The notes below the pieces were generated by a model. It was not told the origin of the DNA, made no database searches, and worked only from the letters and a program-made list of their open reading frames with translations. A stretch of DNA of 63,739 bases, counting the filler, from Hausera hauseri (lineage: Eukaryota): NCBI GenBank assembly GCA_046269625.1. It is 10 parts of 10 records of this genome, joined end to end, with 100 filler letters (N's around TTAATTAATTAA, not from the genome) between each part and the next. Parts side by side here need not be neighbours in the genome. Positions count along the whole stretch, not along the records: positions 16,301 to 24,075 come from JBJURY010904423.1; positions 24,176 to 28,526 come from JBJURY010622221.1; positions 28,627 to 34,668 come from JBJURY010149311.1; positions 34,769 to 38,994 come from JBJURY010689549.1; positions 39,095 to 45,323 come from JBJURY010122429.1; 5 more parts are not named here. The stretch is one strand, 5' to 3'. Position 1 is the stretch's first letter, and the number at the start of each line of letters is the position of its first letter. This document shows, one piece after another, positions 1 to 63,739 of the stretch. Made by a program: the position numbers and the translations under genes.

Positions 1-985
1 GTCTATAACTTTTCTCATCCCCATTCGAATGCCTTTCGTCTACAATCTTACATTGTTCCCTATTCGATTCCAAACGACCAATACATATGATTCCCTTCTT
101 AACCACGAAATCAAGTTCCCACGTGATCATACAAAACCCATCAATCACTAACATAAGCATGCACGTACACATACGCCCCTTGCAACCTCTGTTGACACCC
201 ATTAAACGAGACAAAAGGAAGTAAGAAAAATAATTATAATAATCAATACCTTCAACTTTACATAACTTCTCTCGTTCGTTCCGACAACCACCGACAACGT
301 ACAGATCATCATGTGTCATTGCAGAAATTCCACTGAATAGAAAATTTTCCATCGAGGATGACAAAAACCATCGGTAATTCCATAACGAACATCTCAATAC
401 GATTAAATTCAGTGAAATACTTTCATTGAGTCTACCAAAAAGGCGATAGAAGTACCTCTGTCATTTAAAGTAAGAATTTGCGTGCCCATCACACATCTTG
501 GTCAAACAGGTAACCAGGTGATTCAATTTTCCTTTTAGTTTTAGTCCTCGTTCTAGCAATATTGTCGATAGGTTTCGTCTACGTTTTCTATAATGTAAGT
601 ATCGTCCTTCAGTCAACATACTCAAGTTTTTAAGATGTGCGGTTTCAATGTTATAAATCATGGGTATACCAACAGATTTCAACGTTACGTCATTATGTTT
701 GTTATCACTTATCAATTCTTCAACGATTGTCATAAAGATATTTGTATTATTAGCATAGGAGAAATATATTACAATAACTTTGCCAGTTGAATGAGATAAT
801 TTCCAATTTGACCATTTTTCAAACATTAGACTTGATATTTTCATTGTCATCACGAGAAATTTAGTTCCAAATTGATTCACAATCATTTTCCATAAACCTT
901 CAACATTTCTTTCATTTTTGGCACTGTGTCTGTAGATTCTGATTTCAGATAACCATTGATAGCTTTCCTCTGACTTATTTATCAT
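1..985 (-). pseudogene. LTR-encoded ORF, 3' copy (at least 328 codons, one internal TGA at 461-463), function unknown
   Basis: ORF 461..985 continues in the same frame after one TGA (QRYFYRLFG...LRCSLWNYRW...MLVIDG...) and stays open to position 1. That part aligns without gaps to ORF 7830..8306. Confidence 0.6.
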
Positions 986-1471
986 AATAGAAATTCTCTT
1001 AAAATTTTTAAATTTTCAAATTCCAAATTCTATAATTGTTGATCAATATACAATATTCTCTTTATTATTATTATCATCATTTATTCCTTCTTTCTATGCA
1101 TCTATTATAGACACACACGTATCTAATAACCCATATGTATTCCCCTCCATTATCTATATTCAAGGGCGTCCACAAGGGTTGCGTCACGATTACATAACAC
1201 ATATTTCAATTTCGCATTTCATATATATTTACATTTTTCAATCACACTCCCCTTTTTTCAACCTTACCACACACACAATTAACATTATAAACACAAATCT
1301 TATGTACAATATATGTATATAAGGTCAACATACCATACCTATTCACACACACCTATTTACAAATATATCTATTTAAACACGTTCATTTTTACACACTCTT
1401 TTCATTTATCCTGATCTTGATTTCTGATTGGATCGTTGCCGGATTTCCCAACTATGAATCGGGTCCCAACA
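1..1471 (-). repeat. 3' LTR of the BEL/Pao element (truncated at position 1)
   Basis: Begins TGTTGGGACCCGAT at 1471 on the minus strand, directly after a polypurine tract. Aligns by eye with ~7900-9258. Confidence 0.85.
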
Positions 1472-1485
1472 TTTCCACCCTCCTT
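1472..1485 (-). promoter_or_regulatory. Polypurine tract
   Basis: AAGGAGGGTGGAAA immediately 5' of the TG that starts the 3' LTR. Confidence 0.85.
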
Positions 1486-1499
1486 GGGGCAATCCGGCT

Positions 1500-2760
1500 C
1501 ATATATTTGTCTTCCACAATATCGATCGAATCCAACTGATTTTCTATTTTACACAGCTTGTGCACTGGGCTTTTATACATTTCCACGTTCAGTCTTAGCT
1601 CTACATCTCTTATAACGTTGTCTGTCCCTGGAAAAACCCTCGTTATTTCTGCGACCGGTCAGTGATTTAACTTTTCATTCTTCTTTAATAGCCACACTTT
1701 GTCTCCGATTTTCAATTCTATTTTTTCTTCTTTTATTCTATCACAAATTCGCCATTCAGATAGGAGTTCACTTCTCCAGCGATCCAAATATTCGTTGAGT
1801 AATTATTATATATATCTCCACTTATCTGCCAAGCTGCTCCTTCTCGTTCCGTTTATCTCCAAGGATGTTTTACCGTTGTGTCCAGCTATTATAAAATGGT
1901 TTGGAGTCAGAACGACATCGTTCTTACTGCCATCAACGACTCTAATTAGTGGCCGGCTATTCATTATTCCCTCGATCTCAATTAGTAATGTTTCCAGCTC
2001 TTCGTCTGTCAGGGTGGTTTCCGGAAGTAATTTGTTCAGCGCGTTTTTTACTGATTTGATTATTACTTCATAGACTTTCCCGAAATGAGGGGTACAGGAG
2101 GGTTGAATATCCACCTTATTTCAGTGTCCTTCAATTCTCTTTTAAGACTATATTTATCTATTTGAAATTTAGATATTTTTTGTTCGCTTCTATAAATGTT
2201 CCTCCGTTGTCGGAGACTATCAACGAAGATCTTTCCCTCCGACTTATAAAACGCTTGAGCACCTTTAGGAAAGAATTTGTGTCCAATCCTGTCAACAGTT
2301 CTACGTGCACCCCTCGACAGAGCAAACATGTAATTAGACATATGTACCTTTTTTCGTGTATCAAACCGCGTCTTTGTCGTGTTCTCACCGGTCCTGCAAA
2401 ATCAATTCCGACCTTGTCAAAGGCTTTAAGCGGTAGTTGTGTCCTAAACGCCGGTAATGGTGCCCTTTTGTCCGTATCCCCCTTGCATTTGACATTCTGC
2501 AAACCATACAGTAGTTCTGATACGCTTTGATTAGCTTCTTCATCCTGGGAAACCAATATCTACTACTTAACTCCGCAACTTGATAATTGACTCCCGCCGC
2601 GTGTCGCAGATTCAAATGTATGTCTTCAATAATCAATTTTGTTACGATGCTCTTCGGCGACAGTATTATTGGGTATTTTTGTTTCCAATTCAACCAAGAA
2701 GTAGTCATTCACCGGCTACCCGATCTCAATATGCCCTCGTCATCTAAAATGGGATTCATC
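1500..2760 (-). pseudogene. pol: BEL/Pao integrase (HHCC zinc domain, DDE core, C-terminal domain), frameshifted
   Basis: H...HAAGV...RYW...C..C, then GIDFAGP, RGVHVEL, KRFISRR, IVSDNG, IEGIMNSRPL, spread over ORFs 2385..2708, 2158..2556 and 1806..2114. Confidence 0.92.
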
Positions 2761-3099
2761 TTGGCGATAACACTTTTAGTACTAATTTCTCCATTAGATA
2801 ATAAACTTTTTATTTCCGCATGAAACTTTTTTCTTTGATCCTCCTTTATTATTTACAGTCTTGCTTTCTTTCTCAGATGTACTTCACTTAAGTTATTGGT
2901 TTTCTCTCTTAATGCAACTTCCCTTATTTTTTGTTTTACCACCTCCCAACGGGACTCTGCATCTTGTTCAATGTTAATCGTGCCATCCTAGCCCTGTTGC
3001 TCTCCCTTTGGTGTATCAGTTTCGAAAGTCATCAATGTGAACGCATCATTTCTCCTCTCCTCATCTTTCGGTTTCGTTAGTTCTCTGGGTTGAACCGGC

Positions 3100-3620
3100 C
3101 ATTGGTGTTCTGTCTTTCTTATAAATTCTGGACCGTTCCACCACTCTATTTTTTCTCGTAGCTCCTATATATCTAGTCCTCTAGAAAGATAGTCCGCTGG
3201 GTTGTGTTCCAATTTTACATATTTCCATTGATTACCGGTCGTTTCTTCTTGTATAAAACCCACTCTGTTAGCAACGAACGTTTTGTAATACTTACTGCAG
3301 CCTTTGATCCAAGACAGTATATTCATGCTATCTGTCCAGTACTGTACGTCTTCCTTCTCATTGCACAGGATCTTCCTCACCTTTCTCCCCAGCTTGACTC
3401 CTACACAGGCTGCCATCAATTCCAGTCTTGGTTTGGCGACACACTTTACTGGCGTTACCTTACCTTTCAAGCATATTATCGCTACTTTAATTTCTCCTTC
3501 CACTATCGATCTTAAATAAGCGACTGCCCCATAATCCTACCTTGAAGCGTAGCAAAAAATGTGTATCACAGTGCCGTCGCCTTCTTCAAAGTATAGATAT
3601 CTTGGTACCTTTATTGTACT
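3100..3620 (-). pseudogene. pol: BEL/Pao RNase H
   Basis: YGAVAYLR, PRLELMAA, WTDS, FVANRVGFIQ, WKYV...NPADYLSRG. Confidence 0.9.
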
Positions 3621-3979
3621 CAAACTATCCATGCCTTTTGCCCATTTCTTAATTTTCTTACTTCATGATCTCTTCATCCCAGTCCACACCCACCATCCAC
3701 AGTTGTTGCAATAACATTTTACCCAACAATGTGTAACAACTGAGGAAACCCAGTGGATCGAACACTTTTGCTAACGTGCTTAATAGTGTTCTCTTTGTTA
3801 CCTCCGTTTCTTGTTTATTACGGTCTTCAAAGTCGAATATATCGTCTTCAATTTTCTATTTCATCCCCAACGTCTTGGTAACAGTATCAGTTTTTTCCGA
3901 TATATTAAATCCTTTGCTCGACTCATAACAGGTACTATGTTCATTAACTCACCAGAATTTTATACCCACTTGTGTGGTT

Positions 3980-4996
3980 TCATTCCAGCTTTCTTCCACT
4001 TAGTTCACCGTATAACGAAACATCTTCTTTCTCTGTACTCACTGAATCGATACAGTCATCCATGTACGTAGAATACTCTATCGTCTCTACAGCTCTGGGA
4101 AATTGTTCTTTGAATTTTTCGGCGTTGTGCCTTGATACTAATTGTGCCAGAAAAGTAGAGGAGTTCAACCCAAATACCAGTCCATTGAACTCGTGTGTTT
4201 TGAGTTTCCCATCCTTATACCACAAAAACCTCAGATATTTGTTGTCCTCTGGTTTTATTTTGATCTGTAGGAACATTTCTTGTATATAACATACTACCAC
4301 CCGTGGTCTTTTTCTCATCCTTAATATGATATCCACAATATTCAACTGCAACTTCGGGCCGGGATCCAGGAAATCGTTCAGACACGTCCCTCGATATTTC
4401 GAAGCAGCATCGAAAACTATCCGACATTTCGTAGTGTCCCTTTTGACCTTCATTATGGGGAAGTGTGGTAACAACCAGGCCGTCTCTTGTCCTTTCTGTT
4501 CCTCTATTTCTCGAATATATCCTTCTTTAGTATGCGTTTCTATCACATTTTCATAAGCTGCCTTTGCCGTTTTATTTTTATCCAGCTTTTCCGTTAATGT
4601 TTTCAACCGTTTTTTTGCTATCCATTCATTATTTTCCAATTTTCGTTGTTTTCTTTCGTTCCACGGCAATGGCACACAGTATCTATTTTCCTCGTAAGTC
4701 GTTTCATCTAGTATACTCTTCACTGTTTTATCGTCTCGTTTGGACCTCTCAGGCTCATTCACATCCATATTAAATTCTATCTCCCATAATCTGTTCAAGT
4801 CGTTTTGAATTTTTTCTGTCCTAGTCCAAAAGGTCCTCACAAAATTACTATTTATCACTTTCCTTTCCTTTTTTACTTGTCCTACACAGGTCCAACCTAG
4901 CGGTGTTAATCGTGCCACCGGCGCTCTCCTTTTACCATATACCTCTTTGATCGACTTGTGCAATTCCATAAGATTAGTCCCGATGATTCCATCCAC
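3980..4996 (-). pseudogene. pol: BEL/Pao reverse transcriptase
   Basis: YCVPLPW, LPHFP, RIVFDAAS, LNDFLDPGP, EMFLQI, LRFLW, FGLNSS, YMDD. Confidence 0.95.
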
Positions 4997-5044
4997 TTCC
5001 GACCTAGGTGATTTTCTGGGAAACTTAAAATCCTTTAGGTGTGG

Positions 5045-5497
5045 TCATTTCTGTTTTTCTGTAAACCAATCTACTGCCCTCATTTGCCACTTTGTGTATC
5101 TCATAGCTAGCGCTTCGAATTTAACTTTCATTGACCGTTCCATATTTAATAACACCATATTTACCCTATCGATGGACATCTTAGTCTGCTTCCCTCTGAC
5201 AACTGTTATCGTCAACTTTTCCGTCTTCTTACCGACACCCAATTCCTCACATAGTCTTGAATCGACGAAGCTCTCGGTACTAGCATCGTCCAACAACATT
5301 ATTGCTCTTTTCATCCTATCCCCATTCTTCAACCGCACTTCTACCGTTTTTAGATCTATCCTCTCTTCCTGTTCGCTCGCTTCTGGAAGGCCTTGGGTCA
5401 CATAAGCTCTAACACCCTTTTGTTTATTTTGTACCTCCTTCCCTTCTTTTTCTTTCGACATCCTTGACGTAGATTCTTCTGTTGTTGCACCCACCAT
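5045..5497 (-). pseudogene. pol: BEL/Pao aspartic protease region
   Basis: AIMLLDDASTESFV active-site motif, followed downstream by the DGIIG flap motif. Confidence 0.8.
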
Positions 5498-5581
5498 TTT
5501 TTCACTTGAAATTTTAGTTTTTCGTTCTGATTTTTCCTTATTTTTGCCCTCCTTATCTGACTTCTTATTACCAGTTTTTTC

Positions 5582-5727
5582 ATGTATAAATTTACAATTA
5601 TTCCCATACTTACATTCCCCTTTTCATAATACCCACACAACCTCCTTTGATCGTCTGTACTAGGTAGGTGTGAATATTTACAATTCTCGCCGAATTTGCA
5701 TCGACCGTTCTTATCAAAACTCCAGCA
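5582..5727 (-). other. Tandem CCCH zinc fingers at the Gag C-terminus
   Basis: CWSFDKNGRCKFGENCKYSH is C-x8-C-x5-C-x3-H. Across a 1-nt frameshift near 5615, CGYYEKG(E)CKYGNNCKFIH is C-x7-C-x5-C-x3-H, and the shifted frame joins ORF 5045..5497. Confidence 0.88.
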
Positions 5728-5782
5728 TCTTTGTGACCGATCCTCACGTGGGATGTTAGAACGATTAGATTGCATCTCTTCT

Positions 5783-7234
5783 TTAATCTTTTAATCTTGC
5801 TTTAAACTTTGTGTTTTCATATTCTCGTGATCCTTTTGTAAAATACGTTCTTTTACTTTCTACCAATGAATATCGACCACCTTGACCTGTATTGAACGTC
5901 TCTATCCCTCTCACTCTCTCTATAGTATTACTTATGACTATCGCTTCCTTTTCGATCCAATTCTTCAGTTCCAGAACTGTCCTGTCTGACTTTTTATCTA
6001 TCACATGCCTTTCCCTAAGAAGTGCTATCGATTCTGCAAGCTTTTCCACGAGGCTCTGGTACAACAGACCCCCAGTAAGTTCTTTTGCTCTTCCTAGACT
6101 CCTCAATCTCACGATTATTCCTTCCAGTAACGCTACAAATTCGTCTAATCCTTTTATATCATCCTCCTCTACTGCCTGAAATCTTATTACCTCGGTCATG
6201 AACGCTGCATAGCAGCATTGTTCGCCCCCATAATAGGAATCCAATTTCGCCAGAGATGCCTTGTACCCCTATTTTGATAAATCGAAATTTTCGACTAGCC
6301 TTTTCGGCTCTTTATACAAGAATTGGTTCTGCTGTAGTCGTTTGTATATTTCCGACATTGTAGTTTTGTGGATACAAGTGTCAAAGGTCTTCTTCCATTT
6401 GTCGTACTCTGTAATGACCCCTCCAAATTTCGGTAACTCTAATTTTTGTAACTTCGGCAATATTGTTTTTTCTCTTTTTTCCTTTTCGGACTTCCCATTG
6501 ACTATCATCATCTTGTTTTCTCTCGAACGTCTCTCATAGATGACCGCGTTGATTTTTTTATTTTGATCACCTAACTATTCCATGTCATTCTCCAGTAGCA
6601 TAAGGTTCTCTTTCTTCCTCAATTTTCTTGCTGCAGTAGTTAATACACACAGCTCCCCTTGAAGATCGGTATAAGCTTTTTTATATTTCTGGTGATAGAC
6701 TTTGTATTCCTGATCATCCAAGTTTTCATTTATCAACTTTCTCCGAATCGTTGATAAATCATTGATGAATTTACGCCGTTCTGACAGCCTATCCTCCAAC
6801 TCTTCTGCAGTTAACTCACTTCCACCCTTTAGCCACAACTGTAAATGAATAGTCACATCCTTTTGAATATTGTATTCACTAAGTTTTCTACCGTCCTTTA
6901 GTTGTATCCCATTATATACCAACCGTTGTTGGTCTGTGGGGATTCCTTCTCTTTCCTCGATAACCGACTTCAATATTTCTACTTTATCCCACAATTTTAT
7001 AGCCGTTACAATTATTTTTCCTGAAATTGTTTCGAGAAAGACCGTCGAATCCGATCCTTTTGCTCTAACTGCTTCTTCTTGTGCCAAACTCCCGAAGCCG
7101 GGTTATTCTCTTTCTTTCATCCTAACTGACTCTCGCTTTAATTGTGACTTGTCCTCATCGGATTTACTATCATCAGTGAATTCCATTATCTTCCTTGGTT
7201 TTACACTACTAATTCGCGGTTTTTGTCCGGCCAT
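5783..7234 (-). pseudogene. gag: BEL/Pao Gag with N-terminal ubiquitin domain; interrupted by premature stops
   Basis: ATG at 7234 (MAGQKPR...) is in frame with 6575..7087 across a TAA at 7103-7105. The capsid-type region reads LPKLQKLELPKFGG...W...F...IH, then LDSYYGG...LVEKL. Confidence 0.85.
6821..7048 (-). other. Ubiquitin domain (76 aa, ends LKGG) inside Gag
   Basis: [11 protein letters not shown]...[43 protein letters not shown] aligns without gaps to ubiquitin ([43 protein letters not shown]). Confidence 0.95.
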
Positions 7235-7671
7235 TTTGACTTGATTCTTGGCAACATTGAACCTGGGATATCTTATGATTCCCCACAATTTGTTTAACAT
7301 TTTAAGACAGTTTGTTTCGAACAAAAACCTTTGTTTCCTTTTCCAGTCAGTCCACGATTTTATCCATTGTTGTCTATCCTCTCCCGCCTATAGGTATAGA
7401 CAGTAGGATTCTTTTCTTTTAAATTATTATCGTCCTCGGCGCAAGATTCCGTAACTCCCCATGTTAGCGTCACCTTTGTGAAATAGTCACGATGTTTCAT
7501 TATTTTCACTCCACCATATCTCCTCATCGTGCATATTTTACATAAAGTTCCCGCATTTATTTTAACATTCAAATGGAAGGAATAAGTTCCGGAAACAAGG
7601 AGACGGACATGGATGCTTCGAAAGACCAATGCTTCACGTGGCCTGCGCCCGTGAATCACGGTGCGGAGCAC

Positions 7672-7690
7672 AAACCACGCTCTGCTACCA
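7672..7690 (-). promoter_or_regulatory. Primer binding site, initiator tRNA-Met type
   Basis: TGGTAGCAGAGCGTGGTTT, complementary to an invertebrate-type tRNAi-Met 3' end (...AAACCACGCTCTGCTACCA), lying between the 5' LTR and gag. Confidence 0.8.
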
Positions 7691-7695
7691 ACAAA

Positions 7696-9258
7696 TGGAT
7701 ACATTAAATAGAAAATATACGTTATATTCCTTTGGATGTTATTTTTCCCTTCACCCAAATAATACACCTCATTCATAACATTACGACGTATAATTTTCTT
7801 TACAAGTTTCTCTCTGGGCCTATTTCTTTTCAAGCCTTTTTGTTTTCATACTGATTTACCTCGTCCATCACGCTTGATCGTCCAAAAAATGTACCCCCAA
7901 CAAACTTGTTCCTTACTCCACCCAACTTGACCTCCCCGTTTTCAAGATCCGTTCTTCCCTTTTTCAATTCCTCTAGTTCGTTCTGACTAATGCATATAAC
8001 TCCTCCTATAACCCCAGCATTCAACCTGAGCATGATCACAAAAACCCCATCAATCACTAACATAAACACACATACGCTCATACTTCGCTTGCAACCTCCG
8101 CCGACATCCCCGAGACAAGATAAAGAGAAACAATGAAAACGGTTATAATAAACAATACCTCTGAACTTGTACACCATCTCCAGTCCGTTCTGACGACTAC
8201 TAATATCACGTAAATAACTACATGTCACCACTGAGAGATCACAGAACAGATTCATTCCCAACGAGGTTCGCGAGTCCCACCGACAGGTCCATAATGAACG
8301 TCTCAAGGCGGTAGAGTAATTTTGAAAATCACATCGTAAATATTTATCTCCAGCATATACCTTCGAAAATCAACTTTTGTTGTGACGGTAGTTTCGAAGA
8401 ACATTGTTTGTCTATTTTTTGACGTAGGCTCAATTGCTTGGTCGACGCATTTAAATTCCAAAGGTAGATCATATCATTATGTTTGAGGTCAAATTCATCT
8501 TTTATTTTCATTAATTCAACGACAGGTTTATCAACATCATCTAATTTATCAACGTTTTCCAAATGATCCTCTGAATTAGAACAAAGAAATTCCCAAATTA
8601 ACACTTTCTTTGAATTCATAGTAAACACAATCATTACCAACTTTCGGAATTTGTTTTCTGTATGATTTTTCGTCAATTTCTTTATAGTTTCATTAGATTT
8701 CTATCCTTTGAAATGAGCTTTACAATTAAGGACAATTAACAACTCTCCACAAGATTGAATATTCTGATCTATCATCTATCTTTATGTATTCCAAATTAAC
8801 AATATTTCAAAATTTTAAAATTTAAATTTATTAATTCTTAATAATTTATCAATTTGCAATATATTCCCTTTGCAATATATATTTCTACCTTTGTACTTAT
8901 TCACTATAGGCACGTCATATATAACCGCCCACACAGATCCTCCTCCCTCCGCCTCTATGGGTGTCCACGGGGTTACGTCACAATTGCATAATTCACACGT
9001 GTTTACATTTTCTGATCAAACACACCTCTTTTCTCAACCGGACCTCATACACACACAATTTCAACACAATAAATATAAAATATTATGTACAATATATATA
9101 ATACCAGCATACCCGTTCCCATTCCTATACACACATACCTATGGACAGCTACATCTATTTACACACATTCATCTTTACACATACTCTTTCGTTTACCCTA
9201 ATGTTGATTTCTGATTGGATCGTTGCCGAATTTCCAAACTAACAATCGGGTCCCAGCA
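7696..9258 (-). repeat. 5' LTR of the BEL/Pao element (~1.6 kb; inner boundary uncertain, ~7696 or 7630)
   Basis: Begins TGCTGGGACCCGAT at 9258, is homologous to 1..1471, and ends near the PBS candidates. Confidence 0.75.
7830..8775 (-). pseudogene. LTR-encoded ORF, 5' copy (one in-frame stop and one frameshift), function unknown
   Basis: ATG at 8775 lies 483 nt from the LTR start (486 nt in the 3' copy) and is in frame with 8344..8676. A frameshift then leads into 7830..8306, which is homologous to the ORF in the other LTR. Confidence 0.55.
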
Positions 9259-9960
9259 GTTCTTTTCCATTCTAATTACAGCCGTTCGTGTCAAATGTCG
9301 TTAACAAGAAACAGACTCAATTAGATAAATTGCTAATTATTTTTTATCCATGCAGTTATACGAGATGCGTTGTGAAATTAGATTGTACAAAATGCCTTTT
9401 TCAAAACATTATTTTTTACTCCATTTAACACACTCATGAAATTTCGAAAATGTTTTTGTCTAGTTTGCATTTCAATGTTAAGAAAATCATAAAACGCAAT
9501 TTTTTAACAATCAATTAAAAGACACCTATATTTACAATTAAAATGTTCAATAAGGACCTCCATATGATGGGAAATTGACAATTCTTTTACAATCCCTCTT
9601 ATTATGTATTTATAACATTAATGACTTTGACAATAATTGAATACCTGTGACCTTACGATAACTTTAAAATTACCACGATGACTCATTAGAGGGGTCGATG
9701 AAGTTAGCAGTCTGTTTCGTAACAGTTACCCTACAATTGAAGGGTCAATGATATAGGTCTCTCGAGAAAGTTAGCACCAAGCACCCGCATCGAGCTGTAT
9801 TTCTATGAGTTTAGATTTATATCTCCAACAGTTATTGTGGTGTCAACCGTATGTTGCGGTCCCTTGGCCCATTTTAGTCGGGAACAGCCGAATGCGACAG
9901 TTTAGTCCCGACGGTGTAGCTAGCCGAAGGTCGGCTGTCCTCTCTTGGAGGATCTTGTCG

Positions 9961-10988
9961 ATGTTTACAAATTTATCAGTTTGGAATCGTCAGCATTTAA
10001 ATGAATATCTTTTGAAAGCAAATCAACTTTTGAGAAATTCAAATTTACAAATTTCACCGAAATGTGATGAATTTAAGCGTGCCGATTTTATATTCAAGCA
10101 GTCGGAAGTAGATAGTTTTTATTCTTTACCTGGAATTCCTCTCTCAGACGAAACTCCAATTATTAATGATGATGAAGTGATTAATTATGATATTGAGCAG
10201 ATTAATACGGATGTCATTAGTAAAATTGATTTCGCCGATATTTCTAAAAAGCTCGATGACTATAACCAATTATTCAAACTGTACAAGAAAGGAAAATTAA
10301 AGTCACTTGAAAGTAAATTACCGAGATCCAATTTAGCAAGATTGATAAAAGAAAAAGCTCGACAGTTAAAGCTTTTCTCAGCTCACCAAAGGCAGCCTAT
10401 GTATCGTGCGTCATCAGGGCGTATTGCATCTAGAACTTTAAGTGCTTTTAGTTATGAAACAAGGGAAACGGTGAGTAAACTTAGTCGAAAAGAAATGGAA
10501 ATTATCAAAGGCAATGAAACGATAATTGACGACGACAATCAGAAAATAAAAATCACAATAACCGATGGATATAAAAAGTCAGTCAGCTGTTTTTGGAATA
10601 TTCCATTCCGAGTGCAGTTACCACTAAAGATTCGAACAAGTTGCCATATTTTCAGAGAGAACTTTTGGTAAGTAATCCAAAAGGGAATAATAAAATCCAT
10701 ACTTTAAATGTAAACTTCCAAGCATTAGGAGCCGAATTTAAAACAGACGCAATGTTTAAGAAAGAACAGTTTGATGATATTCCATTTACATTTGCAACAA
10801 CTCCTGTTTCCGGTTTCGTTTCTCGTCAAAGATGTATTAGTGCAAATCAGAAATTGAAATTCTCCAGGCCGATTTCAACGATGTCAGTCGTTTCTAGTCA
10901 AAGATTAATTGCTCAGGAAACTGTGCATGATGATTTTGTAAACAAGAGTATAGATCGTTTTATGAGCTCAATTAGTGCACATGCTTAA
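9961..10988 (+). CDS. Unknown intronless protein (~340 aa) split by a probable frameshift near 10590
   Basis: Overlapping ORFs 9805..10671 and 10593..10988 with protein-like composition in AT-rich surroundings. No motif recognised. Confidence 0.4.
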
Positions 10989-11523
10989 TCGTCTGCGGTA
11001 ATTCATTTGTTCAATTTGACATTTATTTGTTACAATATGTAAATTAGTTAATTTGTTTAAATATTGAATAAATATCCGACGATTTGAATTTTGCGATTTG
11101 AAATTTAGTTCGGCCACTTTCTTTCTGAATTTGATATTTAACTGCAGTCCAACATTTCCCGTTTCAAAGTGAATTTGCAATATCGTGAAATCCTGAGATT
11201 TGGTTTTCATTCCACTTTTTTGAAATCCAGATTTTTCACTGGTCGAATTTCCTGCACACGTCTCAACAACCATTAGTAACGATATACGATATAATAGAAC
11301 CATCCAGCCAAAACGATCGGTGTCTATAGAAAACTAGACCTTTCGAGTTTGTACTTGTTAACTAATGAAGTATAATCGTTAATTAATATTAAACTTTACT
11401 TTCTGTCTATCCTATAATGATATCTAAGTATTTTACTATAAATTGCCACTTATTCATTATATGCCACGTTGTACCGACGCTTAAATGCTTCTAATTAACT
11501 CAAATATTACTTATTTAGATCGG

Positions 11524-11623
11524 NNNNNNNNNNNNNNNNNNNNNNNNNNNNNNNNNNNNNNNNNNNNTTAATTAATTAANNNNNNNNNNNNNNNNNNNNN
11601 NNNNNNNNNNNNNNNNNNNNNNN
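11524..11623. other. Artificial contig spacer; identical spacers at 16201-16300, 24076-24175, 28527-28626, 34669-34768, 38995-39094, 45324-45423, 50185-50284, 59652-59751
   Basis: 44 N + TTAATTAATTAA (stops in all six frames) + 44 N, repeated nine times. Confidence 0.99.
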
Positions 11624-12299
11624 ACACATGCTCTGTCTTTGCTTTTCCACTGATGAGGAGAAGAACAGACACATGGGAGGAGTCTAGCAGTTATATGGGG
11701 AACATGCACTCGAGAGGGGAGGGGGTGTTGCACACTTGACAGATAGCGGTCCTTACATCGTACACCACGTGCAGCCTACGGATGTCACTACCATTCAAAC
11801 TTAAAGGGCTCTTAAAAAAATACAGATCTACGAGATCAGTCTCCCTTCAAAGAGCCATTTACCTTTTCTCTACCGCTGTGAGTTGAGCAAACATTGGACT
11901 GAGTAGATGTATTGATCAGCTGAACTGATATTCAGCAGTATTGGCAAAACAGGATTTACACAATCTAGATGTTTAGCACTGCAGACATCCATTTGCATAG
12001 CAACATAGACGTCGTTTGATTGAGAAAACAGCAACAAAGTAAAGATTTTCTGTTCAAACCGTCTGGCGAGACGTAAAGGACAACCAGCGCCGATACTTTA
12101 ATCAAAGTATCTGTTAGCCCTGAGCGACTAATGATGCCGGTTCGGTGCTGATTAATGATTACTCTTGTATGTCTGGTATTACGCTCTTTCTTTTCTGGCG
12201 ACGTCGTTCTTCACTTACAGTTTACCCATTCTAGTCAAAGAAGCTAAATCCCATTTCTGGACCTCTTCCAACCTGCCAATATCAACCCAATCCACCCCG

Positions 12300-12540
12300 T
12301 TCATTCTTACAGGGCCTTCTGGTCAACTAGCCAATTTGGCTGCTTGTTCATTTGCTTGAACGCCGGCGTATCCATGTACGAAGATAAATTTACGGACAAA
12401 TGTTGACTTCTGTAGTAACCTAAACCGTCGTCCACTAATTGAAGCTGTTATTTCAGTCATACTATATCATTTCAGTCATACTATACGGGTATAGTATATA
12501 AACTCTTCAAGCATACGATATGAGTCACTATAGTGACGCG
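12300..12540 (-). mobile_element. Degenerate RNase H remnant, probably from a non-LTR retrotransposon
   Basis: Minus-strand FIFVHGYAGVQANEQAAKLA resembles the RNase H C-terminal motif (WVPGHAGV.GNE.AD.LA). An SDS-like motif lies upstream. Confidence 0.55.
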
Positions 12541-13129
12541 TGGAGCTGAGCCCTTATGGTCCCGTCTGATGAGCAATGCTTATGGCCCTAACTCACAGGC
12601 AAAACTTGTAACCTGTACAAGACGTCCCTGCACTTTCGGTTTTTTAATTTGTTATACTTTAATAAATAATTTAATAATAATTAATCCGATATAATTAATT
12701 ATAAAACAAAATAATTAGTAAAGCGGGTATTTTTGCGGTAGCAAATTTATGTCCTAACTATATGTGACAAGTAAATATACGCAATTTAAATAAATTTAAA
12801 TTTAACAAAAAAATCGATTCAATAATCCCAAAAATGTCTTCATCTTTAGTCCACACAACAACACAAAGAAACTCAAACTGAACAAATTTCCCCGTACCGA
12901 TTAAAAAATCAGAAATAATTTAAATAAATTATAGCCCAAATTTCGCTGTCTGTTTCCTTCAATCAAACTCCAAAAAATTTCTCCATCCATTTCAACGAAG
13001 ACTGAGAATTGATTATAAATTATTAACGAATATTGATCATCAATCCAGCAATTAAAGTTATTTGCATAATAATTCGCTAATTATAACAATAAATATGAAA
13101 GCGATAATAAATAGTTTTATTTTCATCAC

Positions 13130-13130
<1 letters not shown>

Positions 13131-13160
<30 letters not shown>
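13131..13160 (+). repeat. (AAT)n microsatellite
   Basis: Direct reading of an aataataat run. Confidence 0.9.
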
Positions 13161-13161
<1 letters not shown>

Positions 13162-14001
13162 TCGAATTCATTCAAATAACCCGTTATTTTCATGAGATAT
13201 CAATTATAATACGCCTGTATAAACAAAACTCCAAACTCACGACGACAAACAATGAAATAATTATATAATGATTAAATGTGTAACAATCAATTAATCACAC
13301 ACTACTACAATGTGACTAATTTCACACTCACCGTGTCCTGATGAGTAATTTAAATTATTTCAAATAGTTGGGTATTTCAGCATTGGACATTACTGTTGAT
13401 AAAAATCTAATATATCATATTGATGTCTTCTATTATCATACATTCTAATATAGCAGTTTATCATCGATTATAAATTTATAATGACTATTTTGAAATACTT
13501 AATTTATCATCAATAATTAACGTCAGTTTTCTACAACATTTACGTGGAATTTTACGAATAAAAACAATCCGTACATGATACAGTATTTTCAGATATTTGA
13601 GATGGCATAAACAGTAGCCACAGAACTGAACCAAATAAACATCAGTTGTGGACTATGGAATCGTTACAGACGACAGTCTGTATTCACGTACACACATTCA
13701 CACACTTTAGTTCCGATTGAAAATATCACGTGCAACAGAAATATTAAAACAAATCATGGAATTTATTTTGGAACGTCCGCAGCTTTTTACCATGATAGTG
13801 GATGGAAATGTAAAAATGCAATCCGTTGGGAGAATAATGCGACACTTATGCATCATCTCCACAAACATGCTTTTTCAATCTTTTAAGAAGTATGGGGCTT
13901 TGCCACTCGCTTCCCAATAAAACAATGGAGAAAAAACCGAAATCCGTTCAGAAATGGCTTTGAAAATTCTCACAAAAAAGCTAACAACTGAACTTATAAT
14001 A

Positions 14002-14589
14002 AAACGAATTTTTGTGTAAATATGGGGTTTTTACAATAATTAGCAAAGTATAATGTTGATTAATAATATGAAAATACTTTTTGCCGGGAAAACCAAAATA
14101 ACGCATTGTTTAAAGCTAATAAATTTTGACTACGCACATGACTGATCACAGACTATATTCGATGATATTTTTTATTTCGTCAGAACAAGAAGAAAATCGA
14201 ATATTAAAAGAATATTAACTCAAGAAGAATGAAAATGTAGTCCTAAACAGTGGGCGACATTTGAACAAGTGCCAAATGATGTTACACTTAAAGGATCCAA
14301 ATGTGTTATTTTAGCTTTCTTGGCAAAAAGTATTTTCATATTATTACTCATCATTATATTTTGCATGTCTCTCTGTTTATTTGTTATAAAAATGACCCAT
14401 ATTTACAGTAAAATCCCTCATTTATGGTACTTGTACAATATTTTTCACCTTCATTGAATTATAAAATTTAACAAATTCCACAAAAGAAATGTTCAACAAT
14501 TTTCGCATATTATTAATCATCATTATATTTTGTACGTCTCTCTGACTATTTGTTATAAAAATGACCCATATTTACAGTAAAATTCGTTT
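14002..14589. repeat. Three partial copies of the MITE-like family seen at 17122-17400
   Basis: Shared motif TTTGTTATAAAAA...TTTACAGTAAAAT at ~14300-14415 and ~14503-14589, and a reversed copy at ~14002-14115. Confidence 0.7.
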
Positions 14590-15689
14590 TCTTGTAAGAT
14601 ACTTAAAACATAGACGAAATTTGTGCAATATTGTGTAACATTGGACTCAACAAGGTGTAAATGACACAATTTTCAAACCAATCACGCTACCATTCATACC
14701 AAGAAAATCTCGATGTATGTGCTCTACGTAGAAAAAGTCTCATTTATCATCATTATCATTGCCAGAATCGGAATGATAGAAAACAACTGTTGCAACACAG
14801 TTAAGTAAGTTATTCGGCTTCCTTACATGAATTCAGAAAGATCAGCAGTAGACATGCCTGATAAATTAATGATTTACGATTTATTTATTTATTTGAATAA
14901 CCCGTCGAGTATGTGAACCGATTTCAAAACTCATCAACATTCAACTATGATGATTGCAAAGTTCATATTTCATATTCGAATAAAGACGGCTCACTTTACA
15001 TTTTCCGTAATCGGGGTTAAATTCATCATTTTTTTTCTGGCTTCTAAAACAGCAACTAGTGACGCCGCAGAGATTGCAAGATATGTGTACAAAATGCGAT
15101 GAATGATATTTGTCCATATAAGACTCCAATGTTCGGTAAACGATATTCGGTAGTTACTTAACATGATTGTGACTTTTTGTAACAAATACTTTCGACTGGC
15201 TACTCGGCGGTTTTCAACAAGCGAATCGGTTTTTTGTAACAATAATTTCTTAGATTAACGAAAATATTTGACAAAAATAAAGATATAGAAAGTGCGACAA
15301 AAGATTGAAAATTATAGGCTTCTGTTAATGACAGAGATTTTAGGGTAATTAACGGCTTTTTATGACAAATAGTCGAACGAGTACAACATACTATGCTGAT
15401 TGATAATTTGATAAAATAACACAATTGGAACTTTTAAATGTAACATAAATTTAGCACTTGTTCAACTTCCCCCAATGTGTATAAGGATTTTGAACTTGGA
15501 TAAAATTTTCTTCCATTTTATTCGATCCCGTGTTTTATATTCAATTTATAATATTTTCTCGATATTCTGGCTACTTGTATTGGTAGAAGAAGCAATTAAT
15601 CATTAAACCAATATATTTTAGTTTAGTAGAAGTTAAACAAAGCACAAAACCGAACAATACTGACAGACTATCTAAAATTAAACTACAGC

Positions 15690-15880
15690 CGATTCTGTGT
15701 ATGTCTACCTCTAAAACTTTTTGAACATCTTCAGATATTTTAAACTGCTCTGTTTATAAGATCATTTTCAACGATTTTCATTAAGGAATCTCAGACTTTA
15801 TCACTTAACTTCTGTGGTCTTCCTGATCGAGAATTATTTTCAATAGTTTAAGTCAAATTTAAATGTATGTAGACTTTCTT
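15690..15880 (-). mobile_element. Tc1-like transposase N-terminal remnant
   Basis: Minus-strand TIENNSRSGRPQKLSDK carries the GRP linker motif of Tc1 transposases, followed by stops. Confidence 0.45.
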
Positions 15881-16619
15881 GTATGACTGCAAAGCAAGAA
15901 ATCCACTTGAAAATAATCATAAAAATTAGTAACATATTTTATTTAAACAGATAAGATTTAAATTCGATTTAATTGATTATAATCAATGAAAATAATCAAT
16001 ATTAGATATTTCAAAGTATGAATCATACAGAAATATAAATTCTCTATAAATAGCGAACAGAGCAGTTAAAAATTAAAAATTAAAAAATAAATTTATGATA
16101 TAAAATTTTAAAATATGTAAATCAAGGTTGTAATTCAACGAGTCGGTGACGGAGTATTATCGACAACATACTGATCGTCAAAAAATTCAAGGAAACCTAA
16201 NNNNNNNNNNNNNNNNNNNNNNNNNNNNNNNNNNNNNNNNNNNNTTAATTAATTAANNNNNNNNNNNNNNNNNNNNNNNNNNNNNNNNNNNNNNNNNNNN
16301 ATGTGTTTAATTGCTTGTTAGGGTACTAATTACTGGAAATTATTTAATCGTTCATTCCCACCTAGACCAGACGTTATTCTTGACCACGGTCTTCTGAAAT
16401 GTCCAAGAATATCAAGCCTTTGTGAAATAATTACAGCAGCAAGTGAAAAAATTATTTCGAGATATATAACGTGTGATGATGTTCCCTTCTTCATAATACT
16501 AGTCGAACTAATTGCGAAGCATTTCCCAAATAGTCCCATAATTTTCAAAACCAGTATTACTTGTTGATCGTCGTGATGTAAGGGTCCATTACTGGACTGA
16601 TTCTCCTTCAAGTCAGACT

Positions 16620-17645
16620 TCGTGTCAGTCTGCATCTATCTAAACACACAATGCTATTTGCTTTATTTACCTGCCTTTCTTGAAGTACACGCATTATTTG
16701 TTTTAATTCTTGTTCCATTTTAATTCGTTCACGTTCTTTCATATCAATTCGTCGTATGACATCCTCTATTCTTGCTTCGGTTTTGGTCTAAAATTGAAAA
16801 TATGAAACAAAACCGGTTTTAAAGAAATCGCGAATAATCAGACTTGCTTCTTTTCAAAATCAAGTAATTTCTGATGGATCATTTTCATTTCTTCCTAAAA
16901 TTGAAATACTTATTTATCAACATTTGAATTGGAATTACTCGGGACTGTTGTAAATCTTCATTAATCCTCACTGATTTCCTTTGATTTTCATTACTTTCAC
17001 CACGTAGTTTCATTTCATTGACGTACTGTGTTTCCTACAAACATTGACAGGTGATGAATACATCCACACTCGAATTAAATAATAAGATACCTGGATTTTA
17101 TTTTTACTAACTTTGAATATTAAACGAATTTTACTGTAAATCGTGGTTTTTATAACAAATAGTCAGACAGACGTGTAAAATATAATGCTGATTTGAGAAA
17201 AGTAAAAAGTTCTAAATTCCTAAATGTACTGGGGGGAGGGTATTTGAATAAGTGCTAAATGCTGTTACAATTAAAGTCTCAAAATGCGTTATTTTGCGTT
17301 TCTCGGTAAAACTTTTTTTCACGTTATTAATCAGCATTATATTTCCCATGTCTCGCTGACAGTTTGTTATGAAAACTCAGGTTTACAGTAAAATTCGTTT
17401 CTTTGTGAGAAAAATGGAAATTTTTGTTGTTCTAAATAATTATTTTAAATAGGTTAGGTCATTGCACATTGACTTTTACAAAATACTTTTTAACAATGCC
17501 TTTCCATCCGATTAAAGAACTTGCTTTTATTATCGGCCAGGCGTTCGGAATTGTTTTCATTGGGGTAAGTTTTATTCGGTTTCGGATATGTAAAATTTGT
17601 CCAATGTGTTTCGTCCCATTCCGAAAATGAAATTTTCTTCATAAC
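16620..17645 (-). CDS. 3' exons of a spliced gene with a coiled-coil C-terminus (identity unknown)
   Basis: GT-AG introns of about 30-60 nt join ETQYVNEMKLRG...QQSR, EEMKMIHQKLLDFEKKQ and TKTEARIEDVIRRIDMKERERIKMEQELKQIMRVLQERQ in frame. The upstream extent is less certain. Confidence 0.6.
17122..17400. mobile_element. MITE-like element with ~70-bp imperfect terminal inverted repeats
   Basis: Left end AAACGAATTTTACTGTAAA...TATAATGCTGATT is the reverse complement of right end AATCAGCATTATA...TTTACAGTAAAATTCGTTT. Confidence 0.8.
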
Positions 17646-18459
17646 CATGTAATTTAAAAATCTTTAATAATTAATTCAGATCATGAGTTACGCTTTTGAA
17701 ATTTGAATGTATTCTATTCGATTTAAAACCGAATATGGTAGGAAACCTACCGAAATATGTATTTGCAAATAGAGTTCAACTTTATATATATCCTCCTGAG
17801 ACCCATGTCCACAAATGTGGATCCTTGGTTTAAATTGCTTTAAAATTATTTGCATTGCATTTAGAAAACTTAAGCTTACTGCACTCGAATGAGGACAAAT
17901 TATTCTTTAAATCATGTCGTCCGTTCACGTTCTAGGTTCTTTATAATTTTTGTAAACAAAGTAGAAAGTTTTGTGAAAATTTTTTATTTATTTGAAAACA
18001 CTGGCTTTGATCGCACAGCAGAAAAGTAAGTTTCTCTGTTAAACTCATTTTTATGAATTGCTATTGAGTGTAGATTTAATTTTAAGGGCAAATGTAACGA
18101 ATGACATTAACTTAATTGTTATTACTGCAATTATTAGATATCATTAAGTAATATAATTTATTAACTATTAACTATTAGTAGTAGTCTATGTATTGTTTTT
18201 AAGATTTCTCTTTGCTGAAAATATCATATAAAACTCAAATCTGAGGGTTTAAATGTGTTTAATTTAATTGTATGTGATGCTGTATTGCTTTATTGAAGGA
18301 AATAAAAAATTGTGTTTAATTAGCTACAACTTCTCTGCAAGTTGTGCTTCAAAATTTTACTTTTAAGAAGAATAACGCTGAATACTAATATATATAATTT
18401 TATCAAAACTTTAAAATCCAAAAAAAACAAGTGACAAAAAAAATCAACAAAAAATAACT

Positions 18460-18839
18460 TGATAACACTTACGAGCAAAGTAACAAACGATTCCTGTAGA
18501 TCTTTCCAATATCAATATCAGACAAATACTTCAATAAATTTCTATTTAGAAATTTCTCCCGAAGTACAACAAATAATCAATAAGTTTCCTTCTAGTAACA
18601 GAAATAATAAAAATAGAAATTCAGCCACGATTTTTCGTCAGTTAGTAAAATAACTGCTGTTATAACCAATTCAATTAAACTAATTTCATTTCAGTATTTA
18701 TAGTTATTTTTTACAAGATAAATTTAGCGCCGGCGCGAGTAGAAATTGTCAATTAATTTTGATTCAGCCGCGCGCGCTGATTTTAAAACTTAATGCTAGA
18801 CTAGTGCATCTAGTCTAGACAATAGTCATTTTATCAACA
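18460..18839 (-). repeat. Candidate 3' LTR
   Basis: Starts TGTTGATAA right after the purine tract AAGGGTCGGGGAA (18840-18852). TATAAATA near 18695; ends ...GTTATCA at about 18460. No second LTR is available to confirm it. Confidence 0.6.
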
Positions 18840-18999
18840 TTCCCCGACCCTTAAGGGATTAATACAAAAACGAAAAAAATGAAAATAATATTTACATAAC
18901 TAATAAATGAGTCTAATAACTAAAGATGAAAAATAATAAAAATGAAGAATACAATAGATACAAGATAAGAAAATAGCATGCAAGAGTAATCACAATTTT

Positions 19000-19797
19000 T
19001 CAACAGTCTAAGTTTACAATGTTCCTGATATCATTTTCTATTCGAAATGTCAAAGTCTGGTCTGCATCTGGTCTCTTTTTTGACGGTATTCGTTCAATTG
19101 GAATTAGGACTGGTTTTTGATACTTCATTAGGAGGATATATATTAATTTTCCACTTTTGTGATCATCCTTCAATTTTGATATGACCGATTTGTTTTTCAA
19201 TTGTACAGGTAGCTTGACGTTGAATTCTGCGCCTAATCTTATGGGTAATCGGTATAGCTTTTCATAATCATCGAAGAGGTAAAACATCTTTATATCACTT
19301 GAACGTTCAAATATAAAACCAATCACTTCGTTATTGTAGGTGTCCCATGATTGTAAACTGATTTTGGGTATAACTTGATCTATATAGAGAGGGGGTTCAA
19401 CGGAATCTATCACTACGGGAAAACTAAAGTTTCTCGTGTATATAAGTATTCCGTAAGGGAACGTGAATGTTTCAACCGTAGTCAATCCTTTTATAATCCT
19501 TTCGGTGAATTTTATAAAATCGGTTGTCTCTGTTTGAATTGCACAAGATACTTTTTGAATATCTTTATTATTCCAATCATGATTTGATGCATTTTCATCT
19601 TCTTCACTCGCAAGCTGATCTTCCATCTGTAAATTCTTATCTTCATCGGCAATGATATCTGAGATTTCTGATATAGAGGGAGTTTTCAATTCTTCCATTA
19701 TTTCATCTACAATAGCCTCTGTGTTCTGATTAGTTCCTCCGGTTGAATGATAGATCCATGCAAAATCCGACAGGTATTTTTCTCTATTGTAAAACAA
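19000..19797 (-). CDS. Unknown accessory ORF (265 aa), possibly a frameshifted continuation of 19707..20855
   Basis: Long open frame inside the element, with an acidic linker followed by a globular-looking region. Confidence 0.6.
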   Translation of the reverse strand: MFYNREKYLSDFAWIYHSTGGTNQNTEAIVDEIMEELKTPSISEISDIIADEDKNLQMEDQLASEEDENASNHDWNNKDIQKVSCAIQTETTDFIKFTERIIKGLTTVETFTFPYGILIYTRNFSFPVVIDSVEPPLYIDQVIPKISLQSWDTYNNEVIGFIFERSSDIKMFYLFDDYEKLYRLPIRLGAEFNVKLPVQLKNKSVISKLKDDHKSGKLIYILLMKYQKPVLIPIERIPSKKRPDADQTLTFRIENDIRNIVNLDC

Positions 19798-20855
19798 CTC
19801 CCCGGATCAACTACATTATTAAATGTTTCCTGCGGTGTCCATGATACCTGGAAAGGGTTTGTTACCAACTGAAAAACGTCCATAGTGAGTTTCAATTTGC
19901 CGTGGTCGTCTTGCGCATAACCTTGACCATTTTTAAATCCAGGTAATTTCAAAAGAGTACTGATATTTACTAACGTTAGTTGTTGGAACGTGCGTCCAGT
20001 AATTTCTTCGTGTTTCAGTAAGTCTACCACTCCAGCAAGATAATTGAAAGGAATATCGAAAACCTCTATCATCCTGTGGGTTTCTAATCCGATTACCACC
20101 GTTCCAAGCAACCAGTTAATCATTTCTTTTGTGACATCAAATATGTCTTGTATATGATAAGCGATATATTCTGGTAATATGCCATGCCGTATTGAGTTGA
20201 CGTTATGTAACTTCTTCCTGTTAGCTACAATTGCTTTGTATAATATAGCACCTCTTTTGTTGGCAATAATGACGTGAATGGGTAGAGGGCTATTATCTTG
20301 CATATAACCTGTGGATACAGTTAATATTCTGATGGTATTGCTCTGACAAGTATTTATAAAATTGACCTTGGTTTGTATTATTGTCTCCGGCGGGTTATGT
20401 GCTAAGACCATAGGTCTTGGCAAATACAAATGTTTTTCCGGCAGAAGACATTCGATTATCATAATTATTGGAAGGTACAATGGTCTGACTTGGATCAAAT
20501 CAATACTCATAGGGGTATTGATAAAATAAGTTTCTTCTTCGCAAATCGAGTTTGTGATTGCATCAGAATATCGACTTTCATTTCTTGTTTTTAAACAAAT
20601 CATTCCTCTGGCCACGTGTATTACTATCCCATCAATAGCATCTGTTTTAGCCATATATTGTTTTAATTCAAATTGCTGAGATTCATGAATTGTATATATA
20701 CCAAAATTCCTATTCATGGTTATTTCGTGCTTTAATTGGTTGGGGATACGAACCACATTTAAAGCTATGAAACACTCAGTTTTCACCATTTGTCTTCTGA
20801 TGTTGTTATAAAAGGTTTTTGACAAGGTTTTATTAAAACTACTTCTTGAAACCAT
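19707..20855 (-). CDS. Accessory ORF with a C-terminal REX4/ISG20-like (DEDDh fold) domain lacking catalytic acids
   Basis: HVIIANKRGAILYKAIV...HGI...FDVTKEMINWLLGTVVIGL...LTLVNIS..L follows the REX4 pattern VSIVN..G.VLYD..V...SGI...F..V..EV..LL.G.ILVGH. Domain at about 19863-20333. Confidence 0.6.
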   Translation of the reverse strand: MVSRSSFNKTLSKTFYNNIRRQMVKTECFIALNVVRIPNQLKHEITMNRNFGIYTIHESQQFELKQYMAKTDAIDGIVIHVARGMICLKTRNESRYSDAITNSICEEETYFINTPMSIDLIQVRPLYLPIIMIIECLLPEKHLYLPRPMVLAHNPPETIIQTKVNFINTCQSNTIRILTVSTGYMQDNSPLPIHVIIANKRGAILYKAIVANRKKLHNVNSIRHGILPEYIAYHIQDIFDVTKEMINWLLGTVVIGLETHRMIEVFDIPFNYLAGVVDLLKHEEITGRTFQQLTLVNISTLLKLPGFKNGQGYAQDDHGKLKLTMDVFQLVTNPFQVSWTPQETFNNVVDPGSCFTIEKNTCRILHGSIIQPEELIRTQRLL

Positions 20856-22173
20856 AATTCTGAACTAACGTTTGAAAATCTAATTGATCTGCGTGGTATT
20901 GAGGATGTAGTTTTGAATACAATAAGTTTGATTCTATTTGTGAATCGTTTCTCGTCATTTTTGGGTTTTGGCGTTTCATTTTGAATTTCTGTTGATTGAA
21001 TTGATAGAGGACTGAAAATAAATTAAATTCATTTAAATACTCACCTTTGTAGCTTTGTATACAACATACAACCAATGAGCATGTTAGAAGTTCAACTATT
21101 TGTGGGGACGCATGTAGTGTGTGCGATGATTGCTCGTGTAGATGACTAATTTGCAATCGCCATCTTGAAATTAGTGGGCAGTGACACGTGTTAGTGTCAG
21201 TATGACTGTGTCTGACTATTTTTGGAATAATTAAAGTGCCTATAGCCAACGTAAGCAACAAAGCTATACTTAATACAATGATTAACAAAGCACATATAGT
21301 AATACTTAGCTCAACATTATCAATTTTTGGTCTCATAGTCCGAGATTCGTTTCTACTATCTTTTTTATTATAACTAAATTTAACTACATTATTTATTTTC
21401 TGTAATGTTTTAACATAAATTTCTGAATAGTAGGTACAGTTCTTTACTACTACTAAATATTTAGTATCTGAGCTTAATCCTATGCAATAGGCATATTTTT
21501 GTTTTCTTTCAAAAATAATTCTCTGTTTATGGTGTTGGTTTATACAAGTTATACTAACCCATGCATTCCGAGTATTCGTTTGATGATTCCAAGCGAACTC
21601 TATTCTATCTTGTTTAGGATAAGTTAGTACAAACAAGTTATCCGTAATTTCTATGTCATTATACTTAGCCATCTTTTTATACTCCTTATAGGGTATGTTG
21701 CATATATTTTGTTCGGTCATGAAAGTAGTATCATACACAGAATCATTAATTTTAAATGGTATTAGACATTTAATGCTAGATTTAACTGTCAAATGTAAAT
21801 CCCATCTCTTTTCTTTATTGATCTTAAAAATTAGTGCTAGTAGGGAGAATGGTTGATTTATAACCAATAAAAGACAGGTTAAAATATTGTCTTTATATAG
21901 ATCCGCGAAAGCTAATTTGTCTTTATAAGAAATCACTATTTGTACTATGTTGCTAGTAGGTCTCTTTTTAAATCTTATACAACCTTTTTCAAAGTTTGGT
22001 CCTAACACTTGCATTTCTTTGTTAAATATCTCGTCACCAGATGTATGATTTTGATTCTGTTTTATTAGTTGCACCATTGATTCATAGGGGATGTTAAATT
22101 GACCATAACTCATATGAGTGCATGATAACCAAATAGTAAATACACAAATCATAGTTAGCAGATTGGTGGACAA
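20839..22173 (-). CDS. Type I membrane protein-like extension of Pol: hydrophobic signal-like segment, FN3-like domain, TM helix
   Basis: LLTMICVFTIWLSC, then IEFAW...IGLSSDTKYLVVV...YVKT (FN3 Trp and Tyr-corner pattern, ~21403-21642), then LSITICALLIIVLSIALLLTLAIGTLII (~21223-21309). Same frame as integrase. Confidence 0.7.
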   Translation of the reverse strand: MSTNLLTMICVFTIWLSCTHMSYGQFNIPYESMVQLIKQNQNHTSGDEIFNKEMQVLGPNFEKGCIRFKKRPTSNIVQIVISYKDKLAFADLYKDNILTCLLLVINQPFSLLALIFKINKEKRWDLHLTVKSSIKCLIPFKINDSVYDTTFMTEQNICNIPYKEYKKMAKYNDIEITDNLFVLTYPKQDRIEFAWNHQTNTRNAWVSITCINQHHKQRIIFERKQKYAYCIGLSSDTKYLVVVKNCTYYSEIYVKTLQKINNVVKFSYNKKDSRNESRTMRPKIDNVELSITICALLIIVLSIALLLTLAIGTLIIPKIVRHSHTDTNTCHCPLISRWRLQISHLHEQSSHTLHASPQIVELLTCSLVVCCIQSYKGEYLNEFNLFSVLYQFNQQKFKMKRQNPKMTRNDSQIESNLLYSKLHPQYHADQLDFQTLVQNYGFKK

Positions 22174-22284
22174 TAACTTTGGTGATGTAAACCCGAATTT
22201 TCCAGTATACGATTTTGGAGCCTTTGTTACATTTTATATGGAAACATTCTCTATTTTTCCAGGAGACTTTTCTATGAACAGGGT

Positions 22285-24075
22285 TTATGGTCTTACTTCC
22301 ACAACTTTGTATGGTCCTTTGCCAGTGCGGGTTAATTTTAATGATCTTCCTTTAGCTGTGAGTGGATAATGTATCACGACAAAATCTCCAATTTTATATG
22401 GATTTGACTGAGCCTTTTTATTATAGTACTTGGTGTAGGATTTTTTATAATTATCTCTAACCGCTCGCGCTTGTTCTCCATATTCACTTAACTGTTTTAG
22501 TAATAGTGTATAATTTTTTTCTTGCAGGTTACCCGTAAATGGCAGAACTGTTGGTAGCAGCTTGACATCCAGTAGCAACAACGGAAGTCTTCCAAACATT
22601 AATTCGTATGGTGTTTTATTTGTACTTCTCGTTGGTGTGGTATTCATAGCGAAAGCTACAGTTGGTAATTTATCTGGCCCATTTTTCTGATCTGCAGAGA
22701 CTTGTACGGATAAAATTCCTTGTACAGTTCTATTCGAACGTTCAACTTTACCATTACATTGTGGATGATAAGCTGTAGTTAAAACATGTCTAGTATGTAG
22801 CACCTTTGTGACTTCATTAAACAACTGACTTGTAAAATACGGGCTTTATCTGTTAATATTAATCTAGGTAATCCTAAAACGCATATTAATTTGTTGAACA
22901 ACTCCATGGCTATTGTTTCCGTAGTCATAGCTTTTAATGGGATTAATATAATGTAGCTTGTGTAATAGTCAATAAAACTCAATATATATTTGTAACCTGA
23001 TTCCGAGGTCGGATAAAATCCTGAAATATCCATTTCACATATTTCCATAGGTGCTTTTGGCTCTGGAAGTGTTCCAAGCAGTGGTCTTATACATCTTCCC
23101 CTATCCCTTCGGGTTGCGCAAATCTTACAAGATTTGACCCAATTGATTATGTCTTCTGTCTGATTTGGCCAAAATTATTTGAGTTTAATACGCTTTATGG
23201 TCTTGCCTAACGATGGGTGACCAGCTAGTTGAGAATCATGTTCTTGAAGTAAGACTGATTTTATCAAATAATTAGGTATTACAATTAAGGCTTTATCGTT
23301 GCATATGTATTTCAGTATATTTTTATCTATAATCAATTTGCTTTTGTGGTCTGTCAGCCATTCAGTTAAACGTTTATCAATATTAGGCATTTCTGACGTA
23401 CGTACGTACTGCTTCACTACATAAAGTAAAGGATCGTCATCTTGGACAGTTGCTAATTTGTTTGTATTTAGATTCGAGAATTCTGTCATCATCATAGTAA
23501 ATTCGTGTTCATCTATCTAAGTAAGTGCTGCAGAACTGATCTCAGGATATAGGGTTCGCGATATAGCATCTGCATCGCTGTGAAGCCTTCCTGGTACGTA
23601 TTTAAATTTCGGATTGTAGTTTAATAATTCTAATTTCCACCGTTGGATTCTATTATAAATACGCTTGTTTTTACAATCAAGTTTTTCTAATGCTTGGTGG
23701 TCTGTATAAACTATAACTGGGTAACCATATATATAAAATTCGTAATTTCTTAAGCCTTCTAGAATTGCTGACAGTTCCAATTCAGTAGCTGAATAATTTT
23801 TCTCTTCTTTAGTTAAGGCTCTTCCACCATATGCTACCACATTCAATTCTTTCATTAGGATATTGCTGCGCCAAAATATAGCTTAAACCATTTAAACTCG
23901 CATTCGTCTTTAAAATAAATGGTAATTCAAAATCTGGGTATTGTAGAATCGATGCGGAAACCATTTTCTTTTTCATGTCAAATGCGTTTTGGTGCTTTTC
24001 TTTCGAAATGTATTTCTTATCGTTTCGTAGTAATTCATATAATACACTATTTATTTGGGAGAAGTTTTGTATAAA
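22285..24075 (-). pseudogene. pol: Gypsy pol: RT connection, RNase H, integrase with GPY motif
   Basis: EKNYSATELE, VYTDHQAL, DADAISR, EHDSQLAGH...C..C, LILTD, TTAYHPQCNGKVERSN, TPYELMFGR, GKGPY. Confidence 0.95.
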
Positions 24076-24175
24076 NNNNNNNNNNNNNNNNNNNNNNNNN
24101 NNNNNNNNNNNNNNNNNNNTTAATTAATTAANNNNNNNNNNNNNNNNNNNNNNNNNNNNNNNNNNNNNNNNNNNN

Positions 24176-24800
24176 TGTAGACTCTGAGGTACAAGCAATG
24201 ATCAGCTGTAACTTAACAGAAAGTGATGTTGTCTGTATAGACGGATTCATGATTTGTAGCGCATGGGCTTTCACGGCTCATTATGGAGGGAGAACTCCAT
24301 ATTTTTTGTAGTGACAGCAAGTAGCGTGGCTATGGAACTAGTATGGCACTGAAGCGGCAGCGGATGGTCTTATTTTTTAGCGGGATGGAGCATACCAGAA
24401 GAACAGAAACAAAGATGAACAAAATACTGATGAGGCCTTATACAAAGACACTACACAGCATTGTGGGTGGCAACTCTTTTAATGGTCTTCAACCAAAGTA
24501 CCAATTGTGATGATGAAGGCCCCACCCAAAAGATGGCATTCCGTTATTTTTAGCAGTAGTGGATTAGTTACTTAATATGGTACTCTAGGGGCATAGAGAT
24601 TAACCAGAGTTTCTTAAAATTTTTTGGTTCACTGTCATTTTCTTGGCTTGGCTTTGAGAGCCTGTTGAATATTATTAGTCCAATGTGTGCTTTTGGTCCA
24701 GGGAAGGGGTGTAGTTTCTTGATTTCTAAAAGGCAGGGAATTAGTATTAACGAAAAAAAAACATTTTTGCAGTAAAATCTCCGTATTGTTTTAACGCTGC
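24176..24800. mobile_element. Highly degenerate non-LTR retrotransposon remnants
   Basis: Plus-strand DVVCIDG...SAWAFTAH resembles an RNase H N-terminus. Minus-strand QET and NLYAP resemble APE endonuclease motifs. Many stops. Confidence 0.3.
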
Positions 24801-25646
24801 AGGTTCTTCTGGAAAACTTCTGAGTCGTTTGGATGTTATTTTGGAGCGGGAGTTTCTCTGTGTGTCATCAGATGCGGCACAAACCCATTTAGTTTCTGGT
24901 ATAAATAGCCTGAAGAGCAACGGGGCCCTCCAGTACAGGAGTCTAAATATCAGCAGCTATTAACAGAAAAAATTTAAGTTTTACGGAATATTTACATTGG
25001 TAGTTTGTTTTAACAGATAATTTATAAATTTGTCGTTGTTTTGAAAGTATTCAAAATAATATTTGCTAAATATACTTCCATCCTATCTAACAAAGTAGCA
25101 GTTTTATGTATCTTATGCATAAGTATATAGGACAAAAATATCGATTTATCGACAAGTCATGTCGACCATAATAATAGCACATAACTTAGTGGCAAATTTA
25201 TCCATGCTTTTATTTAATTTTTAAAACTTTGCCTTCAGCGAATTTAAACAAATTTTAATTTCAAACGTAAAATGCTCTAGAACATTCTGGAATCTTCCAA
25301 AATGCTCTAGAACATTATGCAATATATACATTGTTGTTTTTATGACGCGTTATTTTGATAGTAGCTTTGCTAAAGCAACAGAATTAATAAGAGTAGGGGT
25401 TTTCAGAACTTCTCTTGGGAATTTAAGATGAATAAGATAAATGAAATGAGTTGCAGTATAGGTTGCCCTGGAATTTGTGCCCCTGAGCCCTTTGTTCTGG
25501 TTATGCGCATTGATAACGATAGTTACTTTGGCCAGGACATTTGGCTCTAGTATGTAGGCATAGTTAGAATCTTAACAAATATTCGCCGCCCAAGTCGGAC
25601 AAATGGAAGTCGACATGCGCTTCTATACAGTGATAACGGATTCAGT

Positions 25647-26383
25647 ATGCTGCGAAACCCTGCGGCTGGGATCGAATTGAAGCTATCGGACCTTAAGGTA
25701 TTTTACGGCTCTAGTTCTCCTTGCACCTGCTTCTGTGGCGCTGCTTTCATCCCCTTAGAATATACGCACCTTAAGTCGCAGCAGCGCGATCTGAATGGAA
25801 GGCAGAAGGAAAGCAGAAGCAACCGGAAGTCGATTTGGACAGTGATGAGGCCAACCCCAAGGACAATAACAAAGAGGCAGAAGGAAGCAATGCAGAGGGT
25901 CAATTGGGCAAAGCAGAAGGCAAATTGGACAAATCGGAAGATAGTCCCAATGAAAAAGATAAATCGATAGTTCAAAAATTGCGAGATCTCGCATTCACAC
26001 AAAATTCGAGCGATGATTACTTGTCGGACACAAGTTCCATAATTGCGAAGAGGAAACAAGCGCGACAAGTATCAGAAAAGATGTCAAAAATTGCCGTGGA
26101 AATAAAAGAAACTGCAAATGCTCTCAAAAGGCCAATAGGAACAGAAACTGGAAAGCCCAGAAAAACTAAGCGGAGGCTGGAGCAATTAGCCAAAGCTTGG
26201 GAAGGAGGCAATACGCAGGAGCGTATTGTTATTAACGAACGAATGACAGGAAAATGGCACAAGGAATATGAGCAAAGGAAAAAAAGCCCATGCAGTTTGA
26301 AATTGAAGGCTCCAGTCGATTATCGAAGGTCAATACGACGTTTGGGGGCTGAGACTTTGTGTTTCGAATATTTTAAGCATTGA
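25647..26383 (+). pseudogene. Charged, low-complexity ORF remnant; possibly gag-like
   Basis: ORFs 25647..25970 and 25835..26383 are GC-richer than the flanks and follow a weak PBS-like stretch (~25583) and an AAAATGCTCTAGAACATT direct repeat (25269-25317). No diagnostic motif. Confidence 0.25.
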
Positions 26384-28870
26384 AAATCGATTTTTATTTT
26401 AAAGTGAAATTTGATCGTTTTAATTGGAGTCGATAGAGAATTTCTTTTCTCCATCTGACCCCACTTGATTGCAGATCAAATTATGGCTGTTTCATTGCGG
26501 AGATATTTCATTTTGATGAAATTTTTTGGAAATATTCGAATCGATATATATTCGAAACCGTAAGCCATATTGACTTTCGACCTGTACCAGTCGGTAGAGT
26601 TGAAAAAGCTGAACATTTTTGTCCTTCCAACTGAAATATTCGAAAACTCGGTTAAAAGATATTCGAGTTCGAAACAAGTTTTTTCGAAAAATTTTTCCTA
26701 TTCATACCATCATACACAGAATTCTGTACTACACATTTTTCATTTAGCCAATAGAAAACGAGGCTATGCGTGATCACCTTATGTATTAAAATTGAACTGA
26801 TTAAACAAAAGCTAGAATTCTAACATTAGTTTCTTAGTATAAATCGGTTATTCTACTCTACTTACTTATTATCATTCACTTAAATTTTTAAACTAATAAT
26901 TAAATTACCAATTTACTAAATTTTGTATTAACAATTAAAATATTAATTTTTCCAACATTCTTAAATTATCAATTTACTAATTTTTATTAAATTATCAATT
27001 TTTCTAATTTTCCCAACATATATATAGTTCAGACGGGATAAACACAATACTGATTTTGCATATTCCAATCGACATGAAGTCTTATTAGTTTATGTTAATA
27101 GTCATTGAAGGGTGAGATAAATAAATTAATAAATAAATAAATCGTTTCATACAATTGTTAGAGATAAGTGAATTATCCCTTGTGTTACAGAAACTTGATG
27201 CGTTGATTGATTTAAGATAACATGCAATTTACTCAGCCGTAGTTCTGTCGTGTTTTTTATGAACTATTGTTAACCGAAGAATTAATTACGTCTTGTTTAC
27301 GTGCGATGTACGTAATTAATATTTTATCTTTCTTTCAGACATAAATTGTACACAACTTGTCTTCGTGATTTTTACTGTTCACACTGCACGAAGCAACAAT
27401 TTGTATCACCAATATTTATTGTCAGTAATAAAAGTAGTCCGATCTTACTTTTGGCCAAACGATGAGTTGCTCTTCAGACAAGTTGGGCCGTCTTGAGTGA
27501 TTTGGCTTCGCTAAAAGGGTCAATAATCCAATTGGCATCATTGGTTTCGTTTTTCTTCAATTATTTGTCATAGTAATTTATCCATTTTTTAAAACTAACT
27601 TCATTTATTTCGGGCAATAAAATCAGGCAATTAATTTGTGTTCTAAACAATTATGGACAGCTCTGTGAGCCGCCATAATTGATTAGCCGTGAGTGATAAA
27701 TAACTTGAGAATACCTGTCAAAATCTTTACTGAATTAATTAGAGTCCATATTGTGTAGTTTTTGTTTTATTTTGTCGGTTCAAAGTACTATCAAGAAGGG
27801 TAAAACCTGAAAACGTTCTGAGAGAACATCCCCTACTTAAACAACTCGATTTATATAGAAATTTAAAAACCAACTAGGTCGAATATACATTTCACGGATT
27901 CACCCTCCTCACAAATAAAATACGGTCAAAAGAAAATAGAATAAATTAATAGTTTGTATTTTAACAATAGCCTGGTTGGCTTATTTATAGGGTACAACCA
28001 ACACTATTTTATAAAGTAAAAGCAGAAGTTCTGCCGCGCAAACGTTAAAAGTAATTAAAATATGTACACCTGCTACACAAGTACCCATATGTAATTACTT
28101 ACTAACCCAACACTAACGAAATTTTGAAAATCAAAAATTGTTACTTTATGGAGACGCCTGGCAAGTAATAATAAATTTAGAGCAAAGATAATTTATATTT
28201 ATACATAGAATACACGAATCTAAACAAATAAAAGTTTAAAACGCCATATAAAATTATACTTTTGATATTATGTTTTCATCACTATTTAATGGCATCTCCA
28301 GTCAAAAATCTTTAATAAGTTAGTGCATCGCGTATATAGCGAAATGACACAATTTACAGATCAAGCATACAAATTACTTAATGAATCGATTTATTAATAA
28401 ATTTTACAAATGTCATAAAAATTAAACGTTTATGTTAAACGTTAATATTTAAAGTCTGATTTTATAACACTTGAAGTTATTGATCGCTTTTACATAACAT
28501 TTAGTGTTGCATAATTTACATCATTTNNNNNNNNNNNNNNNNNNNNNNNNNNNNNNNNNNNNNNNNNNNNTTAATTAATTAANNNNNNNNNNNNNNNNNN
28601 NNNNNNNNNNNNNNNNNNNNNNNNNNACTAGATCATTTATGATTGCTGACTCATAAGCTATTGTATGTAAATTATTATTGTATATGAACTTTTAATAAAA
28701 TTAATGTATTTTTAATTTCGGAAAGGGATTAATATGAATTCTATTAAGATTCCCCTTGTCTACTGTGCAGAAGGCACATATTATGTTACGGATTCCAAGG
28801 CCCTTGTTTCCACGTGGCACCTAATACTCACTTTATCTATAATCCACAAGGAATATTTACTCCTACATGA

Positions 28871-29056
28871 ATGACCTGCACAATCTGTTTAAATCATTAT
28901 TCCGTAAATCAGGTGGAGCTGGTCACCTGCAGACATGAATTTTGCCGCTCCTGTCTAAAGGAATGGTTTCTGATATCAAAATCTTGCCCTTTGTGTCGTG
29001 CAAACAATACATTATTTCGAAACGGAGACGAATACTTTACTGTACAAAATTTATAA
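28871..29056 (+). CDS. Small C3HC4 RING finger protein
   Basis: CTIC...CRHEFCRSCLKEW....SCPLCR. Confidence 0.9.
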   Translation: MTCTICLNHYSVNQVELVTCRHEFCRSCLKEWFLISKSCPLCRANNTLFRNGDEYFTVQNL

Positions 29057-29318
29057 ATACATTCTTGTTCGTACAAACCATTTAATTGTGCGGGATGAAA
29101 TAAATAAATATAATTATTACCCACAAGTAGAATAATTGATTAAAACCCATTTCGTTTTAGACGAAATGTAAAAGATCGAATATACGGAATACAGAACGCC
29201 AAGACAATATTTATTTCAAGAATTATCCCAATTTAACATAATAAGATATCTATGATATTATAGAAATAGGCAGAATGGACCAGCTGCGATTATTAGAAGA
29301 ACGATAGATTATACTAAG

Positions 29319-30340
29319 ATGAAAGTGGTCGACGAATCAACGAGAAATACCCAGACGAGGAAAATATCATTTTTGAGCTATCCGAATTCACCCGTTTCAG
29401 GAGGGTTAGCACACTTGTATGCAAACACAGGATTATTTCGAACCACATCTGGACGAATAAAATGTCTATACTGCCAGGAAGAGTTCCTATACTAGTCTAC
29501 AAACGATCATCCAAAAGGACTCATAAGAAATTATATCCCAAATGTCCTTATTTGTTAAACATTAATGTTAACAACGTACCACAGACAGATAGTTTTTCTG
29601 AACAGCCTGATTTAGATAAGGATGCTGATTATGACACGACAGTACCAGTAAGTGTGGTTTACTTAACAGATAATACAATGGAAGAGAATTTAAGCCTAAT
29701 TTCAAATATAGTACAAAAGAGAAAGTCAACCTTCAAAGGAAACGAGAATATCGAACATTTAGCCAGACAAGGACTAATATTAATCTTGAAAGACGAAGTG
29801 CAATATGTAAAGTGCATCATATATTCAAAGGAAACTTACTGGAAAATATTGATCAACGATGCCCAAACATACTGCATACTACTAAATACAATTACTCCAT
29901 ATATAAAACCCCCGAGAATTACAGTAAAAGACGATGCCGAATACAATTCGATATGGGAAATCTTTATGAAAGTTACCAAGACAGTCCAGTAGCCGTGTCA
30001 ATAATAACCCGACACCCTACAAAAAGCGAAAATATACTACAATATATAAAATATCAAACAGAGGGTCAACTAGACTGGTCTCTAAGTGTGTTTGAACTGC
30101 TACAGAATTTAAATTTTATTCCCCCAGAAGAAGAGCAAGAAGCAGAACAAAATATTCTTAATAAACTTTACTTACGTGATTTAGAGTGTACAATTTGCTA
30201 CGCAAACTCAGTACAAGTTATCTTTTTCCTTGTGGTCATTTAGAAACATGTGAGAAATGCTCAAATAGAACAGAGAATTTTCCAGTTTGCAGAAGTCATA
30301 TAAAAAGAAGAATAACATGCTTCAAATTTCCAGAAATGAA
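29319..30340 (+). pseudogene. Inhibitor-of-apoptosis (IAP)-like gene: BIR, degenerate BIR, C-terminal RING; intronless, frameshifted
   Basis: BIR1 is RKISFLSYP...YANTGLF...IKCLYC....Y*STNDHP/THKKLYPKCPY...NNVP, with the conserved W read as TAG at 29493. BIR2-like is RKSTFKG...LARQGL...VKC. RING is CTICYANSVQVIF/PCGHLETCEKC....PVCRSHI. Confidence 0.88.
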
Positions 30341-30838
30341 CAGTGGGAGCATCTCGATTTTGAACGAATTTTTACCAATAAGTCAGTTTGTATTCGATTT
30401 AAACAAATAAATGTTTATTAGTTTATGTACATAAATTTATTAAATAACCCTCTATTGTAATATATTGAACACATTTGTTTATGGAATTAGTGGATACTAG
30501 TAGAATGACTTTAACCAACCTCGACAAGTGGAGAATCCAGTTACTAACTATAAAGAATCAACTTCCTAAAATGGTTTACGAATGGTATAAACTATATAAT
30601 GACCTCTACTCATTAGGGTAATGGAACTAGGGTACTCCAAATACTTGGCGATGGTTGCTATTAAAATCGATGAAAAAGCCGGATATGAAACACTACCATC
30701 AGTGATTACCAACATATATCAAATACAATTAATGGATGATGAATACTACCAGAGAGTTCAACACTTGACTTCGACATTAAAAGGAAAAGAGGAAGAAGTG
30801 GAAGAAAATATACTGATATGAGCCGTGCAATTTGGACT

Positions 30839-30990
30839 TGTTTGATTTGTATAAAAAATCAGTCAAATACGATACACCTACCATGCGGACACATGATTCA
30901 TTGTAAAGCTTGTGTAACTAAACATTCAATGTTATAGAAATGTACTGTGTGAATTACCTATAGAAGAAATCTGTACCATATATACGTACT
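30839..30990 (+). pseudogene. Third RING finger (IAP/MDM2-type spacing), disrupted
   Basis: CLICIKNQSNTIHLPCGHMIHCKAC....*KCTV/ELPI. Not in the ORF track because of a stop and a frameshift. Confidence 0.8.
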
Positions 30991-31024
30991 AAAATGTATA
31001 GAAACTTAGCCTCCTTTAATAACA

Positions 31025-33500
31025 GTGGAACAGGGACATCAATATAATACTCGATCCCGCGGACGATTGGCACAAAATCAGTTGACTGCAATTAATGAAG
31101 CTGATTCAAGCGAAGAAAACACAAGCCCCACTAATAGTTCAAATACTTTAAGTACAGCATCAGCCCCAGAATCATTACTTGACATTGATCCATTACAATT
31201 GTCTCCAGTTCCAGTACAATACCATTGGATACGAGGAGTCAGTGGACGACAAAGGCCACCTCGAGATCAATACCACAATGCACCTAATTCGCGTCAGTTA
31301 GCACAGAGAATTATTAATCAAGAATTAGAATGTCGAACACGTTACAAAGTACATTAAGTAAATGTACATAATTTAAAAATAAGACAGAATCAGGCGGAAT
31401 ATACCATTCGACAGCTACTTAGAGATATACAAGATATAGCCCGACAAATAGGAGACTGTACAGTAGAAATAAGTATCATAAATAAGAGTATGAGACTAGA
31501 TAATGTCGAAAAAAGAAATATACGAATAGAAGAAAAAGTAAATGGTAACGGCACAAGTCTAAATGAACTCGAGGAAAGAACGGATCAAATAATACAAAAT
31601 ATAGGTGCCAATACTAGACAAATACATAATTTATAACAGCAAACTATGGACAACATAGCAGCAATACATAGAAATATGAAACAGATCGAAAATAACGAAA
31701 GAAATGCGAATCAATGGTTAAATGAAATGCAAAATCAAGTAGCAATTATAGTTTGCGAACAAGAACAGATACAAGTAGAAAATAACCTTATCAGAAATCA
31801 AATTGATGTTTTGGCTAGAAACATTAGCCAACTAAACGAATGCCTTAAACACGTACAGGCGAAAGAATTAATAGCTTGACTGAATGAACGAATAGAAGAT
31901 GAGCAATCACCAGAATTTTCAGCGAAACTAAGTTCTATACCTTGTGAAACCTTTGATACCGATAGTGACAACATGGAGCCGCTAAGGAATAATCAGGATC
32001 CCTTGGCTCAGCATGGTGAGCGTAATTGTGGTCTGCAGAGGGATATAAATAACAATTCCGGTTACGACCCACCAAACATTAACGAAAGAAGGAGAAAAGA
32101 GAAGTACCAAATGTTCCCTCGCCTTCAATCATACGAAGGACGAGTATCGGACTTAGAGGATTTTTTAGACGAATACGATTCGCTAGCAACAGCCATGCAT
32201 TGGGTGATGCAAGGAAAATATCTCTTTTACCAGTGCATGTGAATAATTATCTGAGAATGGCAATAACACGCCTACCTAGACGTGTTGACGAAAATTGGAC
32301 GCAACATCGAGAAAGAATTTTACAAAATCAACAAGGTGATGTACAAGAAAACCGATATCTAAAATTTCAAAACTGTAAACAGAAACCGAATGAAGAAGTC
32401 TTAACATACATCAACAGATTTAAAAGCGCAATGAATAGATACTTTGGTTTGAATGAAGAAGCCCTTGGGGATATGATCATGAAGCAATTTGTACTTGGAC
32501 TTTTACCAACTTTACAAAAAGGAGTCAAATTTCATACAGCAAATAATTTTAATGAATTGATAGAATATATCCAACGAATAAAAACTGGAATAAACGAAAC
32601 ACATGTCTGGACTAATCAGAGGCAAATCTCAGCAGTAGCCACAACATTATTGTTAGTAAGACCAGATGTAGCAAATAGTAGTAATTCACCTAGGAGTGAT
32701 CTGTCGAGAAGCCAAAGCCCTAATCGGCAAGACAGCAATACACCACAGAGAGGCAACACTCTGGAAAGCGGAGTTATAACTAATCATCCAGAGACTACAA
32801 CAATAATCAAAGAGATACCTCATATCAAAGAAGTAGAAGATACTATGATGATCGACAACGGAATAATACAAAATACAATAGATCACGAGTTTACTCGAGG
32901 GCCAGAAAGGACAATAGAAACCGATTTCCTAGTAGAGAAAGGTACAGTAATGATAAAAATCCCAATCGTTATGATAATATAAATAATCAGGGGAACCAAT
33001 ATCATAGACGAGATGACAGCCTAACGCGATATCCGACTAATCGGTCGGAAGGATTAAGAACCAACTATTCCAACGACAGGCGAAGTAAAAGCCATGAGAG
33101 GTTTAGAAGAGATGATAGCCGAGATCGATATGGTATCTTCAATAGAAATGTTAGCAGAGAAAGAGATAACAGAAGAAGTGATAGCATAGACAGATATAAT
33201 TCTGGAAATGATAATAGTAATAGGTATAACGATTCGAGATCTGAAAATCTTGACAGAAGGCATGACTATACCCTACCTGGACGAGAATTAGACAGATATA
33301 ATAAAAATCCCAGTCCATATCCTGAAAGAGATCGAAAACAAACCCCATCAACCAGACCAAGCAATAATAATGACAGATATGCCCGACCACCAGATTATAG
33401 TTCCAGACGAAACGAGTCATCATCAAACAGAAATATTTTCTCATCCAGATACGATAGAAATACGACATCCGAATATCCTAAGCACCAAAATGAAAGCAAA
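31025..33500 (+). pseudogene. gag: Ty3/Gypsy Gag: coiled-coil N-terminus, capsid, long R/S/D/N-rich tail without zinc knuckle
   Basis: YNTRS near the start, then heptad-rich 31330-31880. Capsid FPRLQSYEG...FLDEY...A.AMHW/DARKI...FQNCKQKPNEEVLTYINRF...FVLGL lies at ~32111-32590. Confidence 0.85.
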
Positions 33501-35098
33501 TTGGACTCAACAATACCATCTTATAACATTTCCACAAAAGAAAGAGGAAACTCTCTAGATAATAGGAAAAGTAATAATGACGAAAGGAGTGTTTTACCCC
33601 GCCGCTCAGTAACTTTCAACGAACAAAGTAAATCAGCTTTTACGGGACTATTAATGGCCAAACCAATAATAGAACACCAACAAATCACATTCAAACCATC
33701 ATCCAACATGTCTATTTTAGAAAAACCCGTCATAACGAGAAACTATTTGAATCAAGCGGAACGAAAGGTACCAAATTTACAAAATAATACGCTTCCGTAT
33801 ATGTTATGGCCAGAAAGAAAGGAAATCAAAAATTTACTTTTACATCTGTAGCAGTATAAAAAATATCGTAGACGAGCAGGAACCAGAAAACAGTCAAATA
33901 AGAATGGCGTGCGTCGAAGGTGATCAGATAGTTAAGTTAGAAAATGTACATCTCGAAAAAAAAAATGTGCTGAAAGCCTCAGACAGCTACTCTGTGGAAA
34001 ACTTATTGTTGGAATTGAATCACCATGCTTGTTCAAGCAAATACAGCAAAAAGAAACAGATATCTTCGGTACGTTTAGTGTAGATCAGAATTATAATTTA
34101 CCAAATGATTATCGAGAAAGAGAAAATACATTACTCCAGCGATTAACTAATCTACGACAAGAATACAAAATTAAACTTAACCGTCAGGGACCCCAATATT
34201 ATATTTTTCCAAACAGACCATTGTATAAGGACGAGAGACATCCCCAACGAGAAATAACATGTAACACCATCATGATTCCGGAAGTAAAATAACAGCATCT
34301 GGACATAGATACAGTTCGAAATTGGGATAAGATATTTGCTAACAAGAAGTCTAACCAAATAGAGTTTGAAGATATTGCCAAACAAGGATTGATTTGTGTG
34401 GAAGGTGTCGATAAAGCTTACTTAAAGAATACCGATATCCAGATTAAAAAGAATGATTCACCATGTGAAATTAATACCAATAAAGGAGAAGCCTGACTAC
34501 AAGTCAGTAATAAAACAGTAATCATTTCCAAAGGGACTATGATACTTCCCAATTATTCATATGAAGAAGATTGTCAAATCCAACCACTACATAATTGCCC
34601 GTTATACTTAATTCAATTGCTTAAGGAAACACCCATATTATCTGTGGATGAACCTGTAACGCAGGATANNNNNNNNNNNNNNNNNNNNNNNNNNNNNNNN
34701 NNNNNNNNNNNNTTAATTAATTAANNNNNNNNNNNNNNNNNNNNNNNNNNNNNNNNNNNNNNNNNNNNTTGTCCATCTACAAACTGACCATTAAAGACAA
34801 CAATATCGTATAAACAACATGGCCCCAACTCCATGCTTATGTAATCCACAAAGGCAATGTATCGGGAAAGTTTCTTCACGACTGTCCCGTGCCTGAAACA
34901 CAGCGTGCCTCCATTTGGTCATCTGGTTGTTTCTATTATCAACAGCTGTACACTGACTATGATAATGGCGAAATGCGTGAGATATTCCTAGACCATAACA
35001 TCATTGTTGCCTAGGTACGAAAGCACAAAATGAAGACACACACAATTTTGATAACAAATCCATAATAGCTAGGTGAACACTAGTACGTTTTCTTAGCC

Positions 35099-35731
35099 TT
35101 AGTGTTTTTGGTTTGGTTGGGGTGGACTTAAGCAAAGATTGGATGATGCTGATGCAATCGGATGTGTGGAGTAAAATGCATTAGTTCTTTGACTGAAGAT
35201 GTCACCGACGGGGTTCCTGGGCACCTGCTTAACTTGATCACATGATGAGTTCAAGCAATTCGTCGCTTGATTTCCTAACTGTGGCAGGTAGGAAAAAAAC
35301 ATGACGTCTCGTTTTGCATCCTGGGTGTTTAGCCAAAGTCTATGAATACAACTGAATGGCGGATATTGCAGCTGTGATATATTCTTTTGATGAATTTTTG
35401 CCAGTTCCTCTTGGCGAATTTTCTCCAGTTCCTCCTGATTGCTGGGTTTGAGATGATTGTGGCAAGCCAAAGACACGTTGATACAACTCGGAGTAAAGTT
35501 TGGAAAAATGAATGCTTCCTTCTGTACGTTGTTGAGTACAACACCGCCTGTAGAACGTTCTATGCTGAAAGAATCTAATACAGGGCATATTGGTTGATTT
35601 GAAAGAGCGCGTAGTCCAGGTAAGGTGGTGAGGTTTTGGGTCAGAGGCTGAAAATCATAACAGGTGATTGCTGTTTTAATCTTGGGTCTCCTTGTTCCAG
35701 TTGTCGATGCCCTTTTGTTCTGGAACCAGAT
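35099..35731 (-). CDS. Terminal exon of a homeobox gene (homeodomain helix 3 plus a long tail)
   Basis: A polypyrimidine tract and CAG acceptor are followed in phase 0 by IWFQNKRA. The frame is open for 211 codons and continuous with ORF 35099..35476. Confidence 0.75.
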   Translation of the reverse strand: MWFQNKRASTTGTRRPKIKTAITCYDFQPLTQNLTTLPGLRALSNQPICPVLDSFSIERSTGGVVLNNVQKEAFIFPNFTPSCINVSLACHNHLKPSNQEELEKIRQEELAKIHQKNISQLQYPPFSCIHRLWLNTQDAKRDVMFFSYLPQLGNQATNCLNSSCDQVKQVPRNPVGDIFSQRTNAFYSTHPIASASSNLCLSPPQPNQKH

Positions 35732-37680
35732 CTGCGAGAAAGAAGAATAAAATCGACTTTAATTTAACTACTGGTACATCATTATTGAACATCGGAATCC
35801 ATTTCACAAGTCATCCAACTTTTGGTGCACAAAATACATAACACCGACAAGGGTCTGTCTACGTGCTTTTTATCTTATGAATTTTAACCACTGAAATATA
35901 ACTCGGGCAGCAGTTTTTCAGATTACCTTTTATTCCGATTTGCCATTGCCAAAAAGTCTTTAGTGTGGGGAAATTATTCACAGGAATCAAAGAATGTAAC
36001 GTCTGTCTACAATTAGATATGCAGTTCGGTTGCATCTACATTCTTGTTTATTAATTTCCGGGAAAAAAACGGAGTGTCGTCAACGCAGTTTGACATGTAT
36101 TTTGAACCATCGTCACTTTTATTATCCCAAGTCAATTTGTTTACTGTGTATTGCGTCTTCTGTATAAAAATAGACAGGGAAATTATCAAAAGCGATCCAC
36201 CGTGGACTTGCTCAACAGTGAAACTAATAAATGGGAAAAACTGATAATTAATGTTAACAAAAACCAAAGATGAACTTGGATTTAAATACATTTCAAGATA
36301 CGTTTGCCATCAGAGTTAATGAAAAGGGATATATACATTATATATAACGGGCTCTTTTTGAAAACTGACGAAATCTTACACCCCAAATCTGTTGTAGGTA
36401 CATTTTACATACCCCCACCCATTCGTGGTTGTACAATAAACATACACAGTTGGAAACGACATTGTGGAATCCTTAGCACAATAGCCCGCCACGGATAAAA
36501 ATAGGTCACCGAGACTCGTGTATTCCGATCCTTATACGCTATCTTGGGTAGCGGGGTTAAACAAAACGCTCAGATTTGTCAGTAAGTTCAAGCAATTTAA
36601 GTAGTCTTCGCGCTAAAGAGATGAAGTTGTTAATTGAAGTCCTATAGGGCGTTACATCATGATGTTAAATAGAAACACATATGCGCCAATCAGCATGTTA
36701 AAAAAATAGGTTTAGTCCATTCACTTTTAGCGGCTGGCGTTATGCTGACAACATAACCGAATCATGCGCCGGTGTCGAGGAGAAATGTGGACATTAACTC
36801 TACATTTCCCTATACGCCTGTCTTTAGGCTTTAAATAGACTTTACTTTCTTCACTCTTAAAGGCTTGAGTATAGGTAACGTTGAATTTATGTCCCCATGT
36901 TTCATTGACACCTGTACATGATTCGGTTATGTTGTCAGCACAATGCCAGGCCCACTTCACGTTCACATATAATTTATCTAGTACCCATGTTTGAGGTTGA
37001 GTGAGCGCTGGGTTTGTTTTGGTCGTAAAAATCGAACCCGTCACAGCCCGGATAAAATCCACGACCATGCGATCTGCCTGCGACTACTCGACAGTAGAAG
37101 AAAACTAACTCTGTGGCGCTGGTATTCAGTAAGACATTGGACGCCATGCTCAAGAGAGATGGATCATTTAAACGAAAACAAATCTTTCCCCCGTAAAGCT
37201 TCAGGTGGTCACATGTTAAGCAAAACGCACTCAACATATCACACAACAACACCACCATTTTGCACAACCGAGAATCAAAGTAAATAATAATAAAATATTT
37301 CCAAACGACGTGCAATAAAACTTGGGTGAGAATTTCAAAGCTTAGAATATTCAAGAACTTCCTCTCACACCTGTTTACTTCATTCACATGTCGGATTTGG
37401 TGGGACAAGGGAGTATCTCTTCATTATTTCATTATTATTTTTTCTTGTTTAGTTTAACTGTAATCTCTTTTTATTTTAATTTGTTTTATTGTATTCTTTC
37501 ATTTATTGTTTTCTAGTTTATAGCTATTTCATCTATATTTTTGTAATAGTTAATTTCCTGGTTATTATTATTATTTTTAGTATTATTATTCTTCCTTTTA
37601 GTATTTTTCCTTCACTTTGATATCTTCCTGGATCCGCTAAATTCGACTGTGTTAGTTTGTGTTACTTCTGTGTATTGTAT

Positions 37681-37711
37681 CTGAGGAAGACTTATAGTCG
37701 AAACGTCGTCT
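37681..37711 (+). ncRNA. Hammerhead ribozyme-like core (Penelope-type minimal motif)
   Basis: CTGAGGA-a-GAC-ttata-GTC-GAAAC-gtc-GTC: both conserved boxes, stem II and a GUC site. Stem I pairing is weak. Confidence 0.45.
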
Positions 37712-39094
37712 CGTCTTTTTATGTATATTTTCATCTCTCCTTCCTAGGTAAGACATTTACTAACCTTTTTTGTTTTTGTACACTCATTCTCCAATCTTCG
37801 TTACTGATCGTAGCTCGTTGGTACTATAGCGATGACTGCGGTTTGTACGTTCAAAGGCCTAATTTGCTGCCTCGAATGCAAACGTTCGTGGGATTCTAAA
37901 GCGTCCGCTGAACTTCCAAGAAAGCGTGATTATGACTGCTTCAATTAAACACGTCCAGCAGCTTCTACCCATCTTGGGATCGACGGTTTCCACTGCTCAC
38001 GATGGTAACCGTCCTGCTTCTCAGGACAACATGGTTCTGCTGCTCCTCTCAACGGGCAACGAAGGAATACTTCTTGCTCTAATGTCTTCTCTGGAAAAAC
38101 TTGTCGTCACTTATCAACCGCTAAGATGTTTCTTCGTCTCGTGTTCTCTCCGGTGCTGACATTTCTTAGTTGCACACCTCGTTGACACGTTCCTTAATCT
38201 TCCATTTATGACTGCGCTCACTATCTCGCAACCTGTATGTGTGTTGGTATATATGTCCTATCTTCCCTTTCTATCTTAATCTACGCGTTCATCCTAAACT
38301 CCCGTGATGGTATTACTACACTCAGAAGCGTATCGGGGAATGTGGAATTGGTATTCACATTTTTCTTGGCCAGTTACAGAGTGTATATTATGTGATCAGT
38401 ACAACAAAAAAGCAGATATTACTTCACCAAAGAATTTCTCTGATACCCAGTTTTTGATTATGCGGTGACTCGAATCGCTTTCGTTCCGAAAAATTCGACT
38501 CAGAAAAGAATGCGGAAATGTGAAGATTGCGTCTACATTTCTTCTTGGTGAACGTTACAAAATGGGATTACGTGGTAAGTATAGCGAAAAGCAGACTTTG
38601 CGTCATCAAAGAATTTGTCTGGTATCCAATTTTTTATCCTGGGTGAACCCTACAACCGTGTGGGTTGGAAATAGAAGCGTGGAAGCGAACGCCGGACGGA
38701 GAATGTAGAGTTCGTATCCACATTTTCTGGGTCAACGTCAGATAACATCGAGCTGTATTTACTTCACAAAAAATTTCTCTTCTACCTAAATTTGTGATGC
38801 TAAGTTTACACGGAGCCGTTTTGATCGAAGAAATTCGACCTGCCACTGCTAGCAATCGAACCTGCGATTTTGAAATCGGCAAGTGTGTGAACCAACCACT
38901 ATACTCTGCAGATATCCTCCTGTTGATCAACTCTCTTGCGAGTTTTCTATTGTATGTGCATGGTTAGACCATTGACGATCGGGACAAAGACCGANNNNNN
39001 NNNNNNNNNNNNNNNNNNNNNNNNNNNNNNNNNNNNNNTTAATTAATTAANNNNNNNNNNNNNNNNNNNNNNNNNNNNNNNNNNNNNNNNNNNN

Positions 39095-40660
39095 TTACTA
39101 ATTCCGATGAATTTGGAGAGACAGCATTGTAAGCAAGCTAGAGAAACAGGAAGAATAAAATTGGATGGTATGGAAGTGAAAATGCAGCAAGGGAAAATAA
39201 TCAGAGTGTATAAAGTGGCAGCAGGAAAACTAGATATGCATACTCGACATTGTTGCCGTGCGGAATACGATACCGGAAAGGGACTAGAGTCAAACATCGT
39301 TGTAGTGGATTTTTACAAAACCGAAATGCGTATACAGAAAGTGATGTTTCATAGCGTTACTAAACTTTACACCGAGAACCACAAGTGCCACATTCAGGAT
39401 GGCACATGCCCGTTTCAAAGTTCCGTAGTAATTTGGGAACCCCCAGCCAAGACCGATTGCAACTTTATCAAAATTAAAGAACTTAAGTTCAACGAGACGA
39501 CAGGAAAACGATATATAACTAGCACGGAAACTAACTCTAAAACACGAGAAGATGTGGCCAAACAGTCCACACCTACTATACTAATTTCTGATACTCATGG
39601 ATTAAAATTTGTAAAGAAAGCTATGCTCAACAGATGCGACATCGTAATGTATGCCACCAACTATAAAGCATTTTTCGTAACCGAGACAGAAATAAACGCC
39701 AGAACGTTGAAACTCGAGACTCAGGACATTCGGATCGAAGACTATTTGAAGAACAGAGACGACTATTTCTACTGTAAAGGACAAGTTGGAATAGCCAAAT
39801 TATACCACAAAATGATAACAAATGACTGTAAATTCACTTGGAAATCATGATAACTAAGCTGGTCCTGATATACGCCAATCCCGAGTTGGCATCACCAGTA
39901 ATTCCGATTAAAGAGGGTGTTTTTGGACGAGTAACCGGAGAGGTCTTATTGATCTATGAAAGTGAAAAGAAAGACGTACCGATTAATGTGGAGGAGAAGA
40001 GGTGTATACAAGAACTTCCAGTGATGTATCAGGACGTACCGAGATTAGTCACACTAATTACCAGAGTGTTGTTGGCAAACGCCACTCAACCGACAATTTT
40101 GAGAGACTGCAAAACTAGCTTAGGAGAGCCGATGTTCAGATGTAGCAAGACCGACTGGTAAGTCTACCGAACGGCGGTATTATCTCACCACCTACCAAGC
40201 TGACAGGAAAAAACCTGATAAAAGGAATAACCGATGATAAATTTCAAGATACAGCCGCAAAGGGTATTTACCGACCCAAATAAGTAGAGGCGTTTATACA
40301 ATTTCTCGCTTTTCCGCGCCAACGTACATATGAATTAAACAGAGCGATGCACACAATATTGGAGGATTCGCGGTACCAGGCGAAATGGGAGTATTTACTT
40401 GGTGTTGGCTATTACAAGAAGGTAACTACAGAAATATTATACAAAATTTGGGGAAGATTCCTGATATTTGGGCAAGCCGCGTCAGGATTTTTAGCGATAT
40501 ACTTCTTAATTCAACTAGTAAAAGCTATAATTCAAGCAATCATAAATGGATACGAGATATTCACCTTGACAGGATTTTCGTGTAAAATTTTAACGGTTAT
40601 TATTACACCCTTCGGTAAATTCTTAAAGGCTTATGAAGAAAGTAAATGGAAACAGATGTG
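39095..40660 (+). pseudogene. env: Envelope-like class III fusion glycoprotein (chuvirus G / gB-like family), 5'-truncated, frameshifted
   Basis: Ordered motifs: CHIQDGTC....VIW....DC; CDIVMYATNY; EGVFGRVTGEV; RCIQELPV; ITRVL...DC....F....W; FQD.AAKGIY....L.FP; W..F..FGQAASG plus TM plus INGY. Confidence 0.8.
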
Positions 40661-41304
40661 GAGCGGCATGTTGGTTACCATAATCAAAAACGTAGAAAAC
40701 ACATATTCGATTATAGGCAAAAATTCATAGTCAGTAAGACACAAAGAAATAATTCGGATAATAACGAGCCTAAGGGAGGAGACGGCATCTCCAGGCTAAA
40801 AAGGCATAGAAATTACTCCGTTATGAAACTACCGTTACCAATACTGCTGCCAACGGCATCTATATATGAGGATTGCGAGAAAAAATCTGAGTTCGTGTCA
40901 GACAGACGTTTATCGGAAGCCTTTCAATTTAGAGGACCCTTACGAAGGAACAAAACGCTATGGGATATTGCGTATGATCCACGAAACGGAAAGGACGTCC
41001 GCCCCACCTCGTCGGTCAACAGTCGACGACCACGGCATAATTTACTCACCTAGAATACCTAAGCCAAACAAAATGCAATCGATATTTACTCGAAGCTGTG
41101 AGGCACAAAATTCCCGAAACCAAGATGTTCAGCCACCGGTTAGAAACCAAAGAGTAGAAAACACAAATGGTCCAAATAACGAACTATATCCAATTGGAGA
41201 GCTAAGACAATTAATCGATCAGCCAGTTGGAACCACTAAAGTTACCATCAACAGCTACAAAGTGTCTACGATACGACAACCCAAGATAGCACCAAGTATT
41301 ACGG

Positions 41305-41660
41305 TAGAGTAATCGAAGGCAGGCCCTTCGCAAAGATTCAATTGGAAGATTTGGAGGTTTATTCACTAATAGACACAGGATACGAAATATCACTGATAAA
41401 ATATGATTCAATACCACAATTCTTACGGAAACAATTATATCCACCTCCTACGACAGACCCAGGAAGCATTGGAGCTTTCGGACAATCCTAGAAGAGTAAA
41501 TTCCGATGGAAACCAGAAATTTACATAATGGGATAATCTTTTCGTCATGAATTCTCAGTAATGGAGCAATTAACGGATGATGTAGTGCTAGGATGCGATC
41601 TATTGAAACAACCACCTAATATAGCAATCGATTTCAATGCAGGCAAGTTGATAGAACTTG
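41305..41660 (+). pseudogene. pol: Retropepsin-type aspartic protease
   Basis: RPFAKIQLEDLEVYSLIDTGYEISLI (DTG at 41372-41380) and DVVLGCDLL. Frameshifted, so absent from the ORF track. Confidence 0.88.
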
Positions 41661-41719
41661 GCCCAAAAAAGGTGTTAAAACCATTAAAGACAAAAAATTT
41701 GGAGAAGTATGGATCCCCG

Positions 41720-44700
41720 TAGACGAGAACATACCGCCCAGAACTGAAATATTAATATACGCTCACATACGTCAGGATGACGATAAACCAGTATATTTCG
41801 AACCAAAAGAATCGCTCAATCCAAACCTCGTGCTCAACAACGTTTTGACAAGAGTATCAACGGGCCGCGTGCCAATCAGAATAGCGAATAACGCAACAAC
41901 TCCGATCAAACTGTATGCCAATACCACTTTGGGACACATGTATAGAGTATCATCCATTACCATCGAAGAGAAACCGTATAAGGGTGCCGAATTTCCACCC
42001 CACGTTGAAACTAAATTCTCACCGGAATTATACTGCCGATTCTACGAATTACTTTGTCGTTATAGTTCGATTATCGCGAAAGATGAAGAAGATATTGGCC
42101 GAGCCAAAACCTTAAGGCTTACCATCCCGCTTAAGAAGAAGTCTGGCTCCAACGACCAAATAGACTTAAAGGATCAAAAGATGCCGAAATGGTACCCTCC
42201 TCCACACTCGCTAAGGCCAGAGATAACTAAGGAAGTTGAACGAATGTTAAAGGCTGACATAATGAGACCAAGCTATAGATTTTGGTATTTACCTATCCTC
42301 ATAGTTAAGAAGAAAGGCACCGCGAAGCACCGATTCTGTATCGATTATCGAGTACTAAACACACTTATGATGAAGGACTCCTTCCCATTGCCATCGGTAA
42401 AGGAAGCTTTGGACAGACTTTCTGGAGCTAAATGGCTCACCACTCTTGACTTGCAATCCGGATATTGGCAAGTGGAGATAGAGGAGGAAGATCGTTACAA
42501 AACGGCATTTAAGACACACGATGGCATATACGAATTTAATGTCATGCCTTTTGGAATCACTACCGGATTAGCCATTTTTACGCGCATGATAAATAAGATG
42601 GTAATAAGATTGGAACACGCATTTGCCTACTTGGACGATGTTATTATTGCGTCGAAAACGAAAGAAGATCACCTAAAGGACATTGAATGTACACTCATGA
42701 GAATGGAGCAGACTGGATTGAAACTGAATCCCAAGAAATGCAAATGGGCTCAAAATGCGGTATTGTACCTTGAACATATAGTTGCAGAAGGAGGATCGAA
42801 GCCGAATAAATCATTATTGAGTAAGATATCGGATTGTATGGAACCTCAAAATCAAAAGGAATTAAGACACTGGTTGGGGCTATGTGGGTATTATGCAACC
42901 TACATATCCGATAACGCAAAGATAAACGCACCTTTACATCACATACTCAAAAAGAGATTAAATAGAAATGGACCGACATAGAACAAAAAGCTTTTGACAA
43001 AATGAAAAAGATTCTGAGTAGTGAACCTGTTCTACGGTAACCCGACTTTAACCTACCGTTCATAATTAAAACAGACTCCAGTAAGGAAGGTATCGGATAT
43101 GAACTGGCCCAGAAACGAGAAGACGAGGAGCAAGAGCACTTGATTGCATATAGAGGACGTTCTCTAAAAAAAGCTTAGAAGAACTATTCCGTAACAGAGT
43201 TGGAAACATTGGCAGTAAAAGAAGCACTGAGACATTTTAACATGTACGTCTATGGACAAAATATTATAATCGTTACTGATCATAAAGCAGTTATGACTTT
43301 GAAAGATAGAGCAAATAATCCAACATGCAGATTAAACAGATGGATAGAAGAAATTTCACGTTATAATATTGAATTCCAATACAAGTCCGGAAATAAACAT
43401 ATCGACTCCGATGCATTATCGAGACTTAAAACTAAAACAAGCGCAGTTCCTGTAATGAGGAAAGCACACCTCGAAGACTTAGTAGAAGGACAACGGACTC
43501 TCGTGCTGGATAAATCATTAAGGATTTCTTTCAAACAAAAGAAGGACGGAGTTATACAACAAATTATCGAGTTCGTTGACACCAACGTAACACCCAAGGG
43601 TCATCAGTTACGGAAACAACTACGACAATATGGTCATAAATACTGCGTCGTTGGAGATTTAAACCACAAAAACGTGTTAAACTACGAACGAAAAGGACAA
43701 AAATTGGTAGTCATACCAAAAGGATTGCGTACGGAAGTACTCATAACCGAACATGATTCATACTTAGCCGGACACATGTCGTGGAAAAAGACATTAAAAA
43801 GGATATTAAATAAGTACTATTGGCCGAGTATTTATATCGACGTAAGAAATTGGATGAACGCTTGCGAAGTATGCGCGACCAAACAAAGAAAAGTAAAAAA
43901 AGCTACATTGCCAAACTTAAACCTATCCACGTGCCAGATAGACCAATGTAAGCAATGTCTATGGATATTGTATGACCACTGCCTACAACCCACAAGAATA
44001 ACAAATACATTTTGACCTGCGTAGACCGATTGACTCACTTCGTCGAACTTGTAGCGTTATTAGACCAAAAGGCCGAGACCTTGGCAGAAGCCGTAGTTCG
44101 AAAAATCATTTGCAAATACGGGCCACCCGAACAAATTTTGACAGACCGAAGAAGAAACTTTGCGAGCGAATTATTTAACAAAATTAACAAGATTTTTAAA
44201 ATTGAACGACTAACTACCACAGCTTATCATCCCCAATGTAACGGAATGGTCGAACGAATGAACGCGACAGTTATACGAATCTTATCAACAGTAGTCGCAA
44301 AAGACCAGAAAGATTGGGATGAGTTCTTAGAAGGTATACAGTTTGCCATTAATACGACTTCACATCCTGCGACAGGATTCACTCCGTTTTTCATGATGTA
44401 TGGCAGAGAAGCTGTCCTGCCTACCGATTTAGGATTAATTCCCTACGCAACGAAAATGGAAGATCTAGAGCAGAATTTTGTTAAAGTATTACAAACGAGA
44501 TTGCATAAGTGATGGAAAATAGCCAAGGAATTATCTAAAGAATACCAGGAACAATTCAAGAAGCAATACGATAAGAAGGCTAAACCGCACGATCTGGAAC
44601 CCGGAAACTGGGTTTACGTGCACTACCTAGTGGCAAAGAAAACACATCTCTTAAACTCACACGGACAGGTAGAGGACCTTACGAAGTTACCAAAGTAACA

Positions 44701-44760
44701 CCAACCACAGTTTATATAAATAAAAACGGCAAGGAAGAGATCATATCAATTCAGAGAATA
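41720..44760 (+). pseudogene. pol: Gypsy pol: post-protease (dUTPase-like) spacer, RT, RNase H, integrase
   Basis: RFCIDYR.LN, LDLQSGYWQV, KTAF, VMPFG, AYLDDV, IIKTDSS, NYSVTELE, TDH, EHDSYLAGH...C..C, ILTD, TTAYHPQCNGMVERMN, GRGPY. Confidence 0.96.
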
Positions 44761-45285
44761 GTTAAAACGGAAATAAGACTAAATAAACGCTATAATTTGC
44801 GTTCGAATAAAGTCAGTAAGGAAAGGAAAACATCGTCAATCGTAACCAGACCTATATCATATGTACAAATAATCCTTGTCCTATCGCTAATCGTTTCTTA
44901 TGTACCCAAGGTAAAATTAATAACTAGAGCCGAAAAACTACGATACGCAATGAAAGGCAGGGATATCCAGAAAATGCAATCACTTAGAGTATACGATATG
45001 GATTGTAGAAAACCATGTGCATGGTTTGAAGCAAGCGAACCTATTCAGATCCACGTAAAATTTCAAATAATATTTGTAACCAGATCCACGATGAAAACAT
45101 GTGATTTTTCATATGGATATCACAAAAGAAGCTGTGATTTGGATTTTGGACAAGCCTACGGGTACATATTTCAAATGTTTTATTTTAATCAGTTTGGAGC
45201 TCAAGCTTATATAATTATAGAACTCGTAAGAAGAATGCCCCAACGAAAGGACGCAAACCAAACCAAGACAGACGAAATAATTTAA
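44761..45285 (+). CDS. In-frame extension of integrase with a hydrophobic segment and a Cys-containing domain
   Basis: The frame from 44641 (SLKLTRTGRGPY...) is stop-free into ORF 44797..45285, which contains YVQIILVLSLIVSYV. Confidence 0.75.
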   Translation, partial: VKTEIRLNKRYNLRSNKVSKERKTSSIVTRPISYVQIILVLSLIVSYVPKVKLITRAEKLRYAMKGRDIQKMQSLRVYDMDCRKPCAWFEASEPIQIHVKFQIIFVTRSTMKTCDFSYGYHKRSCDLDFGQAYGYIFQMFYFNQFGAQAYIIIELVRRMPQRKDANQTKTDEII

Positions 45286-45423
45286 CGCACTGACCCATTT
45301 AAAAGATTCTTAGACTATAACATNNNNNNNNNNNNNNNNNNNNNNNNNNNNNNNNNNNNNNNNNNNNTTAATTAATTAANNNNNNNNNNNNNNNNNNNNN
45401 NNNNNNNNNNNNNNNNNNNNNNN

Positions 45424-45790
45424 CTATGTGACCATGAATGTGAAGGAAATTGCAGCATATGCACAACATCTTGCGATCATCACGTATGCCAAGAAATCAT
45501 CCAACTGAAACTACCATGCACCCATACCATAAACATTATTTGCAGTGAGATGCATCAAAAATACATCTGCCAGAATAAGTGTCACAAAACCCTCTCCTGT
45601 TGACACAAATGCACTTACGAAGGCAGTGAATGTTTCGGTGGACGTCTCCATCGACCATGTACACAAAAATGTTTGAAATCCTTATTTTATTATCATCCTT
45701 GTCGACGACTATGCCATTCCGGAGCCTGCAGAGAATGTCAGCAGATTTGCTGGATGAGCGCTATCGCCAATTGCTGCAACTATCGCATCC
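45424..45790 (+). pseudogene. NF-X1-type zinc-finger array fragment (ZNFX1-like), with internal stop
   Basis: LCDHECEGNCSIC...LPCTH...CQNKCHKTLSC*HKC....ECFGGRLHRPCTQKC.....HPCRRLC...CRECQQIC. Confidence 0.7.
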
Positions 45791-46539
45791 CCGTTCCTCA
45801 AGCGTATTTGACACTGCGATTCAATGACAAACAATTTAACAAAGACGGAAATTCTTTCAATTCTTCGACAACTTCAAACAACTGGAGACCTCTCGGCATT
45901 TCCATTCATTGGATCTGTCATCGCCGACAAATTAGCTATCCGATCATTGGACATCTACAATGCAACTACAGCCATATCGGTGCATATAAGCTATTCTAAT
46001 TACACTCCTTGTATAAATTCCGCCAATGACTTAATCATATTAGTTAATATGTCACCAAGTAAAAAAACAATACAGGTGGGGAGGTCGGTCACCCTGCAAT
46101 TTGGGGCTCGCCGCGACGGGGGTGATGTCCCGGCCGTTAACCCTTTGCCGGTTGGTCAGACGGCGCCTATTGCGTCGGCCCGCAACACGCCACCAGGCAC
46201 ACTACGCCCCTCTCTATTTTCCTTTTCCTAAATAATAAACATACATACACACTAATTACATCACGTTTACATATTGCAACCCTTCTTACCTTCATTTCTT
46301 TCTTACTCAACTCTTCCGATTTCTATCTTACGCATAACGGTTCTATAATACCCTCACCGGAACCCTATCATCTTTCTCAACCCACACTTGTCTCCACATA
46401 CATTTCCGTACCCGTGGTGGCATGAACTCTTTGCAAACCATAGACACCACGAATAAAACTACCACGAAACCAAAATCTGTCATATTGCTTCAAAAACCCA
46501 TTCCTATATCTGCTAGCAACCTCCCATCCATTACCTCTT

Positions 46540-49500
46540 CCGCTCCTTTCCCTAACTGCACCGAATTCTTTATTGACAACCAAGGCTCCAGCAAAACTTG
46601 GTTGAAATTCCATCAATTATAGCTGCAGGCAAATAACATTATTGACTCTTTAACTAAAGCACATAATCATTTCTTCTTCCTCCCTAATAATATCAAAACC
46701 CGCATTCACAACATCATCAAAATCTTTCAACTTCCAGACCCATATTCCCAACTTTTTAACGCAGTTCTTAAGATTACAGAACCTTCCATGGACACGATCA
46801 TACAACGTTTCTTCCACGACAACGTTATAGGCACCCAACGACCATTGGAATTCTTACGCACCTCTTTAGCATATCTACATACCCTCGGCGTCACTAGAGA
46901 ATACAACCCAGATCTACTGCGCCATTATTTCCTCAATGCGTTACCTATCCAAATTCGGGCCCTACTTACCGTGGTGGAGGACTCCACGCCGCTTGAGAAA
47001 TTGGCCAAATTAGCCGATAAAACACAATGTCCTACACGTAAATTTACCACCAGTTGTTTCAGCAGCAGTTGCTGCTAACGATATTACATCCATAGAACAA
47101 CAGCTTAATCAGCTACGTGTTGAAAATATTGCACTGCGTGCGACAATCAACAATATCAATAATAAATTAAACAAATTGTCTCTGTCCCGCCGAAGGGTTT
47201 TGCTGCTGACCGCGCCCATTCTGCGTCTAGAAACAGCTCATTATCTCCTGCGCCTTCGTCAATCTGCTATTACCACAGAGATTCAACACTAATGCTGTGA
47301 AGTGCTTCCTAGTGTGCAAGTTTTATAACAAGAATTTTCCTCAGACACCGTTGTTTGCATCTACCCTGCAAGGATCAAAAACCAAGCTCGTAAATGCATT
47401 CCAGGCTGCACTTTCAAATCCAATACAAACGACGGACGTACTACCTTTCCTTCTAATAGTCGTCCTAATTTACGCTTTCAAAAATAACTAAGTCCGCCGC
47501 CAGAAGTCACGGCAAACTCTGGCAAAGGCACTACTTCACTTTCTGAACGCCGACACGTCTCTTTTGCTGTCTTTACTCTAAAGGCTGCAATCACCGCTCC
47601 TACAACGCAATCTGTTGACTTCCTCATCGATACAGGTGCAGTGATTTATTTATTACAACAAACCTTTCCTCTACAAATTTTTTTATTCAGAATTAAACCC
47701 TTATACACTGCTTCAGGCCAACCGCTGCACATTTTTGGCATGGCTAAATTATCTTTCACTTTACAAAATTTTCTCTTACCTTTCCACTGGACGATTACAG
47801 TCGCTAACGTTCAGACGGCAATTCTAGGGTCCGATTTTCTATCACACTATAATTTATTGGTTGACTGCAGTCAGCGATGTTTGAGGAACGGCACCACTGG
47901 CGACATTTATGGGCAAGTCAATAGCATTTCGACTACCGCGCAGTCGACCGGAATGCGGAGGTCAATCTTAAAAAAATCAATGAATAATTCGAATTTTCAT
48001 AACAGTAATTCAATTCGTAAATTTTTAAATAATAATATTGATATTCAATTGAGGTTCGATGTCGATAATTGTGGTACTGCCACCAACGTTAATTCATTTG
48101 ACGAAATCACTTCACCCTACACAATTTTCAATTCGACCATCTTACACCAAATACCATTTGATTGCACATCACCTAACAAGTCACAAATTGCATCCGCTAC
48201 TACTCAAGCCGTTCACCACTTTCACCAAATCTCTCACAGTTACCTACAACTTTACAGCAATTTGTCAACACATCATGTCCACGAGTACTTAAAAAAGATC
48301 GTACGTTTACTCCTGCCAACAGTACTTTACACCATATAGTTACAGCATCAACGACCTGTACGCCAAAAAGTACGGCCTCTAACACCTCGTCGTATACAGG
48401 CCGTAGAAGTCGAATTTCTTGAACTAGAACGATCCGGCATAGTACGCCGTTCCAAATCTCCTTGGTCATCACCTTTACACATTGTACAAAAAGGACGGTA
48501 CCTTTAGACCATGCAGTGACTACCGACAGTTGAACAACTTGACTATCATGGATATTACCCTTTACCACTCATCAAGTACATCTCGCATCGTCTTAATTCA
48601 ACCACCATTTATTCGACCATTGATTTAGCTAAAGCATACCACCAAATACCGGTGGCACCCGAAGACATAGAAAAAACTGTTGTCATTACTCCTTTTGGTC
48701 TCTATGAATACCTGTTTATGCCTTTCGGTTTGCTGAATGCAGCACAAACTTTTCAGCGGCACATTGATTTAGTTCTTTTAGATTTCCCGTTTGCACACTC
48801 TTATATCGATGATATTCTAGTCGTTTCATCTTCGGCCAAACAACACGAGGCACACCTTCGCACAATATTCAAACGTCTTAACCACCATAATCTCCCAGTC
48901 AATTTCGACAAATGCCATTTCTTCAGAAAGCGCATTAACTTTTTAGGCCACGTTATTTTACCAGGCGGTCATTCTCCCCAACCAGATCGATTTGAAGCTC
49001 TCAAAAATATCCAGTTGCCACTTACAACCACGGAAAGAAAAAGTTTCCTCCGTACACTACACTTTGTACATAAATATGTACCATATTGTTCCGAATTGAC
49101 AGCACCATTCGCACACTTAAGCGGCGGCAAAAAACATCAACCCATCCAGTGGACACCTGATTTAGCTGACAAATTGGATAAGCTACGCGAAGGAATTAAG
49201 ACCGTCCATATTCTTGCTTTCCCCAAGCCTGATGCAGAACTAATACTTACTACAGACGCGTCAACCACTGCAGTAGGCGCTGTACTCCACCAGATCTACA
49301 AGGAAGAAAATCAACCACTAGAATTTTTCTATCGCATGCTAACAGCCACTGAAACCAGATATTCAACGTTCAATCGAGAACTATTGGCCATCGTTCTCGC
49401 TTTAAAGCATTCCTCCCACCTACTTGTCTCTCGTCATTTCACTATACAAACCGATCCAAGCCCTTATTTAACATCGTGGCTATGAAACACCCTTCCACAC

Positions 49501-50184
49501 GCAAAGAACGAAAAATATCATACTTATTGACATTTAACTTCGACATTAAACACATTAACGGGGTTAACAATTTGGTTGCTGATTTTTTATCTAGGTCGGT
49601 TAGTTCGATTGATTTTTCGCCGATTTTTACGCACGATCAACTTCAACAGAACCAGCCACCTCAGGACATACTTAATTCTTTTAAGTCTTGAACAGTTGTT
49701 GACCGCGTGGCTTTAGACACTTCCGAACTAGGCCATTTAGTAATAATCTTAGCACTATCATTGCAAAGGCAAACATTTCACAGCGTGCATTCACTACACC
49801 ACCCTGCTGCTAAAGCCACTTTTCGTCTATTCCATCGACAAGTAATTTGGCGGTTAATGCGTTCTGATTTGCAGAAATGGGTTAAGGAGTGTGTGGCTTG
49901 CCAAAAATACAAAACAGCTAAGCATTTAAAGCCAGCACTATTCCACTTTCCCTGCACATCGCGTTTCGAATCCGTGCATATCGACATCGTTGGTCCTCTT
50001 CCTACAGACAACGGACATCAGTTCATCCTCACTATGATGGACCGTTCCTCGCAATGAGCAAAAGCCATCCCTCTGCGGAGCACAAATACCGACACTATAG
50101 CTGACGATTTCATTCGCACATGGATTAGCAGGTTTGGATCACCTCGCTTCATCATCACGGACCAGGGTCCACAGTTTGAATCCA
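46540..50184 (+). mobile_element. CsRn1/Kabuki-clade Gypsy retrotransposon (gag-pol, decayed, 3'-truncated)
   Basis: Gag FLNALP.QIRALL....LEKLAKLAD; CYYH.RF...A.KC...C (CHCC) finger; FLIDTGA; IDLAKAYHQIP; MPFGL.NAAQTFQR; YIDD; TDAS; HSLHHP...C..C; VHIDIVGPLP. Confidence 0.93.
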
Positions 50185-50312
50185 NNNNNNNNNNNNNNNN
50201 NNNNNNNNNNNNNNNNNNNNNNNNNNNNTTAATTAATTAANNNNNNNNNNNNNNNNNNNNNNNNNNNNNNNNNNNNNNNNNNNNTGTGACGCTCAGGTTT
50301 AACGCTTCATTG

Positions 50313-50906
50313 CAGGAGCGGAGCTAAAGTGCCACCTCTGGCACCTGATTGGCCACCCCAGGTGCCTCCACCAAATAATTCACAAGTGGATGGGAATCTT
50401 GGATTTTGTATTTATAATTAGATTTTGTTAAAGAATGCTCTGTACAGTACTATTTAAGTTTAAGATGTTTATGTTTGAATATGGCTGGATTTTAATCCTT
50501 TTTAAAATTAGCATTAGTGGTTACCTCAATTTGGGATTAGCATGGGCGATAGACATGTTATCATTCTTAGCTACTCCACAACAAATTTCATCCTAATAAG
50601 TATTAAAATGGCTGAATTATAGGCTTTTAAAGTTAGCTGTGGAGGCCATATTGAATTTTTGATTAGCATTTGGAATTTGATAAAGATTTTTTTCAACTAC
50701 TTCTGTCTAAAAATGGCTGAATAATAAGTTGAGACATGCATTCAGCAGGATTTTTGGCTCATTCTTAGCCACGATCAGACAAAATTTCAGCTCGCTATTT
50801 CTTAAAACTGAATTAGCTGCCTCAGATTATTTGTATGTGCCCCCCTAAAAAAAGCACCTTGGCCACCCCTGTGCCACCCCTTGCAAAATAATCTAGCTCC
50901 GCTCTG
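50313..50906. mobile_element. Non-autonomous hAT element in a sema4g intron
   Basis: Termini CAGGAGCGGAGCTA and TAGCTCCGCTCTG, flanked by the 8-bp duplication CTTCATTG (50305-50312, 50907-50914). Confidence 0.88.
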
Positions 50907-50950
50907 CTTCATTGCTTCCCTGCTTCAATGAAATCGTCTTTCTCCACCAG

Positions 50951-52873
50951 ATGAGCGTGTACGCCAGTTCTGAGTCAGGTGTGATTCAGCTGCCGCTCTC
51001 CAACTGTCCCAGATACTCTTCCTGCTTCGAATGCATCTTCACCAGAGATCCTGACTGCGCCTGGGACGGAGCTGAGTGCGTGGACGTGATGACGCAGGCA
51101 AACAGGTGACAGTGGAAAGCTGTGTGTGATCGGATCAGTTGAATGAAGTGTTTGTTAGTGTAGTGTTATTATGTTGACCTGAGTTACCTGAAGTACCGCC
51201 ATGCTCTGTCACTCTGTCAACACCCAGAACTGTTGCGTAACCAACCAGGCTGCAGAAACTCAACCCTGCTGTAATAATAAACATGTTGTGCCGCTTTAAG
51301 CGTACTGATTAATGTAGACAGAGATGCTTCGTCAGTATAAAGCAGCTGTGAACGATACTACAGATATAAATAAATCATCTTTATTCTGTGCATTAATGCG
51401 CTCACTGTTTTCTGTTTCTTCTTTCCACAGATCCACTTTAATCCAAGACATCCACCAAGGCAGAACTGGCTGTGAGAAAACACAATACAGTAAGTCGAAT
51501 TCTCATCTAAAGCTTGATCGTGCCGCTTTGAAAAAGTTTGCTTTGACATGTAGAAACAAGATTAAAAATAGCAAATTTAAAGCTGAAAAGATGCAAAGTT
51601 GTCATCAGACAGCGTGAAGGCCTCTTTGAAGGTTGATTATATGGATGGTGTTGGCAAAAAGCTCTCCTCCCTTCTTTAATAACATCTTTGCCTTCTCTGG
51701 AGAGAAACGTGTTTGATATTCAAGGCAGGCAAATGCCTTCTCCCCACTTATCAGTTTCAATCTGCTGAAATGTACCATCTTCTCCTTCTCTCTCTCCCTC
51801 ATTGAGGTAATATAATGAGAGGATTGAAATTGTTTCTAATTGGACCTCTTGCCATGATAAGTCCTATAGATGTTAAGTAATTAGTTTATGTTTCAGGTGT
51901 TGTCCAGCGGAGCCGCTCTGTGCGGGTTGGTAATGACGTCCTGCTGCAGTGCGAGCTCAGTTCTAACCTGGCGACGCCTCTGTGGACGCTGAATGGTACC
52001 GAGGTGCAGGGCTACGATCTCAACTCGGGCTTCCGAACCGGGACGGATGGGCTGCTGATCATCGAGGCCCGGCAGGACCAGAGCGGCTTCTACACATGTC
52101 ACGCTGTAGAGAACAACATCAAGGTCGCTGTTGTGACCTACAATGTAACCGTCGACCTTGATCTGCCCCCTCCACCAGGTGAGCCTACTCACAGCCCCGC
52201 TGTAACGCTGCCAGCTCCATCCAACGGTTCTTCATCTGAGAACTCCTCCACTGAGGACCACGGATCACCACTCCTCCTGCTGTCGCCTAAGAACATGGAG
52301 GCGGTCTATCTGTCCCTCATCACCGTCCTGGCCACCCTTTGTGTGGTGCTCTGCGTGGTCCTGGCTTACGTGGGCTTCTGCTTGCGAGCTGGACAGCGTG
52401 GGAAGTACTCGGTGCGCGCCGCAGCTGCAGCCCACCCAAGCAGCAAGAAGAACAGAAAACATCCCAGAAACTCTTCTTTAAAGGAGGTAAAGACCGTCTC
52501 CAGTTACTGCAACGGCAACGGCCTTTATAACGGAGTTTCAAAGCACCAAAATGCCGATGTTCCAGACGAGGGCTTCCTGCATATCGTCCCCGGTGAGGGT
52601 CAGACCTCCCTCAATAAAGAGCCTCCTCCCCCAGCGCCCCCTCTCCCTCCCACCTCACAGTTTTCCTCCCCAGAGTGTGACTTTCCCAACGGGCTCTCAG
52701 CGACATTGCCCAGCGTTTTGAGGAGGATGAACGGGAACAGCTACGTGTTGCTGCGGCAGAGTGACTCTGAAACATCCCCGCTCTGCAACCCCTTTGCCGA
52801 GGAGCTCAATAAGATTTTAGAGAAGAGGAAACACACTCTGCTGCTGCCCAGACCCGATGAGAGCTCTGTGTAG
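50951..52873 (+). CDS. sema4g: Semaphorin-4G (teleost), last three coding exons 50951-51105, 51431-51489, 51897-52873: PSI, Ig, TM, PDZ-binding tail
   Basis: CPRYSSCFECIFTRDPDCAW (PSI), LQCELSSNLA...W...YTC (Ig), a TM helix, MNGNSYVLLRQ and FAEEL..ILEKRKHT...DESSV. GT-AG junctions keep the frame. Confidence 0.92.
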
Positions 52874-55237
52874 AGAGGTGCCGCTCTGTTTTAGACTCTG
52901 ACTGTGTTTCTAACCTGTGCCTGTTACCATGACTCATCATTGTTGTGGACTAAAGCAATGAAGGAGTCTTATGTACATGTTTTTTTGTTTGTTTTGTTTT
53001 TGGACAGTTTCACTTTTAGAAATTCCTGCTTTCTGAACCTAACAGCTCTTTTTCAATACGAATTACTTATTTCCCAACACAGCACAAATGAAAATGAGAA
53101 ATCTCTGCAAAGGCCCAGAGAATCAAACAGAAAAAAACGTGCAATCTACCTCACCTCAACACTGCCTAGAGAGAGAAAGACTGAATTATCACGGATCTGT
53201 GAGGAGCAAAGCAGGATAAACAGGCTCTAACAAGGACTGTGGGCACATGGGAGCACAGATACATAAGAGATGTTGATTTATACTGTTGGGCAGCTAGCCT
53301 CAGTCTGTTTGCACTGACAAGTGCACCGTTGTCCTATGCATTATTAAAACACGCCATTCATTCACTTATAAATATTGATAAAAATGGAAGCAGTGAGAAG
53401 GGGAAGTTTGATTTTATTTCTAACAGATATAAGAGCTTTTATTTTGACGTTGCAGCTGCTGCTAACCACACGTAGTCATTGTTTTTCTGATCAGATTGAT
53501 GTGATAATTCCTAATGTCATTGATCTGCTTCACAAGAGACTCTACCGTCTGTGATATTCCACGTCTTGCTTTACAGCCTTCATGACATTAGAGCGGTTCA
53601 GGTTCTAGTTAGAGAGGCCTCCTATCAGGCAGAAGACATGACGAGACTTGTCGTCCTCAGCTGTTTTTCAAGGCGGTGCAGTCCAAGACTGTTGGAATCT
53701 GGAAAGGAACTCAAGTACCACAACAGCAGCAAGATGAACAACCTGCTTTAATGAACTAAACCACAATTTTAAAAGAACCTATATACTATCAGCACATTTA
53801 TCTAACTGCCATAGCAAAATAAAAACACAATGCAACACACAAGGACTAAACGGTGAACTGATCATTATTTAGTATCATTAATCATACACTCTAAGCAGTT
53901 TTTGTCAAATTAATAGATATAGTTTTGTCAAAATAATATAATAAATCTGTGAATAATTACATTATATGTGACAGAGCTCTAATATTTGCATGCACAGACT
54001 AATATGTTAAAAAGTAAATCATGTCAAAGCCATGGTTTATTTATTTTTTAACATTTTTGTTTTCTACAAGACAAATATATGCAGGAATTGTCAAACTCCT
54101 ATAGTTAAAGAATAATATTAAATAATGATTATGTCACCAAATGCTGATATACTAACATCAGCCTGTTTAAACTGTCTGTTTAAAGCACTTTAAACACCTG
54201 TTTTAATGTACTTTGGGAAAGTTAATGAACACTATTGTTAAATGTAAGCCCAAAGAAGGTTTTGCCCTTTTCTCTGTGCAACTGTGGAGTCTGTGGCTGT
54301 GTCTGCAGGACGCTGGTCGACACAATGGATCTAAGAAAAACACTGAATGAGTCCCAACCCACCGCTGAGTGATGCCCAGCGTGAGATGGCAGCACAGACC
54401 GGCAGACTGTGGAGCACTGAAAGCATCCAAGGGTAATAGTTTTTCCTTCCTACCAACACACCTCGAACACGGGGGTACTTAACCAAACAGACACTTTAAG
54501 GCAGGCATCTTCGAGTTAAGAGCCAATAATCACAGAAAACGCCGCAAGCTCAATGTATCTCTCAGTCGACTGAATTTACATTCGCTTGTTTGCAGACAGC
54601 TTGTTGATATGACAGCTGTTTATAATTTGTGGGGAAGGTTTGGAGTGTCCCAAATGGAAACATCTGCTGGTGTCTGGTTCACACGAACGCTTTGTCACCG
54701 AGGACAAACTTACAGTCTAACAGAGTCATTCATGTGTGAGAGACGAAGGTGGTGGAATAAGCACCAGATTTAATTTCTAGAAGTGGATTTTAACTTCTGA
54801 CTTATATGAATCTCATTAGTCCAGCTCACTTTACTCGTACGGCAGATTTATTGTTGCGCAGATTCGGTCATTATCTCGTTCAGTCTCACAAGTTTTATTT
54901 TCTGGATGAGTCGCTGCGTCTCCGTCTGTCAGAGCGTGGCAGTAATTAAGCATTCATCCTGCGACGTGTAGACCTCAGTGGAAAGACAGAGCTGTCCCCA
55001 GACATTTACACTCTGCTCCAATCTCAAATTCCCAATTATTTTCTTGTACCCTTGGGCTTAGGATGTGAAGGTTTTTTATCATTACTGTGTCTGATAAAAT
55101 GTAAATGCAGGAATAAGTGCACCCTTACAAACACATAAAGCAATCCTACATCTCAGTAGATACCCTGACTGAACTGAGCATGACGGTAATAAAAGAAGTG
55201 GGGATTTAAATGACCCCACTTTTTACGTTGTACTGTA

Positions 55238-56565
55238 CAAGCCCAATTCCAGTGAAGTTGGGATGTCGTGTAAAACATGAATAAAAAACTGAATATGTTG
55301 ATTTTCATTTTTTTTCAACTTATATTCAATTAAATACATTTCAAAGACAAGATATTTAATTTTTAGATTGTTTTTTTTTTTTCAAATATTCACTCAATTT
55401 GAAGTCGATGCCTGCAAAACGTTACAAAAAAGGTGGCATGTTTACCTCTGTGTTACATCATCTTGCCTTTTAACAACACTCAATAAGCGTTTTGGAACTG
55501 ATGACACCAACTGTTGAAGCTTTGTAGGTGCAATTCTTTCCCATACTTGCTTGATGTACAACTTCAGTTGCTCAACAGTCCGGGGGTCTCCGTTCTGGTA
55601 TTTTGTGCTTCATAATGCTCCACAATGAGCTTCCTTCGTAGGGTGGCCGGGCTCAGTCTTAGAAATAGGGTGAGGAGCTCCGTCATCTGAGCTCGGAGTA
55701 GAGATGCTGCTCCTCCACATTGAAAGGAGTCAGTTAAGGTGTTCCGGGCATCTGATTAGGACGCCTCCCTTTAGAGGTGTTCTGGGCACGTCTCACTGGT
55801 AGGAGGCCCCGGGGAAGACCCAGGACTCGCTGAAGGGATTATGCACCCTCTCTAGCCTGGGAACGCTTCAGGGTCCCTCAGGACGAGCTGGAAAGTGTCA
55901 CTGGGGAGAGGATGTCTGGGTTTCTCTCCTGGACCTCTTGCCTCAGCGACCTCACTACGGATAAGTGGAAGAAAATGGAGATGGAGATGGAGATAATGCT
56001 CCACACATTTTCAATGGGAGACAGCCCTGGACTGCAGGCAGGCCAGTCTAGTATCCACACTCTTACTGCAAAGCAACACTTTTGTAATGTGCAGAATGAG
56101 GCTTGGCATTGACTTGCTAAAATAAGCAGGGACGTCACTGAAAACGACGGCACTTGAGCAACCTTAAAAATAGGCTAAAGTCACAACAGACGAAATCCCT
56201 AAAATCCTTGCAGTTGTACATTGAGAAACATTGTTTCTAAACTTTTTGCTCACTCAAGCCTCATCCTTGCTTGTGAACTGAGCCTTTCGGGGATGCTCCC
56301 TTTTTTTACCCAACCATGACACCCACCTGTTTCCAATCATCTGTAAAATGCTCCATACAGGTGTTTTTTAACATTACTAGCTTTTTGGGAACATGCTGCA
56401 TCCAATATTTGCAATAAAACAATAAAGTTTATCTGTTTGAACATTTAATATATTATCTTTCTAGTGTATTCAACTGAATATAAGTTGAAAAGAATTTGCA
56501 AATCATTTTATTCTGTTTTTATTCAAGTTTTACACAACGTCTCATCATCCTTGGAAATGAGGTTG
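55238..56565. mobile_element. Deleted fish Tc1-like DNA transposon
   Basis: Long inverted termini (CAAGCCCAATTCCAGTGAAGTTGGGA... and ...TTGGAAATGAGGTTG) with TA on both sides. Minus-strand LDWPACSPGLSPIENVW is a transposase motif. Confidence 0.9.
55625..55992 (+). mobile_element. 5'-truncated RTE-clade LINE (Rex3/Expander-like) nested in the Tc1 element
   Basis: (GATGGA)n tail and the 13-bp target duplication ATAATGCTCCACA (55612-55624, 55993-56005). Confidence 0.85.
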
Positions 56566-59500
56566 TATATTAAAGGTCATTTTTTGGTTGCAGGAGAAGG
56601 AGAATTCAAGTGAACTAAAAGTCAGGAAGCAGCTGCAGCACTGTCACGGTCTTCAAAGTCATCTTTGTCACTTAAATATATTTTGTCATCTGTCTTGTCT
56701 GCAGGTATGATGTGCTCAGGCTGGTCTGAATCCCTTCCAGCGTCAGTCTCATGAAGATCTTCTTGCACTGCACATCAGCCAGCAGGATCCGCTGCGGAGG
56801 TGGGCTTTTAATGAGCAACAGAACAAAACACACCTTTTGTAAAAAGACGTCAAGGCCAAAAGCGAGGTGACATAAACTTCAGAGTTGAAAATGGAGATTG
56901 TTATTTGTCCAGGCGGCTCATCTTTGTGAGCAGACAGTGTCCTTGTCCCTGTTTCGATGCTGACTTGTTGGACCAAAATTGTTTTTTTCCTCGCTGCATG
57001 AATGATGTTTGAGCAGCACTGTTAGAAAAAGAACAAAACCAGCTCATTTTATTCTAAAAGAAAAGTGCCAAGGTTGATGTTTCAATATGCTTCATGAGCC
57101 TATTTTGTTGCAAAACTAGAAAAAAAAGGAGGCATGTATTCATTTTGTAATTTTGTACATTGTGCATCTTGAAACTAATGTTTGTGTTGTTAAAGTGCCA
57201 CATGTGAGACAAATCCAATTTCCTGTTGCACAAAACCTTATAAATAGAAGCACATAAAAGCATGCAGAGGCTGTACCGGCACCACGGAAATGAATCTTTT
57301 TATCCAGATAATAGGAGAGAAATACGCAGAATTATGTAGAAATGTCACCATTTTTCTAAGATCTTATAAAAAGGTTGCTCTGCTGTTTTCTCACTTTAAT
57401 ATGTACTCGATCTTTTTAATGTCAGTTTGCATGCAGAACCTTATTTTCCCAAACTAATACAAGAAATAACATGGAAGGCAGCAGTATCCTTCACATTTCA
57501 CAAATTTAAATAAAAAATTATATCGGAACTCTTTTTTTTCTACCGTTTTTTGTGTGTTTGTTACTGTCAAATGAAACAATCCTTGTTTCATTTGATTACC
57601 AGATTACCAGAATTTGACTGTTAATTTCTCTACAACAAAAAAGAGGTGTCTGCTTTGGATATGGAAGCAGGCCCGAGTTCCTCCAGCACCTCACACACCG
57701 GTGTGGAAAATGTAGCTGAGAGCTCCACGTCTCTGGACTGGGTCGGAGCCAGGACGGCGGTGTTGTTGACAAAAGCCACTCACACTGGGGATGACACTGT
57801 GACGGCATCGAGGTGGAAAATGTGACCTCAGTCGATGCAGCTTTTTGTGAAACGAGCATCTGTTTTCACTTCCAATCAAAGCTTTTTTGGAGCCTCTCCC
57901 TTGGAGTGGATTAATAAACGCCCACAGACTTTGCCATCTTTCAGGTGAGCTTCTCTCATGTTTCTATGCAAGAAGGCGACACCCAACTTTTACAAAATGT
58001 TTCTGTTCTTTTGTTTTCCCAGCAGCACAACAACAACAAAAAAGCCTGTAAATAGGAAGGAAGTGTCATGCACACAGGGTGACATCATGTAACAGAGCCA
58101 GCTACCTGCTGTGGTTACAGCCTGACATGTGATGAACAAACAGTCATGGCTGCTCAGTTATTTCTGGAAAGCCATCTTAGATTTAACGGAATCAACGAAA
58201 GCAGCTTGTTCTGTTGGGGAGAAGTTTAAGCTGCTATTCTTATCAGATTTGTAGTTTCAGCTCTTATTTGATAAGAATTAGAGCAGCTTTTGTTGATGAC
58301 TGGGTGTTCTGACACAAACTGTGTCTAAAGTCAGATAATGTGTACCTAAAAACTATAAAAACATTATTATTTAAAACTAAAATAGAACTGAAATCAGTAC
58401 AAAAACTAGATTGAATACTTGCAGTATTTGCTTTGTAAAGCATGAGCAATTTTAGTTCATTAAAAGGAGACAAATGCTCTAAACACTCGTTTCCCCATTT
58501 AAATCATTCAGTTGGGGTCTATATAAAGTGGAACTGCAATGCTTTGGTCTGAATTACTCCTTATTGTAACTCCACAAGCCCCTCTGTTACCTCTTTTCTG
58601 AGGTATTTCTCAGATCAACTTGAATATAAAGATATCTCCGCAGCACTGGGAGAAACTAAATTCAAAGTTTCCACACTCCTAAAGGCAACATACAGCATTT
58701 AATGGCTAAAAAAGTAAATTTTGTACTATATGTCCCGTTTAAGGTGTTTTTTGAACGCAGGAATGAAAATAGGGTTTGTGAGGGATGTTGAGGCAGTTCT
58801 GTTGATCCTGCAGTGTGTGTAATTCAGTTAAAAAGATTTTAAATGCGTTAGAAAAAGGCTCATGTCTGTCATTCTGCACAGTGAAGCAAGAAAAGTGACT
58901 TATATGTGCATTTCAGCTTCAGCTGCTTCTGCTCTCTCAGCACTTCAGATAATTAATTTAACATCAGATCAGCTAATACCCCCACATCACAGAATCCAAT
59001 CCTGAACATCTCTGCTACCTTTGACTGAGGGAGGAGCACAACATGTTTAGTTTCTGTTAGGTTAAGTTTATTAAAAAGGCTGCTGTGTTTGTTACTACAT
59101 GTTCAACTTAGTCTACAGCCTCATGTTGCAATAACGACACGCAGAAGCTGCAAACCACTTAATGAAGACGTGTTTAATTGGTATTTTAATTTCACCACTT
59201 TATTATAATAGTTTTGAATTCTCTTGCTAATGATCCTGTTTTCTATTCTTACACTGCCTATAGCTATTACCAAAATACTACAAAGCAGTTAGTTGTCAAA
59301 ACACCAGAGACAAAATTTTAGACGAGGGTAAATATGCTCTATTTAAATGTTTTATTCTGTCTCTGCAGCAGAGTTGACTTTCCAGCCCTTCATCCTGAGC
59401 TCCTCACTGTAAATTGTTGGCATCATTAAAATTCTGCAGGCTGTTTCTTGGAAGGTTTGGCAGGGAAACCTCAGCCAGTGTTTTTTGTTTTGTTTTTATT

Positions 59501-60598
59501 TTTTTTATCAAAATAATCAAAAAATACTCCCAGACTTATTATGGTGGCCTATTAAGACAGGTCCTTAAAATATCGTGATGCCTTCTTTCATTTGAAAGAT
59601 ACCAAGAGCATCTGAACCCTGATTCAGAGCCAGAAATGAGCCGTTCCTAATNNNNNNNNNNNNNNNNNNNNNNNNNNNNNNNNNNNNNNNNNNNNTTAAT
59701 TAATTAANNNNNNNNNNNNNNNNNNNNNNNNNNNNNNNNNNNNNNNNNNNNAAATAAACTGACAATTGCAAATATGACAGAGAAATATAAGAATAAATGT
59801 TGAAACCAATATTAGTAGGAAAACTTCTGTTGTCAATCATTCGTTTTTATTCTTGTGCGAAAACGATATATTTACAGAAACAACTAAAAAAGTAATAAAC
59901 CCATTAATGACCCAGGCCCGGGTAAAATACGTGGTAAAATGCATCCTTTTACCGTCAGTCTTGTGATACAAAATTGTCTACTATTAATTTCGCTAATCTT
60001 AGAGCCTTTAATGAACTATACCAAACCAGTTCCATAGTATGAAAAGTATGCCAACCAATAAATCCGCATACATGCTTACGTCCAATTTTGTTATTTGACT
60101 TTGTTTGTTGATATGCAGTATCACGGTAAAAGTTTATAGAATTGGTTCCCACTTTTTACCTGTTGTATTTTAACAGCTGAAGCACAAGAATTCACTACAT
60201 ACTCCGCATAACAATAATTGGAACAGCTCGGATTGCAACAATTGTGTTAATTTGATTCAAATTTATCGGTGACTCATTGTTTAGTTGGGTTGGAAGCAGT
60301 TGAAAGTTACGTTTTGTGTGTAATTATAATTTACACCACAATTTGTCGTGATTATCTGTATTGCAATAGCGAAGAACAGATTTACTTCAATTGTATACAT
60401 ATTGTAAGTTGAATCAAGCAATAGAGCTTTCTATAAGCTTGAAGTGCGAAATTGTGCCAACTATGGCTCTGAGAGTTAGATTCTAACTAAAAAAAATATT
60501 TATAACATTGCAAATTGCTCATTTAAATCTTTGTTCAATGTTATTATTTAGTCACTAATCCTTTCTTATATGTAAATCTGATTTCATTAAACATATAG

Positions 60599-62284
60599 AA
60601 CAAGATTGTCAATGGAATATATGGTCTCCATGGAGCCAATGTACTGGCCCGTGTGATCAATCAGTTAGAAACCGAACAAGAACGGTAAAAGATCCACCAG
60701 GTTTAGGTGGTCAACCGTGCGCACCTGATGGAAATGTAGAAAATGAGAACTGCCCCAATTCTTGTGTTTGCGAATGGACTAGTTGGTCTCCTTGGTCACC
60801 ATGCACACAATCATGTGGTGGAGGCACGACAAATTCAACAAGAACTCCTCTGAATTCAGGATGCGACAAAACGAAAGATCCATCTGTTCTGACACTCTCA
60901 TGTAACGAATTCTCGTGTGGAAATATAACGACAAGTTAGCCACTTATAAGTTACTTGATTTTATCGAAATGTAGCTCCGACGTGCAGTGGAAACAAAGTG
61001 TTTATTACATGCCATAACGTATCATGTCCCCGTACGTGCACTGATGTTCAGAATAATGGGGTTGGTTGTCAAGAAACATCTGATTGCAAAACGGGTTGTT
61101 TCTGTGCTCCAGGGTATGTAGAAGATATGTTCGGCACATGTGTTAAAAAGGACACATGTTGCGATATTTCCAAACTTACCTGCAATGAATGGTAAAATTG
61201 ATATTTTCAGCCTGCCTCATTATTTTATAGTGAAATTGGATCGTGTAAAAATGGTAATGCTGTATGCACACCACAAGATAACTGTGATTGTGTATGGAAC
61301 CTATGGGGAGTTTGGTCACCATGCGACAAATCGTGTGGAACCTCCTCAAAAACCCGAACGAGAACAGTTAAAGTTCCTGCAAGAGGAAATGGAAAACAAT
61401 GCAATGATCCAAGTACGGATACAAGCCCATGCGATTTCACGCCATGTACCAATTGTACTGATGCTGTTACTGGAGAGGTAATCATGAGTGGATCAAAAAT
61501 GAACTCAGATGACGTGTGCTATGAATGGTATTTTATTGTATATATATAGCTTAAACCAATTCATCATATCTCATTAAGTTTCTGCAATTACATGAGTATG
61601 AAGGAATGCCGTCTAAAGGACAACAATAGCCTGCCAGGTTAGTTTTATCATTTTGTGGCACACTCATGTTTTATTAAAGATGCCACATGGAACTCATGGT
61701 TGGAATGGTCAGCATGTTCAGGAAATTGTCCAAATGGTACAAGAACAAGAAATAGAGTCTGTATCGATCCATGTCGAGGTGTATCCACACGATGTCAAGG
61801 TGATTTGAGAGAAGTGCAACCTTGTCAAATGTCATGTGTGGTTAGTTTTACTTCAAATGATGCTTTCTAACTTAAACTAGGTTGATTGTGTACCTGGTCA
61901 ATGGAAAAATATTAGTTCATGCAATGCCGAGTGTTGTGTGAATAAAGACGTGGCATTTGGAGTTATTACACAAGTTCGTGACGTTGTGGTTCCAGCTTCA
62001 AATGGCGGTAAAGAGTGTGAAACAAATCGTACGATACCTTGCCAAATGAATTGTCCAGGTATTATCTGATATCCTGTCTCAAACTTACTGTTTCATAGTT
62101 GACTGTCAGGTGATCACTTTCGACACTTCGGCATGTGAAAAACTTTGTTCTCCTAAAGATGACTACTGTGATCCTTCCTGTGGAATAGGAATGATTACGA
62201 AAAGTCCAATTGATATTATAGCAGCCAAAAATGGTGGAAAAGAATGTAGACCAACATATGAACCATGTGATCTCGGAAATTGCT
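60599..62284 (+). CDS. Internal exons of a Cys-rich extracellular protein with TSP1 repeats and a TIL domain (SCO-spondin-like); exons 60599-60934, 60975-61191, 61231-61527, 61579-61637, 61680-61840, 61881-62058, 62099-62284
   Basis: Repeated W..WS.WS.C...CG....R.R motifs and the TIL motif CPRTC...CKTGCFCAPGYV....CV. Six GT-AG introns of 39-51 nt preserve the frame. Confidence 0.9.
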
Positions 62285-62558
62285 GTAAGTGTTTTAAATT
62301 AACCAATGTATAGAATGGGAAACTAAGTTCTGTCCGCAAAATATTTATTAGATAAAATATTATTCAACATGAGAAACCAATGTAAAGTAAATAATAACGC
62401 AATTGGTTACACTTACGGTTACAAGTCATCACGTGGTTACTCCTCAAAATAATCACCGCCACATTCAACACACCGTTGCTATCTTGATGGTAAACAGTCG
62501 TGTGACGTCCGACTGTATTTCATCAACATTTATAAATTTTGTTTCTTCAGAACATTCT

Positions 62559-63400
62559 TTAGTGGAGAGAATAAATAAAAATCGGATAGTGATAGGACTG
62601 GTGAGTATGTGGGAAGGGGTGAGAAATTGTTGTCAAACCAACTACATTATCATGCAAAAAGTAAATATGTTGATTGTTACCAATTAATCTTCTTCTATTT
62701 ATTTGAATGTTCAAACGAAGTTGTTTTAATTGTTCACAATAACCATCTGCATTTGAAGTTAGATTGCGTGCAAAAACTAGCATAGTATTGACACCTTTTG
62801 AATCCCCAAAAATGCTTAAAAGGTGTTTTCTGGATGTCAACTGTTGCGACACACAAGCAGGAGTGGAATCGCCTTCACCGCACCAACTTCGGTTGTGATA
62901 AGATTTTCTAGTGTCCCAGTATATCCAGGTTTCATTAACAGTAATTAATCTGAAAAGGAAACAGTTGTCTTCAACCATATTCAACAGCTCATCACATATT
63001 CGTTCTCTGGCAGCTTTGTTTTCATTAGTAAGGTTGTATAATTTGTACTTTTATATGAATGTATGTTAATGACATAAATTGTACCCGCCTACAGTGGTAA
63101 CGACAAATTGCAATACTGTTCAGTATTTGAAATACGTCGTAAACTAATTTGCCGCTTACGGACGTCTAATCTCCCCAATGTTCTTTTATCACGTTTGGGC
63201 TGTTTTGATAAAACGCTTGATCTCTTCTTGCAACCAAATAGACACGATGCTTGTGATTTTCATCCCTTTTGTATGCTACTACTCAATTCATATTCATCGT
63301 CCTTACTTTTGATGGAGTTGAAATTCTTGGATCACTCAACGCCTTGACGTAAGATTGGTTTGGCTATTATAACAATACACATGAAGTTAAATGTCAAATC
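62559..63400 (-). mobile_element. Mariner-type transposase remnant
   Basis: LFRLITVNETWIY, K.LLSIF.DSKGV, YCEQL..L, FLHDN. Truncated after the second catalytic Asp. Confidence 0.85.
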
Positions 63401-63739
63401 ACCTATTTTTGCCATTTAATTTTGGTGGACACTTTTAAACGTGATATTGTGTTTGTTAAAGAATTGAAATGGAATGTTTTTTGCATGAAATAATTTTGTT
63501 ACATTTAGCAAAACTAAAATAACAGTTGGAGAAACAGTATTGGGTGACTTCACCGTTCTCTTTGAACTCAGATATAGAATTTGAAGGTTTGTATGATGGA
63601 GTTCTGATGGAGCAACTTTTGGAGATTTCTGAAAGTATATCTCATAAATCTGTTTTCAATACTATCCCGTTGTCTGAATTGTGGTGTTTGTGTTTATCCC
63701 AGTTTCCAGTTGCAGGATTGGCCTCATTGCAAATATTGC

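Follow-up and report, generated by a model that had tools for sequence, protein, structure and literature searches.

BEL/Pao retrotransposons (Belpaoviridae, Semotivirus) are described in the ICTV profile as having long terminal repeats (LTRs) of 0.2 to 1.2 kb, one to three genes, primers complementary to Arg or Gly tRNAs, and no gene in the LTR (PMC8742986); the same LTR range is given in the accessible text of PMC3118150. A tRNA-Tyr primer is reported for one BEL/Pao family in an excerpt of PMC4580426, and the tRNA-Met primer 12-mer of GalEa elements is printed in the available part of PMC5445492. A triple Cys-His box is described for BEL/Pao Gag, Tas being without it (PMC554778, in excerpt), and additional genes are listed for other families in the portion of PMC2774666 that was available. 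No description of an LTR-encoded frame or of a ubiquitin-Gag fusion in BEL/Pao was found in the accessible open-access literature. The word ubiquitin does not occur in the available main text of PMC3118150 and PMC6238403, and the excerpt of PMC8556966 held nothing on the topics sought.

The element reported here shares with BEL/Pao the LTRs starting with TG, the primer site, the polypurine tract and a single gag-pol of order PR-RT-RH-IN with DUF1759, DUF1758 and Peptidase_A17 domains. It differs as follows: its LTR, of about 1.56 kb, is beyond the described range; it has a coding frame within the LTR and a ubiquitin ahead of Gag; CCCH fingers stand where the triple Cys-His box is typical; and its primer is tRNA-Met, whereas the ICTV profile names Arg or Gly. 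We conclude that it is an atypical BEL/Pao element with a real, selected coding frame in its LTR.

The window, that is, the whole stretch of DNA that was analysed (63,739 nucleotides from Hausera hauseri), is made of ten pieces joined by nine spacers (44 N, 12 bases and 44 N each). The element lies inside the first piece (1-11523), on the minus strand, as do all of its features described below. Its gag-pol (1452-6820) is decayed, with stops and frame changes, and bears DUF1759, DUF1758, reverse transcriptase (RT), Peptidase_A17 and integrase regions. The Pfam E-values were 7.6e-12 for Peptidase_A17, 7.9e-5 for DUF1759, 2.9e-5 for RVT_1, 0.005 for rve and 0.14 for DUF1758, several of these matches being under the curated cut-off because gag-pol is fragmented. 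The Pol order and the Pao-specific domains are collinear with those of two relatives, P0004 and P0005, and gag-pol is flanked by LTRs, with a primer site and a polypurine tract, which is the BEL/Pao layout. The primer-binding site (7679-7690) is an exact tRNA-Met 12-mer, matched only once in the whole window when up to one mismatch was allowed, and present in none of 5000 shuffles of the region. Because the primer site is at 7690-7679, the 5' LTR (7696-9258) measures about 1563 nt, its 3' end being placed, by conjecture, at the last CA before that site. The 3' LTR (1-1471) is cut by the window edge and is of a lineage other than that of the 5' LTR; a polypurine tract read from the sequence (1472-1485) lies just before its start at 1471. 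An imperfect second primer-like motif, which we take to be tRNA-Tyr-like, was noticed 62 nt downstream of the tRNA-Met site (7618-7628). This site at 7628 was dropped as a primer site for the exact tRNA-Met match at 7690. No tRNA gene was found in the window.

The rest of the window holds other mobile or unassigned sequences. Just outside the 5' LTR, on the plus strand, two overlapping open frames of 298 and 137 codons (9775-10988) gave a best Pfam E-value of 0.019, and the first gave no PHROGs match. An integrase-like frame on the minus strand is followed by three long frames of 464, 385 and 268 codons with no Pfam match (19000-22845); the first of these looks env-like by eye, with an apparent signal peptide and transmembrane segment, and the second presumably bears a faint resemblance to a DEDDh exonuclease. 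Cys-containing frames on the plus strand (39095-39850 and 44584-45285), beside a Gypsy-like pol (41620-44512), had no Pfam match and look by eye like envelope-glycoprotein fragments. Gypsy-like gag and RT pieces (32083-33851, 48520-49485), a mariner-like transposase (62559-63050) and short repeats (around 14000-17400) were also seen. A G+C-rich frame on the plus strand (51881-52873) encodes an Ig domain and a transmembrane segment, and resembles the C-terminal part of a fish semaphorin; its composition sets it apart from the rest of the window, whose pieces may therefore have more than one origin.

The two LTRs are not the near-identical pair expected of a single insertion. Alignment of gag-pol to its relatives revealed 13 stops in about 1700 codons, which corresponds to some 0.05-0.07 substitutions per site since insertion and to an expected LTR-LTR distance of about 0.10-0.14. 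The K2P distance between the LTRs was 0.23 over the first 265 nt, 0.55 over the non-coding positions 266-485, 0.89 over codons 1-66 of the frame and 0.55 over its C-terminal block. Since this divergence greatly exceeds the decay of gag-pol, the two LTRs stem from two lineages and most of their divergence predates insertion, so that the pair sets side by side two lineages that were once active. The copy arose either by recombination or as a chimera of the assembly, two origins that look alike here. Similarity between the LTRs is high up to position 265 and much lower beyond, and one may speculate that U3 was shared while two templates supplied R-U5; recombination at a later time, or misassembly, would fit as well.

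The first 483 nt of the 5' LTR (8776-9258) are not coding-like (6 breaks, compared to 7.3 in shuffles) and form a putative U3-R, with CCAAT at LTR position 41, TATA-like motifs at 159/161, 336 and 378, and AATAAA at 427. According to a motif scan, CCAAT is at position 41 in both LTRs and AATAAA at 387-427, and these and the TATA-like motifs are all upstream of the ATG of the frame, which suggests that the frame would be in U5, not U3. Alignment of the non-coding first 485 nt of the two LTRs required 14 to 31 gaps, depending on the penalty.

ATGs at 985 and 8775 had been noted in an earlier sequence-only reading as opening homologous LTR frames with few lesions, and this proved to be the case: they are at LTR positions 487 and 484, and the frames are crossed with one and two breaks, respectively. 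The frame of the 3' LTR copy (2-985) spans 328 codons with one stop (461-463) and is still open at the window edge. In the 5' copy, a first piece (8347-8775) has a stop at 8701-8703, and its codons 1-66 are collinear with 788-985; after a frame change within 8347-8369, a second piece of 179 codons (7830-8369), which includes a Cys-rich and hydrophobic segment, runs to the next stop at 7830-7832. Among 1500 dinucleotide shuffles the mean numbers of breaks were 13.3 and 11.8, and none was as low as the observed values. None of 5000 Markov simulations was as open as the LTR frames, and four non-coding controls showed no break deficit (P 0.20-0.79).

The second piece holds a block shared with the 3' LTR copy (7986-8306 and 77-397), of 107 codons and 63.7% identity, with no stop in either copy, compared to 5 to 9 stops per copy in the five other frames. 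This C-terminal block had also been said to align with no indel, which depends on the settings: it is gap-free at the stiffest gap penalty, but has 4 and 15 gaps under two laxer ones. From the ATG onwards the first 66 codons align gap-free, with matches at 97 of 198 bases (compared to 58.6 +/- 7.0 at other offsets, z 5.5), a homology that BLASTP alone missed. In the middle of the frame no reliable alignment between the copies was obtained. Trp, Cys and hydrophobic residues are conserved between them. Coding on the opposite strand was rejected, the plus frames holding 5 to 8 stops per copy. Further copies of the LTR frame were found nowhere else in the window. A scan of the genome contigs yielded 4 loci from 28 stretches, the best of which (L001, 41%) is a 3.6 kb fragment starting inside gag. 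This BEL/Pao gag-pol fragment (1-3623 of L001) lies within a bacterial symbiont genome record, and is probably host DNA carried into the symbiont assembly.

What selection acts on could be read from the aligned codons. Neutral simulation predicted 11 to 14 stops in the 173 aligned codons, and one was observed (P <= 0.00005); stop purging was also significant in each aligned block alone (P <= 0.006), across 36 to 51% divergence. For the C-terminal block the maximum likelihood dN/dS was 1.0-1.2 (grid interval 0.6-2.5); it was 4.4-5.3 for the first 66 codons (interval 0.2-10, not significant, p 0.09-0.14) and 1.5-1.6 overall. Mismatches in the shared block were distributed 45/37/35 by codon position, and mismatches per codon were alike in all three phases. 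Strong purifying selection on the residues of the C-terminal block is excluded, and positive selection in the LTR frame is only hinted at. Selection keeps the frame open, while its residues are barely constrained. The proposal of a selected accessory gene is therefore upheld for the purging of stops but not for the residues, at which selection is not seen with dN/dS about 1. The N-terminal part is indeed the more variable one, as had been proposed (K2P 0.89, compared to 0.55). A divergence specific to the frame was discarded for the C-terminal block, whose distance equals that of the adjacent non-coding part of the LTR.

The stop at 7830, where the LTR frame had been thought to end, exists; coding-like sequence nevertheless goes on beyond it, over the LTR end and the primer site, and reaches a ubiquitin domain. 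A 161-codon open frame (7360-7845; longest-run test, P 0.0007 with 3000 shuffles) overlaps the stop, crosses the LTR end and reads the primer site in frame. It overlaps in turn the gag frame, open from 7381, whose leader (7043-7381) is interrupted by a stop at 7103-7105. From ATG 8775 to the ubiquitin, 5 breaks were counted in 578 codons (0.87 per 100), compared to 21.5 +/- 2.6 in 1500 shuffles (minimum 13), and from stop 7830 to an alternative Gag ATG at 7234 there was 1 break in 595 nt, compared to 6.6, a value as low being found in none of 3000 shuffles; the regions so tested were picked after the frames had been seen, and the margins are wide. The five breaks are the stop at 8701-8703, the frame changes within 8347-8369, 7830-7845 and 7360-7381, and the stop at 7103-7105. 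Gag-pol has 19 breaks in 1840 codons (1.03 per 100). Decay alone predicts about 6 breaks between ATG 8775 and the ubiquitin. In a codon-usage test the in-frame score was +0.08 to +0.16 for held-out gag-pol, positive for two of six leader pieces (+0.05, +0.02) and negative for the other four; a real CCCH piece was likewise negative. The 5' LTR has no other ATG at LTR positions 341-484, and the 3' LTR copy has three at positions 371-395, upstream of the ATG of the frame. Structured RNA was discarded as an idea: Rfam gave one match (E 0.39), and the RNA fold around the primer site had a z of -1.6.

Directly before Gag, and in frame with it, lies a ubiquitin fold with a terminal GG (6821-7042; Pfam PF00240, E 2.7e-18). 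The stretch across this ubiquitin-Gag junction (7042-6578) is naturally free of breaks. An RT search retained 152 of 1695 candidates at E <= 1e-30, and the 120 listed carry Peptidase_A17 and/or DUF1759. Named matches came from molluscs, a sponge, cnidarians and a sea cucumber (34-43% identity), and the best other match reached 48%. A full ubiquitin match was present in 2 of the 120 listed relatives, and the ubiquitin-tail GG motif preceded Gag in 4 of the 74 listed relatives carrying a gag stretch (P0003, P0004, P0005 and P0007). In a FastTree of 118 of the 120, drawn with neither an outgroup nor named clade references, and with P0101 and P0117 excluded because their coverage was short, these four and the element belong to a clade of eight rows with support 99; the three remaining rows begin within Gag or Pol and so fall outside the ubiquitin scoring. 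On sequence comparison, a ubiquitin-GG directly before Gag marks a BEL/Pao clade.

What lies upstream of the ubiquitin varies between these relatives: a polyubiquitin-like junction in the case of P0004, and an HSP90 fragment (PF00183) in that of P0007, both of which look like in-frame captures of abundant host mRNAs. The tail of the element's ubiquitin differs from the canonical tail of P0004. About 120 residues, starting at Met, precede the ubiquitin in P0004, and P0003 and P0005 start inside it; a leader as long as that of the element was seen in no relative. Two CCCH-type zinc fingers (5582-5727) occupy the place of the relatives' triple Cys-His box, and the box itself was absent from the three frames of 6300-5000. 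CCCH fingers were found in none of the 120 listed RT relatives, and a CCHC motif in 88 of them.

Searches for homologues of the LTR protein gave none among 341 candidates at E <= 1 (proteins of 180-574 aa), and, with both copies aligned, none among 2005 at E <= 10 (proteins of 98-574 aa, long fused forms being outside this range). The single match among 1.84 billion representatives (E 8.4e-5) was to a protein containing nine Ig repeats, with about 28% identity over 61 residues for every repeat, and was rejected because its score is a sum over repeats. Pfam matched only pieces of the protein (Kelch_1, E 0.07; VP19C, E 0.08) and nothing on the whole; the best E-values were 0.053 in PHROGs and 0.36 among PDB sequences. 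The atlas yielded no usable match for 7833-8369 or 7363-7845, with a recognition score within the range of shuffled sequences. Two AlphaFold2 models had a pLDDT of 34, the C-terminal part being beta-rich in one and helical in the other. Among the checks suggested with the sequence-only reading, frame conservation was confirmed in both LTRs, dN/dS was about 1 in the C-terminal block, and structure prediction returned no confident fold.

We consider it somewhat probable that the LTR frame is the N-terminal leader, of about 580 residues, of a single polyprotein that would begin in U5 and be clipped from Gag by host deubiquitinases. Genomic RNA, to judge by the motifs, would start early in the 5' LTR. 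Ribosomes would start at ATG 8775 in U5 and read about 360 LTR codons; translation would then cross the primer-binding site and the internal leader before reaching ubiquitin, Gag and Pol, for a total of about 2440 codons. Host deubiquitinases could then cut after the ubiquitin GG, by analogy with pestiviruses, leaving a Gag-Pol with a fixed N-terminus. The 3' LTR copy would be a passive reverse-transcription copy of U5, and all five breaks would be decay after insertion. Gag-Pol output needs such a frame to be open, whatever it spells, so stops and frameshifts would be purged while residues drift. A deubiquitinase-clipped leader would explain most simply why a frame whose residues are unconstrained stays open as far as the ubiquitin and breaks at the decay rate of gag-pol, and we lean slightly towards it. 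Against it, there is one decayed copy only, and each of its three frame changes and two stops has to be put down to decay; as the window edge cuts off the 3' LTR short of the counterpart of stop 7830, the junction is visible in one copy only; and the in-frame ATG at 7234, in good context, could start Gag alone. The lack of so long a leader in any relative, the codon usage of four leader pieces, the non-canonical ubiquitin tail, the upstream ATGs of the 3' LTR copy and the failure of the searches to find a homologue or confident fold count against it as well. A more elaborate version, which we hold to be rather unlikely, would make the region before Gag, including more than 1 kb of U5, a ubiquitin-cleaved bay, occupied here by a functional, fast-diversifying accessory protein (for example, a host-silencing antagonist or a membrane protein aiding spread) that would be released by deubiquitinases and swapped between subfamilies together with R-U5.

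The sequence-only reading had favoured a free-standing gene in the manner of sag or nef. This is probably wrong: the ATG is preceded by promoter-like and poly(A)-like motifs, which would place the frame in U5, and the open path continues to ubiquitin-Gag. In such a scheme one or more accessory genes would end near 7830 and be translated first from genomic RNA, and Gag would start at ATG 7234 through splicing, reinitiation or internal entry; a dN/dS near 1 would then be the mean over conserved sites and positively selected ones in an antagonist of host defence. Both copies do have about 315-330 codons collinear from the ATG, and the conserved Trp, Cys and hydrophobic residues and the high N-terminal point estimate of dN/dS would be at home in such a gene, as would the fast evolution of plant ORF0 (PMC3485330, in its accessible text). 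ATG 7234 is in a better context than ATG 8775, and donor-like sites exist at 7859 and 7473; the sole acceptor-like site, however, is at 8571, with none before gag. The coding-like 595 nt from 7830 to 7234 would be left unexplained, the excess of dN/dS over 1 is not significant, and mismatches are alike in the three phases. We regard a free-standing gene as doubtful. Both products could also be made at once, if programmed recoding at one junction gave mostly a short LTR protein and sometimes the ubiquitin-Gag-Pol fusion. Retroelements often use recoding, every junction has overlapping frames, and there are three frame changes where, by our estimate, about two are expected at the gag-pol rate. 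The three overlaps, however, contain no canonical slippery heptamer, the 3' LTR copy has no frame change at the first junction, and decay alone explains the break density, which makes recoding improbable.

If the LTR were only 270-480 nt long, the frame would be ordinary internal sequence and the left copy would start a tandem element of a sister subfamily. Close similarity is indeed confined to the first 265 nt (K2P is at least 0.55 afterwards), and such a length would fall within the range described for BEL/Pao (PMC8742986). The window's sole tRNA-Met 12-mer match, however, sits 1.57 kb from the LTR start, and by eye no primer-like site common to both copies lies near positions 270-500; a short LTR is thus very improbable. 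The open frames could finally be free of selection, as a compositional accident or the remnant of a captured gene. A dN/dS of about 1, the lack of a homologue in the searches above, the low-confidence folds and an atlas score like that of shuffled sequences are all compatible with this. Yet no simulation or shuffle was as open, the flanking controls were not open, and openness has outlasted 36 to 51% divergence; this reading is strongly disfavoured, and we give it hardly any credence.

If the clipped-leader account is true, the polyprotein of an LTR retrotransposon begins about 1.1 kb inside its LTR, and Gag maturation is left to host deubiquitinases. It would also account for a rare signature, a strongly selected open frame with a dN/dS near 1, and in-frame capture upstream of a ubiquitin cut site would offer retroelements a way to acquire accessory genes. 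Whatever the LTR frame proves to be, the ubiquitin-Gag clade and the exchange of CCHC for CCCH fingers hold.

Several known systems resemble parts of this arrangement. In the yeast Ty1 element, GAG starts inside the 5' LTR and the primer site is within coding sequence; the translation start in the LTR and the passage through the primer site are the same as those proposed here, but Ty1 uses only a few LTR codons, compared to about 360 in the element, and is without ubiquitin. The glyco-Gag of MLV carries an accessory function on a short N-terminal Gag extension with a hydrophobic segment, which starts downstream of the primer site. The likeness is in this extension and its hydrophobic segment, whereas glyco-Gag is not released by ubiquitin. 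The sag gene of MMTV and the nef gene of lentiviruses are separate genes in U3, expressed from spliced RNA; they are similar in being extra, fast-evolving coding capacity in or near the LTR, but the frame of the element is suggested to be in U5. The same capacity is found in plant ORF0 and other additional ORFs, which, in the accessible parts of PMC7264820 and PMC3485330, are in the internal region, while that of the element is within the LTR. In pestiviruses, ubiquitin insertions are cut by host ubiquitin hydrolases, which yields the authentic N-terminus of the next protein (PMC8310069, in excerpt). The cytopathogenic strains BVDV Osloss, CP1 and CP Rit are alike in having captured a ubiquitin within a polyprotein, where it acts as a cut site for these hydrolases; in the element such a cut is predicted. 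Their insertions are sporadic and occur in an RNA virus, whereas the ubiquitin of the element is common to a retrotransposon clade and is placed before Gag; by analogy, the element most likely works as the pestivirus ubiquitin insertions do.

Follow-up and report, generated by a model that had tools for sequence, protein, structure and literature searches.

A captured ubiquitin lies directly upstream of Gag, and in frame with it, in an LTR retrotransposon of BEL/Pao type from Hausera hauseri. The domain ends in an intact di-glycine and is probably a cut site at which host deubiquitinases free Gag from a long leader. The element was found in the window, the whole stretch of DNA that was analysed (63,739 nucleotides, ten joined parts of assembly GCA_046269625.1). 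The domain occurs throughout the family of this element, and seven other divergent Gags have ubiquitin or its tail in the corresponding position. The leader frame, which is more open than chance, can be followed from the domain back into the 5′ LTR.

The Ubiquitin Domain and Its Element

The element lies on the minus strand and comprises the following features, from its upstream end:

7630..9258 (−), 5′ LTR of about 1.63 kb, TG at 9258 and CA at 7630 (repeat match, ends from the sequence)
8876..8923 (−), two TATA-like motifs, at 8923 and 8881, within the LTR and ahead of the leader ATG (a pattern match only, with a putative promoter role)
7049..8775 (−), leader frame of about 575 codons, from the LTR ATG at 8775 through the LTR end and the primer site to ubiquitin (break counts compared with shuffles)
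7618..7628 (−), primer-binding-site-like motif, TGG one base past the CA of the LTR (sequence)
6821..7048 (−), ubiquitin-derived domain, 76 residues, unbroken (translation, Pfam, alignment; selection among copies)
5786..6820 (−), Gag, a helical N-terminal region from Ser followed by the capsid core (DUF1759), with two in-frame stops (Pfam, translation)
5582..5733 (−), nucleocapsid position, occupied by a pair of CCCH zinc fingers (zf-CCCH in Pfam, E=8.8e-07 and 5.8e-05)
1452..5581 (−), pol, with protease, reverse transcriptase, RNase H (Peptidase_A17) and integrase and many breaks (Pfam RVT_1, Peptidase_A17, Integrase_H2C2; colinearity with P0155)
1..1471 (−), 3′ LTR after a purine tract, TG at 1471, running off the window (repeat match, sequence)

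Read from 7048 to 6821 on the minus strand, the domain gives 76 residues with the C-terminus LWLKGG, followed by Ser; the plus-strand frame over the same interval is full of stops. It matches ubiquitin in Pfam (E=4e-19) and shares 38 of 74 residues with ubiquitin positions 3–76 without gaps (51%, counted by eye on the alignment). The preliminary description had reported just such a gap-free homologue, about half identical to ubiquitin, ending in LWLKGG and fused in frame to Gag, with Ile at the position of K48 and Lys at that of K63, and the window copy reads so throughout. The 76-residue β-grasp ending in GG is shared with host ubiquitin, but the near-invariant sequence, the full set of seven lysines and the Leu8-Ile44-Val70 patch are not: Lys 6, 29, 33 and 48 are missing, and the patch consists of Ile, Val and Gln. 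Since there is no Met at position 1, reading must begin upstream. One frame joins the domain to the capsid region of Gag (DUF1759, E=1.7e-12, read through with X). Three stops escaped the preliminary description, namely that at 7105-7103 before ubiquitin and those at 6577 and 6271 in Gag.

The element is of BEL/Pao type, an assignment that rests on its domains and their order, the tree built here being one of the Gag core of unnamed relatives. Pao-type Gag (DUF1759) and Peptidase_A17 are both present, and gag, protease, RT, RNase H and integrase follow one another in the expected order, colinear with the 1706-aa BEL/Pao polyprotein P0155. No env was found among the Pfam domains of the element. 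A helical bundle is predicted for the N-terminal region of Gag in the relative P0003. The CCCH pair, also visible in P0004, takes the place of the usual Pao Cys/His knuckles, which P0010 of the same clade retains.

The element has direct repeats that open with TG, as well as a primer-site-like motif and a purine tract. The two LTRs are 68% alike, the 3′ LTR being incomplete in the window: the 5′ LTR resembles 1475-963 and 397-76 at 68–69%, and the middles of the two do not align. The 5′ LTR most likely ends at the CA at 7630, because the primer-site-like motif comes next; this motif appears similar to the tRNA-Tyr-type primer site of BEL/Pao elements. Although the LTRs are only 68% alike, few private sites set the internal part apart from family copies, and contigs joining both LTR versions occur in run X1. 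Recombination between subfamilies is suggested as the source of the unlike LTRs, and the element is possibly recombinant. With 25 breaks, 20 in gag-pol and five in the leader, the copy in the window is dead.

A Clade of Gags with a Ubiquitin Tail

With 60% identity along 342 residues, P0003 is the nearest Gag relative, and the match begins at the LKGG|S junction. In a HMMER search with P0003, of which the best 150 of 1891 matches were examined, six further Gags have ubiquitin, or its tail, in the corresponding position (P0007, P0022, P0008, P0010, P0021 and P0004, the last beginning just ahead of its LKGG); the relatives are single-contig gene calls whose starts are unreliable. In all eight Gags, the window copy and P0003 included, an L-x-G-G motif stands 117–129 residues before the capsid core, and identity among the six whose Gags were compared is 21–61%. 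Outside the clade, 64 Gags extend far enough to hold the motif at that place, and none of them has it. The eight fall within one 12-row clade, which is recovered with a support of 0.999 by FastTree (151 rows) and with an SH-aLRT of 96 by IQ-TREE (50 of the 151 rows). The remaining four rows of the clade have no N-terminus. P0020 has a short N-terminus unlike the others, and its lineage may have lost the domain.

Within this clade, L73, G75 and G76 are retained in all eight Gags whose N-terminus reaches that far. The preliminary description would have been undermined by a GG that varied among intact family members, and this objection falls away. The residue after GG is Ser in six, Gly in one and Met in one, never Pro, so that each of the eight has the layout of a processing signal, with ubiquitin directly before Gag, GG intact and no Pro next. 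The rest of the domain is much less constrained: Lys48 is found in three of five clade domains, Lys63 in three of seven, Arg42 in four of five and Lys27 in all five, and position 44 reads V/I/L/L/V, the Ile44/Leu8/Val70 patch varying with it.

Divergence of the domain is decoupled from that of Gag, to judge from two pairwise comparisons. The window copy and P0003 are 61% identical in Gag and 27% in the ubiquitin domain, whereas P0007 and P0022 share 67% in ubiquitin and 29% in Gag. P0007 itself is about 80% identical to ubiquitin (counted on alignments). Fast drift or re-capture may each explain this pattern.

P0003 represents the far end of the series. Its segment was not detected as ubiquitin by BLASTP or Pfam, nor by a small unbiased profile, against which 821 of about 1900 shuffles scored as high. 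Its matches in Atlas all lie below 0.9 and serve as a lead only, and a model built from the single sequence has low confidence, though it starts strand-strand-helix. The segment aligns nearly gap-free to ubiquitin, with 15 of 16 core positions hydrophobic. When seeded with ubiquitin rows, it is predicted as a β-grasp (pLDDT 69–80; TM 0.73–0.80 to ubiquitin, NEDD8 and ISG15) whose flexible, low-confidence tail precedes the first Gag helix. P0003 thus models as retaining only the fold and the tail of ubiquitin, and both arginines of that tail are missing.

P0004 shows a further peculiarity. Its residues ~700–1016, after the protease, form a long coiled-coil-like run unlike pol, perhaps a fusion with host sequence.

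Conservation Among Family Copies

In run X1, 2285 contigs match the element at an identity of at least 80%, and 103 match the 371-nt stretch around ubiquitin, several of them running across the ubiquitin–Gag junction. All of these copies come from a single run, possibly the source sample, and are related to each other. The domain is therefore no peculiarity of the window copy, as it would have been had it landed there by chance.

Variants were examined in the 40 best supported of 143 rows, 29 of which fall inside ubiquitin. Among these 29, 18 are synonymous, against the 27.6% expected from the observed mutation spectrum (p ~1e-4, a guide only, since the copies are related). In the same 40 rows, each of codons 73, 74, 75, 76 and 77 has a synonymous variant and none a non-synonymous one. 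Trp72 is private to the window copy, all 17 contigs that cover the site differing from it, and position 48 is polymorphic. The variant spectrum indicates that protein-level selection acts on the domain across copies and that it covers the whole 76-residue fold, not the tail alone.

A Long Leader that Probably Starts in the LTR

The preliminary description had placed the start of the frame about 60 codons upstream of ubiquitin. An ATG does stand 62 codons upstream, at 7234, but the stop at 7105-7103 intervenes, and this start is probably wrong. Most likely, judging from the openness of the frame, reading starts at an LTR ATG about 575 codons upstream. The start of this leader was picked after inspection, and its continuity is read across five breaks: a stop at ~8703, frame changes at 8370, 7847 and 7389, and the stop at 7105.

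Several counts describe the leader as a decayed reading frame. The fewest breaks with which its 1727 nt can be read number five, compared with 20.6 in shuffles (minimum 13); none of 300 shuffles is as low. Taken separately, the stretch within the LTR and that between primer site and ubiquitin both exceed every one of the 300 shuffles in openness, while no such excess is seen in two flanks or in the LTR sequence that precedes the leader ATG. Among 75 other stretches of equal length, 24 have at most five breaks, and these overlie long-ORF regions of other elements. The open frames of the leader tile end to end with overlaps of 15–27 nt. Leader and gag-pol have decayed at similar rates, with 2.9 and 3.7 breaks per kb, respectively.

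In the 3′ LTR, the corresponding frame runs from an ATG at 985 as far as the window reaches, and its 328 codons contain a single stop (one break in 985 nt vs. 12.9 in shuffles). The 92 codons common to both LTRs contain no in-frame stop, compared with six to seven stops in each other frame. Over the same codons, 53 changes are non-synonymous and 10 synonymous, and mismatches are spread over the codon positions as 42/37/33. On these counts, the leader frame is kept open while its residues drift freely. No copy was found in which LTR, leader and ubiquitin form one unbroken frame. The TATA-like match is absent from the matching part of the 3′ LTR.

Upstream leaders are also present in the relatives P0003, P0007 and P0022, and that of P0022 contains an HSP90 fragment (E=1.1e-11). 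The leader pieces of the window match nothing in Pfam, nothing among PDB sequences (two pieces) and nothing in Atlas (one piece). They match none of the relatives' leaders either, and no host cargo can be named in the window copy. A segment at 8391-8356 that looked ubiquitin-like by eye was dropped (E=4.7).

How the Domain May Be Used

The transcription start, the translation through the primer site, the cleavage and the benefit that we infer would connect as follows. RNA would begin in the LTR, and ribosomes would start at the first LTR ATG and read on for about 575 codons, through the remainder of the LTR and the primer site, before they enter ubiquitin and then Gag. After Gly76, the product would be cut by a host deubiquitinase. 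Gag and Gag-Pol would thereby be set free and begin, as normal proteins do, with a small residue (Ser, Gly or Met), and the leader–ubiquitin piece would be discarded. The element would gain an LTR that can grow and absorb foreign sequence without altering the N-terminus of Gag. Proteins ordinarily start with residues such as Ser, Gly and Met, which can be N-terminally acetylated (PMC11441550).

Taken together, the drifting leader, the conserved fold with its invariant GG and the small first Gag residue other than Pro make a host-deubiquitinase cut site the likely role of the domain, and a start about 575 codons upstream in the LTR would supply the reason for having one. Of the three roles offered in the preliminary description, a deubiquitinase cut that fixes the Gag N-terminus is favoured by comparison among relatives; support for the budding aid and the decoy modifier is weak, since both depend on surfaces and lysines that vary. 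Conjugation or binding does not appear to be what is kept, since Lys48, Lys63 and position 44 vary while GG is invariant. Recognition by host enzymes is an assumption, given that the window domain is half identical to ubiquitin and the P0003 tail is without both arginines.

It is unlikely that the domain instead stays on Gag, where it would recruit ubiquitin-binding machinery (ESCRT budding, trafficking, proteasome shuttling) or aid folding. Selection on the whole 76-residue fold rather than the tail alone speaks for this alternative, a diverged domain could escape cleavage, and ubiquitin fused to retroviral Gag restores release (PMC3751857); the fusions described there, however, are C-terminal. 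A retained domain would not need an invariant GG, yet GG is its best-kept part. The Ile44/Leu8/Val70 patch varies, the element has no detected env, and an uncut Gag would bear some 575 residues of drifting leader.

Cleavage might also serve the released leader–ubiquitin, which would be conjugated to host proteins or block ubiquitin enzymes as a decoy or counter-defence. Such a role can coexist with the cut, which would expose the C-terminal GG, but as the main purpose it seems improbable. The retention of Arg42 in four of five domains and of Lys27 in all five speaks in its favour, as does the absence of Lys48 from the window copy and P0010, which a chain terminator would need. Against it, position 48 is polymorphic among copies and is Lys in three relatives, and leader residues drift like neutral sequence. 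Activating enzymes read basic tail residues of ubiquitin, and P0003 is without them.

A nearer start has also to be weighed. Two in-frame ATGs stand 84 (7300) and 62 (7234) codons upstream of ubiquitin, and P0007 has Met at ubiquitin position 1. Gag could accordingly be read from one of these ATGs or from a spliced message, with the upstream frames as unrelated remnants and ubiquitin as a short tag tuning the amount or stability of Gag. This is very improbable, as both leader stretches are more open than all 300 shuffles, the frames tile with overlaps of 15–27 nt, and both LTRs keep the same frame open. Finally, a processed ubiquitin pseudogene that landed in one copy by chance, which the heavy decay of the copy and the stop upstream of the domain might suggest, is refuted by the many copies, the selection and the same placement in seven other divergent Gags, and its probability is negligible.

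The cut-site reading can be extended to the clade, tentatively, as a real possibility. The clade may have moved its start into the LTR and thereby acquired a translated cargo bay, while the body of ubiquitin drifts or is re-captured and GG stays; the cargo–ubiquitin could even become attached to host proteins. Cargo, including scraps of host genes, would be tolerated as long as the frame stays open, because the captured ubiquitin lets host enzymes free Gag.

Comparison with Known Systems

The closest parallel is offered by cytopathogenic pestiviruses (BVDV Osloss, CP1, CP Rit), which carry captured host ubiquitin in their polyprotein (PMC8310069, PMC13517609). The capture sometimes stands behind a host scrap (S27a), and host hydrolases cut it so that a defined downstream N-terminus results; with a host scrap and a shortened ubiquitin, this is the true N-terminus of NS3 (PMC8310069). 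Further pestivirus captures of ubiquitin or ubiquitin-like sequences are described in PMC13517609. These captures are recent and near-exact, occur in single RNA-virus strains and precede NS3, as far as these two sources describe them. In contrast, the domain of the element is old and diverged (~20–80% identity), fixed in a retrotransposon clade, and stands before a capsid protein and after an LTR leader. By analogy, the element likely works like the pestivirus ubiquitin signal without being a member of that group.

The ubiquitin reference technique, as described in PMC3692480, uses the same order of upstream polypeptide, ubiquitin and downstream polypeptide. Ubiquitin so placed is cut co-translationally after Gly76 unless Pro follows, albeit in constructs designed in the laboratory, whose ubiquitin is intact. 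In the natural host fusions with ribosomal proteins, ubiquitin comes first and no leader precedes it.

With the BEL/Pao elements (Belpaoviridae) surveyed in PMC3118150, the element has in common its LTRs, a DUF1759-type Gag, the PR-RT-RH-IN order and Peptidase_A17. Its LTR of ~1.6 kb exceeds the 0.2–1.2 kb given in that survey. Unlike the usual BEL/Pao element, it has CCCH fingers where P0010 has Cys/His knuckles, and its coding appears to start in the LTR. A ubiquitin/SUMO-like domain is likewise found in the LTR-element polyprotein of the giant gypsy elements Burro/GYPSM1 of planarians (PMC6431247). There, the domain (Ubi2/SUMO-like) is internal and downstream of Gag, and the portion of PMC6431247 considered here describes no GG cut site; the window element, by contrast, has Pao-type domains, and its ubiquitin is upstream of Gag.

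No earlier description of a ubiquitin–Gag layout was found in the literature, the scope being titles and the beginnings of abstracts, with Repbase and subscription journals outside it. The word "ubiquitin" is absent from the main texts of PMC3118150 (the BEL/Pao survey) and PMC6338049, as far as these were available, and their supplements could differ. Word-based protein searches gave one match of 6682 candidates and none of 7978 longer ones, and a search with the eight-row alignment matched only a query member among 7992, all of which are weak negatives. No related locus was found in the viral or metagenome contigs searched.

Other Features of the Window

Other retroelements are present. At 32083-45285 (+), a gypsy-type gag is followed by a mononegavirus-like fusion glycoprotein (40284-40727, E=2e-15), RT, RNase H and integrase; env stands before pol as in planarian Burro, but the pieces lie apart, across assembly gaps at 34.7 and 39.0 kb. 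Another gypsy-type RT with RNase H lies at 47488-49485 (+). At 19000-23174 (−), an integrase is followed by ~3.8 kb of long open frames without a Pfam match, which could possibly be an env or accessory gene of another retroelement. Beside the 5′ LTR, a 298-codon open frame at 9775-10671 (+) also has no Pfam match.

Frames with Ig and TSP1 domains at 51881-52873, 60559-60939 (+) and 62559-63050 (−) are probably host exons and indicate that the host is an animal, and a mariner-type transposase piece was listed with them. There are also an imperfect 216-nt palindrome (36734-36949), a pair of 128-nt inverted repeats (55236-56567) and, at 13993-17410, clustered short dispersed repeats of either orientation, MITE-like. 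A "repeat family" called by the repeat finder at 11524-59751 consists of the nine assembly gaps, each of 44 N, 12 bases and 44 N.

Conclusions and Outlook

In LTR retrotransposons, Gag is thought to start past the primer site, and polyprotein processing to be the task of the element's own protease. If the proposed reading is true, the ubiquitin–Gag clade would follow a different expression strategy, in which translation starts in the LTR and host deubiquitinases fix the N-terminus of Gag. It would provide a heritable counterpart to the short-lived ubiquitin captures of pestiviruses, and host sequence could be captured by its LTRs and translated without costing the element anything. The natural series of ubiquitin variants in these Gags, spanning ~20–80% identity, may then help to answer how far the domain can drift and still be cut.

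Follow-up and report, generated by a model that had tools for sequence, protein, structure and literature searches.

Decayed pieces of three gag-env-pol Gypsy families in Hausera hauseri and a predicted second membrane protein in their intact relatives

Three contigs of the Hausera hauseri assembly GCA_046269625.1 are, on sequence comparison, decayed pieces of three different gag-env-pol Gypsy families and not of one. Intact relatives of these families encode a single gag-env-pol polyprotein with four predicted passes through the ER membrane, from which two surface proteins would be released; this combined reading is considered probable. The window, the whole stretch of 63,739 nt that was analysed, comprises ten contigs with N spacers between neighbours, and the three of interest (C3, C5 and C7) are unlinked within it, as a preliminary description of this DNA had stated. 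All three copies contain many stop codons and frameshifts and cannot themselves make the predicted element proteins. No LTR pair was detected in C3 or C5, or in the relative loci L001, L003 and L005, and the window contigs are internal fragments. A total of 19,625 contigs aligned to C7, most of them less than 95 % alike, and intact ORFs were not found in near-identical copies. The search of sequencing runs returned one matching run, which may be the source of this DNA itself, with no RNA run among the matches listed.

Contig C7 carries the central part of an element on the plus strand. The C-terminal three quarters of a glycoprotein, including its membrane anchor, occupies 39095..40727 and, in its decayed state, matches the Pfam family PF24664 (gB/mononegavirus-G-like) with E values of 2.2e-15 and 2e-4. 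It has 33 homologues, and nine of the ten conserved cysteine columns are kept, which identifies the C7 env as class III and gB-type at the level of sequence. This glycoprotein lies 5′ of protease, RT, RNase H, integrase and a GPY module (41240..44700, decayed; Pfam), in agreement with the fusogen proposed earlier. The Ty3/Gypsy order PR-RT-RH-IN followed by a GPY/F module is complete in C7, and the C7 pol is 35–42 % identical to intact relatives. Between PR and RT, where a dUTPase-like domain was sought, a region of ~100 aa aligns with relatives and has no Pfam match. Word-based searches found nothing with the C7 env and only distant Gypsy polyproteins (best 30–44 %) with the C7 RT. Related-locus searches with C7 RT, P0134, A2, A5 and P0135 as queries found nothing, and a search of genome contigs and viral contigs for the RT motif gave no match. 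The post-integrase region (44700..45282; hydropathy and FN3 profile) contains a signal-like segment (~44854-44904) followed by a cysteine-containing region of ~125 aa. The FN3 unit that had been expected in this tail was not matched by the FN3-unit profile, and the reading frame, which stays open almost to the end of the contig, holds no second hydrophobic segment.

Contig C3, on the minus strand, starts within RT/RH and covers the end of a decayed Gypsy pol, with RNase H, integrase and GPY module at 22294..24075 (Pfam RT_RNaseH, Integrase_H2C2 and rve; tree). A predicted type I membrane protein follows in the integrase frame (20842..22233), consisting by hydropathy of a signal-like segment (~22114-22176), an ectodomain of ~264 aa (21310-22101) and a transmembrane helix (~21223-21309) with a tail. 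This signal-ectodomain-TM layout is matched in all eight clade relatives. Both C3 and C7 had been credited with an in-frame hydrophobic extension after integrase; hydropathy showed a hydrophobic segment after GPY in both, with differing frames. The C3 segment is in the integrase frame with two stop codons upstream of it, and the C7 segment is in the frame of GPY, which is itself shifted relative to the integrase core.

The relatedness of C3 and C7 proposed in the preliminary description was upheld. The shared motifs EHDS.LAGH.S..KT.KRI..K, TTAYHPQCNG.VER.N and SLKLTRTG(K/R)GPY were all found as quoted, and the two are mutual nearest relatives among 83 RH-IN sequences (SH 1.0) and form a sister pair in a tree of 28 sequences (UFBoot 100), clustering with eight env/tail-type relatives (UFBoot 94). 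A single element family, with C5 as its 5′ part, C7 as its middle and C3 as its 3′ part, would fit this sister relationship, the complementary nature of the parts, their similar decay and the sense-strand A-richness common to all three contigs. However, where C3 and C7 overlap, in RNase H-integrase, they have just 37 % protein identity and almost no DNA similarity. C5 can be compared with C7 through its own lineage, which reaches env in frame: P0154 is 44–56 % identical to C5 throughout 31025..34668 and 57 % identical to P0134 over 771 aa, and P0134, itself 48 % identical to C5 over 630 aa, ends in PF24664 (E 1.9e-63) and stops after env. The C7 env is only 25 % identical to the P0134 env although env is the better-conserved part, changing less than the sequence upstream of it in all 11 natural pairs that could be aligned, and C5 and C7 are therefore assigned to different families. 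The position of a dead nuclease module also differs, inside the polyprotein in the C5 lineage and 3′ of it in C3. A single family is thus very improbable and largely refuted. The contigs had been read as parts of related elements, with C5 as the 5′ part of the C3 and C7 families; three deeply diverged families are found in their place.

Contig C5 (plus strand) combines a RING/IAP cassette with the start of gag. A decayed ORF with an N-terminal C3HC4 RING (RING1, 28874..29053; Pfam zf-RING_2, E 9.7e-12) is followed by a broken, intronless IAP-like gene (29319..30340; BIR profile, tblastn and Pfam) and by a short ORF ending in an IAP-type RING (RING3, 30481..30946; Pfam zf-C3HC4_3, E 4.4e-8). 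BIR domains have the cysteine/histidine spacing C-x2-C-x16-H-x6-C. Within the IAP-like gene, BIR1 (~29350-29560), interrupted by one stop and one frameshift, scored 28.3 bits with X placed at both breaks, a score reached by 0 of 1000 shuffles, while a second BIR-like stretch (~29700-29830) was weak (0.8 bits, 23 of 1000 shuffles). The IAP-type RING2 (~30170-30323; Pfam) is matched by a viral IAP RING (tblastn E 1e-5), and BIR1 with RING2 gives the BIR and C-terminal RING of an IAP in this broken gene. The three RING fingers have Pfam E values of 1e-11, 1.5e-7 and 4e-8. Resemblance to a UBA domain in the middle of the RING3 ORF was seen by eye only, and sequence searches gave it no support. Downstream, 31025..34668 holds the decayed 5′ third of a gag-env polyprotein (identity to P0154 and P0134; Pfam), in the order coiled coil, Gag core (~32100-32590; Retrotrans_gag, E 2e-6), R/D/N/S-rich region and start of a barrel/pseudo-exonuclease module, where the contig ends. 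A candidate BIR at 34293 was rejected, the site being part of the barrel/nuclease module. Of the RING-IAP-RING-gag order claimed for C5, the three RINGs, gag and one BIR therefore stand and the second BIR is weak.

By its profile match BIR1 is real, and its linkage to the element is putative. The RING and IAP ORFs might be adjacent host retrocopies, or a separate insertion 5′ of gag, and not element cargo. They are separate ORFs, P0154 begins at the gag start without them, and no BIR was found among the 154 proteins and 15 locus ORFs fetched, none of which reaches 5′ of gag. However, the ORFs are intronless, lie head-to-tail on one strand and end ~80 nt 5′ of gag, the sense-strand A-skew is unbroken on C5 from ~28900, no primer-binding site between the ORFs and gag was obvious by eye, and Burro-like elements are reported with BIR cargo and an upstream accessory ORF in the review text (PMC6431247). 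A host origin or separate insertion consequently seems unlikely, and the cassette is treated here as probable element cargo.

The complete layout was obtained from intact relatives. Locus L005 has an ORF of 3,703 aa on a 16.6-kb contig, in the order gag(CCHC)-ubiquitin-like-env-PR-RT-RH-IN-signal-ectodomain-TM. Env precedes PR-RT in one ORF in P0122, P0130, P0135, P0136, L003 and L005, and the env-PR order also occurs on C7. The position of env between gag and pol is thereby composed of C7 (env-PR), the C5 lineage (gag-env, in P0154 and P0134) and L005 (all), with no single window contig carrying the whole. CCHC knuckles after gag are present in L005, P0125 and P0127 and absent from C5 and P0154. 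Before env, sub-threshold Pfam matches to Bcl-2-like or ubiquitin-like motifs were found in P0123 (Bcl-2, E 0.001), L005 (ubiquitin, E 0.018) and P0125 (E 0.055 and 0.031); these matches come from relatives only, as the region lies outside what the window contigs cover. Ankyrins follow integrase in L001 and L004, and none is present on the partial contigs of the window. The five intact loci have one dataset prefix in common and for that reason are not independent samples, and L006 (GC-rich, with another layout) was left out of all counts. As judged from sequence, elements longer than 15 kb occur among the intact relatives, in which exonuclease genes and a second membrane protein accompany gag, ubiquitin/Bcl-2-like cargo, class III env and pol. 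The earlier proposal of elements of this length that combine entry, anti-apoptotic, ubiquitin-ligase and surface functions is in this way partly borne out, at clade level and in the intact relatives; no relative among those fetched has both IAP/RING genes and a C3/C7-type pol in one element.

The complex virus-like design proposed earlier has for the most part been described before: its core, consisting of gag, cargo of Bcl-2/ubiquitin-like and BIR type, an in-frame env and pol, is in print for Burro as well as for GAG-ENV-POL errantiviruses. Burro/GYPSM1 elements are planarian giant gypsy-like elements with gag, ubiquitin-like and BCL2-like motifs, env and PR-RT-RH-IN in one ORF; their in-frame env is related to mononegavirus glycoproteins, their cargo includes BIR and ankyrin domains and an upstream accessory ORF, and they occur in thousands of copies, decayed in some hosts (PMC6431247). 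A link to Burro, raised in the preliminary description, was confirmed by this account of gag-env-pol and BIR (PMC6431247). Likeness is seen in the domain order of the L005 single ORF, the BIR cargo of C5 and the decay of copies. Described Burro traits also include MATH cargo, two to three CCHC knuckles after gag, a dUTPase-like domain between PR and RT, and a length of more than 30 kb; a MATH domain was not seen here. The C5 lineage, unlike Burro, has no CCHC knuckles and has its BIR in an upstream IAP gene of its own, together with three RINGs, and is therefore termed Burro-like and not Burro, the comparison being with Burro by description only. Class III env between gag and pol also defines GAG-ENV-POL HSV/gB-type errantiviruses of Platyhelminthes, Bryozoa and Nematoda (Chary and Hayashi, PMC13524379), where nine flatworm errantiviruses are listed, six of them Schmidtea elements of 14.5–18 kb (PMC13524379). 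The env row of Smed_errantivirus_1 resembles P0122/P0123 and C7 by eye (PMC13524379). The main text of that paper contains the words 'fibronectin', 'exonuclease' and 'apoptosis' 0 times and does not describe the tail or cargo (PMC13524379), and the review text names no post-integrase membrane protein or exonuclease for Burro (PMC6431247). Neither feature was found for this clade in the texts searched, and the original Burro figures and extended data may show the tail.

At least two hydrophobic segments after GPY were found in all eight clade relatives and in C3, compared with 0 of 46 other Gypsy polyproteins. This indicates a second predicted membrane protein after integrase in these eight intact relatives and C3, usually with FN3-like units. 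P0130 has the tail yet falls outside the clade, and P0051 has env and no tail. In C3, the FN3-like unit lies close to the membrane, at 21418..21621 (minus strand; profile and Atlas), and contains a pair of conserved cysteines. A profile of nine units from relatives scored 26.8 bits on C3 (0 of 500 shuffles), a match that is favoured because the units were chosen by a motif C3 shares; an early three-unit profile was not significant, 12 shuffles reaching its score. Atlas fn3 neighbours of the C3 tail (best 0.86) are a lead only, and Pfam fn3-clan matches were sub-threshold (L004 E 0.004, L001 E 0.06). The FN3 model had seven strands at pLDDT ~50 (mean pLDDT 40), and fold searches with it gave generic beta-sandwiches only, with no significant match (best Z 6.3, rmsd 3.8 over 90 residues). 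The FN3 membrane protein of the preliminary description is accordingly kept as a lead from Atlas, profile and sub-threshold Pfam matches and not as a confident fold, and the ectodomain is likely FN3-type. The L002/P0002 ectodomain is short and cysteine-rich, without the FN3 motif. Ectodomains diverge fast, those of L001 and L004 being 37 % identical although their RTs are 92 % identical.

In retroviruses and errantiviruses, a single env gene is understood to serve attachment as well as fusion. The tail protein most likely acts in adhesion or attachment, alongside the fusogen. It could instead be a host-surface receptor mimic or signalling decoy, with spread perhaps occurring without free particles. 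Such a role would suit the FN3, TM and short tail, which are like cytokine-receptor/RPTP ectodomains (Atlas neighbours; a Dep-1-type FN3 hint), the fast divergence and the host-modulating nature of the remaining cargo. Set against this, the Env cysteines and anchor are kept across the clade, and the tail protein belongs to the same polypeptide chain as Gag, Env and Pol, which favours co-assembly. Mimicry is considered the less likely of the two, though a serious contender, and attachment is preferred. If true, a conserved surface protein from the end of Pol would represent an attachment/fusion split in a reverse-transcribing element, or host receptor mimicry, and it offers a direct way to test if Burro-like elements are proviruses capable of infection.

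All five intact loci carry exonuclease-family ORFs downstream of the polyprotein, as an active copy or, by motif, a dead-plus-active pair. The C3 accessory ORF (19710..20786, minus strand) is a DEDDh/RNase T-family pseudo-exonuclease, as claimed previously, on the agreement of Atlas (RNase_T in 29 of 30 hits, 0.92), profile and motif columns. The exonuclease profile scored 32.0 bits on this ORF, 18.1 on P0134 and 23.0 on P0154, and none of 500 shuffles reached the score in any of the three cases. The acids of ExoI and ExoII are missing in C3, P0134, P0154, L001_d1 and L004_d1 and kept in the other five of the ten aligned. The hhalign comparison of the C5-lineage module with C3 was weak (P 0.04), PDB sequence searches gave no meaningful match, and the pseudo-exonuclease, modelled from its single sequence, gave a structure too poor to use (pLDDT 29), with a best Z of 3.6 in the fold search. 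In P0130, an acidic domain at the N terminus looked exonuclease-like by eye and did not match the exonuclease profile. In bdelloid rotifers, the Gypsy LTR elements Juno and Vesta likewise have a DnaQ-like exonuclease gene, the DEDDy ORF3, downstream of pol, and it has been exchanged among element types (PMC5408684). Unlike the DEDDy form described there, the present module is of the RNase_T/DEDDh type and has an additional domain at its N terminus. It is found active, dead or as a dead-plus-active pair, either downstream of the polyprotein or within it, and in elements that also have env. The module, as a 3′ gene or within the polyprotein and in live and dead versions, is a candidate element-encoded counter to silencing.

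From the observed domain order, relatedness, decay and conservation of tail and exonuclease genes in relatives, we infer the following mechanism. Gag and the ubiquitin-like/Bcl-2-like cargo would be synthesised in the cytosol, an internal signal would direct Env into the lumen, and the Env anchor would bring the chain back to the cytosolic side, where PR-RT-RH-IN would be made. The FN3-like ectodomain would then be displayed by a further signal and anchor, and signal peptidase would free both surface proteins, the class III fusogen and the likely FN3-type one. These two would be produced 1:1 with Gag and Pol, all tethered to one membrane from which enveloped particles could bud. IAP, RING and Bcl-2-like products, likely host-tuning accessory genes, would hold off cell death, and the DEDDh module would protect the RNA of the element from small-RNA silencing by trimming or shielding it. 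More speculatively, and with rather low confidence, these elements may form an endogenous-virus clade with a class III fusogen and FN3 attachment protein from a four-pass polyprotein, an IAP/RING cassette that opposes cell death and a mobile pair of active and dead DEDDh modules directed against small-RNA silencing; if true, this would be a retroelement organised as a complex enveloped virus.

A third 3′ ORF of C3 (19003..19806, minus strand; 268 codons, acidic at its start) shares its first part with the last part of the pseudo-exonuclease ORF and had no match in Pfam, PHROGs or the exonuclease profile. Beyond it, on a contig with no LTR partner or direct repeat, a non-coding T-rich stretch with a short GC-rich palindrome (18460..19002, minus strand; sequence and strand skew) is possibly a 3′ UTR or the start of an LTR. 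The N-terminal part of the C3 accessory ORF appeared barrel-like by eye.

The ten contigs of the window (C1 to C10) are separated by artificial N spacers, and the element pieces lie on three of them: C3 (16301–24075, minus strand), C5 (28627–34668) and C7 (39095–45323). Comparison of the window contigs showed no similarity of C4 or C6, which lie between these three, to C3, C5 or C7. C7 encodes, in order, a class III (PF24664) glycoprotein (env) with an anchor, protease, reverse transcriptase (RT), RNase H (RH), integrase (IN), the post-integrase GPY module and a hydrophobic segment. In C3, RNase H, integrase and GPY are followed by a frame of 464 codons, in which there are two main hydrophobic stretches, and then by two ORFs, one of 359 aa and one of 268 codons. 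C5 has three RINGs together with a coiled coil, Gag and a region of low complexity. Stops and frameshifts were present in C3, C5 and C7 alike. C7 is a member of an abundant, diverged family. Along its whole length, 19,625 contigs of sequencing run X1 (possibly the window's own source and not independent) could be aligned; 16,072 of these were <95 % alike to C7, with transitions predominating.

The preliminary description treated the three contigs as the 5′, middle and 3′ parts of related elements in one candidate Gypsy family. The relatedness of C3 and C7 was upheld, with the two being sisters in a tree of 83 RH-IN sequences (SH 1.0) and again in an author-chosen subset of 28 (UFBoot 100), though their RH-IN identity is only 37 %. 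Six metagenome loci (L001–L006) were retrieved with a clade-specific RT motif, and L006 was left out as GC-rich and differently built. The remaining five are intact, share one dataset prefix and cluster with C3, C7 and the natural relatives P0002, P0122 and P0135 at UFBoot 94. L005 encodes 3,703 aa: a gag that has CCHC knuckles, then a stretch resembling ubiquitin, env, protease, RT, RH, IN and the predicted membrane tail. Ankyrins after IN are an extra feature of L001 and L004; the repeats sit with additional protease-like domains downstream of IN and ahead of the second signal. Several polyproteins among P0122, P0126, P0127, P0128 and L001–L005 have between two and four aspartic-protease-like domains, some of these downstream of integrase. 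By eye, L001 has an additional ORF with a ubiquitin-like stretch at its end. The database entry for P0135 assigns this eukaryotic retroelement polyprotein to a bacterial MAG as a hypothetical protein, which probably reflects contamination.

A full HMMER search with the C7 glycoprotein gave 33 matches; PF24664 was found in 15 of 16 proteins scanned, and four run on into RT. P0154 aligned with C5 from the gag start through the contig end (44–56 % identity), the N-terminal region of P0134, one of the glycoprotein-search proteins, matched the C5 3′ end (48 % over 630 aa), and P0154 and P0134 overlap at 57 % identity over 771 aa. These matches indicate that, in natural relatives, a C5-type gag ORF continues without a frame change into a class III glycoprotein. 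This answers half of the check proposed in the preliminary description, but the glycoprotein is only 25 % identical to that of C7 (487 columns). Of 45 natural pairs tried, 11 had a 5′ region that could be aligned, and in all of these env was better conserved than the region 5′ of it. Together, these comparisons argue that C5 and C7 represent different lineages and not parts of one element family.

At least two hydrophobic segments (Kyte–Doolittle 1.7 or more over 17 residues) followed GPY in eight of eight clade relatives and C3, one P0002 segment being borderline, vs none of the 46 other polyproteins with a locatable GPY (of 119 examined). A profile built on nine ectodomain units, drawn from six relatives, matched C3 (26.8 bits, 0/500 shuffles); selection of the units by an anchor motif favours this match. 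C3 was the profile's sole significant match in the window's six frames, with no match in C7. Two of four locus ectodomains had sub-threshold Pfam fn3-clan matches, and the nearest named Atlas clusters were fn3 (best 0.86; a lead). The predicted model has seven strands (pLDDT about 50). The ectodomain is likely FN3; the membrane FN3 protein first proposed is supported by the C3 tail and by these profile, Pfam and Atlas leads, but fold matches were to generic beta-sandwiches only.

Pfam RNase_T matches were obtained in four of ten downstream ORFs, with which three more aligned, and the module was present in all five loci L001–L005. L001 and L004 carry a tandem pair 3′ of the polyprotein, a putatively catalytically dead DEDDh exonuclease gene and then an active-looking one. 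The exonuclease profile matched a C3 ORF (32.0 bits), P0154 (23.0 bits) and P0134 (18.1 bits, internal in both proteins), each with 0/500 shuffles. RNase_T accounted for 29 of 30 Atlas matches of the C3 ORF, and ExoI and ExoII acids were absent from all three modules, in agreement with the pseudo-exonuclease of the preliminary description. The module is the one feature common to C3 and the lineage of C5. Its N-terminal part has a cupin-barrel look, by eye only. Coiled-coil-like accessory ORFs lie next to the exonuclease gene in L003 (12229–12663) and L005 (11375–12040), in reversed order between these sister elements.

The C5 BIRs were not picked up by Pfam or PDB searches. A viral BIR profile (45 units, 30 loci) gave BIR1, read with X at its breaks, a score of 28.3 bits (0/1000 shuffles). 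RING2 and RING3 matched RINGs of viral IAPs (E about 1e-5). The IAP/RING reading of C5 therefore stands for these domains, but is weak for BIR2 (0.8 bits, 23/1000 shuffles). The RING/IAP ORFs are intronless and close-packed, share the strand skew of the gag region, and the last stops about 80 nt 5′ of gag. Because no fetched relative had a BIR or any extension 5′ of gag, these ORFs are regarded as putative element cargo.

A signal–ectodomain–anchor unit is predicted twice per polyprotein chain, which suggests a four-pass ER topology with Gag and Pol cytosolic and two ectodomains lumenal. Flavivirus-type polyproteins have a similar multi-pass ER topology. With both surface proteins and Gag made in one chain, their co-assembly would be favoured. 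The best guess for the FN3-like protein is a role in attachment, with receptor mimicry close behind. Going by what is known of their families, the cargo proteins may counter cell death and silencing.

Burro already unites gag, BIR, BCL2-like and ubiquitin-like components with pol and an in-frame env that is mononegavirus-like (PMC6431247), which bears out the Burro link made in the preliminary description. BURRO1 is described as abundant, active and piRNA-controlled (PMC8532177), and the catalogue of GAG-ENV-POL elements covers flatworms, bryozoans and nematodes (PMC13524379). Exonuclease ORF3s, like the nuclease genes here, were already known in rotifer elements (PMC5408684). The core gag–cargo–env–pol design is thus known, whereas no description of the post-integrase membrane protein was found in the text of the papers searched.

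CpG observed/expected was 0.91–1.12 in C1–C8 vs 0.48 in C9, which makes a mixture of two or more organisms in the window likely. The CpG-depleted C9 (50285–59651), with an Ig-domain/TM exon that is semaphorin-like by eye, is likely of vertebrate origin and would thus come from a second organism. A short inverted-repeat (MITE-like) element is common to C3 (17122–17400) and C2 (about 13990–14600). C1 carries a decayed element (2161–7102, minus strand; RT E 3e-5), BEL/Pao-like by eye, whose gag region has CCCH zinc fingers and, at its start, a ubiquitin domain ending in GG (Pfam E 2.7e-18); diverged repeat pairs (124–397/8033–8306 and 1207–1475/8981–9262) may be LTR remnants. C8 (45424–50184) is a decayed Gypsy element of the ordinary kind; it lacks env and is only distantly related to C3 and C7 (26 % in RT). 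By eye, a C6 ORF (35102–35758, minus strand) has a homeobox-like helix-3 motif at its start; it had no Pfam match. A thrombospondin-repeat gene with several exons lies on C10 (59752–63739), and the strand opposite to it carries a fragment of a mariner-type transposase.

Follow-up and report, generated by a model that had tools for sequence, protein, structure and literature searches.

A dead Ty3/gypsy retroelement copy in the genome assembly of Hausera hauseri (GCA_046269625.1) has an integrase reading frame that runs on, across two stop codons, into a long open frame with two main hydrophobic segments. We read the downstream part as a type I membrane protein, fused to the integrase, with a likely FN3 domain and presumably released by signal peptidase as a second surface protein of the element; we give this reading as a whole a probability of about 0.58. 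The window (the whole stretch of DNA analyzed, 63,739 nucleotides) consists of short contigs joined with N-spacers, and the element lies on the minus strand of contig 3 (JBJURY010904423.1; window positions 16301 to 24075; 32% GC). Contig 3 holds the last 5.3 kb, or 3' part, of the element and begins within RT, leaving gag, protease, and any upstream env off contig. The RT-RNase H-integrase order, together with an H2C2 finger, an rve core, and a GPY/F module, identifies the element as Ty3/gypsy. From the contig edge to the end of the fused frame, its features are as follows.

23517..24075, minus strand: decayed Ty3/gypsy pol, from the end of the RT connection through RNase H (Pfam RT_RNaseH, E = 4.8e-20; frame change near 23866; TAG at 23519-23517)
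22779..23516, minus strand: integrase zinc finger and start of the core, broken (Pfam Integrase_H2C2 and rve; TAA at 23177-23175; frame change near 22840)
22288..22845, minus strand: end of the integrase core and GPY/F module, with GPY at 22317-22309 (29-34% identity to Ty3/gypsy integrases)
22285..22287, minus strand: first TAA, 10 codons past the G of GPY, a probable lesion within the integrase C-terminal module (35 residues, as PF22938 in the intact relative P0003)
22234..22236, minus strand: second TAA, 27 codons past the G of GPY, within the same module
20839..22233, minus strand: orphan 464-codon open frame in the integrase frame, ending in TAG at 20841-20839 (no homolog in the searches described below)

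A single minus-strand frame leads from the integrase C-terminus through GPY and both TAA codons into 464 sense codons, and the continuity past GKGPY into a membrane protein ORF that the initial annotation had described is therefore plainly visible. Two of its lengths depend on the starting point. The ORF of 444 aa is a real long open frame, with 444 counted from a TTG at about 22173; the first ATG, at 22152, gives 437 aa. The linker of 37 codons does contain both TAA codons in the same frame, with 37 counted from the first of them. Counted from the Y of GPY, the TTG lies 45 codons and the ATG 52 codons downstream. The probability of 464 open codons at the local base composition is approximately 1e-16, and a chance ORF was dismissed on this basis. 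An artifact of contig joining was also ruled out, since the nearest spacers, which flank contig 3 at 16300 and 24076, lie outside the fusion region.

The two TAA codons are most likely products of decay, as had been proposed, because both fall inside a conserved integrase C-terminal module that is open in every informative relative. In P0003, PF22938 (the Pfam integrase C-terminal domain) spans 35 residues from GPY. Our integrase sample comprised 65 sequences (59 loci and 6 proteins), in 38 of which GPY/F could be located; 2 of these were cut by contig ends, and all 36 informative integrases were open for at least 30 codons past GPY (shortest, 33). The idea that the stops mark the natural end of pol was rejected, as all 36 stay open past the equivalent positions. 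Pol carries four further lesions, of which two are stops and two are frame changes, and this copy of the element is dead. Between the end of the C-terminal module and the hydrophobic segment that opens the membrane protein, there are 19 codons.

Contig 7 of the window (C7; positions 39095 to 45323, plus strand) carries a related element with two informative regions.

39832..40730, plus strand: pieces of a gB-type (Monjiviricetes-like) env, upstream of pol (PF24664, E = 2.2e-15 and 2e-4)
44584..45285, plus strand: integrase C-terminus whose frame stays open through a hydrophobic segment (from 44869) and about 125 codons beyond it

A tree of 39 integrases covering at least 120-140 residues, with shorter matches excluded, places those of contig 3 and C7 as sisters (support, 97/92), despite a distance of 1.6 changes per site. 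The C7 relative had been cited as having no stop across the equivalent junction, and its frame is indeed open for 203 codons past GPY, from 44674 to a stop at 45283. In both elements a signal-like segment is fused in frame to the integrase, with the hydrophobic segment at +52 past GPY in contig 3 and at +65 in C7. The chance of having the right frame and an open linker is 0.07 for the contig-3 element and 0.035 for C7, and an in-frame segment with KD12 ≥ 2.2 past GPY was found in only 1 of the 36 other integrases, that of P0003.

The C7 copy is decayed too and changes frame some 10-25 codons ahead of GPY. Its frame stops 40 nt short of the contig end, and the contig ends before any FN3 domain or TM helix. 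Homology between the two elements beyond the signal looked plausible by eye and failed a shuffle test, in which 669 of 3000 shuffles scored as high. Because the post-signal sequence is not detectably homologous and the contig ends where it does, C7 backs the junction only and not the post-signal domains. By eye, C7 also has a dUTPase-like region separating PR from RT.

The membrane protein on contig 3 can be divided into six parts.

22102..22176, minus strand: signal-like hydrophobic segment, preceded by Lys and with a small-x-small site at its end (KD12 2.46; cleavage site by eye)
21661..22101, minus strand: predicted extracellular domain of 147 aa with no recognized fold and an extra hydrophobic stretch (no Pfam or FN3-profile match; KD19 2.17)
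21400..21660, minus strand: likely FN3 domain, with a B-strand Trp and a GL-x-x-x-T-x-Y tyrosine corner in register (ESM 0.91; 6.5 bits)
21307..21399, minus strand: short basic stalk of 31 aa, not mucin-like (from the sequence)
21226..21306, minus strand: transmembrane helix with basic residues behind it (KD19 3.14; sole confident part of an AlphaFold model)
20842..21225, minus strand: predicted cytoplasmic tail of 128 aa, containing clustered Cys residues and one short hydrophobic stretch (hydropathy; by eye, no PDZ-type end)

The signal and TM assignments are based on hydropathy and on the (-3,-1) rule applied by eye. Both segments named in the initial annotation are hydrophobic as described; it left unmentioned two extra stretches, one in the ectodomain (residues 321-339, KD19 2.17) and one in the tail (residues 583-594, KD12 2.38; both in X-read-through numbering), which are weaker than the signal and TM segments. 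The ectodomain stretch could alter the topology. Sequons are not enriched (4 observed versus 2.7 expected).

On the evidence of its sequence, an FN3 domain before the TM helix is likely. ESM features gave a similarity of 0.91, with all 10 top neighbors being fn3, and fn3 ranked first both with and without the TM helix. A home-made FN3 profile (10 of the 12 members tested being PF00041) scored 6.5 bits, a value reached by 4 of 2000 shuffles, and aligned over profile positions 24-83 (60 positions) with one gap, placing a B-strand Trp and an F-strand tyrosine-corner motif at FN3 spacing; the same domain reversed scored -1.4 bits. The FN3-like domain first noticed by eye is thus upheld by ESM and by the profile, but it went without confirmation from Pfam and AlphaFold. 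The domain stayed below the gathering score of the fn3 HMM (PF00041), with no match even at E 10 (filters on), and two single-sequence AlphaFold models were of low confidence (pLDDT 35-39), the TM helix being the only confident part of one of them. With these models, neither Foldseek nor VIA-align found a match at E ≤ 0.001 or listed an FN3 entry. Models of this quality neither show nor exclude FN3.

These results also bear on the reading that accepts the fusion but takes the domain for something other than FN3 or the protein for multi-pass; it would then be a generic beta-sandwich cassette by which the polyprotein is anchored or cut at membranes, without a surface role. This would agree with the lack of a Pfam match, with AlphaFold models and fold searches that contain no FN3, and with hydrophobic stretches numbering four rather than two. 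However, the models are of insufficient quality to exclude FN3, and the first rank of fn3 in ESM with or without the TM helix, the aligned Trp and tyrosine corner, and the negative score of the reversed domain all point to FN3. We consider this reading improbable.

No homolog of the 464-aa ORF was detected by phmmer over 1.84 billion representative proteins, by word searches at near and longer lengths, or among PDB sequences, viral contigs, and phage genomes, and Pfam and NCBIfam gave no match at E 10. Integrase baits recovered only distant Gypsy elements (6 proteins with 28-35% identity and 59 loci), in which there was no similarity to the membrane ORF, and had no match in viral contigs. With respect to fusogens (class I F and class III gB), the ORF is without a Pfam match at E 10, while the C7 env pieces do match PF24664. 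Being decayed, truncated, and without homologs, the contig-3 copy is a weak witness.

Downstream of the membrane protein, the element continues toward its 3' end, and no second LTR occurs within contig 3, the 5' end of the element being off contig.

19707..20864, minus strand: accessory ORF of 385 codons whose start (ATG at 20855) overlaps the 3' end of the membrane ORF (weak DEDDh-exonuclease likeness in its second half)
19000..19806, minus strand: ORF of 268 codons with an acidic start (no family match)
18840..18855, minus strand: polypurine-tract-like sequence
18093..18839, minus strand: candidate 3' LTR, with TG at 18839 (four candidate CA ends, among them 18093)

The 385-codon ORF scored a weak 6.2 bits (reached by 1 of 2000 shuffles) over its central 50 residues when compared with a profile built from 20 bacterial PF00929 (DEDDh) domains. 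It has no Pfam match, and its first catalytic motif, the Exo I acidic pair, was not seen by eye. The 268-codon ORF may continue it across a frame change.

The distribution of lesions raises the question of whether the membrane ORF was expressed independently of pol. It might have been made alone, from the ATG at 22152 or from a spliced subgenomic RNA, and selected after the death of pol, either in a nonautonomous subfamily or through host co-option, in which case the in-frame link would be ancestral or incidental. Pol has accumulated 6 clear lesions over 1842 nt, against none in the 1392-nt ORF (P = 0.034; P = 0.030 with both downstream frame changes counted as lesions), although this test was post hoc, compensating frame changes are invisible without a homolog, and contig 3 is a short-read contig of a repeat that may be a mosaic. 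The ATG falls inside the signal-like segment, and a start there would leave a signal that is short but complete. In rotifer LTR elements, the additional ORF3s typically form separate, spliced units according to parts of PMC5408684. Against separate expression, the first Met of the C7 frame is at +92 and none precedes the hydrophobic segment, so the segment there needs read-through or splicing, and neither junction has a splice acceptor with a strong pyrimidine tract nearby (at best 8-9 of 14). Overall, we regard independent expression as unlikely.

If, as we favor, the fusion was functional in the intact element, the ribosome would make a single polyprotein, and an internal signal behind the cytosolic Pol would direct the downstream chain to the lumen of the ER. 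There, cleavage by signal peptidase behind the signal would free the ectodomain protein, the TM helix would halt transfer, and the element's own protease would separate the integrase from the signal stub. If the contig-3 element had an upstream gB env as C7 does, Pol would loop through the cytosol with a membrane anchor on either side, and the fusogen, the enzymes, and the FN3 protein would be produced 1:1.

Our best reading is that the FN3 protein belongs to a GAG-ENV-POL (Burro-like) Ty3/gypsy clade as its second surface protein and not as a substitute for env, the latter view being disfavored by the gB-type env that lies upstream of pol in the sister element C7. A sole envelope, whether an FN3-based fusogen substitute or a decoy against host immunity, would occupy the env position of GAG-POL-ENV elements, as in P0003, and the upstream part of the contig-3 element is missing, so that a gB gene is not in view. 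Yet the 265-aa ectodomain matches neither PF24664 nor any fusogen family, and FN3 domains are not known to act as fusogens; together with the gB of C7, this makes a sole envelope very unlikely. For a second surface protein, cell attachment or particle membrane targeting may be the most likely job, with gB serving fusion only, an assignment that we make tentatively.

More speculatively, this element clade, whose host is probably a flatworm to judge by the gene order of C7, could possess a two-protein envelope derived from one polyprotein, in which a gB fusogen precedes Pol and the integrase is followed by a fast-evolving FN3 attachment protein of captured origin. If true, this would be a retroelement with a herpesvirus-like split of binding and fusion and with Pol between two membrane anchors. 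It would show that signal peptidase, besides the element protease, processes a Ty3/gypsy Pol and that a retroelement has captured an animal adhesion fold. Herpes simplex virus entry needs gD, gH, and gL besides gB, and the entry of gB errantiviruses is described as unexplained in parts of PMC13524379; a Pol-fused FN3-type surface protein would be a concrete candidate partner for gB.

Several known systems share parts of this organization. The GAG-ENV-POL order with gB is reported for flatworm, nematode, and bryozoan errantiviruses (Chary and Hayashi, PMC13524379), which likewise have a Ty3/gypsy pol and resemble C7 with its gB-type env upstream of PR-RT-RH-IN; the main text of that paper describes no Pol-fused second membrane protein and no FN3, and the env of the contig-3 element is off contig. 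Burro/GYPSM1, a planarian giant gypsy element of >20 kb, has env in frame between gag and pol within a giant single ORF that contains gag, UBL, BCL2, BIR, env, and pol (PMC6431247). The likeness lies in one long polyprotein, captured host-like domains, and accessory ORFs, as well as the dUTPase-like part between PR and RT seen by eye in C7. Compared by description only, the Burro domains given in parts of PMC6431247 are AIR1, Smc, MATH, BIR, ankyrin, BCL2, and ubiquitin-like, and neither FN3 nor a membrane protein behind the integrase is mentioned there.

Bdelloid rotifer LTR elements carry an extra ORF3 encoding TM proteins, DEDDy exonucleases, or GDSL esterases and, like the contig-3 element, have small TM proteins and DEDD-type nuclease ORFs behind pol (PMC5408684). 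In parts of that account, these are separate ORFs with intact DEDDy catalytic residues and no FN3 is named, whereas in the contig-3 element the membrane protein is in frame with the integrase and the nuclease-like ORF looks degenerate. P0003, a natural single-ORF Ty3/gypsy gag-pol-membrane-protein of 2624 aa, likewise follows its integrase with an in-frame signal-like segment, an ectodomain, and TM helices. Its ectodomain differs in having a basic cleavage site, a hydrophobic peptide, and a coiled coil, is F-type-fusogen-like by eye with no env Pfam match, and shows no similarity to the contig-3 membrane ORF. A pol-env fusion in nematode BEL elements, mentioned in the initial annotation, is not stated in parts of PMC3118150.

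Among cellular proteins, the nearest feature neighbors (0.85-0.91) are animal FN3-TM proteins (FNDC5, FNDC10, CRLF2, and IL13RA1 ESM Atlas clusters), which likewise combine a signal, an FN3-type domain, and a single TM helix; none has sequence similarity to the ORF at E ≤ 0.001. Expanded fn3 families are reported in a tapeworm (in parts of PMC8166898). Leaving aside subscription journals, Repbase, and Grohme 2018, we found no FN3 protein encoded by an LTR element in the literature, and no FN3-type second surface protein behind an integrase in print. Its components, namely Pol-fused membrane proteins, the GAG-ENV-POL order, and captured domains, are each already known separately.

Two accessory ORFs lie behind the membrane ORF, the 464-codon open frame (20839..22233, minus strand) that follows the integrase of the decayed Ty3/gypsy element of contig 3.

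19000-20864, minus: two accessory ORFs downstream of the membrane ORF (contig 3)

The ATG of the first accessory ORF overlaps the final 17 nt of the membrane ORF, and its predicted product weakly resembles a DEDDh exonuclease, with a catalytic site that looks degenerate by eye. Across positions 19000-24075 (minus strand), pol carries most of the lesions (6 in 1842 nt), and the accessory ORFs carry almost none (0 to 2 across 3.2 kb).

Other retroelements and non-retroelement sequences are also present in the window.

1400-9262, minus: decayed BEL/Pao element (contig 1)
9775-10988, plus: two mutually overlapping ORFs (298 and 137 codons) adjoining the BEL element
29318-34292, plus: Retrotrans_gag ORF region (contig 5)
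39095-45323, plus: decayed Ty3/gypsy element (contig 7)
46623-50184, plus: third, more ordinary decayed Gypsy element, with gag-PR-RT-RH and the start of IN (contig 8)
51881-52873, plus: Ig-TM-tail exon, higher GC (0.46-0.49) (contig 9)
60559-61549, plus, and 62559-63050, minus: exons with thrombospondin type 1 repeats, and a fragment of a mariner-type transposase (contig 11)

In the BEL/Pao element, a ubiquitin domain (PF00240, E = 2.7e-18, 6575-7102) precedes the gag region (DUF1759) and the CCCH zinc fingers; direct repeats of 76 nt, at 1400 and 9187, are possible remains of its LTRs. The adjoining 298- and 137-codon ORFs had no clear family match. On contig 5, long ORFs without an assigned family precede the Retrotrans_gag ORF and a long, R/D/N/S-rich low-complexity stretch lies 3' of it; this region may represent the 5' portion of a giant element. 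Ig was the sole Pfam match of the contig 9 exon, which we take to resemble the C-terminus of a vertebrate semaphorin; this reading, together with the higher GC, suggests DNA of a second organism within the assembly.

The contig 7 element, the sister of the contig 3 element, carries a gB-type env (PF24664) 5' of PR-RT-RH-IN, giving a GAG-ENV-POL order. By eye, a beta-rich, dUTPase-like region separates its PR from RT. P0003, a Ty3/gypsy polyprotein from the integrase comparison, is a single 2624-aa ORF ordered gag-PR-RT-RH-IN, continuing past IN into a signal-like segment, an F-type-looking ectodomain and a TM, and ending in a second signal-ectodomain-TM cassette.

Follow-up and report, generated by a model that had tools for sequence, protein, structure and literature searches.

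The window analysed here (the whole stretch of DNA, 63,739 nt) consists of ten contigs, strung together with spacers of N that contain a six-frame stop linker, a make-up that the original prediction, concerned with 28871-30990, had not seen. A single A-rich contig of 6,042 nt (28627-34668) bears both the RING genes and the gag; it begins 244 nt upstream of the first RING and ends, on its 3' side, inside the gag open reading frame (ORF). On its plus strand lie RING1 (28871-29056), an IAP-like pseudogene (29319-30410, ends approximate) comprising a BIR, a BIR relic, a helical region and RING2, a BIR-less pseudogene with a terminal RING3, here called gene 3 (30481-30992), a 32-nt spacer (30993-31024), and a decayed Gypsy-type gag ORF that runs off the contig (31025-34668). 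The element copy on this contig is dead, and the Gypsy-type element to which it belongs is highly abundant. Searches against Rfam gave no match within the window.

All three RING fingers, predicted to be co-oriented, were borne out on the plus strand, each exceeding its Pfam cut-off: RING1 matched PF13639 (45.4 bits) and PF00097 (37.5 bits), while RING2 (about 30187-30323) and RING3 (about 30839-30992) matched PF13920 with 31.5 and 32.3 bits, respectively. A BIR profile was built from the 52 distinct BIRs among 58 found in 37 viral IAP loci fetched from IMG/VR via a short motif, and an IAP-RING profile was built from 27 viral IAP RINGs. On the latter, RING2 (48.0 bits) and RING3 (38.4 bits) were of the IAP type, and RING1 reached 18.3 bits. 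Broken frames were read with X at stops and frameshifts (X-read).

An IAP-like pseudogene with one recognizable BIR

Searches of single frames against Pfam and PDB detected no BIR anywhere in the cassette. The BIRs had been predicted to be hidden by a stop and frameshifts, and for the first of them this explanation holds: once X-read, BIR1 (29355-29557, plus strand) scored 21.0 bits on the viral BIR profile, compared with a best score of 6.7 among 2,000 shuffles, and none of 300 shuffles reached its score averaged over the 52 BIRs. A stop (29493-29495) and a frameshift (near 29517-29521) interrupt its frame, and it keeps all four zinc ligands in the pattern C-x2-C-x16-H-x6-C. BIR1 places the gene in the IAP (BIR-containing) family. 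Three residues after the His it has a Leu, where the viral BIRs used here mostly have Trp; we take this residue to be part of the BIR peptide-binding groove, and because its Trp is replaced, direct binding of caspases or antagonists by BIR1 is doubtful.

The second BIR (about 29717-29904, plus strand) stayed at -2.2 bits on the same profile. Averaged over the 52 BIRs, its score was matched by 27 of 300 shuffles, and that against one natural BIR2 by 79 of 3,000. It has a frameshift near 29831-29835 and retains two of four ligands, the first Cys and the His; in most other copies (33 contigs, 285/311 of the depth in sequencing run X1) the last ligand is not encodable. The colinearity of the X-read with the protein of viral locus L013 suggests that this relic was formerly a BIR. 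The predicted BIR-BIR-RING layout was thus overstated: BIR1 and an IAP-type RING2 are there, but the second BIR is only a relic, and the BIR profile run on the X-read sequence recovered BIR1 but not BIR2 as a domain. Since the last BIR2 ligand is mostly lost among copies and BIR1 carries the Leu, simple caspase blocking is questionable.

The X-read of the whole gene aligned colinearly with the BIR-BIR-UBA-RING protein (351 aa) of L013 (22% identity over 351 columns, E 5.6e-11), in agreement with the prediction that the gene is intronless. Its damage amounts to one stop and three frameshifts, and an AATAAA signal follows it at 30406. The alignment places a helical region (29959-30150, plus strand) where natural IAPs have the UBA; Pfam gave no UBA match there, and the alignment score of this region was reached by 686 of 3,000 shuffles. 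Single-sequence models of two helical regions (pLDDT 55 and 61) were of low confidence and without a fold match, the one at the UBA place (pLDDT 55) having a best Z of 3.1. RING2 was matched on the 3' frame and has a frameshift near 30226; in the copy at hand its seventh ligand is missing and it carries a 28-aa extension. As 57 contigs of run X1 have other letters at the codon of the missing ligand, this loss looks private to this copy.

In domain order and length, in its IAP-type RING, and in the zinc ligands and spacing of BIR1, the gene is like IAPs of the BIR-BIR-(UBA)-RING kind from animals and large DNA viruses, and it differs from them in its low identity to the best match, L013, and in its degenerate second BIR. 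Protein searches over limited length ranges found no intact relative of the IAP-like gene, none of 770 and none of 60 candidates being related to the IAP piece. A baculovirus origin was considered and is unsupported, the best whole-length match being just 22% identical and containing a UBA-type region, for which most other fetched viral IAPs have no room. The idea that L013 might itself be a retroelement was rejected; its contig has large-DNA-virus-like genes. A 351-aa BIR-BIR-UBA-RING IAP (PF00653, PF21290 below cut-off, PF13920) was observed at L038:4259-5314, on a contig with large-DNA-virus-like genes.

A BIR-less gene 3 and an unrelated RING1

As the original prediction had missed, RING3 is the 3' end of the longer gene 3, which is damaged by three frameshifts and one stop. 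Its acidic linker and RING aligned with those of the IAP-like gene (33% over 57 aa, E 1e-8), and because the two genes have this linker and RING in common, gene 3 probably arose by duplication of the IAP-like gene's C-terminal half.

RING1 is an undamaged, open 61-aa C3HC4 frame with all eight zinc ligands. It is not of the IAP type, and it may represent the 3' portion of a larger gene that has been disrupted; an AATAAA signal follows it at 29099. Its AT skew (-0.01) indicates no A bias, while the skews of the IAP-like gene (0.19), gene 3 (0.17), and gag (0.29) share one direction. In run X1, the summed depth of other copies over RING1 was 42-110, about a tenth of that over the rest. Cargo status is accordingly weaker for RING1 than for the IAP-like and RING3 genes. 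The predicted similarity in decay between cassette and gag is compatible with counts made by eye (about 8 breaks in the 1.79-kb cassette versus about 9 across the 3.64-kb gag, p = 0.30), but does not extend to RING1, which has none.

A Gypsy-type gag 32 nt downstream

The predicted Gypsy gag downstream of the RING genes was confirmed by a Retrotrans_gag match (PF03732, 28.4 bits, cut-off 24.1) at 32263-32493. An intact natural relative of this gag, P0001 (1,339 aa, on a 6,828-nt contig, 20.1 bits for the same family), aligned from window position 31025 onward, with 48-61% identity over four pieces; its residues 1-1225 were matched in three frames at 44-56%. The ORF comprises a predicted coiled coil, the Retrotrans_gag core, an R/N/S/D-rich region, and a C-terminal part without assignment. 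No CCHC motif was found in the 1,339 aa of P0001 or in the three window frames; where zinc knuckles usually sit, a long R/N/S/D-rich low-complexity stretch was observed (32784-33560, plus strand; 21% Arg in P0001), and this region may bind RNA in their place. Compared with 1.84 billion representative proteins, the gag core had five matches, of which P0001 was the sole close one. The named matches (hagfish, Daphnia) were rejected as a clue to the host, as they are generic gags.

The RING genes had been placed about 40 nt before gag; the close adjacency stands, and the spacer, from the stop of gene 3 to the start of the P0001 alignment, measures 32 nt. It ends in TAACA-g-TGG, which resembles an LTR end followed by a primer site. 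The cassette might accordingly ride inside an LTR, with the CA immediately ahead of gag as the end of the repeat and the RING genes as host pieces incorporated into the LTR, and the AATAAA signals after RING1 and the IAP-like gene count in favor of such an arrangement. We nevertheless judge it quite improbable: the canonical primer-site geometry (TGG-N12-G-R-N-T) occurs nowhere within 28627-31200, and the TGG overlaps the codon aligned with the first residue of P0001. Neither an LTR nor a primer site, which had been named in advance as signs against cargo, was found from RING3 to gag. The contig 28627-34668, which ends inside the gag ORF, holds no LTR-sized repeat and no LTR, protease, reverse transcriptase (RT) or integrase; any 5' LTR would lie beyond the contig end.

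Copies of the cassette in sequencing runs

Two public runs contain the stretch, and no RNA run is among those listed. Of the 15.5 million contigs in the first, X1, 10,356 matched the 6-kb contig at a level of 80% or more, 8,751 of them being under 95% alike. Judged by this number of contigs rather than by dispersal itself, the Gypsy-type family is multi-copy. The region 28627-31330 received 2,574 contigs (86 at least 99% alike and 1,499 below 90%), covering 30 of 30 bins. Since X1 may be the source sample, it may show copies within one genome rather than spread across species. The second run, X2, contributed a 240-nt piece identical to the window gag, and because of this identity it was not taken as a second species. 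Searches for a second locus with gag as the query confirmed none of 108 and none of 215 pattern matches among metagenome contigs, none of 2 and none of 158 among viral contigs, and none of 20 among prokaryote genomes; a locus search with a neighboring RT yielded no pattern match.

Cover was uneven along the cassette. Summed depth in X1, which is not a copy number but with which distinct-contig counts agree, was 32-113 as far as 29263 and rose to 282-1152 in the IAP core. It fell to 112-217 from the gap behind the IAP-like gene into the first part of gene 3, reached 854-2529 in the remainder of that gene, and stood at 1098-1571 where gag begins. The coding parts were thus better covered than the stretch between them at the 80% cut-off, as expected if coding sequence was conserved during the spread of the family. 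Among the 40 variant sites listed of 353, those in the IAP coding core were each represented by 16-67 contigs and those in gene 3 by 13-62. These data also bear on the LTR arrangement described above: cover was not higher upstream of the junction (1040 versus 1409), unlike what two LTRs plus solo LTRs would give, and no place with many contig ends appeared in 28627-31330 among the 6 loose-end entries listed of 581.

The cassette and gag could also be chance neighbors, the gag having inserted beside a cluster of host IAP retropseudogenes. Retroposed, intronless, tandem IAPs are reported in several animals in the available text of PMC13159474, and RING1 behaves unlike the rest of the cassette. 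However, an 806-nt contig, whose first 129 nt are unaligned, spans 30607-31283 from gene 3 into gag with 128 differences (about 81% identical), so that a diverged copy has the same gene 3-gag junction; single-copy linkage, the second sign named in advance against cargo, was therefore not what we found. The spacer itself is covered by 31-45 diverged contigs with other letters at sites 30989-31030, among the same 40 listed of 353 (31, 31, 41, and 45 contigs at 30989, 30997, 31010, and 31025, respectively), and its 32 nt are too short for an LTR. Chance neighborhood, extremely unlikely overall, is largely refuted for gene 3.

The proposed linkage of IAP and gag in multiple copies was seen in part, as gene 3 and gag were joined in the one diverged contig. 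No contig among those listed joined the IAP-like gene to gag or to gene 3, which we attribute to the length of the other listed contigs (about 300 nt). Given the many diverged contigs, the gene 3-gag bridge, and the lack of an LTR end or canonical primer site, we interpret the IAP-like and RING3 genes as multi-copy cargo. It is fairly probable that they are internal accessory cargo of a high-copy Gypsy-type family, and that active copies likely encoded ubiquitin ligases that damped cell death or stress signaling in whichever cells expressed the element. The prediction that a retrotransposon had captured these genes is thereby supported for the IAP-like and RING3 genes, which are multi-copy, bridged to gag in one contig and free of the signs against cargo, and less so for RING1.

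Comparison with Burro and other gene-carrying elements

Capture of genes through LTRs, and accessory ORFs carried by the LTR elements of animals, have reportedly been described by Tan et al. 2016 and Rodriguez et al. 2017. The window element resembles such cases in having intronless host-type genes inside it; it differs in that its cargo is multi-copy, with coding parts that look conserved between copies, rather than a one-off retrocopy.

A closer comparison is with Burro/GYPSM1, giant Gypsy elements of planarians in which RING, BIR, BCL2-like, MATH, and ankyrin motifs are described (PMC6431247, available text). Both pair a Gypsy-type gag with BIR and RING cargo, both have a coiled-coil region, and one Burro-like element is described with upstream accessory ORFs. 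Burro elements exceed 30 kb, reside in triclad planarians, and have their env in frame. Their env stands after gag and before pol (same source), and env-before-pol order is also seen in the window, on a separate, unlinked contig (39095-45323). The differences are several. Burro gags have two or three CCHC knuckles after the core (same source), whereas the window gag and P0001 have none. Moreover, the RING genes that precede gag on the window contig are three in number and separate, its second BIR is a relic, a duplicate without a BIR is present, and it has no MATH, BCL2 or ankyrin match. Because its gag has no CCHC knuckles, the element is a Burro-like variant rather than an established Burro member.

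The RING and BIR region of Burro1 is reported to shield stem cells from caspase-mediated apoptosis (PMC13465017, available part, citing Lee et al. 2026). Available text of PMC8532177 treats Burro1 with respect to expression only, and that of PMC13524379 mentions neither BIR, RING nor Burro. Our literature search, with subscription papers and Repbase entries outside its scope, found no IAP-bearing Gypsy other than Burro, and Burro1 was the sole reported LTR element it returned with host-benefiting IAP cargo. The same layout or hosts may already appear in the supplements to Lee et al. and to Grohme et al. 2018. IAP cargo ahead of gag is thus known in kind from Burro1, which removes most of the novelty, and for now the window cassette is a further example. 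If this is a second lineage, with its own kind of gag, it would let one ask whether IAP capture occurred once or repeatedly, and could also show whether capture fills the loss of RING-containing IAPs, which are reported to be nearly absent in flatworms (PMC13159474, available text). Along these lines, a Gypsy lineage distinct from Burro might have independently captured a RING-type IAP in a non-planarian, possibly parasitic, flatworm of a phylum largely without RING-IAPs of its own. The three-ligase cassette (IAP, BIR-less duplicate, unrelated RING) would then be the host's main source of such activity, so that transposons would convergently provide a cell-death regulator that had been lost. 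We regard this scenario as rather unlikely.

A possible role in ubiquitination

The element would have taken up a spliced IAP message, after which the C-terminal half of the IAP would have been duplicated within the element to give gene 3, and RING1 may have been gained in a subset of copies. The AATAAA signals after RING1 and the IAP-like gene would be consistent with expression of the cassette as separate accessory genes. In IAPs, BIRs bind partners, and the terminal RING dimerizes and ubiquitinates them. By analogy, the task of BIR1 would be to bind a partner and that of the RING to dimerize and recruit an E2, and the ubiquitinated targets could be caspases, IAP antagonists or signaling adaptors, with the BIR-less gene 3 acting as a RING partner or decoy. 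The cassette most likely works like the Burro IAP cargo, and the cargo most likely helped host cells tolerate the element; that it keeps host cells alive, as originally proposed, we infer from the Burro1 precedent.

The main functional rival is a ligase role against silencing or immune factors. Here the cargo would have another job, the three RING ligases removing silencing or restriction factors or tuning immune signaling and BIR1 serving as a scaffold. The relic state of BIR2 across copies, the BIR1 groove without its Trp, the absence of a BIR from two of the three genes, and the RINGs being the best conserved parts all fit such a role. Set against this, BIR1 retains its four ligands, and the Burro1 BIR and RING protein is reported, in the available part of PMC13465017, to be anti-apoptotic. 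On balance, we consider a role of this kind possible yet unlikely.

Other contigs of the window

On the contig at 39095-45323 (plus strand) lies a Gypsy element that has decayed. In it, a fusion protein of the mononegavirus type (PF24664, 56.1 bits) precedes a protease-like motif, and RT, RNase H, integrase and a membrane-protein-like frame come next; the whole corresponds to the Burro order. The contig shares its AT skew (0.22) with the gag contig. A Gypsy RNase H and integrase on the minus strand at 19000-24123 are followed by three extra frames without a Pfam match: a membrane-protein-like frame of 464 aa, one of 385 aa with weak likeness (E 0.01) to the P0001 C-terminus and exonuclease-like by eye, and one of 268 aa. 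A second, ordinary Gypsy gag-pol lies at 46623-50057 (plus strand).

Between direct repeats of about 280 nt that are 76% alike, a BEL/Pao-type element occupies 1207-9262 (minus strand). It carries a ubiquitin domain (6578-7102; PF00240, 65.9 bits) that precedes its DUF1759 region, as well as three frames (7360-8700) without an explanation. The window further includes a frame with a homeobox-end-like motif (35099-35758, minus strand) and a piece of a mariner-type transposase (62559-63050, minus strand; PF01359). A GC-rich exon encoding an Ig domain and a membrane span lies on a CpG-poor contig (51881-52873, plus strand) and resembles the end of a vertebrate semaphorin. With this vertebrate-like exon beside Gypsy, BEL, and mariner pieces, the window mixes organisms.

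Follow-up and report, generated by a model that had tools for sequence, protein, structure and literature searches.

The window analysed here is a 63.7-kb stretch of DNA made up of ten contigs and nine joining linkers (N runs with TTAATTAATTAA). The contig at 39095-45323 carries a dead, decayed copy, a relic, of a retrotransposon whose envelope gene stands ahead of its polymerase. We regard it with considerable confidence as a degraded member of a many-copy Ty3/Gypsy family with a chuvirus/gB-type env directly before PR-RT-RH-IN, likely a flatworm gag-env-pol errantivirus. GAG-ENV-POL Ty3/gypsy elements with a gB-type env have been described from Nematoda, Bryozoa and Platyhelminthes (Chary and Hayashi, eLife 2026, PMC13524379), and in the planarian Burro elements an in-frame env sits between gag and pol (Arkhipova and Yushenova 2019, PMC6431247). 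The env-before-pol layout is therefore already published, not the new gene order that the sequence-only reading had taken it for. The contig copy alone is one more, broken, example, and its element is likely among the published flatworm gag-env-pol errantiviruses.

The contig opens inside env, right behind an assembly linker, and its last position is 45323. Because it begins within env and is cut on both sides, the beginning of env, gag and the two LTRs are unreadable. The features between these limits are collected in Table 1. Stops and frame changes occur in env, linker and pol, so the copy falls outside the uninterrupted-ORF rule of PMC13524379.

Table 1. Features of the contig at 39095-45323, with window coordinates and the basis of each assignment.
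Feature	Position	Strand	Basis or remark
Assembly linker, N run with TTAATTAATTAA	38995..39094	.	Separates contigs; further one at 45324-45423
Env ectodomain, N-terminal part; 5' cut by contig start, frame change at end	39095..39847	+	33 relatives (best E 4e-22), pLDDT 88.5, chu-like matches, gB ranks 1-4
Env ectodomain, middle part; second frame change at end	39832..40158	+	PF24664 positions 347-424, E 2e-4; collinear with relatives, 30-37%
Env C-terminal part; internal stop 40281, predicted anchor and weaker hydrophobic segment	40146..40727	+	PF24664 positions 527-601, E 2.2e-15; hydropathy scan
Polar linker, likely cytoplasmic tail connecting env with protease	40731..41310	+	No Pfam match, no protease-profile match; X1 contigs in all bins
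Aspartic protease, DTG at 41372, internal stops	41324..41611	+	RVP E 0.012; profile built on proteases of 18 relatives: 35.5 bits, E 3e-12
Spacer kept in relatives, then RT (42304-42771, YLDD at 42628)	41620..42978	+	RVT_1 E 1.6e-33; 35-38% to five relatives
RNase H, stop-broken	42969..43364	+	RT_RNaseH E 1.2e-14; tblastn
Integrase: zinc-binding 43713-43886, core from 43991, GPY at 44668; internal frame changes	43713..44700	+	Integrase_H2C2 E 1e-17, rve E 4e-10; motifs
Post-integrase extension: RYxLRS, signal-like hydrophobic segment 44839-44895 (hydropathy scan), then ~130 unassigned residues	44788..45282	+	

The env occupies about 540 codons on the contig (39098-40727), of which the ectodomain accounts for about 455. 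The gene is spread over three frames, with changes near 39,840 and 40,155 and one internal stop at 40281. A hydropathy scan places the C-terminal hydrophobic segments noted from the sequence at 40464-40520 (the predicted anchor) and at 40557-40613 (a weaker stretch). The PF24664 profile (Monjiviricetes fusion glycoprotein; chu-like) matches the C-terminal piece of env and, below the cut-off, the middle piece, with the E values given in Table 1; the N-terminal piece alone gave no match to this profile.

The largest unbroken env piece, of 251 aa, was used for phmmer, folding and structure searches. Against 1.84 billion proteins, phmmer returned 33 relatives at E<=0.001, with 23-36% identity. Folded with 25 relatives, the piece gave a model of pLDDT 88.5 and pTM 0.57, in which long strands are accompanied by a long helix at the C-terminus. 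This fold found 13 matches in BFVD at E<=0.001 (best 2e-8), 12 of which are named as chu-, qin- or xinmo-like virus glycoproteins and one of which is unnamed; the sequence identity in these fold matches to viral glycoproteins is only 10-15%. In a wide structural search, herpes gB took ranks 1-4 at middling Z-scores (6.1, 5.4, 5.0 and 4.9), with superpositions of rmsd ~11 over ~200 residues, and was followed by rabies G and the Bourbon virus glycoprotein at Z 3.5. In the PDB, Foldseek returned nothing at E<=0.001, with gB chains in most of the top ranks. Taken together, the PF24664 profile, the BFVD matches and the structural rank order support the assignment of env to class III, chuvirus/gB-type, in line with the class III glycoprotein proposed from the sequence. 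F-type envelopes are class I fusogens, whereas the env of this contig belongs to class III. The premise that errantivirus env is solely F-like is outdated. Errantiviruses with gB-type env are published (PMC13524379), and the same paper connects this env type with the chuvirus-like glycoprotein carried by BEL/Pao elements in mosquitoes. All seven P0015 cysteines in the part aligned with the N-terminal env piece are common to both. Word-based protein searches with the N-terminal and C-terminal env pieces found nothing among longer proteins, the tool being insensitive at such distance.

Between the end of env and the DTG motif at 41372 lie ~640 nt, which is within the limit of PMC13524379 (env less than 2 kb upstream of pol). 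The linker is polar, with 53% P/S/T/Q/N/R/E, and its complexity, 4.07 bits, is close to the 4.16-4.17 bits of env and RT. Of the low-complexity coding linker of ~650 nt described earlier, the length stands, but the low complexity does not. Neither linker ORF matched a Pfam family at E<=1, the protease profile found no additional protease there, and a tblastn search with 35 relatives against the linker and the contig tail gave nothing at E 0.01. No repeats of at least 40 nt were reported within the contig. The same-strand succession of env, linker and DTG protease is borne out, with neither a capsid nor an LTR found between them. A third-position test of the linker differences gave 13 of 28, short of significance (p 0.10); a subset picked post hoc gave 13 of 23 (p 0.019). 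The distance from anchor to protease is 302 codons in the contig copy and 140-383 in the seven relatives with a correctly placed motif. The pol that follows has the profile order RVP, RVT_1, RT_RNaseH, Integrase_H2C2, rve of Ty3/Gypsy elements, with YLDD and GPY motifs present, in agreement with the Gypsy-type pol of the sequence-only reading.

The adjacency of env and protease is no accident, and the distant relatives are the stronger evidence for this. Domains were scanned in the 15 env relatives of at least 447 aa among the 33, the remaining 18 (103-426 aa) being left out. PF24664 is present in 15 of the 15. A protease follows env in the same ORF in eight; four reach RT and three integrase. 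A zinc knuckle lies ahead of env in two of these long relatives, and RT precedes env in none of the 15. The cluster member P0034 (4,844 aa, with ankyrin repeats) provides a fourth ORF that runs all the way from env to integrase. By tblastn, the relatives are collinear with the contig. In the RT region, the nearest env relatives are 35-38% identical to the contig, compared with 26% for the plain Gypsy element on the next contig; this closer RT, together with the same order in these relatives, fits shared descent. Several relatives have at least two protease domains right after env, whereas the contig copy has one. P0002, P0006, P0007 and P0034 contain two to five aspartic-protease motifs per polyprotein, some of them past integrase. 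NCBI lists P0015 as a protein of a bacterial MAG, probably through a binning error.

Other copies were found in X1, a public run containing the stretch and possibly the source of the window itself; X1 therefore shows other copies, not another organism. At least 80% identity was reached by 19,625 placed contigs and at least 99% by 790, covering 30 of 30 bins, a depth that does not equal copy number; many related copies in the host are evident from these contigs. On the 1-kb env-protease junction, 2,427 X1 contigs were placed. The eight junction pieces listed have 20-41 differences each and span 40656-40987 and 41003-41500, with a gap at 40988-41002. Diverged pieces cover env tail, linker and protease and cross both linker borders. 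One contig connects 40956 to 41366, the shorter side of the join having 91 letters, and no X1 contig spans anchor through protease singly. The stops at 40281 and ~41490 are missing from most X1 contigs, and thus represent decay of the contig copy. The adjacency in other copies that the earlier reading had called for is seen both in these pieces and in the fused relatives.

We propose that the active family would produce one long polyprotein, with gag upstream of env. Entry of env into the ER lumen would depend on a hydrophobic segment downstream of gag, which signal peptidase would cleave. P0002, P0010 and P0015 each have a hydrophobic segment ahead of the motif at which env starts, and a single clear anchor past env. 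The env anchor would bring the chain back to the cytosol, so that linker and pol would be cytosolic, and the element's own protease may cleave the polar linker and release pol for packaging. A second signal-like segment past integrase would start a further membrane protein. By analogy with class III fusogens, env trimers could fuse the particle with the target cell.

A single env-pol polyprotein, which the sequence-only reading had considered possible, is probable in view of the eight of 15 long relatives fused in one ORF. The same element could instead express env and pol from separate frames, through a frameshift, splicing or a separate start, with no single polyprotein; this appears improbable to us. 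It would accord with the frame change near 41,300 and the stops at 40,728-40,830 in the contig copy, with P0003 and P0014, which stop within ~60 residues of the env anchor without a protease, and with P0019, which stops ~240 residues past the anchor, likewise without a protease. However, the contig copy is decayed everywhere, so its frame breaks say little, there is no slippery heptamer at 40,880-41,517, and the in-frame fusion of the relatives argues against separate frames.

The origin of the arrangement can be explained in two further ways. If this Gypsy lineage had recently and independently captured a chuvirus glycoprotein, that would account for best fold matches that are chu-like virus glycoproteins and for the low env identity (23-36%) to the nearest relatives, and GAG-ENV-POL elements are reported to be non-monophyletic (PMC13524379). 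On the other hand, the nearest env relatives of sufficient length to be judged are retroelement polyproteins in the same order, pol and the post-integrase motif are common to these relatives, and the 10-15% identity to viral glycoproteins speaks against such a capture. The independent env capture by a Gypsy lineage that had been inferred is thus unsupported, since the relatives share env, order and a closer pol (35-38%), and we consider it very unlikely. A chance joining of env with an unrelated pol, whether through a chuvirus fossil, a deletion, a nested insertion or a misassembly, is largely refuted, and we hold it to be still less likely than capture. A short draft contig and the lack of a singly spanning X1 contig would be compatible with chance joining, as would the insect chuvirus glycoprotein fossils found beside Gypsy fragments (PMC10084718). 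Conversely, the 2,427 X1 junction contigs, the diverged pieces over both linker borders and the contig joining 40956-41366 contradict it, as does an order common to distant relatives. A decayed copy of a many-copy gag-env-pol element thus remains the preferred reading.

The host of the element is likely a flatworm. By eye, its env is similar to the Schmidtea rows in supplement 2 of PMC13524379. According to supplement 6 of that paper, the five free-living flatworms among 55 flatworm genomes have 5-253 env-pol env matches; the other 50 genomes are parasitic, three of them having one env-pol env match and none an annotated element. In view of these counts, a family with many copies suggests a free-living flatworm as host; a parasitic host would represent a new host group, and the host range would then be new too. 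On the contig at 50285-59651, 51881-52870 (+) contains an exon with an Ig domain and a membrane anchor, of higher GC. We take this exon to resemble a fish semaphorin; it suggests that the assembly is mixed and contains fish DNA.

The region past integrase may encode a second membrane protein. Each of the four full-length relatives has, at its end, a signal-like segment followed by an ectodomain, and three of the four show an FN3-like motif. The RYxLR motif after integrase is common to the contig copy, P0002, P0015 and P0034. A second anchor is clear in P0015 and P0034 and, by eye, weaker in P0002. P0002, P0015 and P0034 share C-x-x-L-x-x-x-T-x-Y with an ORF at 20842-22233 (-) of a sibling element; P0010 has no such motif and was left out of the leave-one-out test. 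In that test, 0 of 496, 0 of 496, 0 of 490 and 3 of 500 shuffles scored as high for P0002, P0015, P0034 and the sibling, respectively, with borders set round the motif by eye, which favours passing. The sibling ORF had an Atlas FN3 score of 0.91 with 152 shared features, where 4-10 of 100 shuffled proteins reach 0.9. A four-sequence profile of the post-integrase domain matched Dscam at E 0.045, the Pfam fn3 profile found no match in the domain, and the fold model reached pLDDT 42. The tail of P0002 as a query found itself alone. The contig tail was rejected as a member of the relatives' motif domain, since 419 of 493 shuffles scored as high and there was no Atlas match. The idea that this tail is the env N-terminus absent from the contig start, in a tandem or circular arrangement, was rejected as well, since the env starts of the relatives do not match it.

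We suggest tentatively, as a possibility we rate well below even, that env-before-pol elements carry, within a single polyprotein, both a gB-type fusogen ahead of pol and an FN3-like type I membrane protein past integrase, which would serve as a separate attachment or trigger protein, by analogy with herpesviruses. If true, this would be a retrotransposon with two-protein entry like that of herpesviruses, whose gB needs partners. PMC13524379 leaves it open by what means errantiviruses with a gB-type env gain entry to cells when they lack the partner glycoproteins on which herpes gB depends; the predicted post-integrase membrane protein is a candidate for that missing partner and can be checked in intact elements. 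The word 'fibronectin' is absent from the main texts of PMC13524379 and PMC6431247, and a literature search for fibronectin type III or FN3 in retrotransposons found no relevant paper.

The sibling Gypsy element lies at 20842-23882 (-) on the contig at 16301-24075, and its integrase is 49% identical over 83 aa to that of the contig element. After it come a predicted type I membrane protein, complete and with the FN3-like motif, and then two further ORFs, at 19710-20864 and 19003-19806, without a Pfam match; its upstream part and any env lie off the contig. Elsewhere in the window, the contig at 28627-34668 has three RING-like motifs (28877, 30228 and 30881) upstream of a Gypsy gag, in 28877-34668 (+). 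This gag (Retrotrans_gag E 1.9e-6) has a long Arg/Asp/Ser-rich tract, and a BIR-like stretch was seen by eye near 34300. This contig may represent the 5' half of an element resembling Burro, with no link to the contig at 39095-45323. A decayed BEL/Pao-like element, recognized by eye, occupies 2100-7102 (-) on the contig at 1-11523; its gag region includes a ubiquitin domain (E 2.7e-18). At 45424-46000 (+), a fragment of an NF-X1-type zinc-finger host gene (E 0.012) adjoins, on the upstream side, a plain Gypsy gag-pol. Finally, a decayed mariner-like transposase was recognized by eye at 62559-63050 (-).

Several known systems resemble the element in part. The mosquito Anakin elements (PMC10084718) similarly carry a chuvirus-type glycoprotein within an LTR retrotransposon. 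However, their pol is BEL/Pao, in contrast to the Gypsy-type RNase H and integrase profiles of the contig, and BEL/Pao membership was not supported: the env relatives gave E 0.015 or no match against the BEL element on the contig at 1-11523. For insects, PMC10084718 describes no clear Gypsy capture of a chuvirus glycoprotein, and is superseded on this point by PMC13524379. Troyka elements (PMC12440569) were considered, and nothing in that description links them to the contig element. The nematode non-canonical endogenous retroviruses (Sacco et al. 2022, as described in PMC13524379) are metaviruses with env and pol flipped and an RNA-virus-type glycoprotein, as here; they differ in their nematode hosts.

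Burro and GYPSM1, giant Gypsy elements, share the in-frame env between gag and pol, with matches to mononegavirus glycoproteins (PMC6431247). The relative P0034 (4,844 aa, ankyrin) is close in size and content to the Burro polyprotein (4,873 aa). By contrast with Burro (~4,900 aa; ankyrin, BIR, BCL2, MATH), the contig element is compact, with one protease and a 302-codon gap between anchor and protease, and the part present on the contig, from which the 5' half is missing, gave no Pfam match to ankyrin, BIR, BCL2 or MATH domains. The GAG-ENV-POL errantiviruses of PMC13524379 have in common with the contig element a Ty3/Gypsy pol, a gB/chuvirus-type env before pol and many copies. They are intact, whereas the contig copy is broken, and the likeness here is by layout and env type. 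With the Schmidtea rows of supplement 2 (Platyhelminthes_C1a), the contig env shares, by eye, the motifs TP before the central strands and ATNY.

Follow-up and report, generated by a model that had tools for sequence, protein, structure and literature searches.

The open frame that follows the integrase of a dead retroelement in the Hausera hauseri genome probably belongs to an accessory gene for a type I membrane glycoprotein with FN3-like domains, of which 44848-45321 would be the 5' third. The complete gene product would carry a cleavable signal peptide, a short helix, tandem FN3-like domains, a TM and a short cytosolic tail. The window, that is, the whole stretch of 63,739 nucleotides that was analysed, is made up of 10 contigs that are unrelated to one another and separated by N spacers; for this reason, no sequence past 45323 belongs to the element described here. 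Two contigs carry the argument: C7 (39095-45323), which bears this frame, and C3 (16301-24075), which bears a sister ORF (Table 1). The evidence comes from two dead copies and one homologue.

Table 1. Features of the C7 and C3 elements, in window positions.
Feature	Positions	Strand	Basis or remark
C7: gB-type env (mononegavirus/chuvirus-like class III), broken, with C-terminal TM	39095..40730	+	5' end lost at contig start
C7: decayed Ty3/gypsy pol (protease, RT, RNase H, integrase zinc finger and core)	41310..44640	+	Pfam; protease by eye
C7: GPY/F integrase C-terminal module	44647..44766	+	Frame differs from C7 integrase core
C7: basic linker with RYNLRS motif	44767..44847	+	8 K/R vs 2 D/E
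C7: signal-peptide-like hydrophobic segment	44848..44907	+	Aligns to P0003 aa 12-31
C7: first predicted FN3-like beta-sandwich domain, with Cys	44974..45240	+	Shuffle tests vs P0003; P0003 model
C7: N-glycosylation sequon	45256..45264	+	Aligned position as in P0003
C7: premature stop (45283-45285), then codons homologous to P0003 interdomain linker	45283..45323	+	tblastn
C3: sister ORF (P0002), in frame behind integrase tail; signal-like segment, two beta domains, TM, tail	20839..22233	-	
C3: beta domains of the sister ORF	~22023-21730 and ~21657-21388	-	
C3: TM of the sister ORF	~21309-21223	-	
C3: polypurine-tract-like run then TG, likely start of 3' LTR	18835..18852	-	By eye; no second LTR in contig

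The C7 element, a dead member of Ty3/gypsy, has its gB-type env upstream of pol and in this respect is errantivirus-like. The env is broken by stops and frame changes; Pfam PF24664 (Monjiviricetes_fusion) matches it at 40284-40727 (E 2.2e-15) and 39832-40158 (E 2e-4), while the same search gave no PF24664 match over 39095-39847. It lies directly upstream of pol, with a gap of about 600 bp from its end to the protease. The stretch from the env TM to the protease (40646-41312, + strand) contains some 600 bp of overlapping open frames without Pfam match, perhaps the tail of env or a linker joining env and pol. In pol, Pfam detected RVT_1 (E 1.6e-33), RT_RNaseH (E 1.2e-14), Integrase_H2C2 (E 1e-17) and rve (E 4e-10), and the order protease, RT, RNase H, integrase, with the protease placed by eye, is that of Ty3/gypsy elements (Metaviridae). 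Aligned with the intact pol P0008, C7 pol runs through three frames and contains 6 stops. The contig ends inside env on one side and inside the FN3 ORF on the other, gag and the LTRs being beyond it.

Behind the integrase core, the frame 44584-45285 (+ strand; protein P0001) has 233 codons without a stop. By simple arithmetic, at the stop rate of this contig (0.068 per codon), such a length has a chance of about 1e-7. An earlier sequence-only reading had described a stop-free frame leading from the GPY motif through a basic RYNLRSNK linker into a hydrophobic stretch and a Cys-containing region. All of it was located in P0001, with GPY at 44674 and RYNLRSNK at 44788; the hydrophobic stretch is YVQIILVLSLIVSYV (44860-44904), and there are four Cys, namely aa 141, 145, 173 and 184. 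The GPY/F module matches the C3 integrase tail at 37.5% over 80 aa (E 1e-6) and P0004 at 50%, the latter being a homologue of this tail that has itself a weak Integrase_p58_C match (E 0.019). The pattern [RHK]YxLR appears in the final 220 aa of 7 out of 47 integrase relatives and RYNLRS also in P0004; judged by this occurrence, RYNLRS is an ordinary pol tail motif. The same reading had proposed an integrase fusion, and of this proposal the single frame from the GPY module onward stands, while the connection further upstream is interrupted in both copies. Since a frame change near 44630-44645 separates the P0001 frame from the C7 integrase core, the C7 copy encodes no intact integrase fusion; C3 is in a single frame at this point and has two stops upstream.

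A phmmer search with P0001 over 1.84 billion representatives gave three matches, P0003, P0004 and P0005. The best one, P0003 (479 aa, E 5.2e-21, 33-35% identity), aligns only with aa 87-233 of P0001, from the hydrophobic stretch onward. P0003 is an ENA singleton on a 4939-bp contig and is known here from the protein alone, which does not imply a retroelement origin. P0004 matches in the integrase tail only; behind its RYNLRS tail it continues in frame into an unrelated region that matches lipocalin/FABP weakly (E 0.0015, below cut-off). P0005 was discarded as spurious, being a repetitive protein aligned over only 30 residues. Among 3340 candidates, a word-indexed search with P0003 retrieved only P0003 itself, and a P0001-like tail was found behind none of the 47 integrase relatives (best E 0.76), all of which are merely 30-47% identical.

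The similarity to P0003 runs through the premature stop of C7 to the contig end (tblastn, 35% over 181 columns, 44842-45321, E 1.5e-30), and the P0001 ORF is therefore the truncated front third of a longer gene, of which the window covers only the first FN3-like domain. In P0003, own Met residues precede a 19-residue uncharged segment at the N-terminus, and a TM at aa 424-451, of stronger hydrophobicity, is followed by a short basic tail. Together with its structural model this suggests a type I membrane protein with a signal, three FN3-like domains and a TM. FN3 domains and a TM had indeed been expected further downstream in C7, and P0003 bears this out by its model folds and its TM. Since the C7 stretch is the counterpart, in the alignment, of the signal-like segment at the P0003 N-terminus, it reads as a signal peptide. 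Position and hydropathy would fit this reading (the best 19-residue value is 1.82 in C7, whereas the C-terminal TMs reach 2.26 in P0003 and 3.14 in C3). The "membrane anchor" of the earlier description is thus not supported, as the TM of P0003 lies about 400 residues later. The sequon and three of the Cys are kept between P0001 and P0003, which is consistent with a secreted ectodomain.

The FN3 fold is a prediction that was made for P0003 and carried over to C7. The AlphaFold model of P0003 (3-row alignment, low pLDDT of 49.5) shows three beta domains between two helices. Foldseek with this model gave 235 matches at E<=0.001, and the top rows were tandem FN3 proteins (gp130 D4-6, E 6.4e-9; fibronectin). 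With VIA-align, where a Z below 8 can reflect just a common arrangement, domain 3 reached Z 8.2 (rmsd 3.0, 76 aligned), domain 2 Z 8.0 (rmsd 2.9, 87 aligned) and the region with domain 1 Z 7.1 (rmsd 8.8, 115 aligned). Domains 1 and 2 of P0003 are mutual repeats (0/500 shuffles, z 10). The C7 domain (44974-45240) scores 169 against P0003 domain 1 (z 30.7, 0/500 shuffles) and has z 6.2 against domain 2. By its 33% identity to P0003, the C7 domain is predicted to be an FN3-like beta-sandwich, so that its fold rests on the model of P0003 and not on one of the C7 domain. Pfam fn3 had no match in P0001, P0002 or P0003 at E<=10; Pfam as a whole gave nothing for P0001 or P0002 and a sub-threshold match only for P0003. 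These findings carry a warning: an ORF at the env position behind the integrase need not be a fusogen and may instead encode an FN3 protein that Pfam misses.

As regards expression, the signal peptide would route the ectodomain into the ER, and the protein would be made either by translation from a start of its own on a subgenomic RNA, or as part of a Pol read-on product that signal peptidase then cuts. Under both modes the integrase would not be permanently anchored. A possible alternative, which we consider less likely than not, is that Pol and the FN3 protein form an obligate polyprotein in which the hydrophobic segment acts as an internal signal-anchor; Pol would remain in the cytosol, tethered to the membrane, until freed by protease or signal peptidase. 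The capsid anchor of flaviviruses offers an analogy for such a transiently tethered Pol. This alternative agrees with the FN3 anatomy and departs from the main reading solely in the mode of production; it amounts to the fusion of the sequence-only reading in a transient form. In both C7 and C3, GPY and hydrophobic stretch share a single frame across linkers of different sequence, for which the crude chance is 0.04-0.13 (C7) and 0.05 (C3), and in both an in-frame ATG ahead of the stretch is absent. The basic linker also suits a cytosolic N-side. Furthermore, in 2 of the 47 integrase relatives (P0012 and P0035) the frame runs on through a hydrophobic segment to a tail that looks env-like by eye and has no Pfam support; in P0012, however, a Met precedes the segment, so that an in-frame position need not mean fused expression. 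Long polyproteins are described, in the sections covered, for Burro of planarians (PMC6431247) and Cer1 of C. elegans (PMC10309623). On the other hand, P0003 stands as an ORF by itself, has a Met of its own and carries a leader that does not resemble the C7 linker; both copies are decayed with breaks just upstream, and none of 172 candidates for longer proteins contained the C7 region (P0001 aa 55-233) in a word-indexed search, which is a weak test.

For the FN3 membrane glycoprotein read from this gene, our tentative suggestion is a role in surface adhesion or attachment of particles or producer cells to target cells, with fusion performed by the gB-type Env. Adhesion or attachment is most simply suggested because a fusogen is already present upstream and the FN3 ectodomain sits on a single TM. 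In agreement with what had been anticipated, two membrane proteins are found, one on either side of pol: the PF24664 env upstream and an ORF of predicted FN3-TM type downstream. Herpes- and paramyxoviruses divide entry between two glycoproteins. A similarly split entry in enveloped Ty3/gypsy elements of an invertebrate lineage, with the gB-type fusogen before pol, the FN3 attachment protein as the tail of a Pol polyprotein and an internal signal that parks Pol at the budding membrane, can be imagined and appears unlikely to us. If the gene is conserved, the second surface protein would be a candidate determinant of tropism or tool for manipulating the host, and these elements would stand closer to complex viruses.

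Only slightly less probable than the adhesion role, and likewise tentative, is the explanation that the FN3-TM gene was captured from a host receptor or adhesion gene and modulates signalling or immunity, or blocks superinfection, in the producer cell, with no role in particles. In fold, the protein has cytokine receptors and adhesion molecules as its neighbours, and capture of host-type domains is common in this genome, since other elements in the window carry regulatory domains of this type, ubiquitin (PF00240, E 2.7e-18) and a RING finger (E 1.5e-7); Burro elements likewise carry host-type domains in the covered part of PMC6431247. Against capture, phmmer and word-indexed searches found no host parent. 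The FN3 fold is also generic, being common as well in phage tail and adhesion proteins, and a search of a viral fold library returned generic FN3 repeat proteins only.

The ubiquitin domain (6578-7102, - strand) opens the gag region of an element on the contig 1-11523, which was assigned by eye to the BEL/Pao type (RT piece, E 2.9e-5); LTR-like repeats on this contig, at ~1207-1475 and ~8981-9262, are 76% identical. At 29256-32979 (+) the RING finger (30180-30407) is upstream of a retrotransposon gag (E 1.9e-6), as is a BIR-like piece recognised by eye and without Pfam match; both recall the apoptosis-regulator domains of Burro elements. Another gypsy-type gag-pol lies at 46623-49485 (+; RT E 2.5e-26), and a mariner-type transposase piece (E 6.6e-8) at 62562-63050 (-). 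The 330-aa frame at 51881-52870 (+) has a higher GC content and matches an Ig domain (E 2.5e-6). Imperfect inverted repeats were found at ~36734-36949 and 55236-56567 (73% over 218 bp and 78% over 129 bp), and contigs 2 and 3 have a short repeat family in common.

The sister ORF of C3 has a single C-terminal TM (aa 309-337), as P0003 does, and it probably lies inside its element because it precedes the polypurine-tract-like run and TG. Between this ORF and the likely 3' LTR (19000-20864, - strand) there are two more ORFs of 385 and 268 aa, the former (19707-20864) DEDDh-exonuclease-like by eye and without Pfam or PDB sequence support. The sequence-only reading could not align the Cys region of C7 to the C3 extension, and the direct comparisons agree with it: the best BLASTP E was 0.31, the domain comparison gave z -0.3, a 3-sequence HMM gave a domain E of 0.94 and hhalign gave weak probabilities of 5.2%, this one through P0003, and 0.7%. 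Other comparisons with P0003 do connect both extensions. When P0003 was compared with the whole window, C3 was the second-best match (21567-21259, E 0.029). Between the ectodomains of P0003 and C3, TMs removed, 0/1000 shuffles scored as well (z 6.3 local, 7.9 global), and between their last domains 2/500 (z 5.1), with domain borders picked after seeing the model and a test that ran without unrelated FN3 proteins as controls. Both last domains hold a Cys pair 20 residues apart. In the ESM Atlas, P0003 and C3 have their two leading clusters in common (433 aa, 166 members; 255 aa, 50 members), amid FN3 membrane proteins, at scores of 0.88 that serve as leads only. The AlphaFold model of C3 (3-row alignment, low pLDDT of 41.4) contains two beta domains; domain 2 matches FN3 chains (Z 6.9, rmsd 3.2, 78 aligned), no FN3 match was obtained for domain 1 in the structural comparison, and the best Foldseek E was only 1.6e-3. 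This model is not independent of that of P0003, as their alignments had sequences in common.

The C7 and C3 integrases share a motif before GPY and group with a support of 91 in a quick tree of 47 database matches and the two window rows, a tree with two long-branch rows. Taking these lines together, we hold it quite likely that the two extensions are of common descent. C7 and C3 are probably one divergent FN3-TM family with three and two domains, respectively, a reading with moderate support whose link goes via P0003; accordingly, the "different downstream domain" claimed for C7 is probably wrong. Of the conserved architecture with an exchangeable ectodomain that had been proposed, the first part holds, since tail, linker and hydrophobic stretch share one frame in both elements, and the second probably does not. 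Because the C3 ORF is a two-domain relative, the gene would be an old, fast-diverging trait of the lineage and not a swapped cassette. It is improbable, in our view, that C7 and C3 captured exchangeable ectodomains independently and have merely the common FN3 fold. Such captures would fit the lack of direct C7-C3 similarity, and P0004, where an unrelated non-membrane extension follows the GPY-RYNLRS tail, indicates that tails vary behind the motif; the bridge through P0003, the shared Cys spacing and Atlas clusters, and the integrase motif and grouping speak against them.

That the extension is a second fusogenic env, as its location at the usual env position could suggest, or an artefact of decay or assembly in a dead copy on a short contig, is very improbable, given that the predicted fold is FN3 and not that of a fusogen, and that an intact homologous ORF of 479 aa (E 1.5e-30) and the parallel C3 case rule out a random frame. 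No fusion glycoprotein was detected for the downstream ORF by Pfam, and the top fold matches were FN3 proteins, not fusogens. The extension was also considered as the N-terminus of the gB-type env and rejected: it matches neither the env pieces nor PF24664, and the model of its homologue folds as FN3.

Current surveys treat env-bearing Ty3/gypsy elements outside flies as three-gene elements. The order of env before pol and the extra ORFs behind the integrase are already known from the covered sections of PMC13524379 and PMC5408684. GAG-ENV-POL errantiviruses with HSV/gB-type Env are reported there from Nematoda, Bryozoa and Platyhelminthes (Chary and Hayashi, eLife 2026, PMC13524379). Like C7, they have a Ty3/gypsy pol with a gB-type env upstream, whereas C7, a decayed copy, has in addition a second membrane protein behind the integrase; the terms "fibronectin", "FN3" and "accessory" have 0 occurrences in the covered main text of that study. 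An FN3 membrane gene behind pol in an env-bearing element was not found in the literature searched or in the covered text of the two closest papers (PMC13524379 and PMC6431247). In the portion of PMC6431247 covered, the Burro giant gypsy elements of planarians resemble C7 in their mononegavirus-like env between gag and pol, and they have captured host-type domains and carry accessory ORFs, possibly fused into the polyprotein; a dUTPase-like domain between PR and RT is a feature of Burro, and fibronectin has 0 occurrences in that portion of the review.

The structural matches gp130, IFNAR2 and FNDC5 have, like P0003, a signal, tandem FN3 domains, a TM and a short tail, with an identity of merely 6-17% that indicates likeness of fold and no orthology. 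Closer in genomic position, ORF3 of the bdelloid Vesta and Juno elements is, like the C7 gene, a non-env ORF behind a GPY/F integrase, in some cases with TM and Cys, and its types differ between families; those described in the covered part of PMC5408684 are DEDDy exonucleases, GDSL esterases, coiled-coil or short TM proteins, in place of env, and no FN3 type is among them. Membrane proteins of LTR elements have also been tied to cell-to-cell spread, as with Tor Env of Oikopleura (PMC4402516) and sORF2 of Drosophila (PMC11952523), according to the sections covered, and the Tor env is made from spliced RNA or from an internal promoter in pol (PMC4402516). Tor Env and sORF2 act, in these accounts, as fusogen or fusogen substitute, whereas in C7 the fusogen is a separate protein and the downstream one is predicted to be FN3-like.
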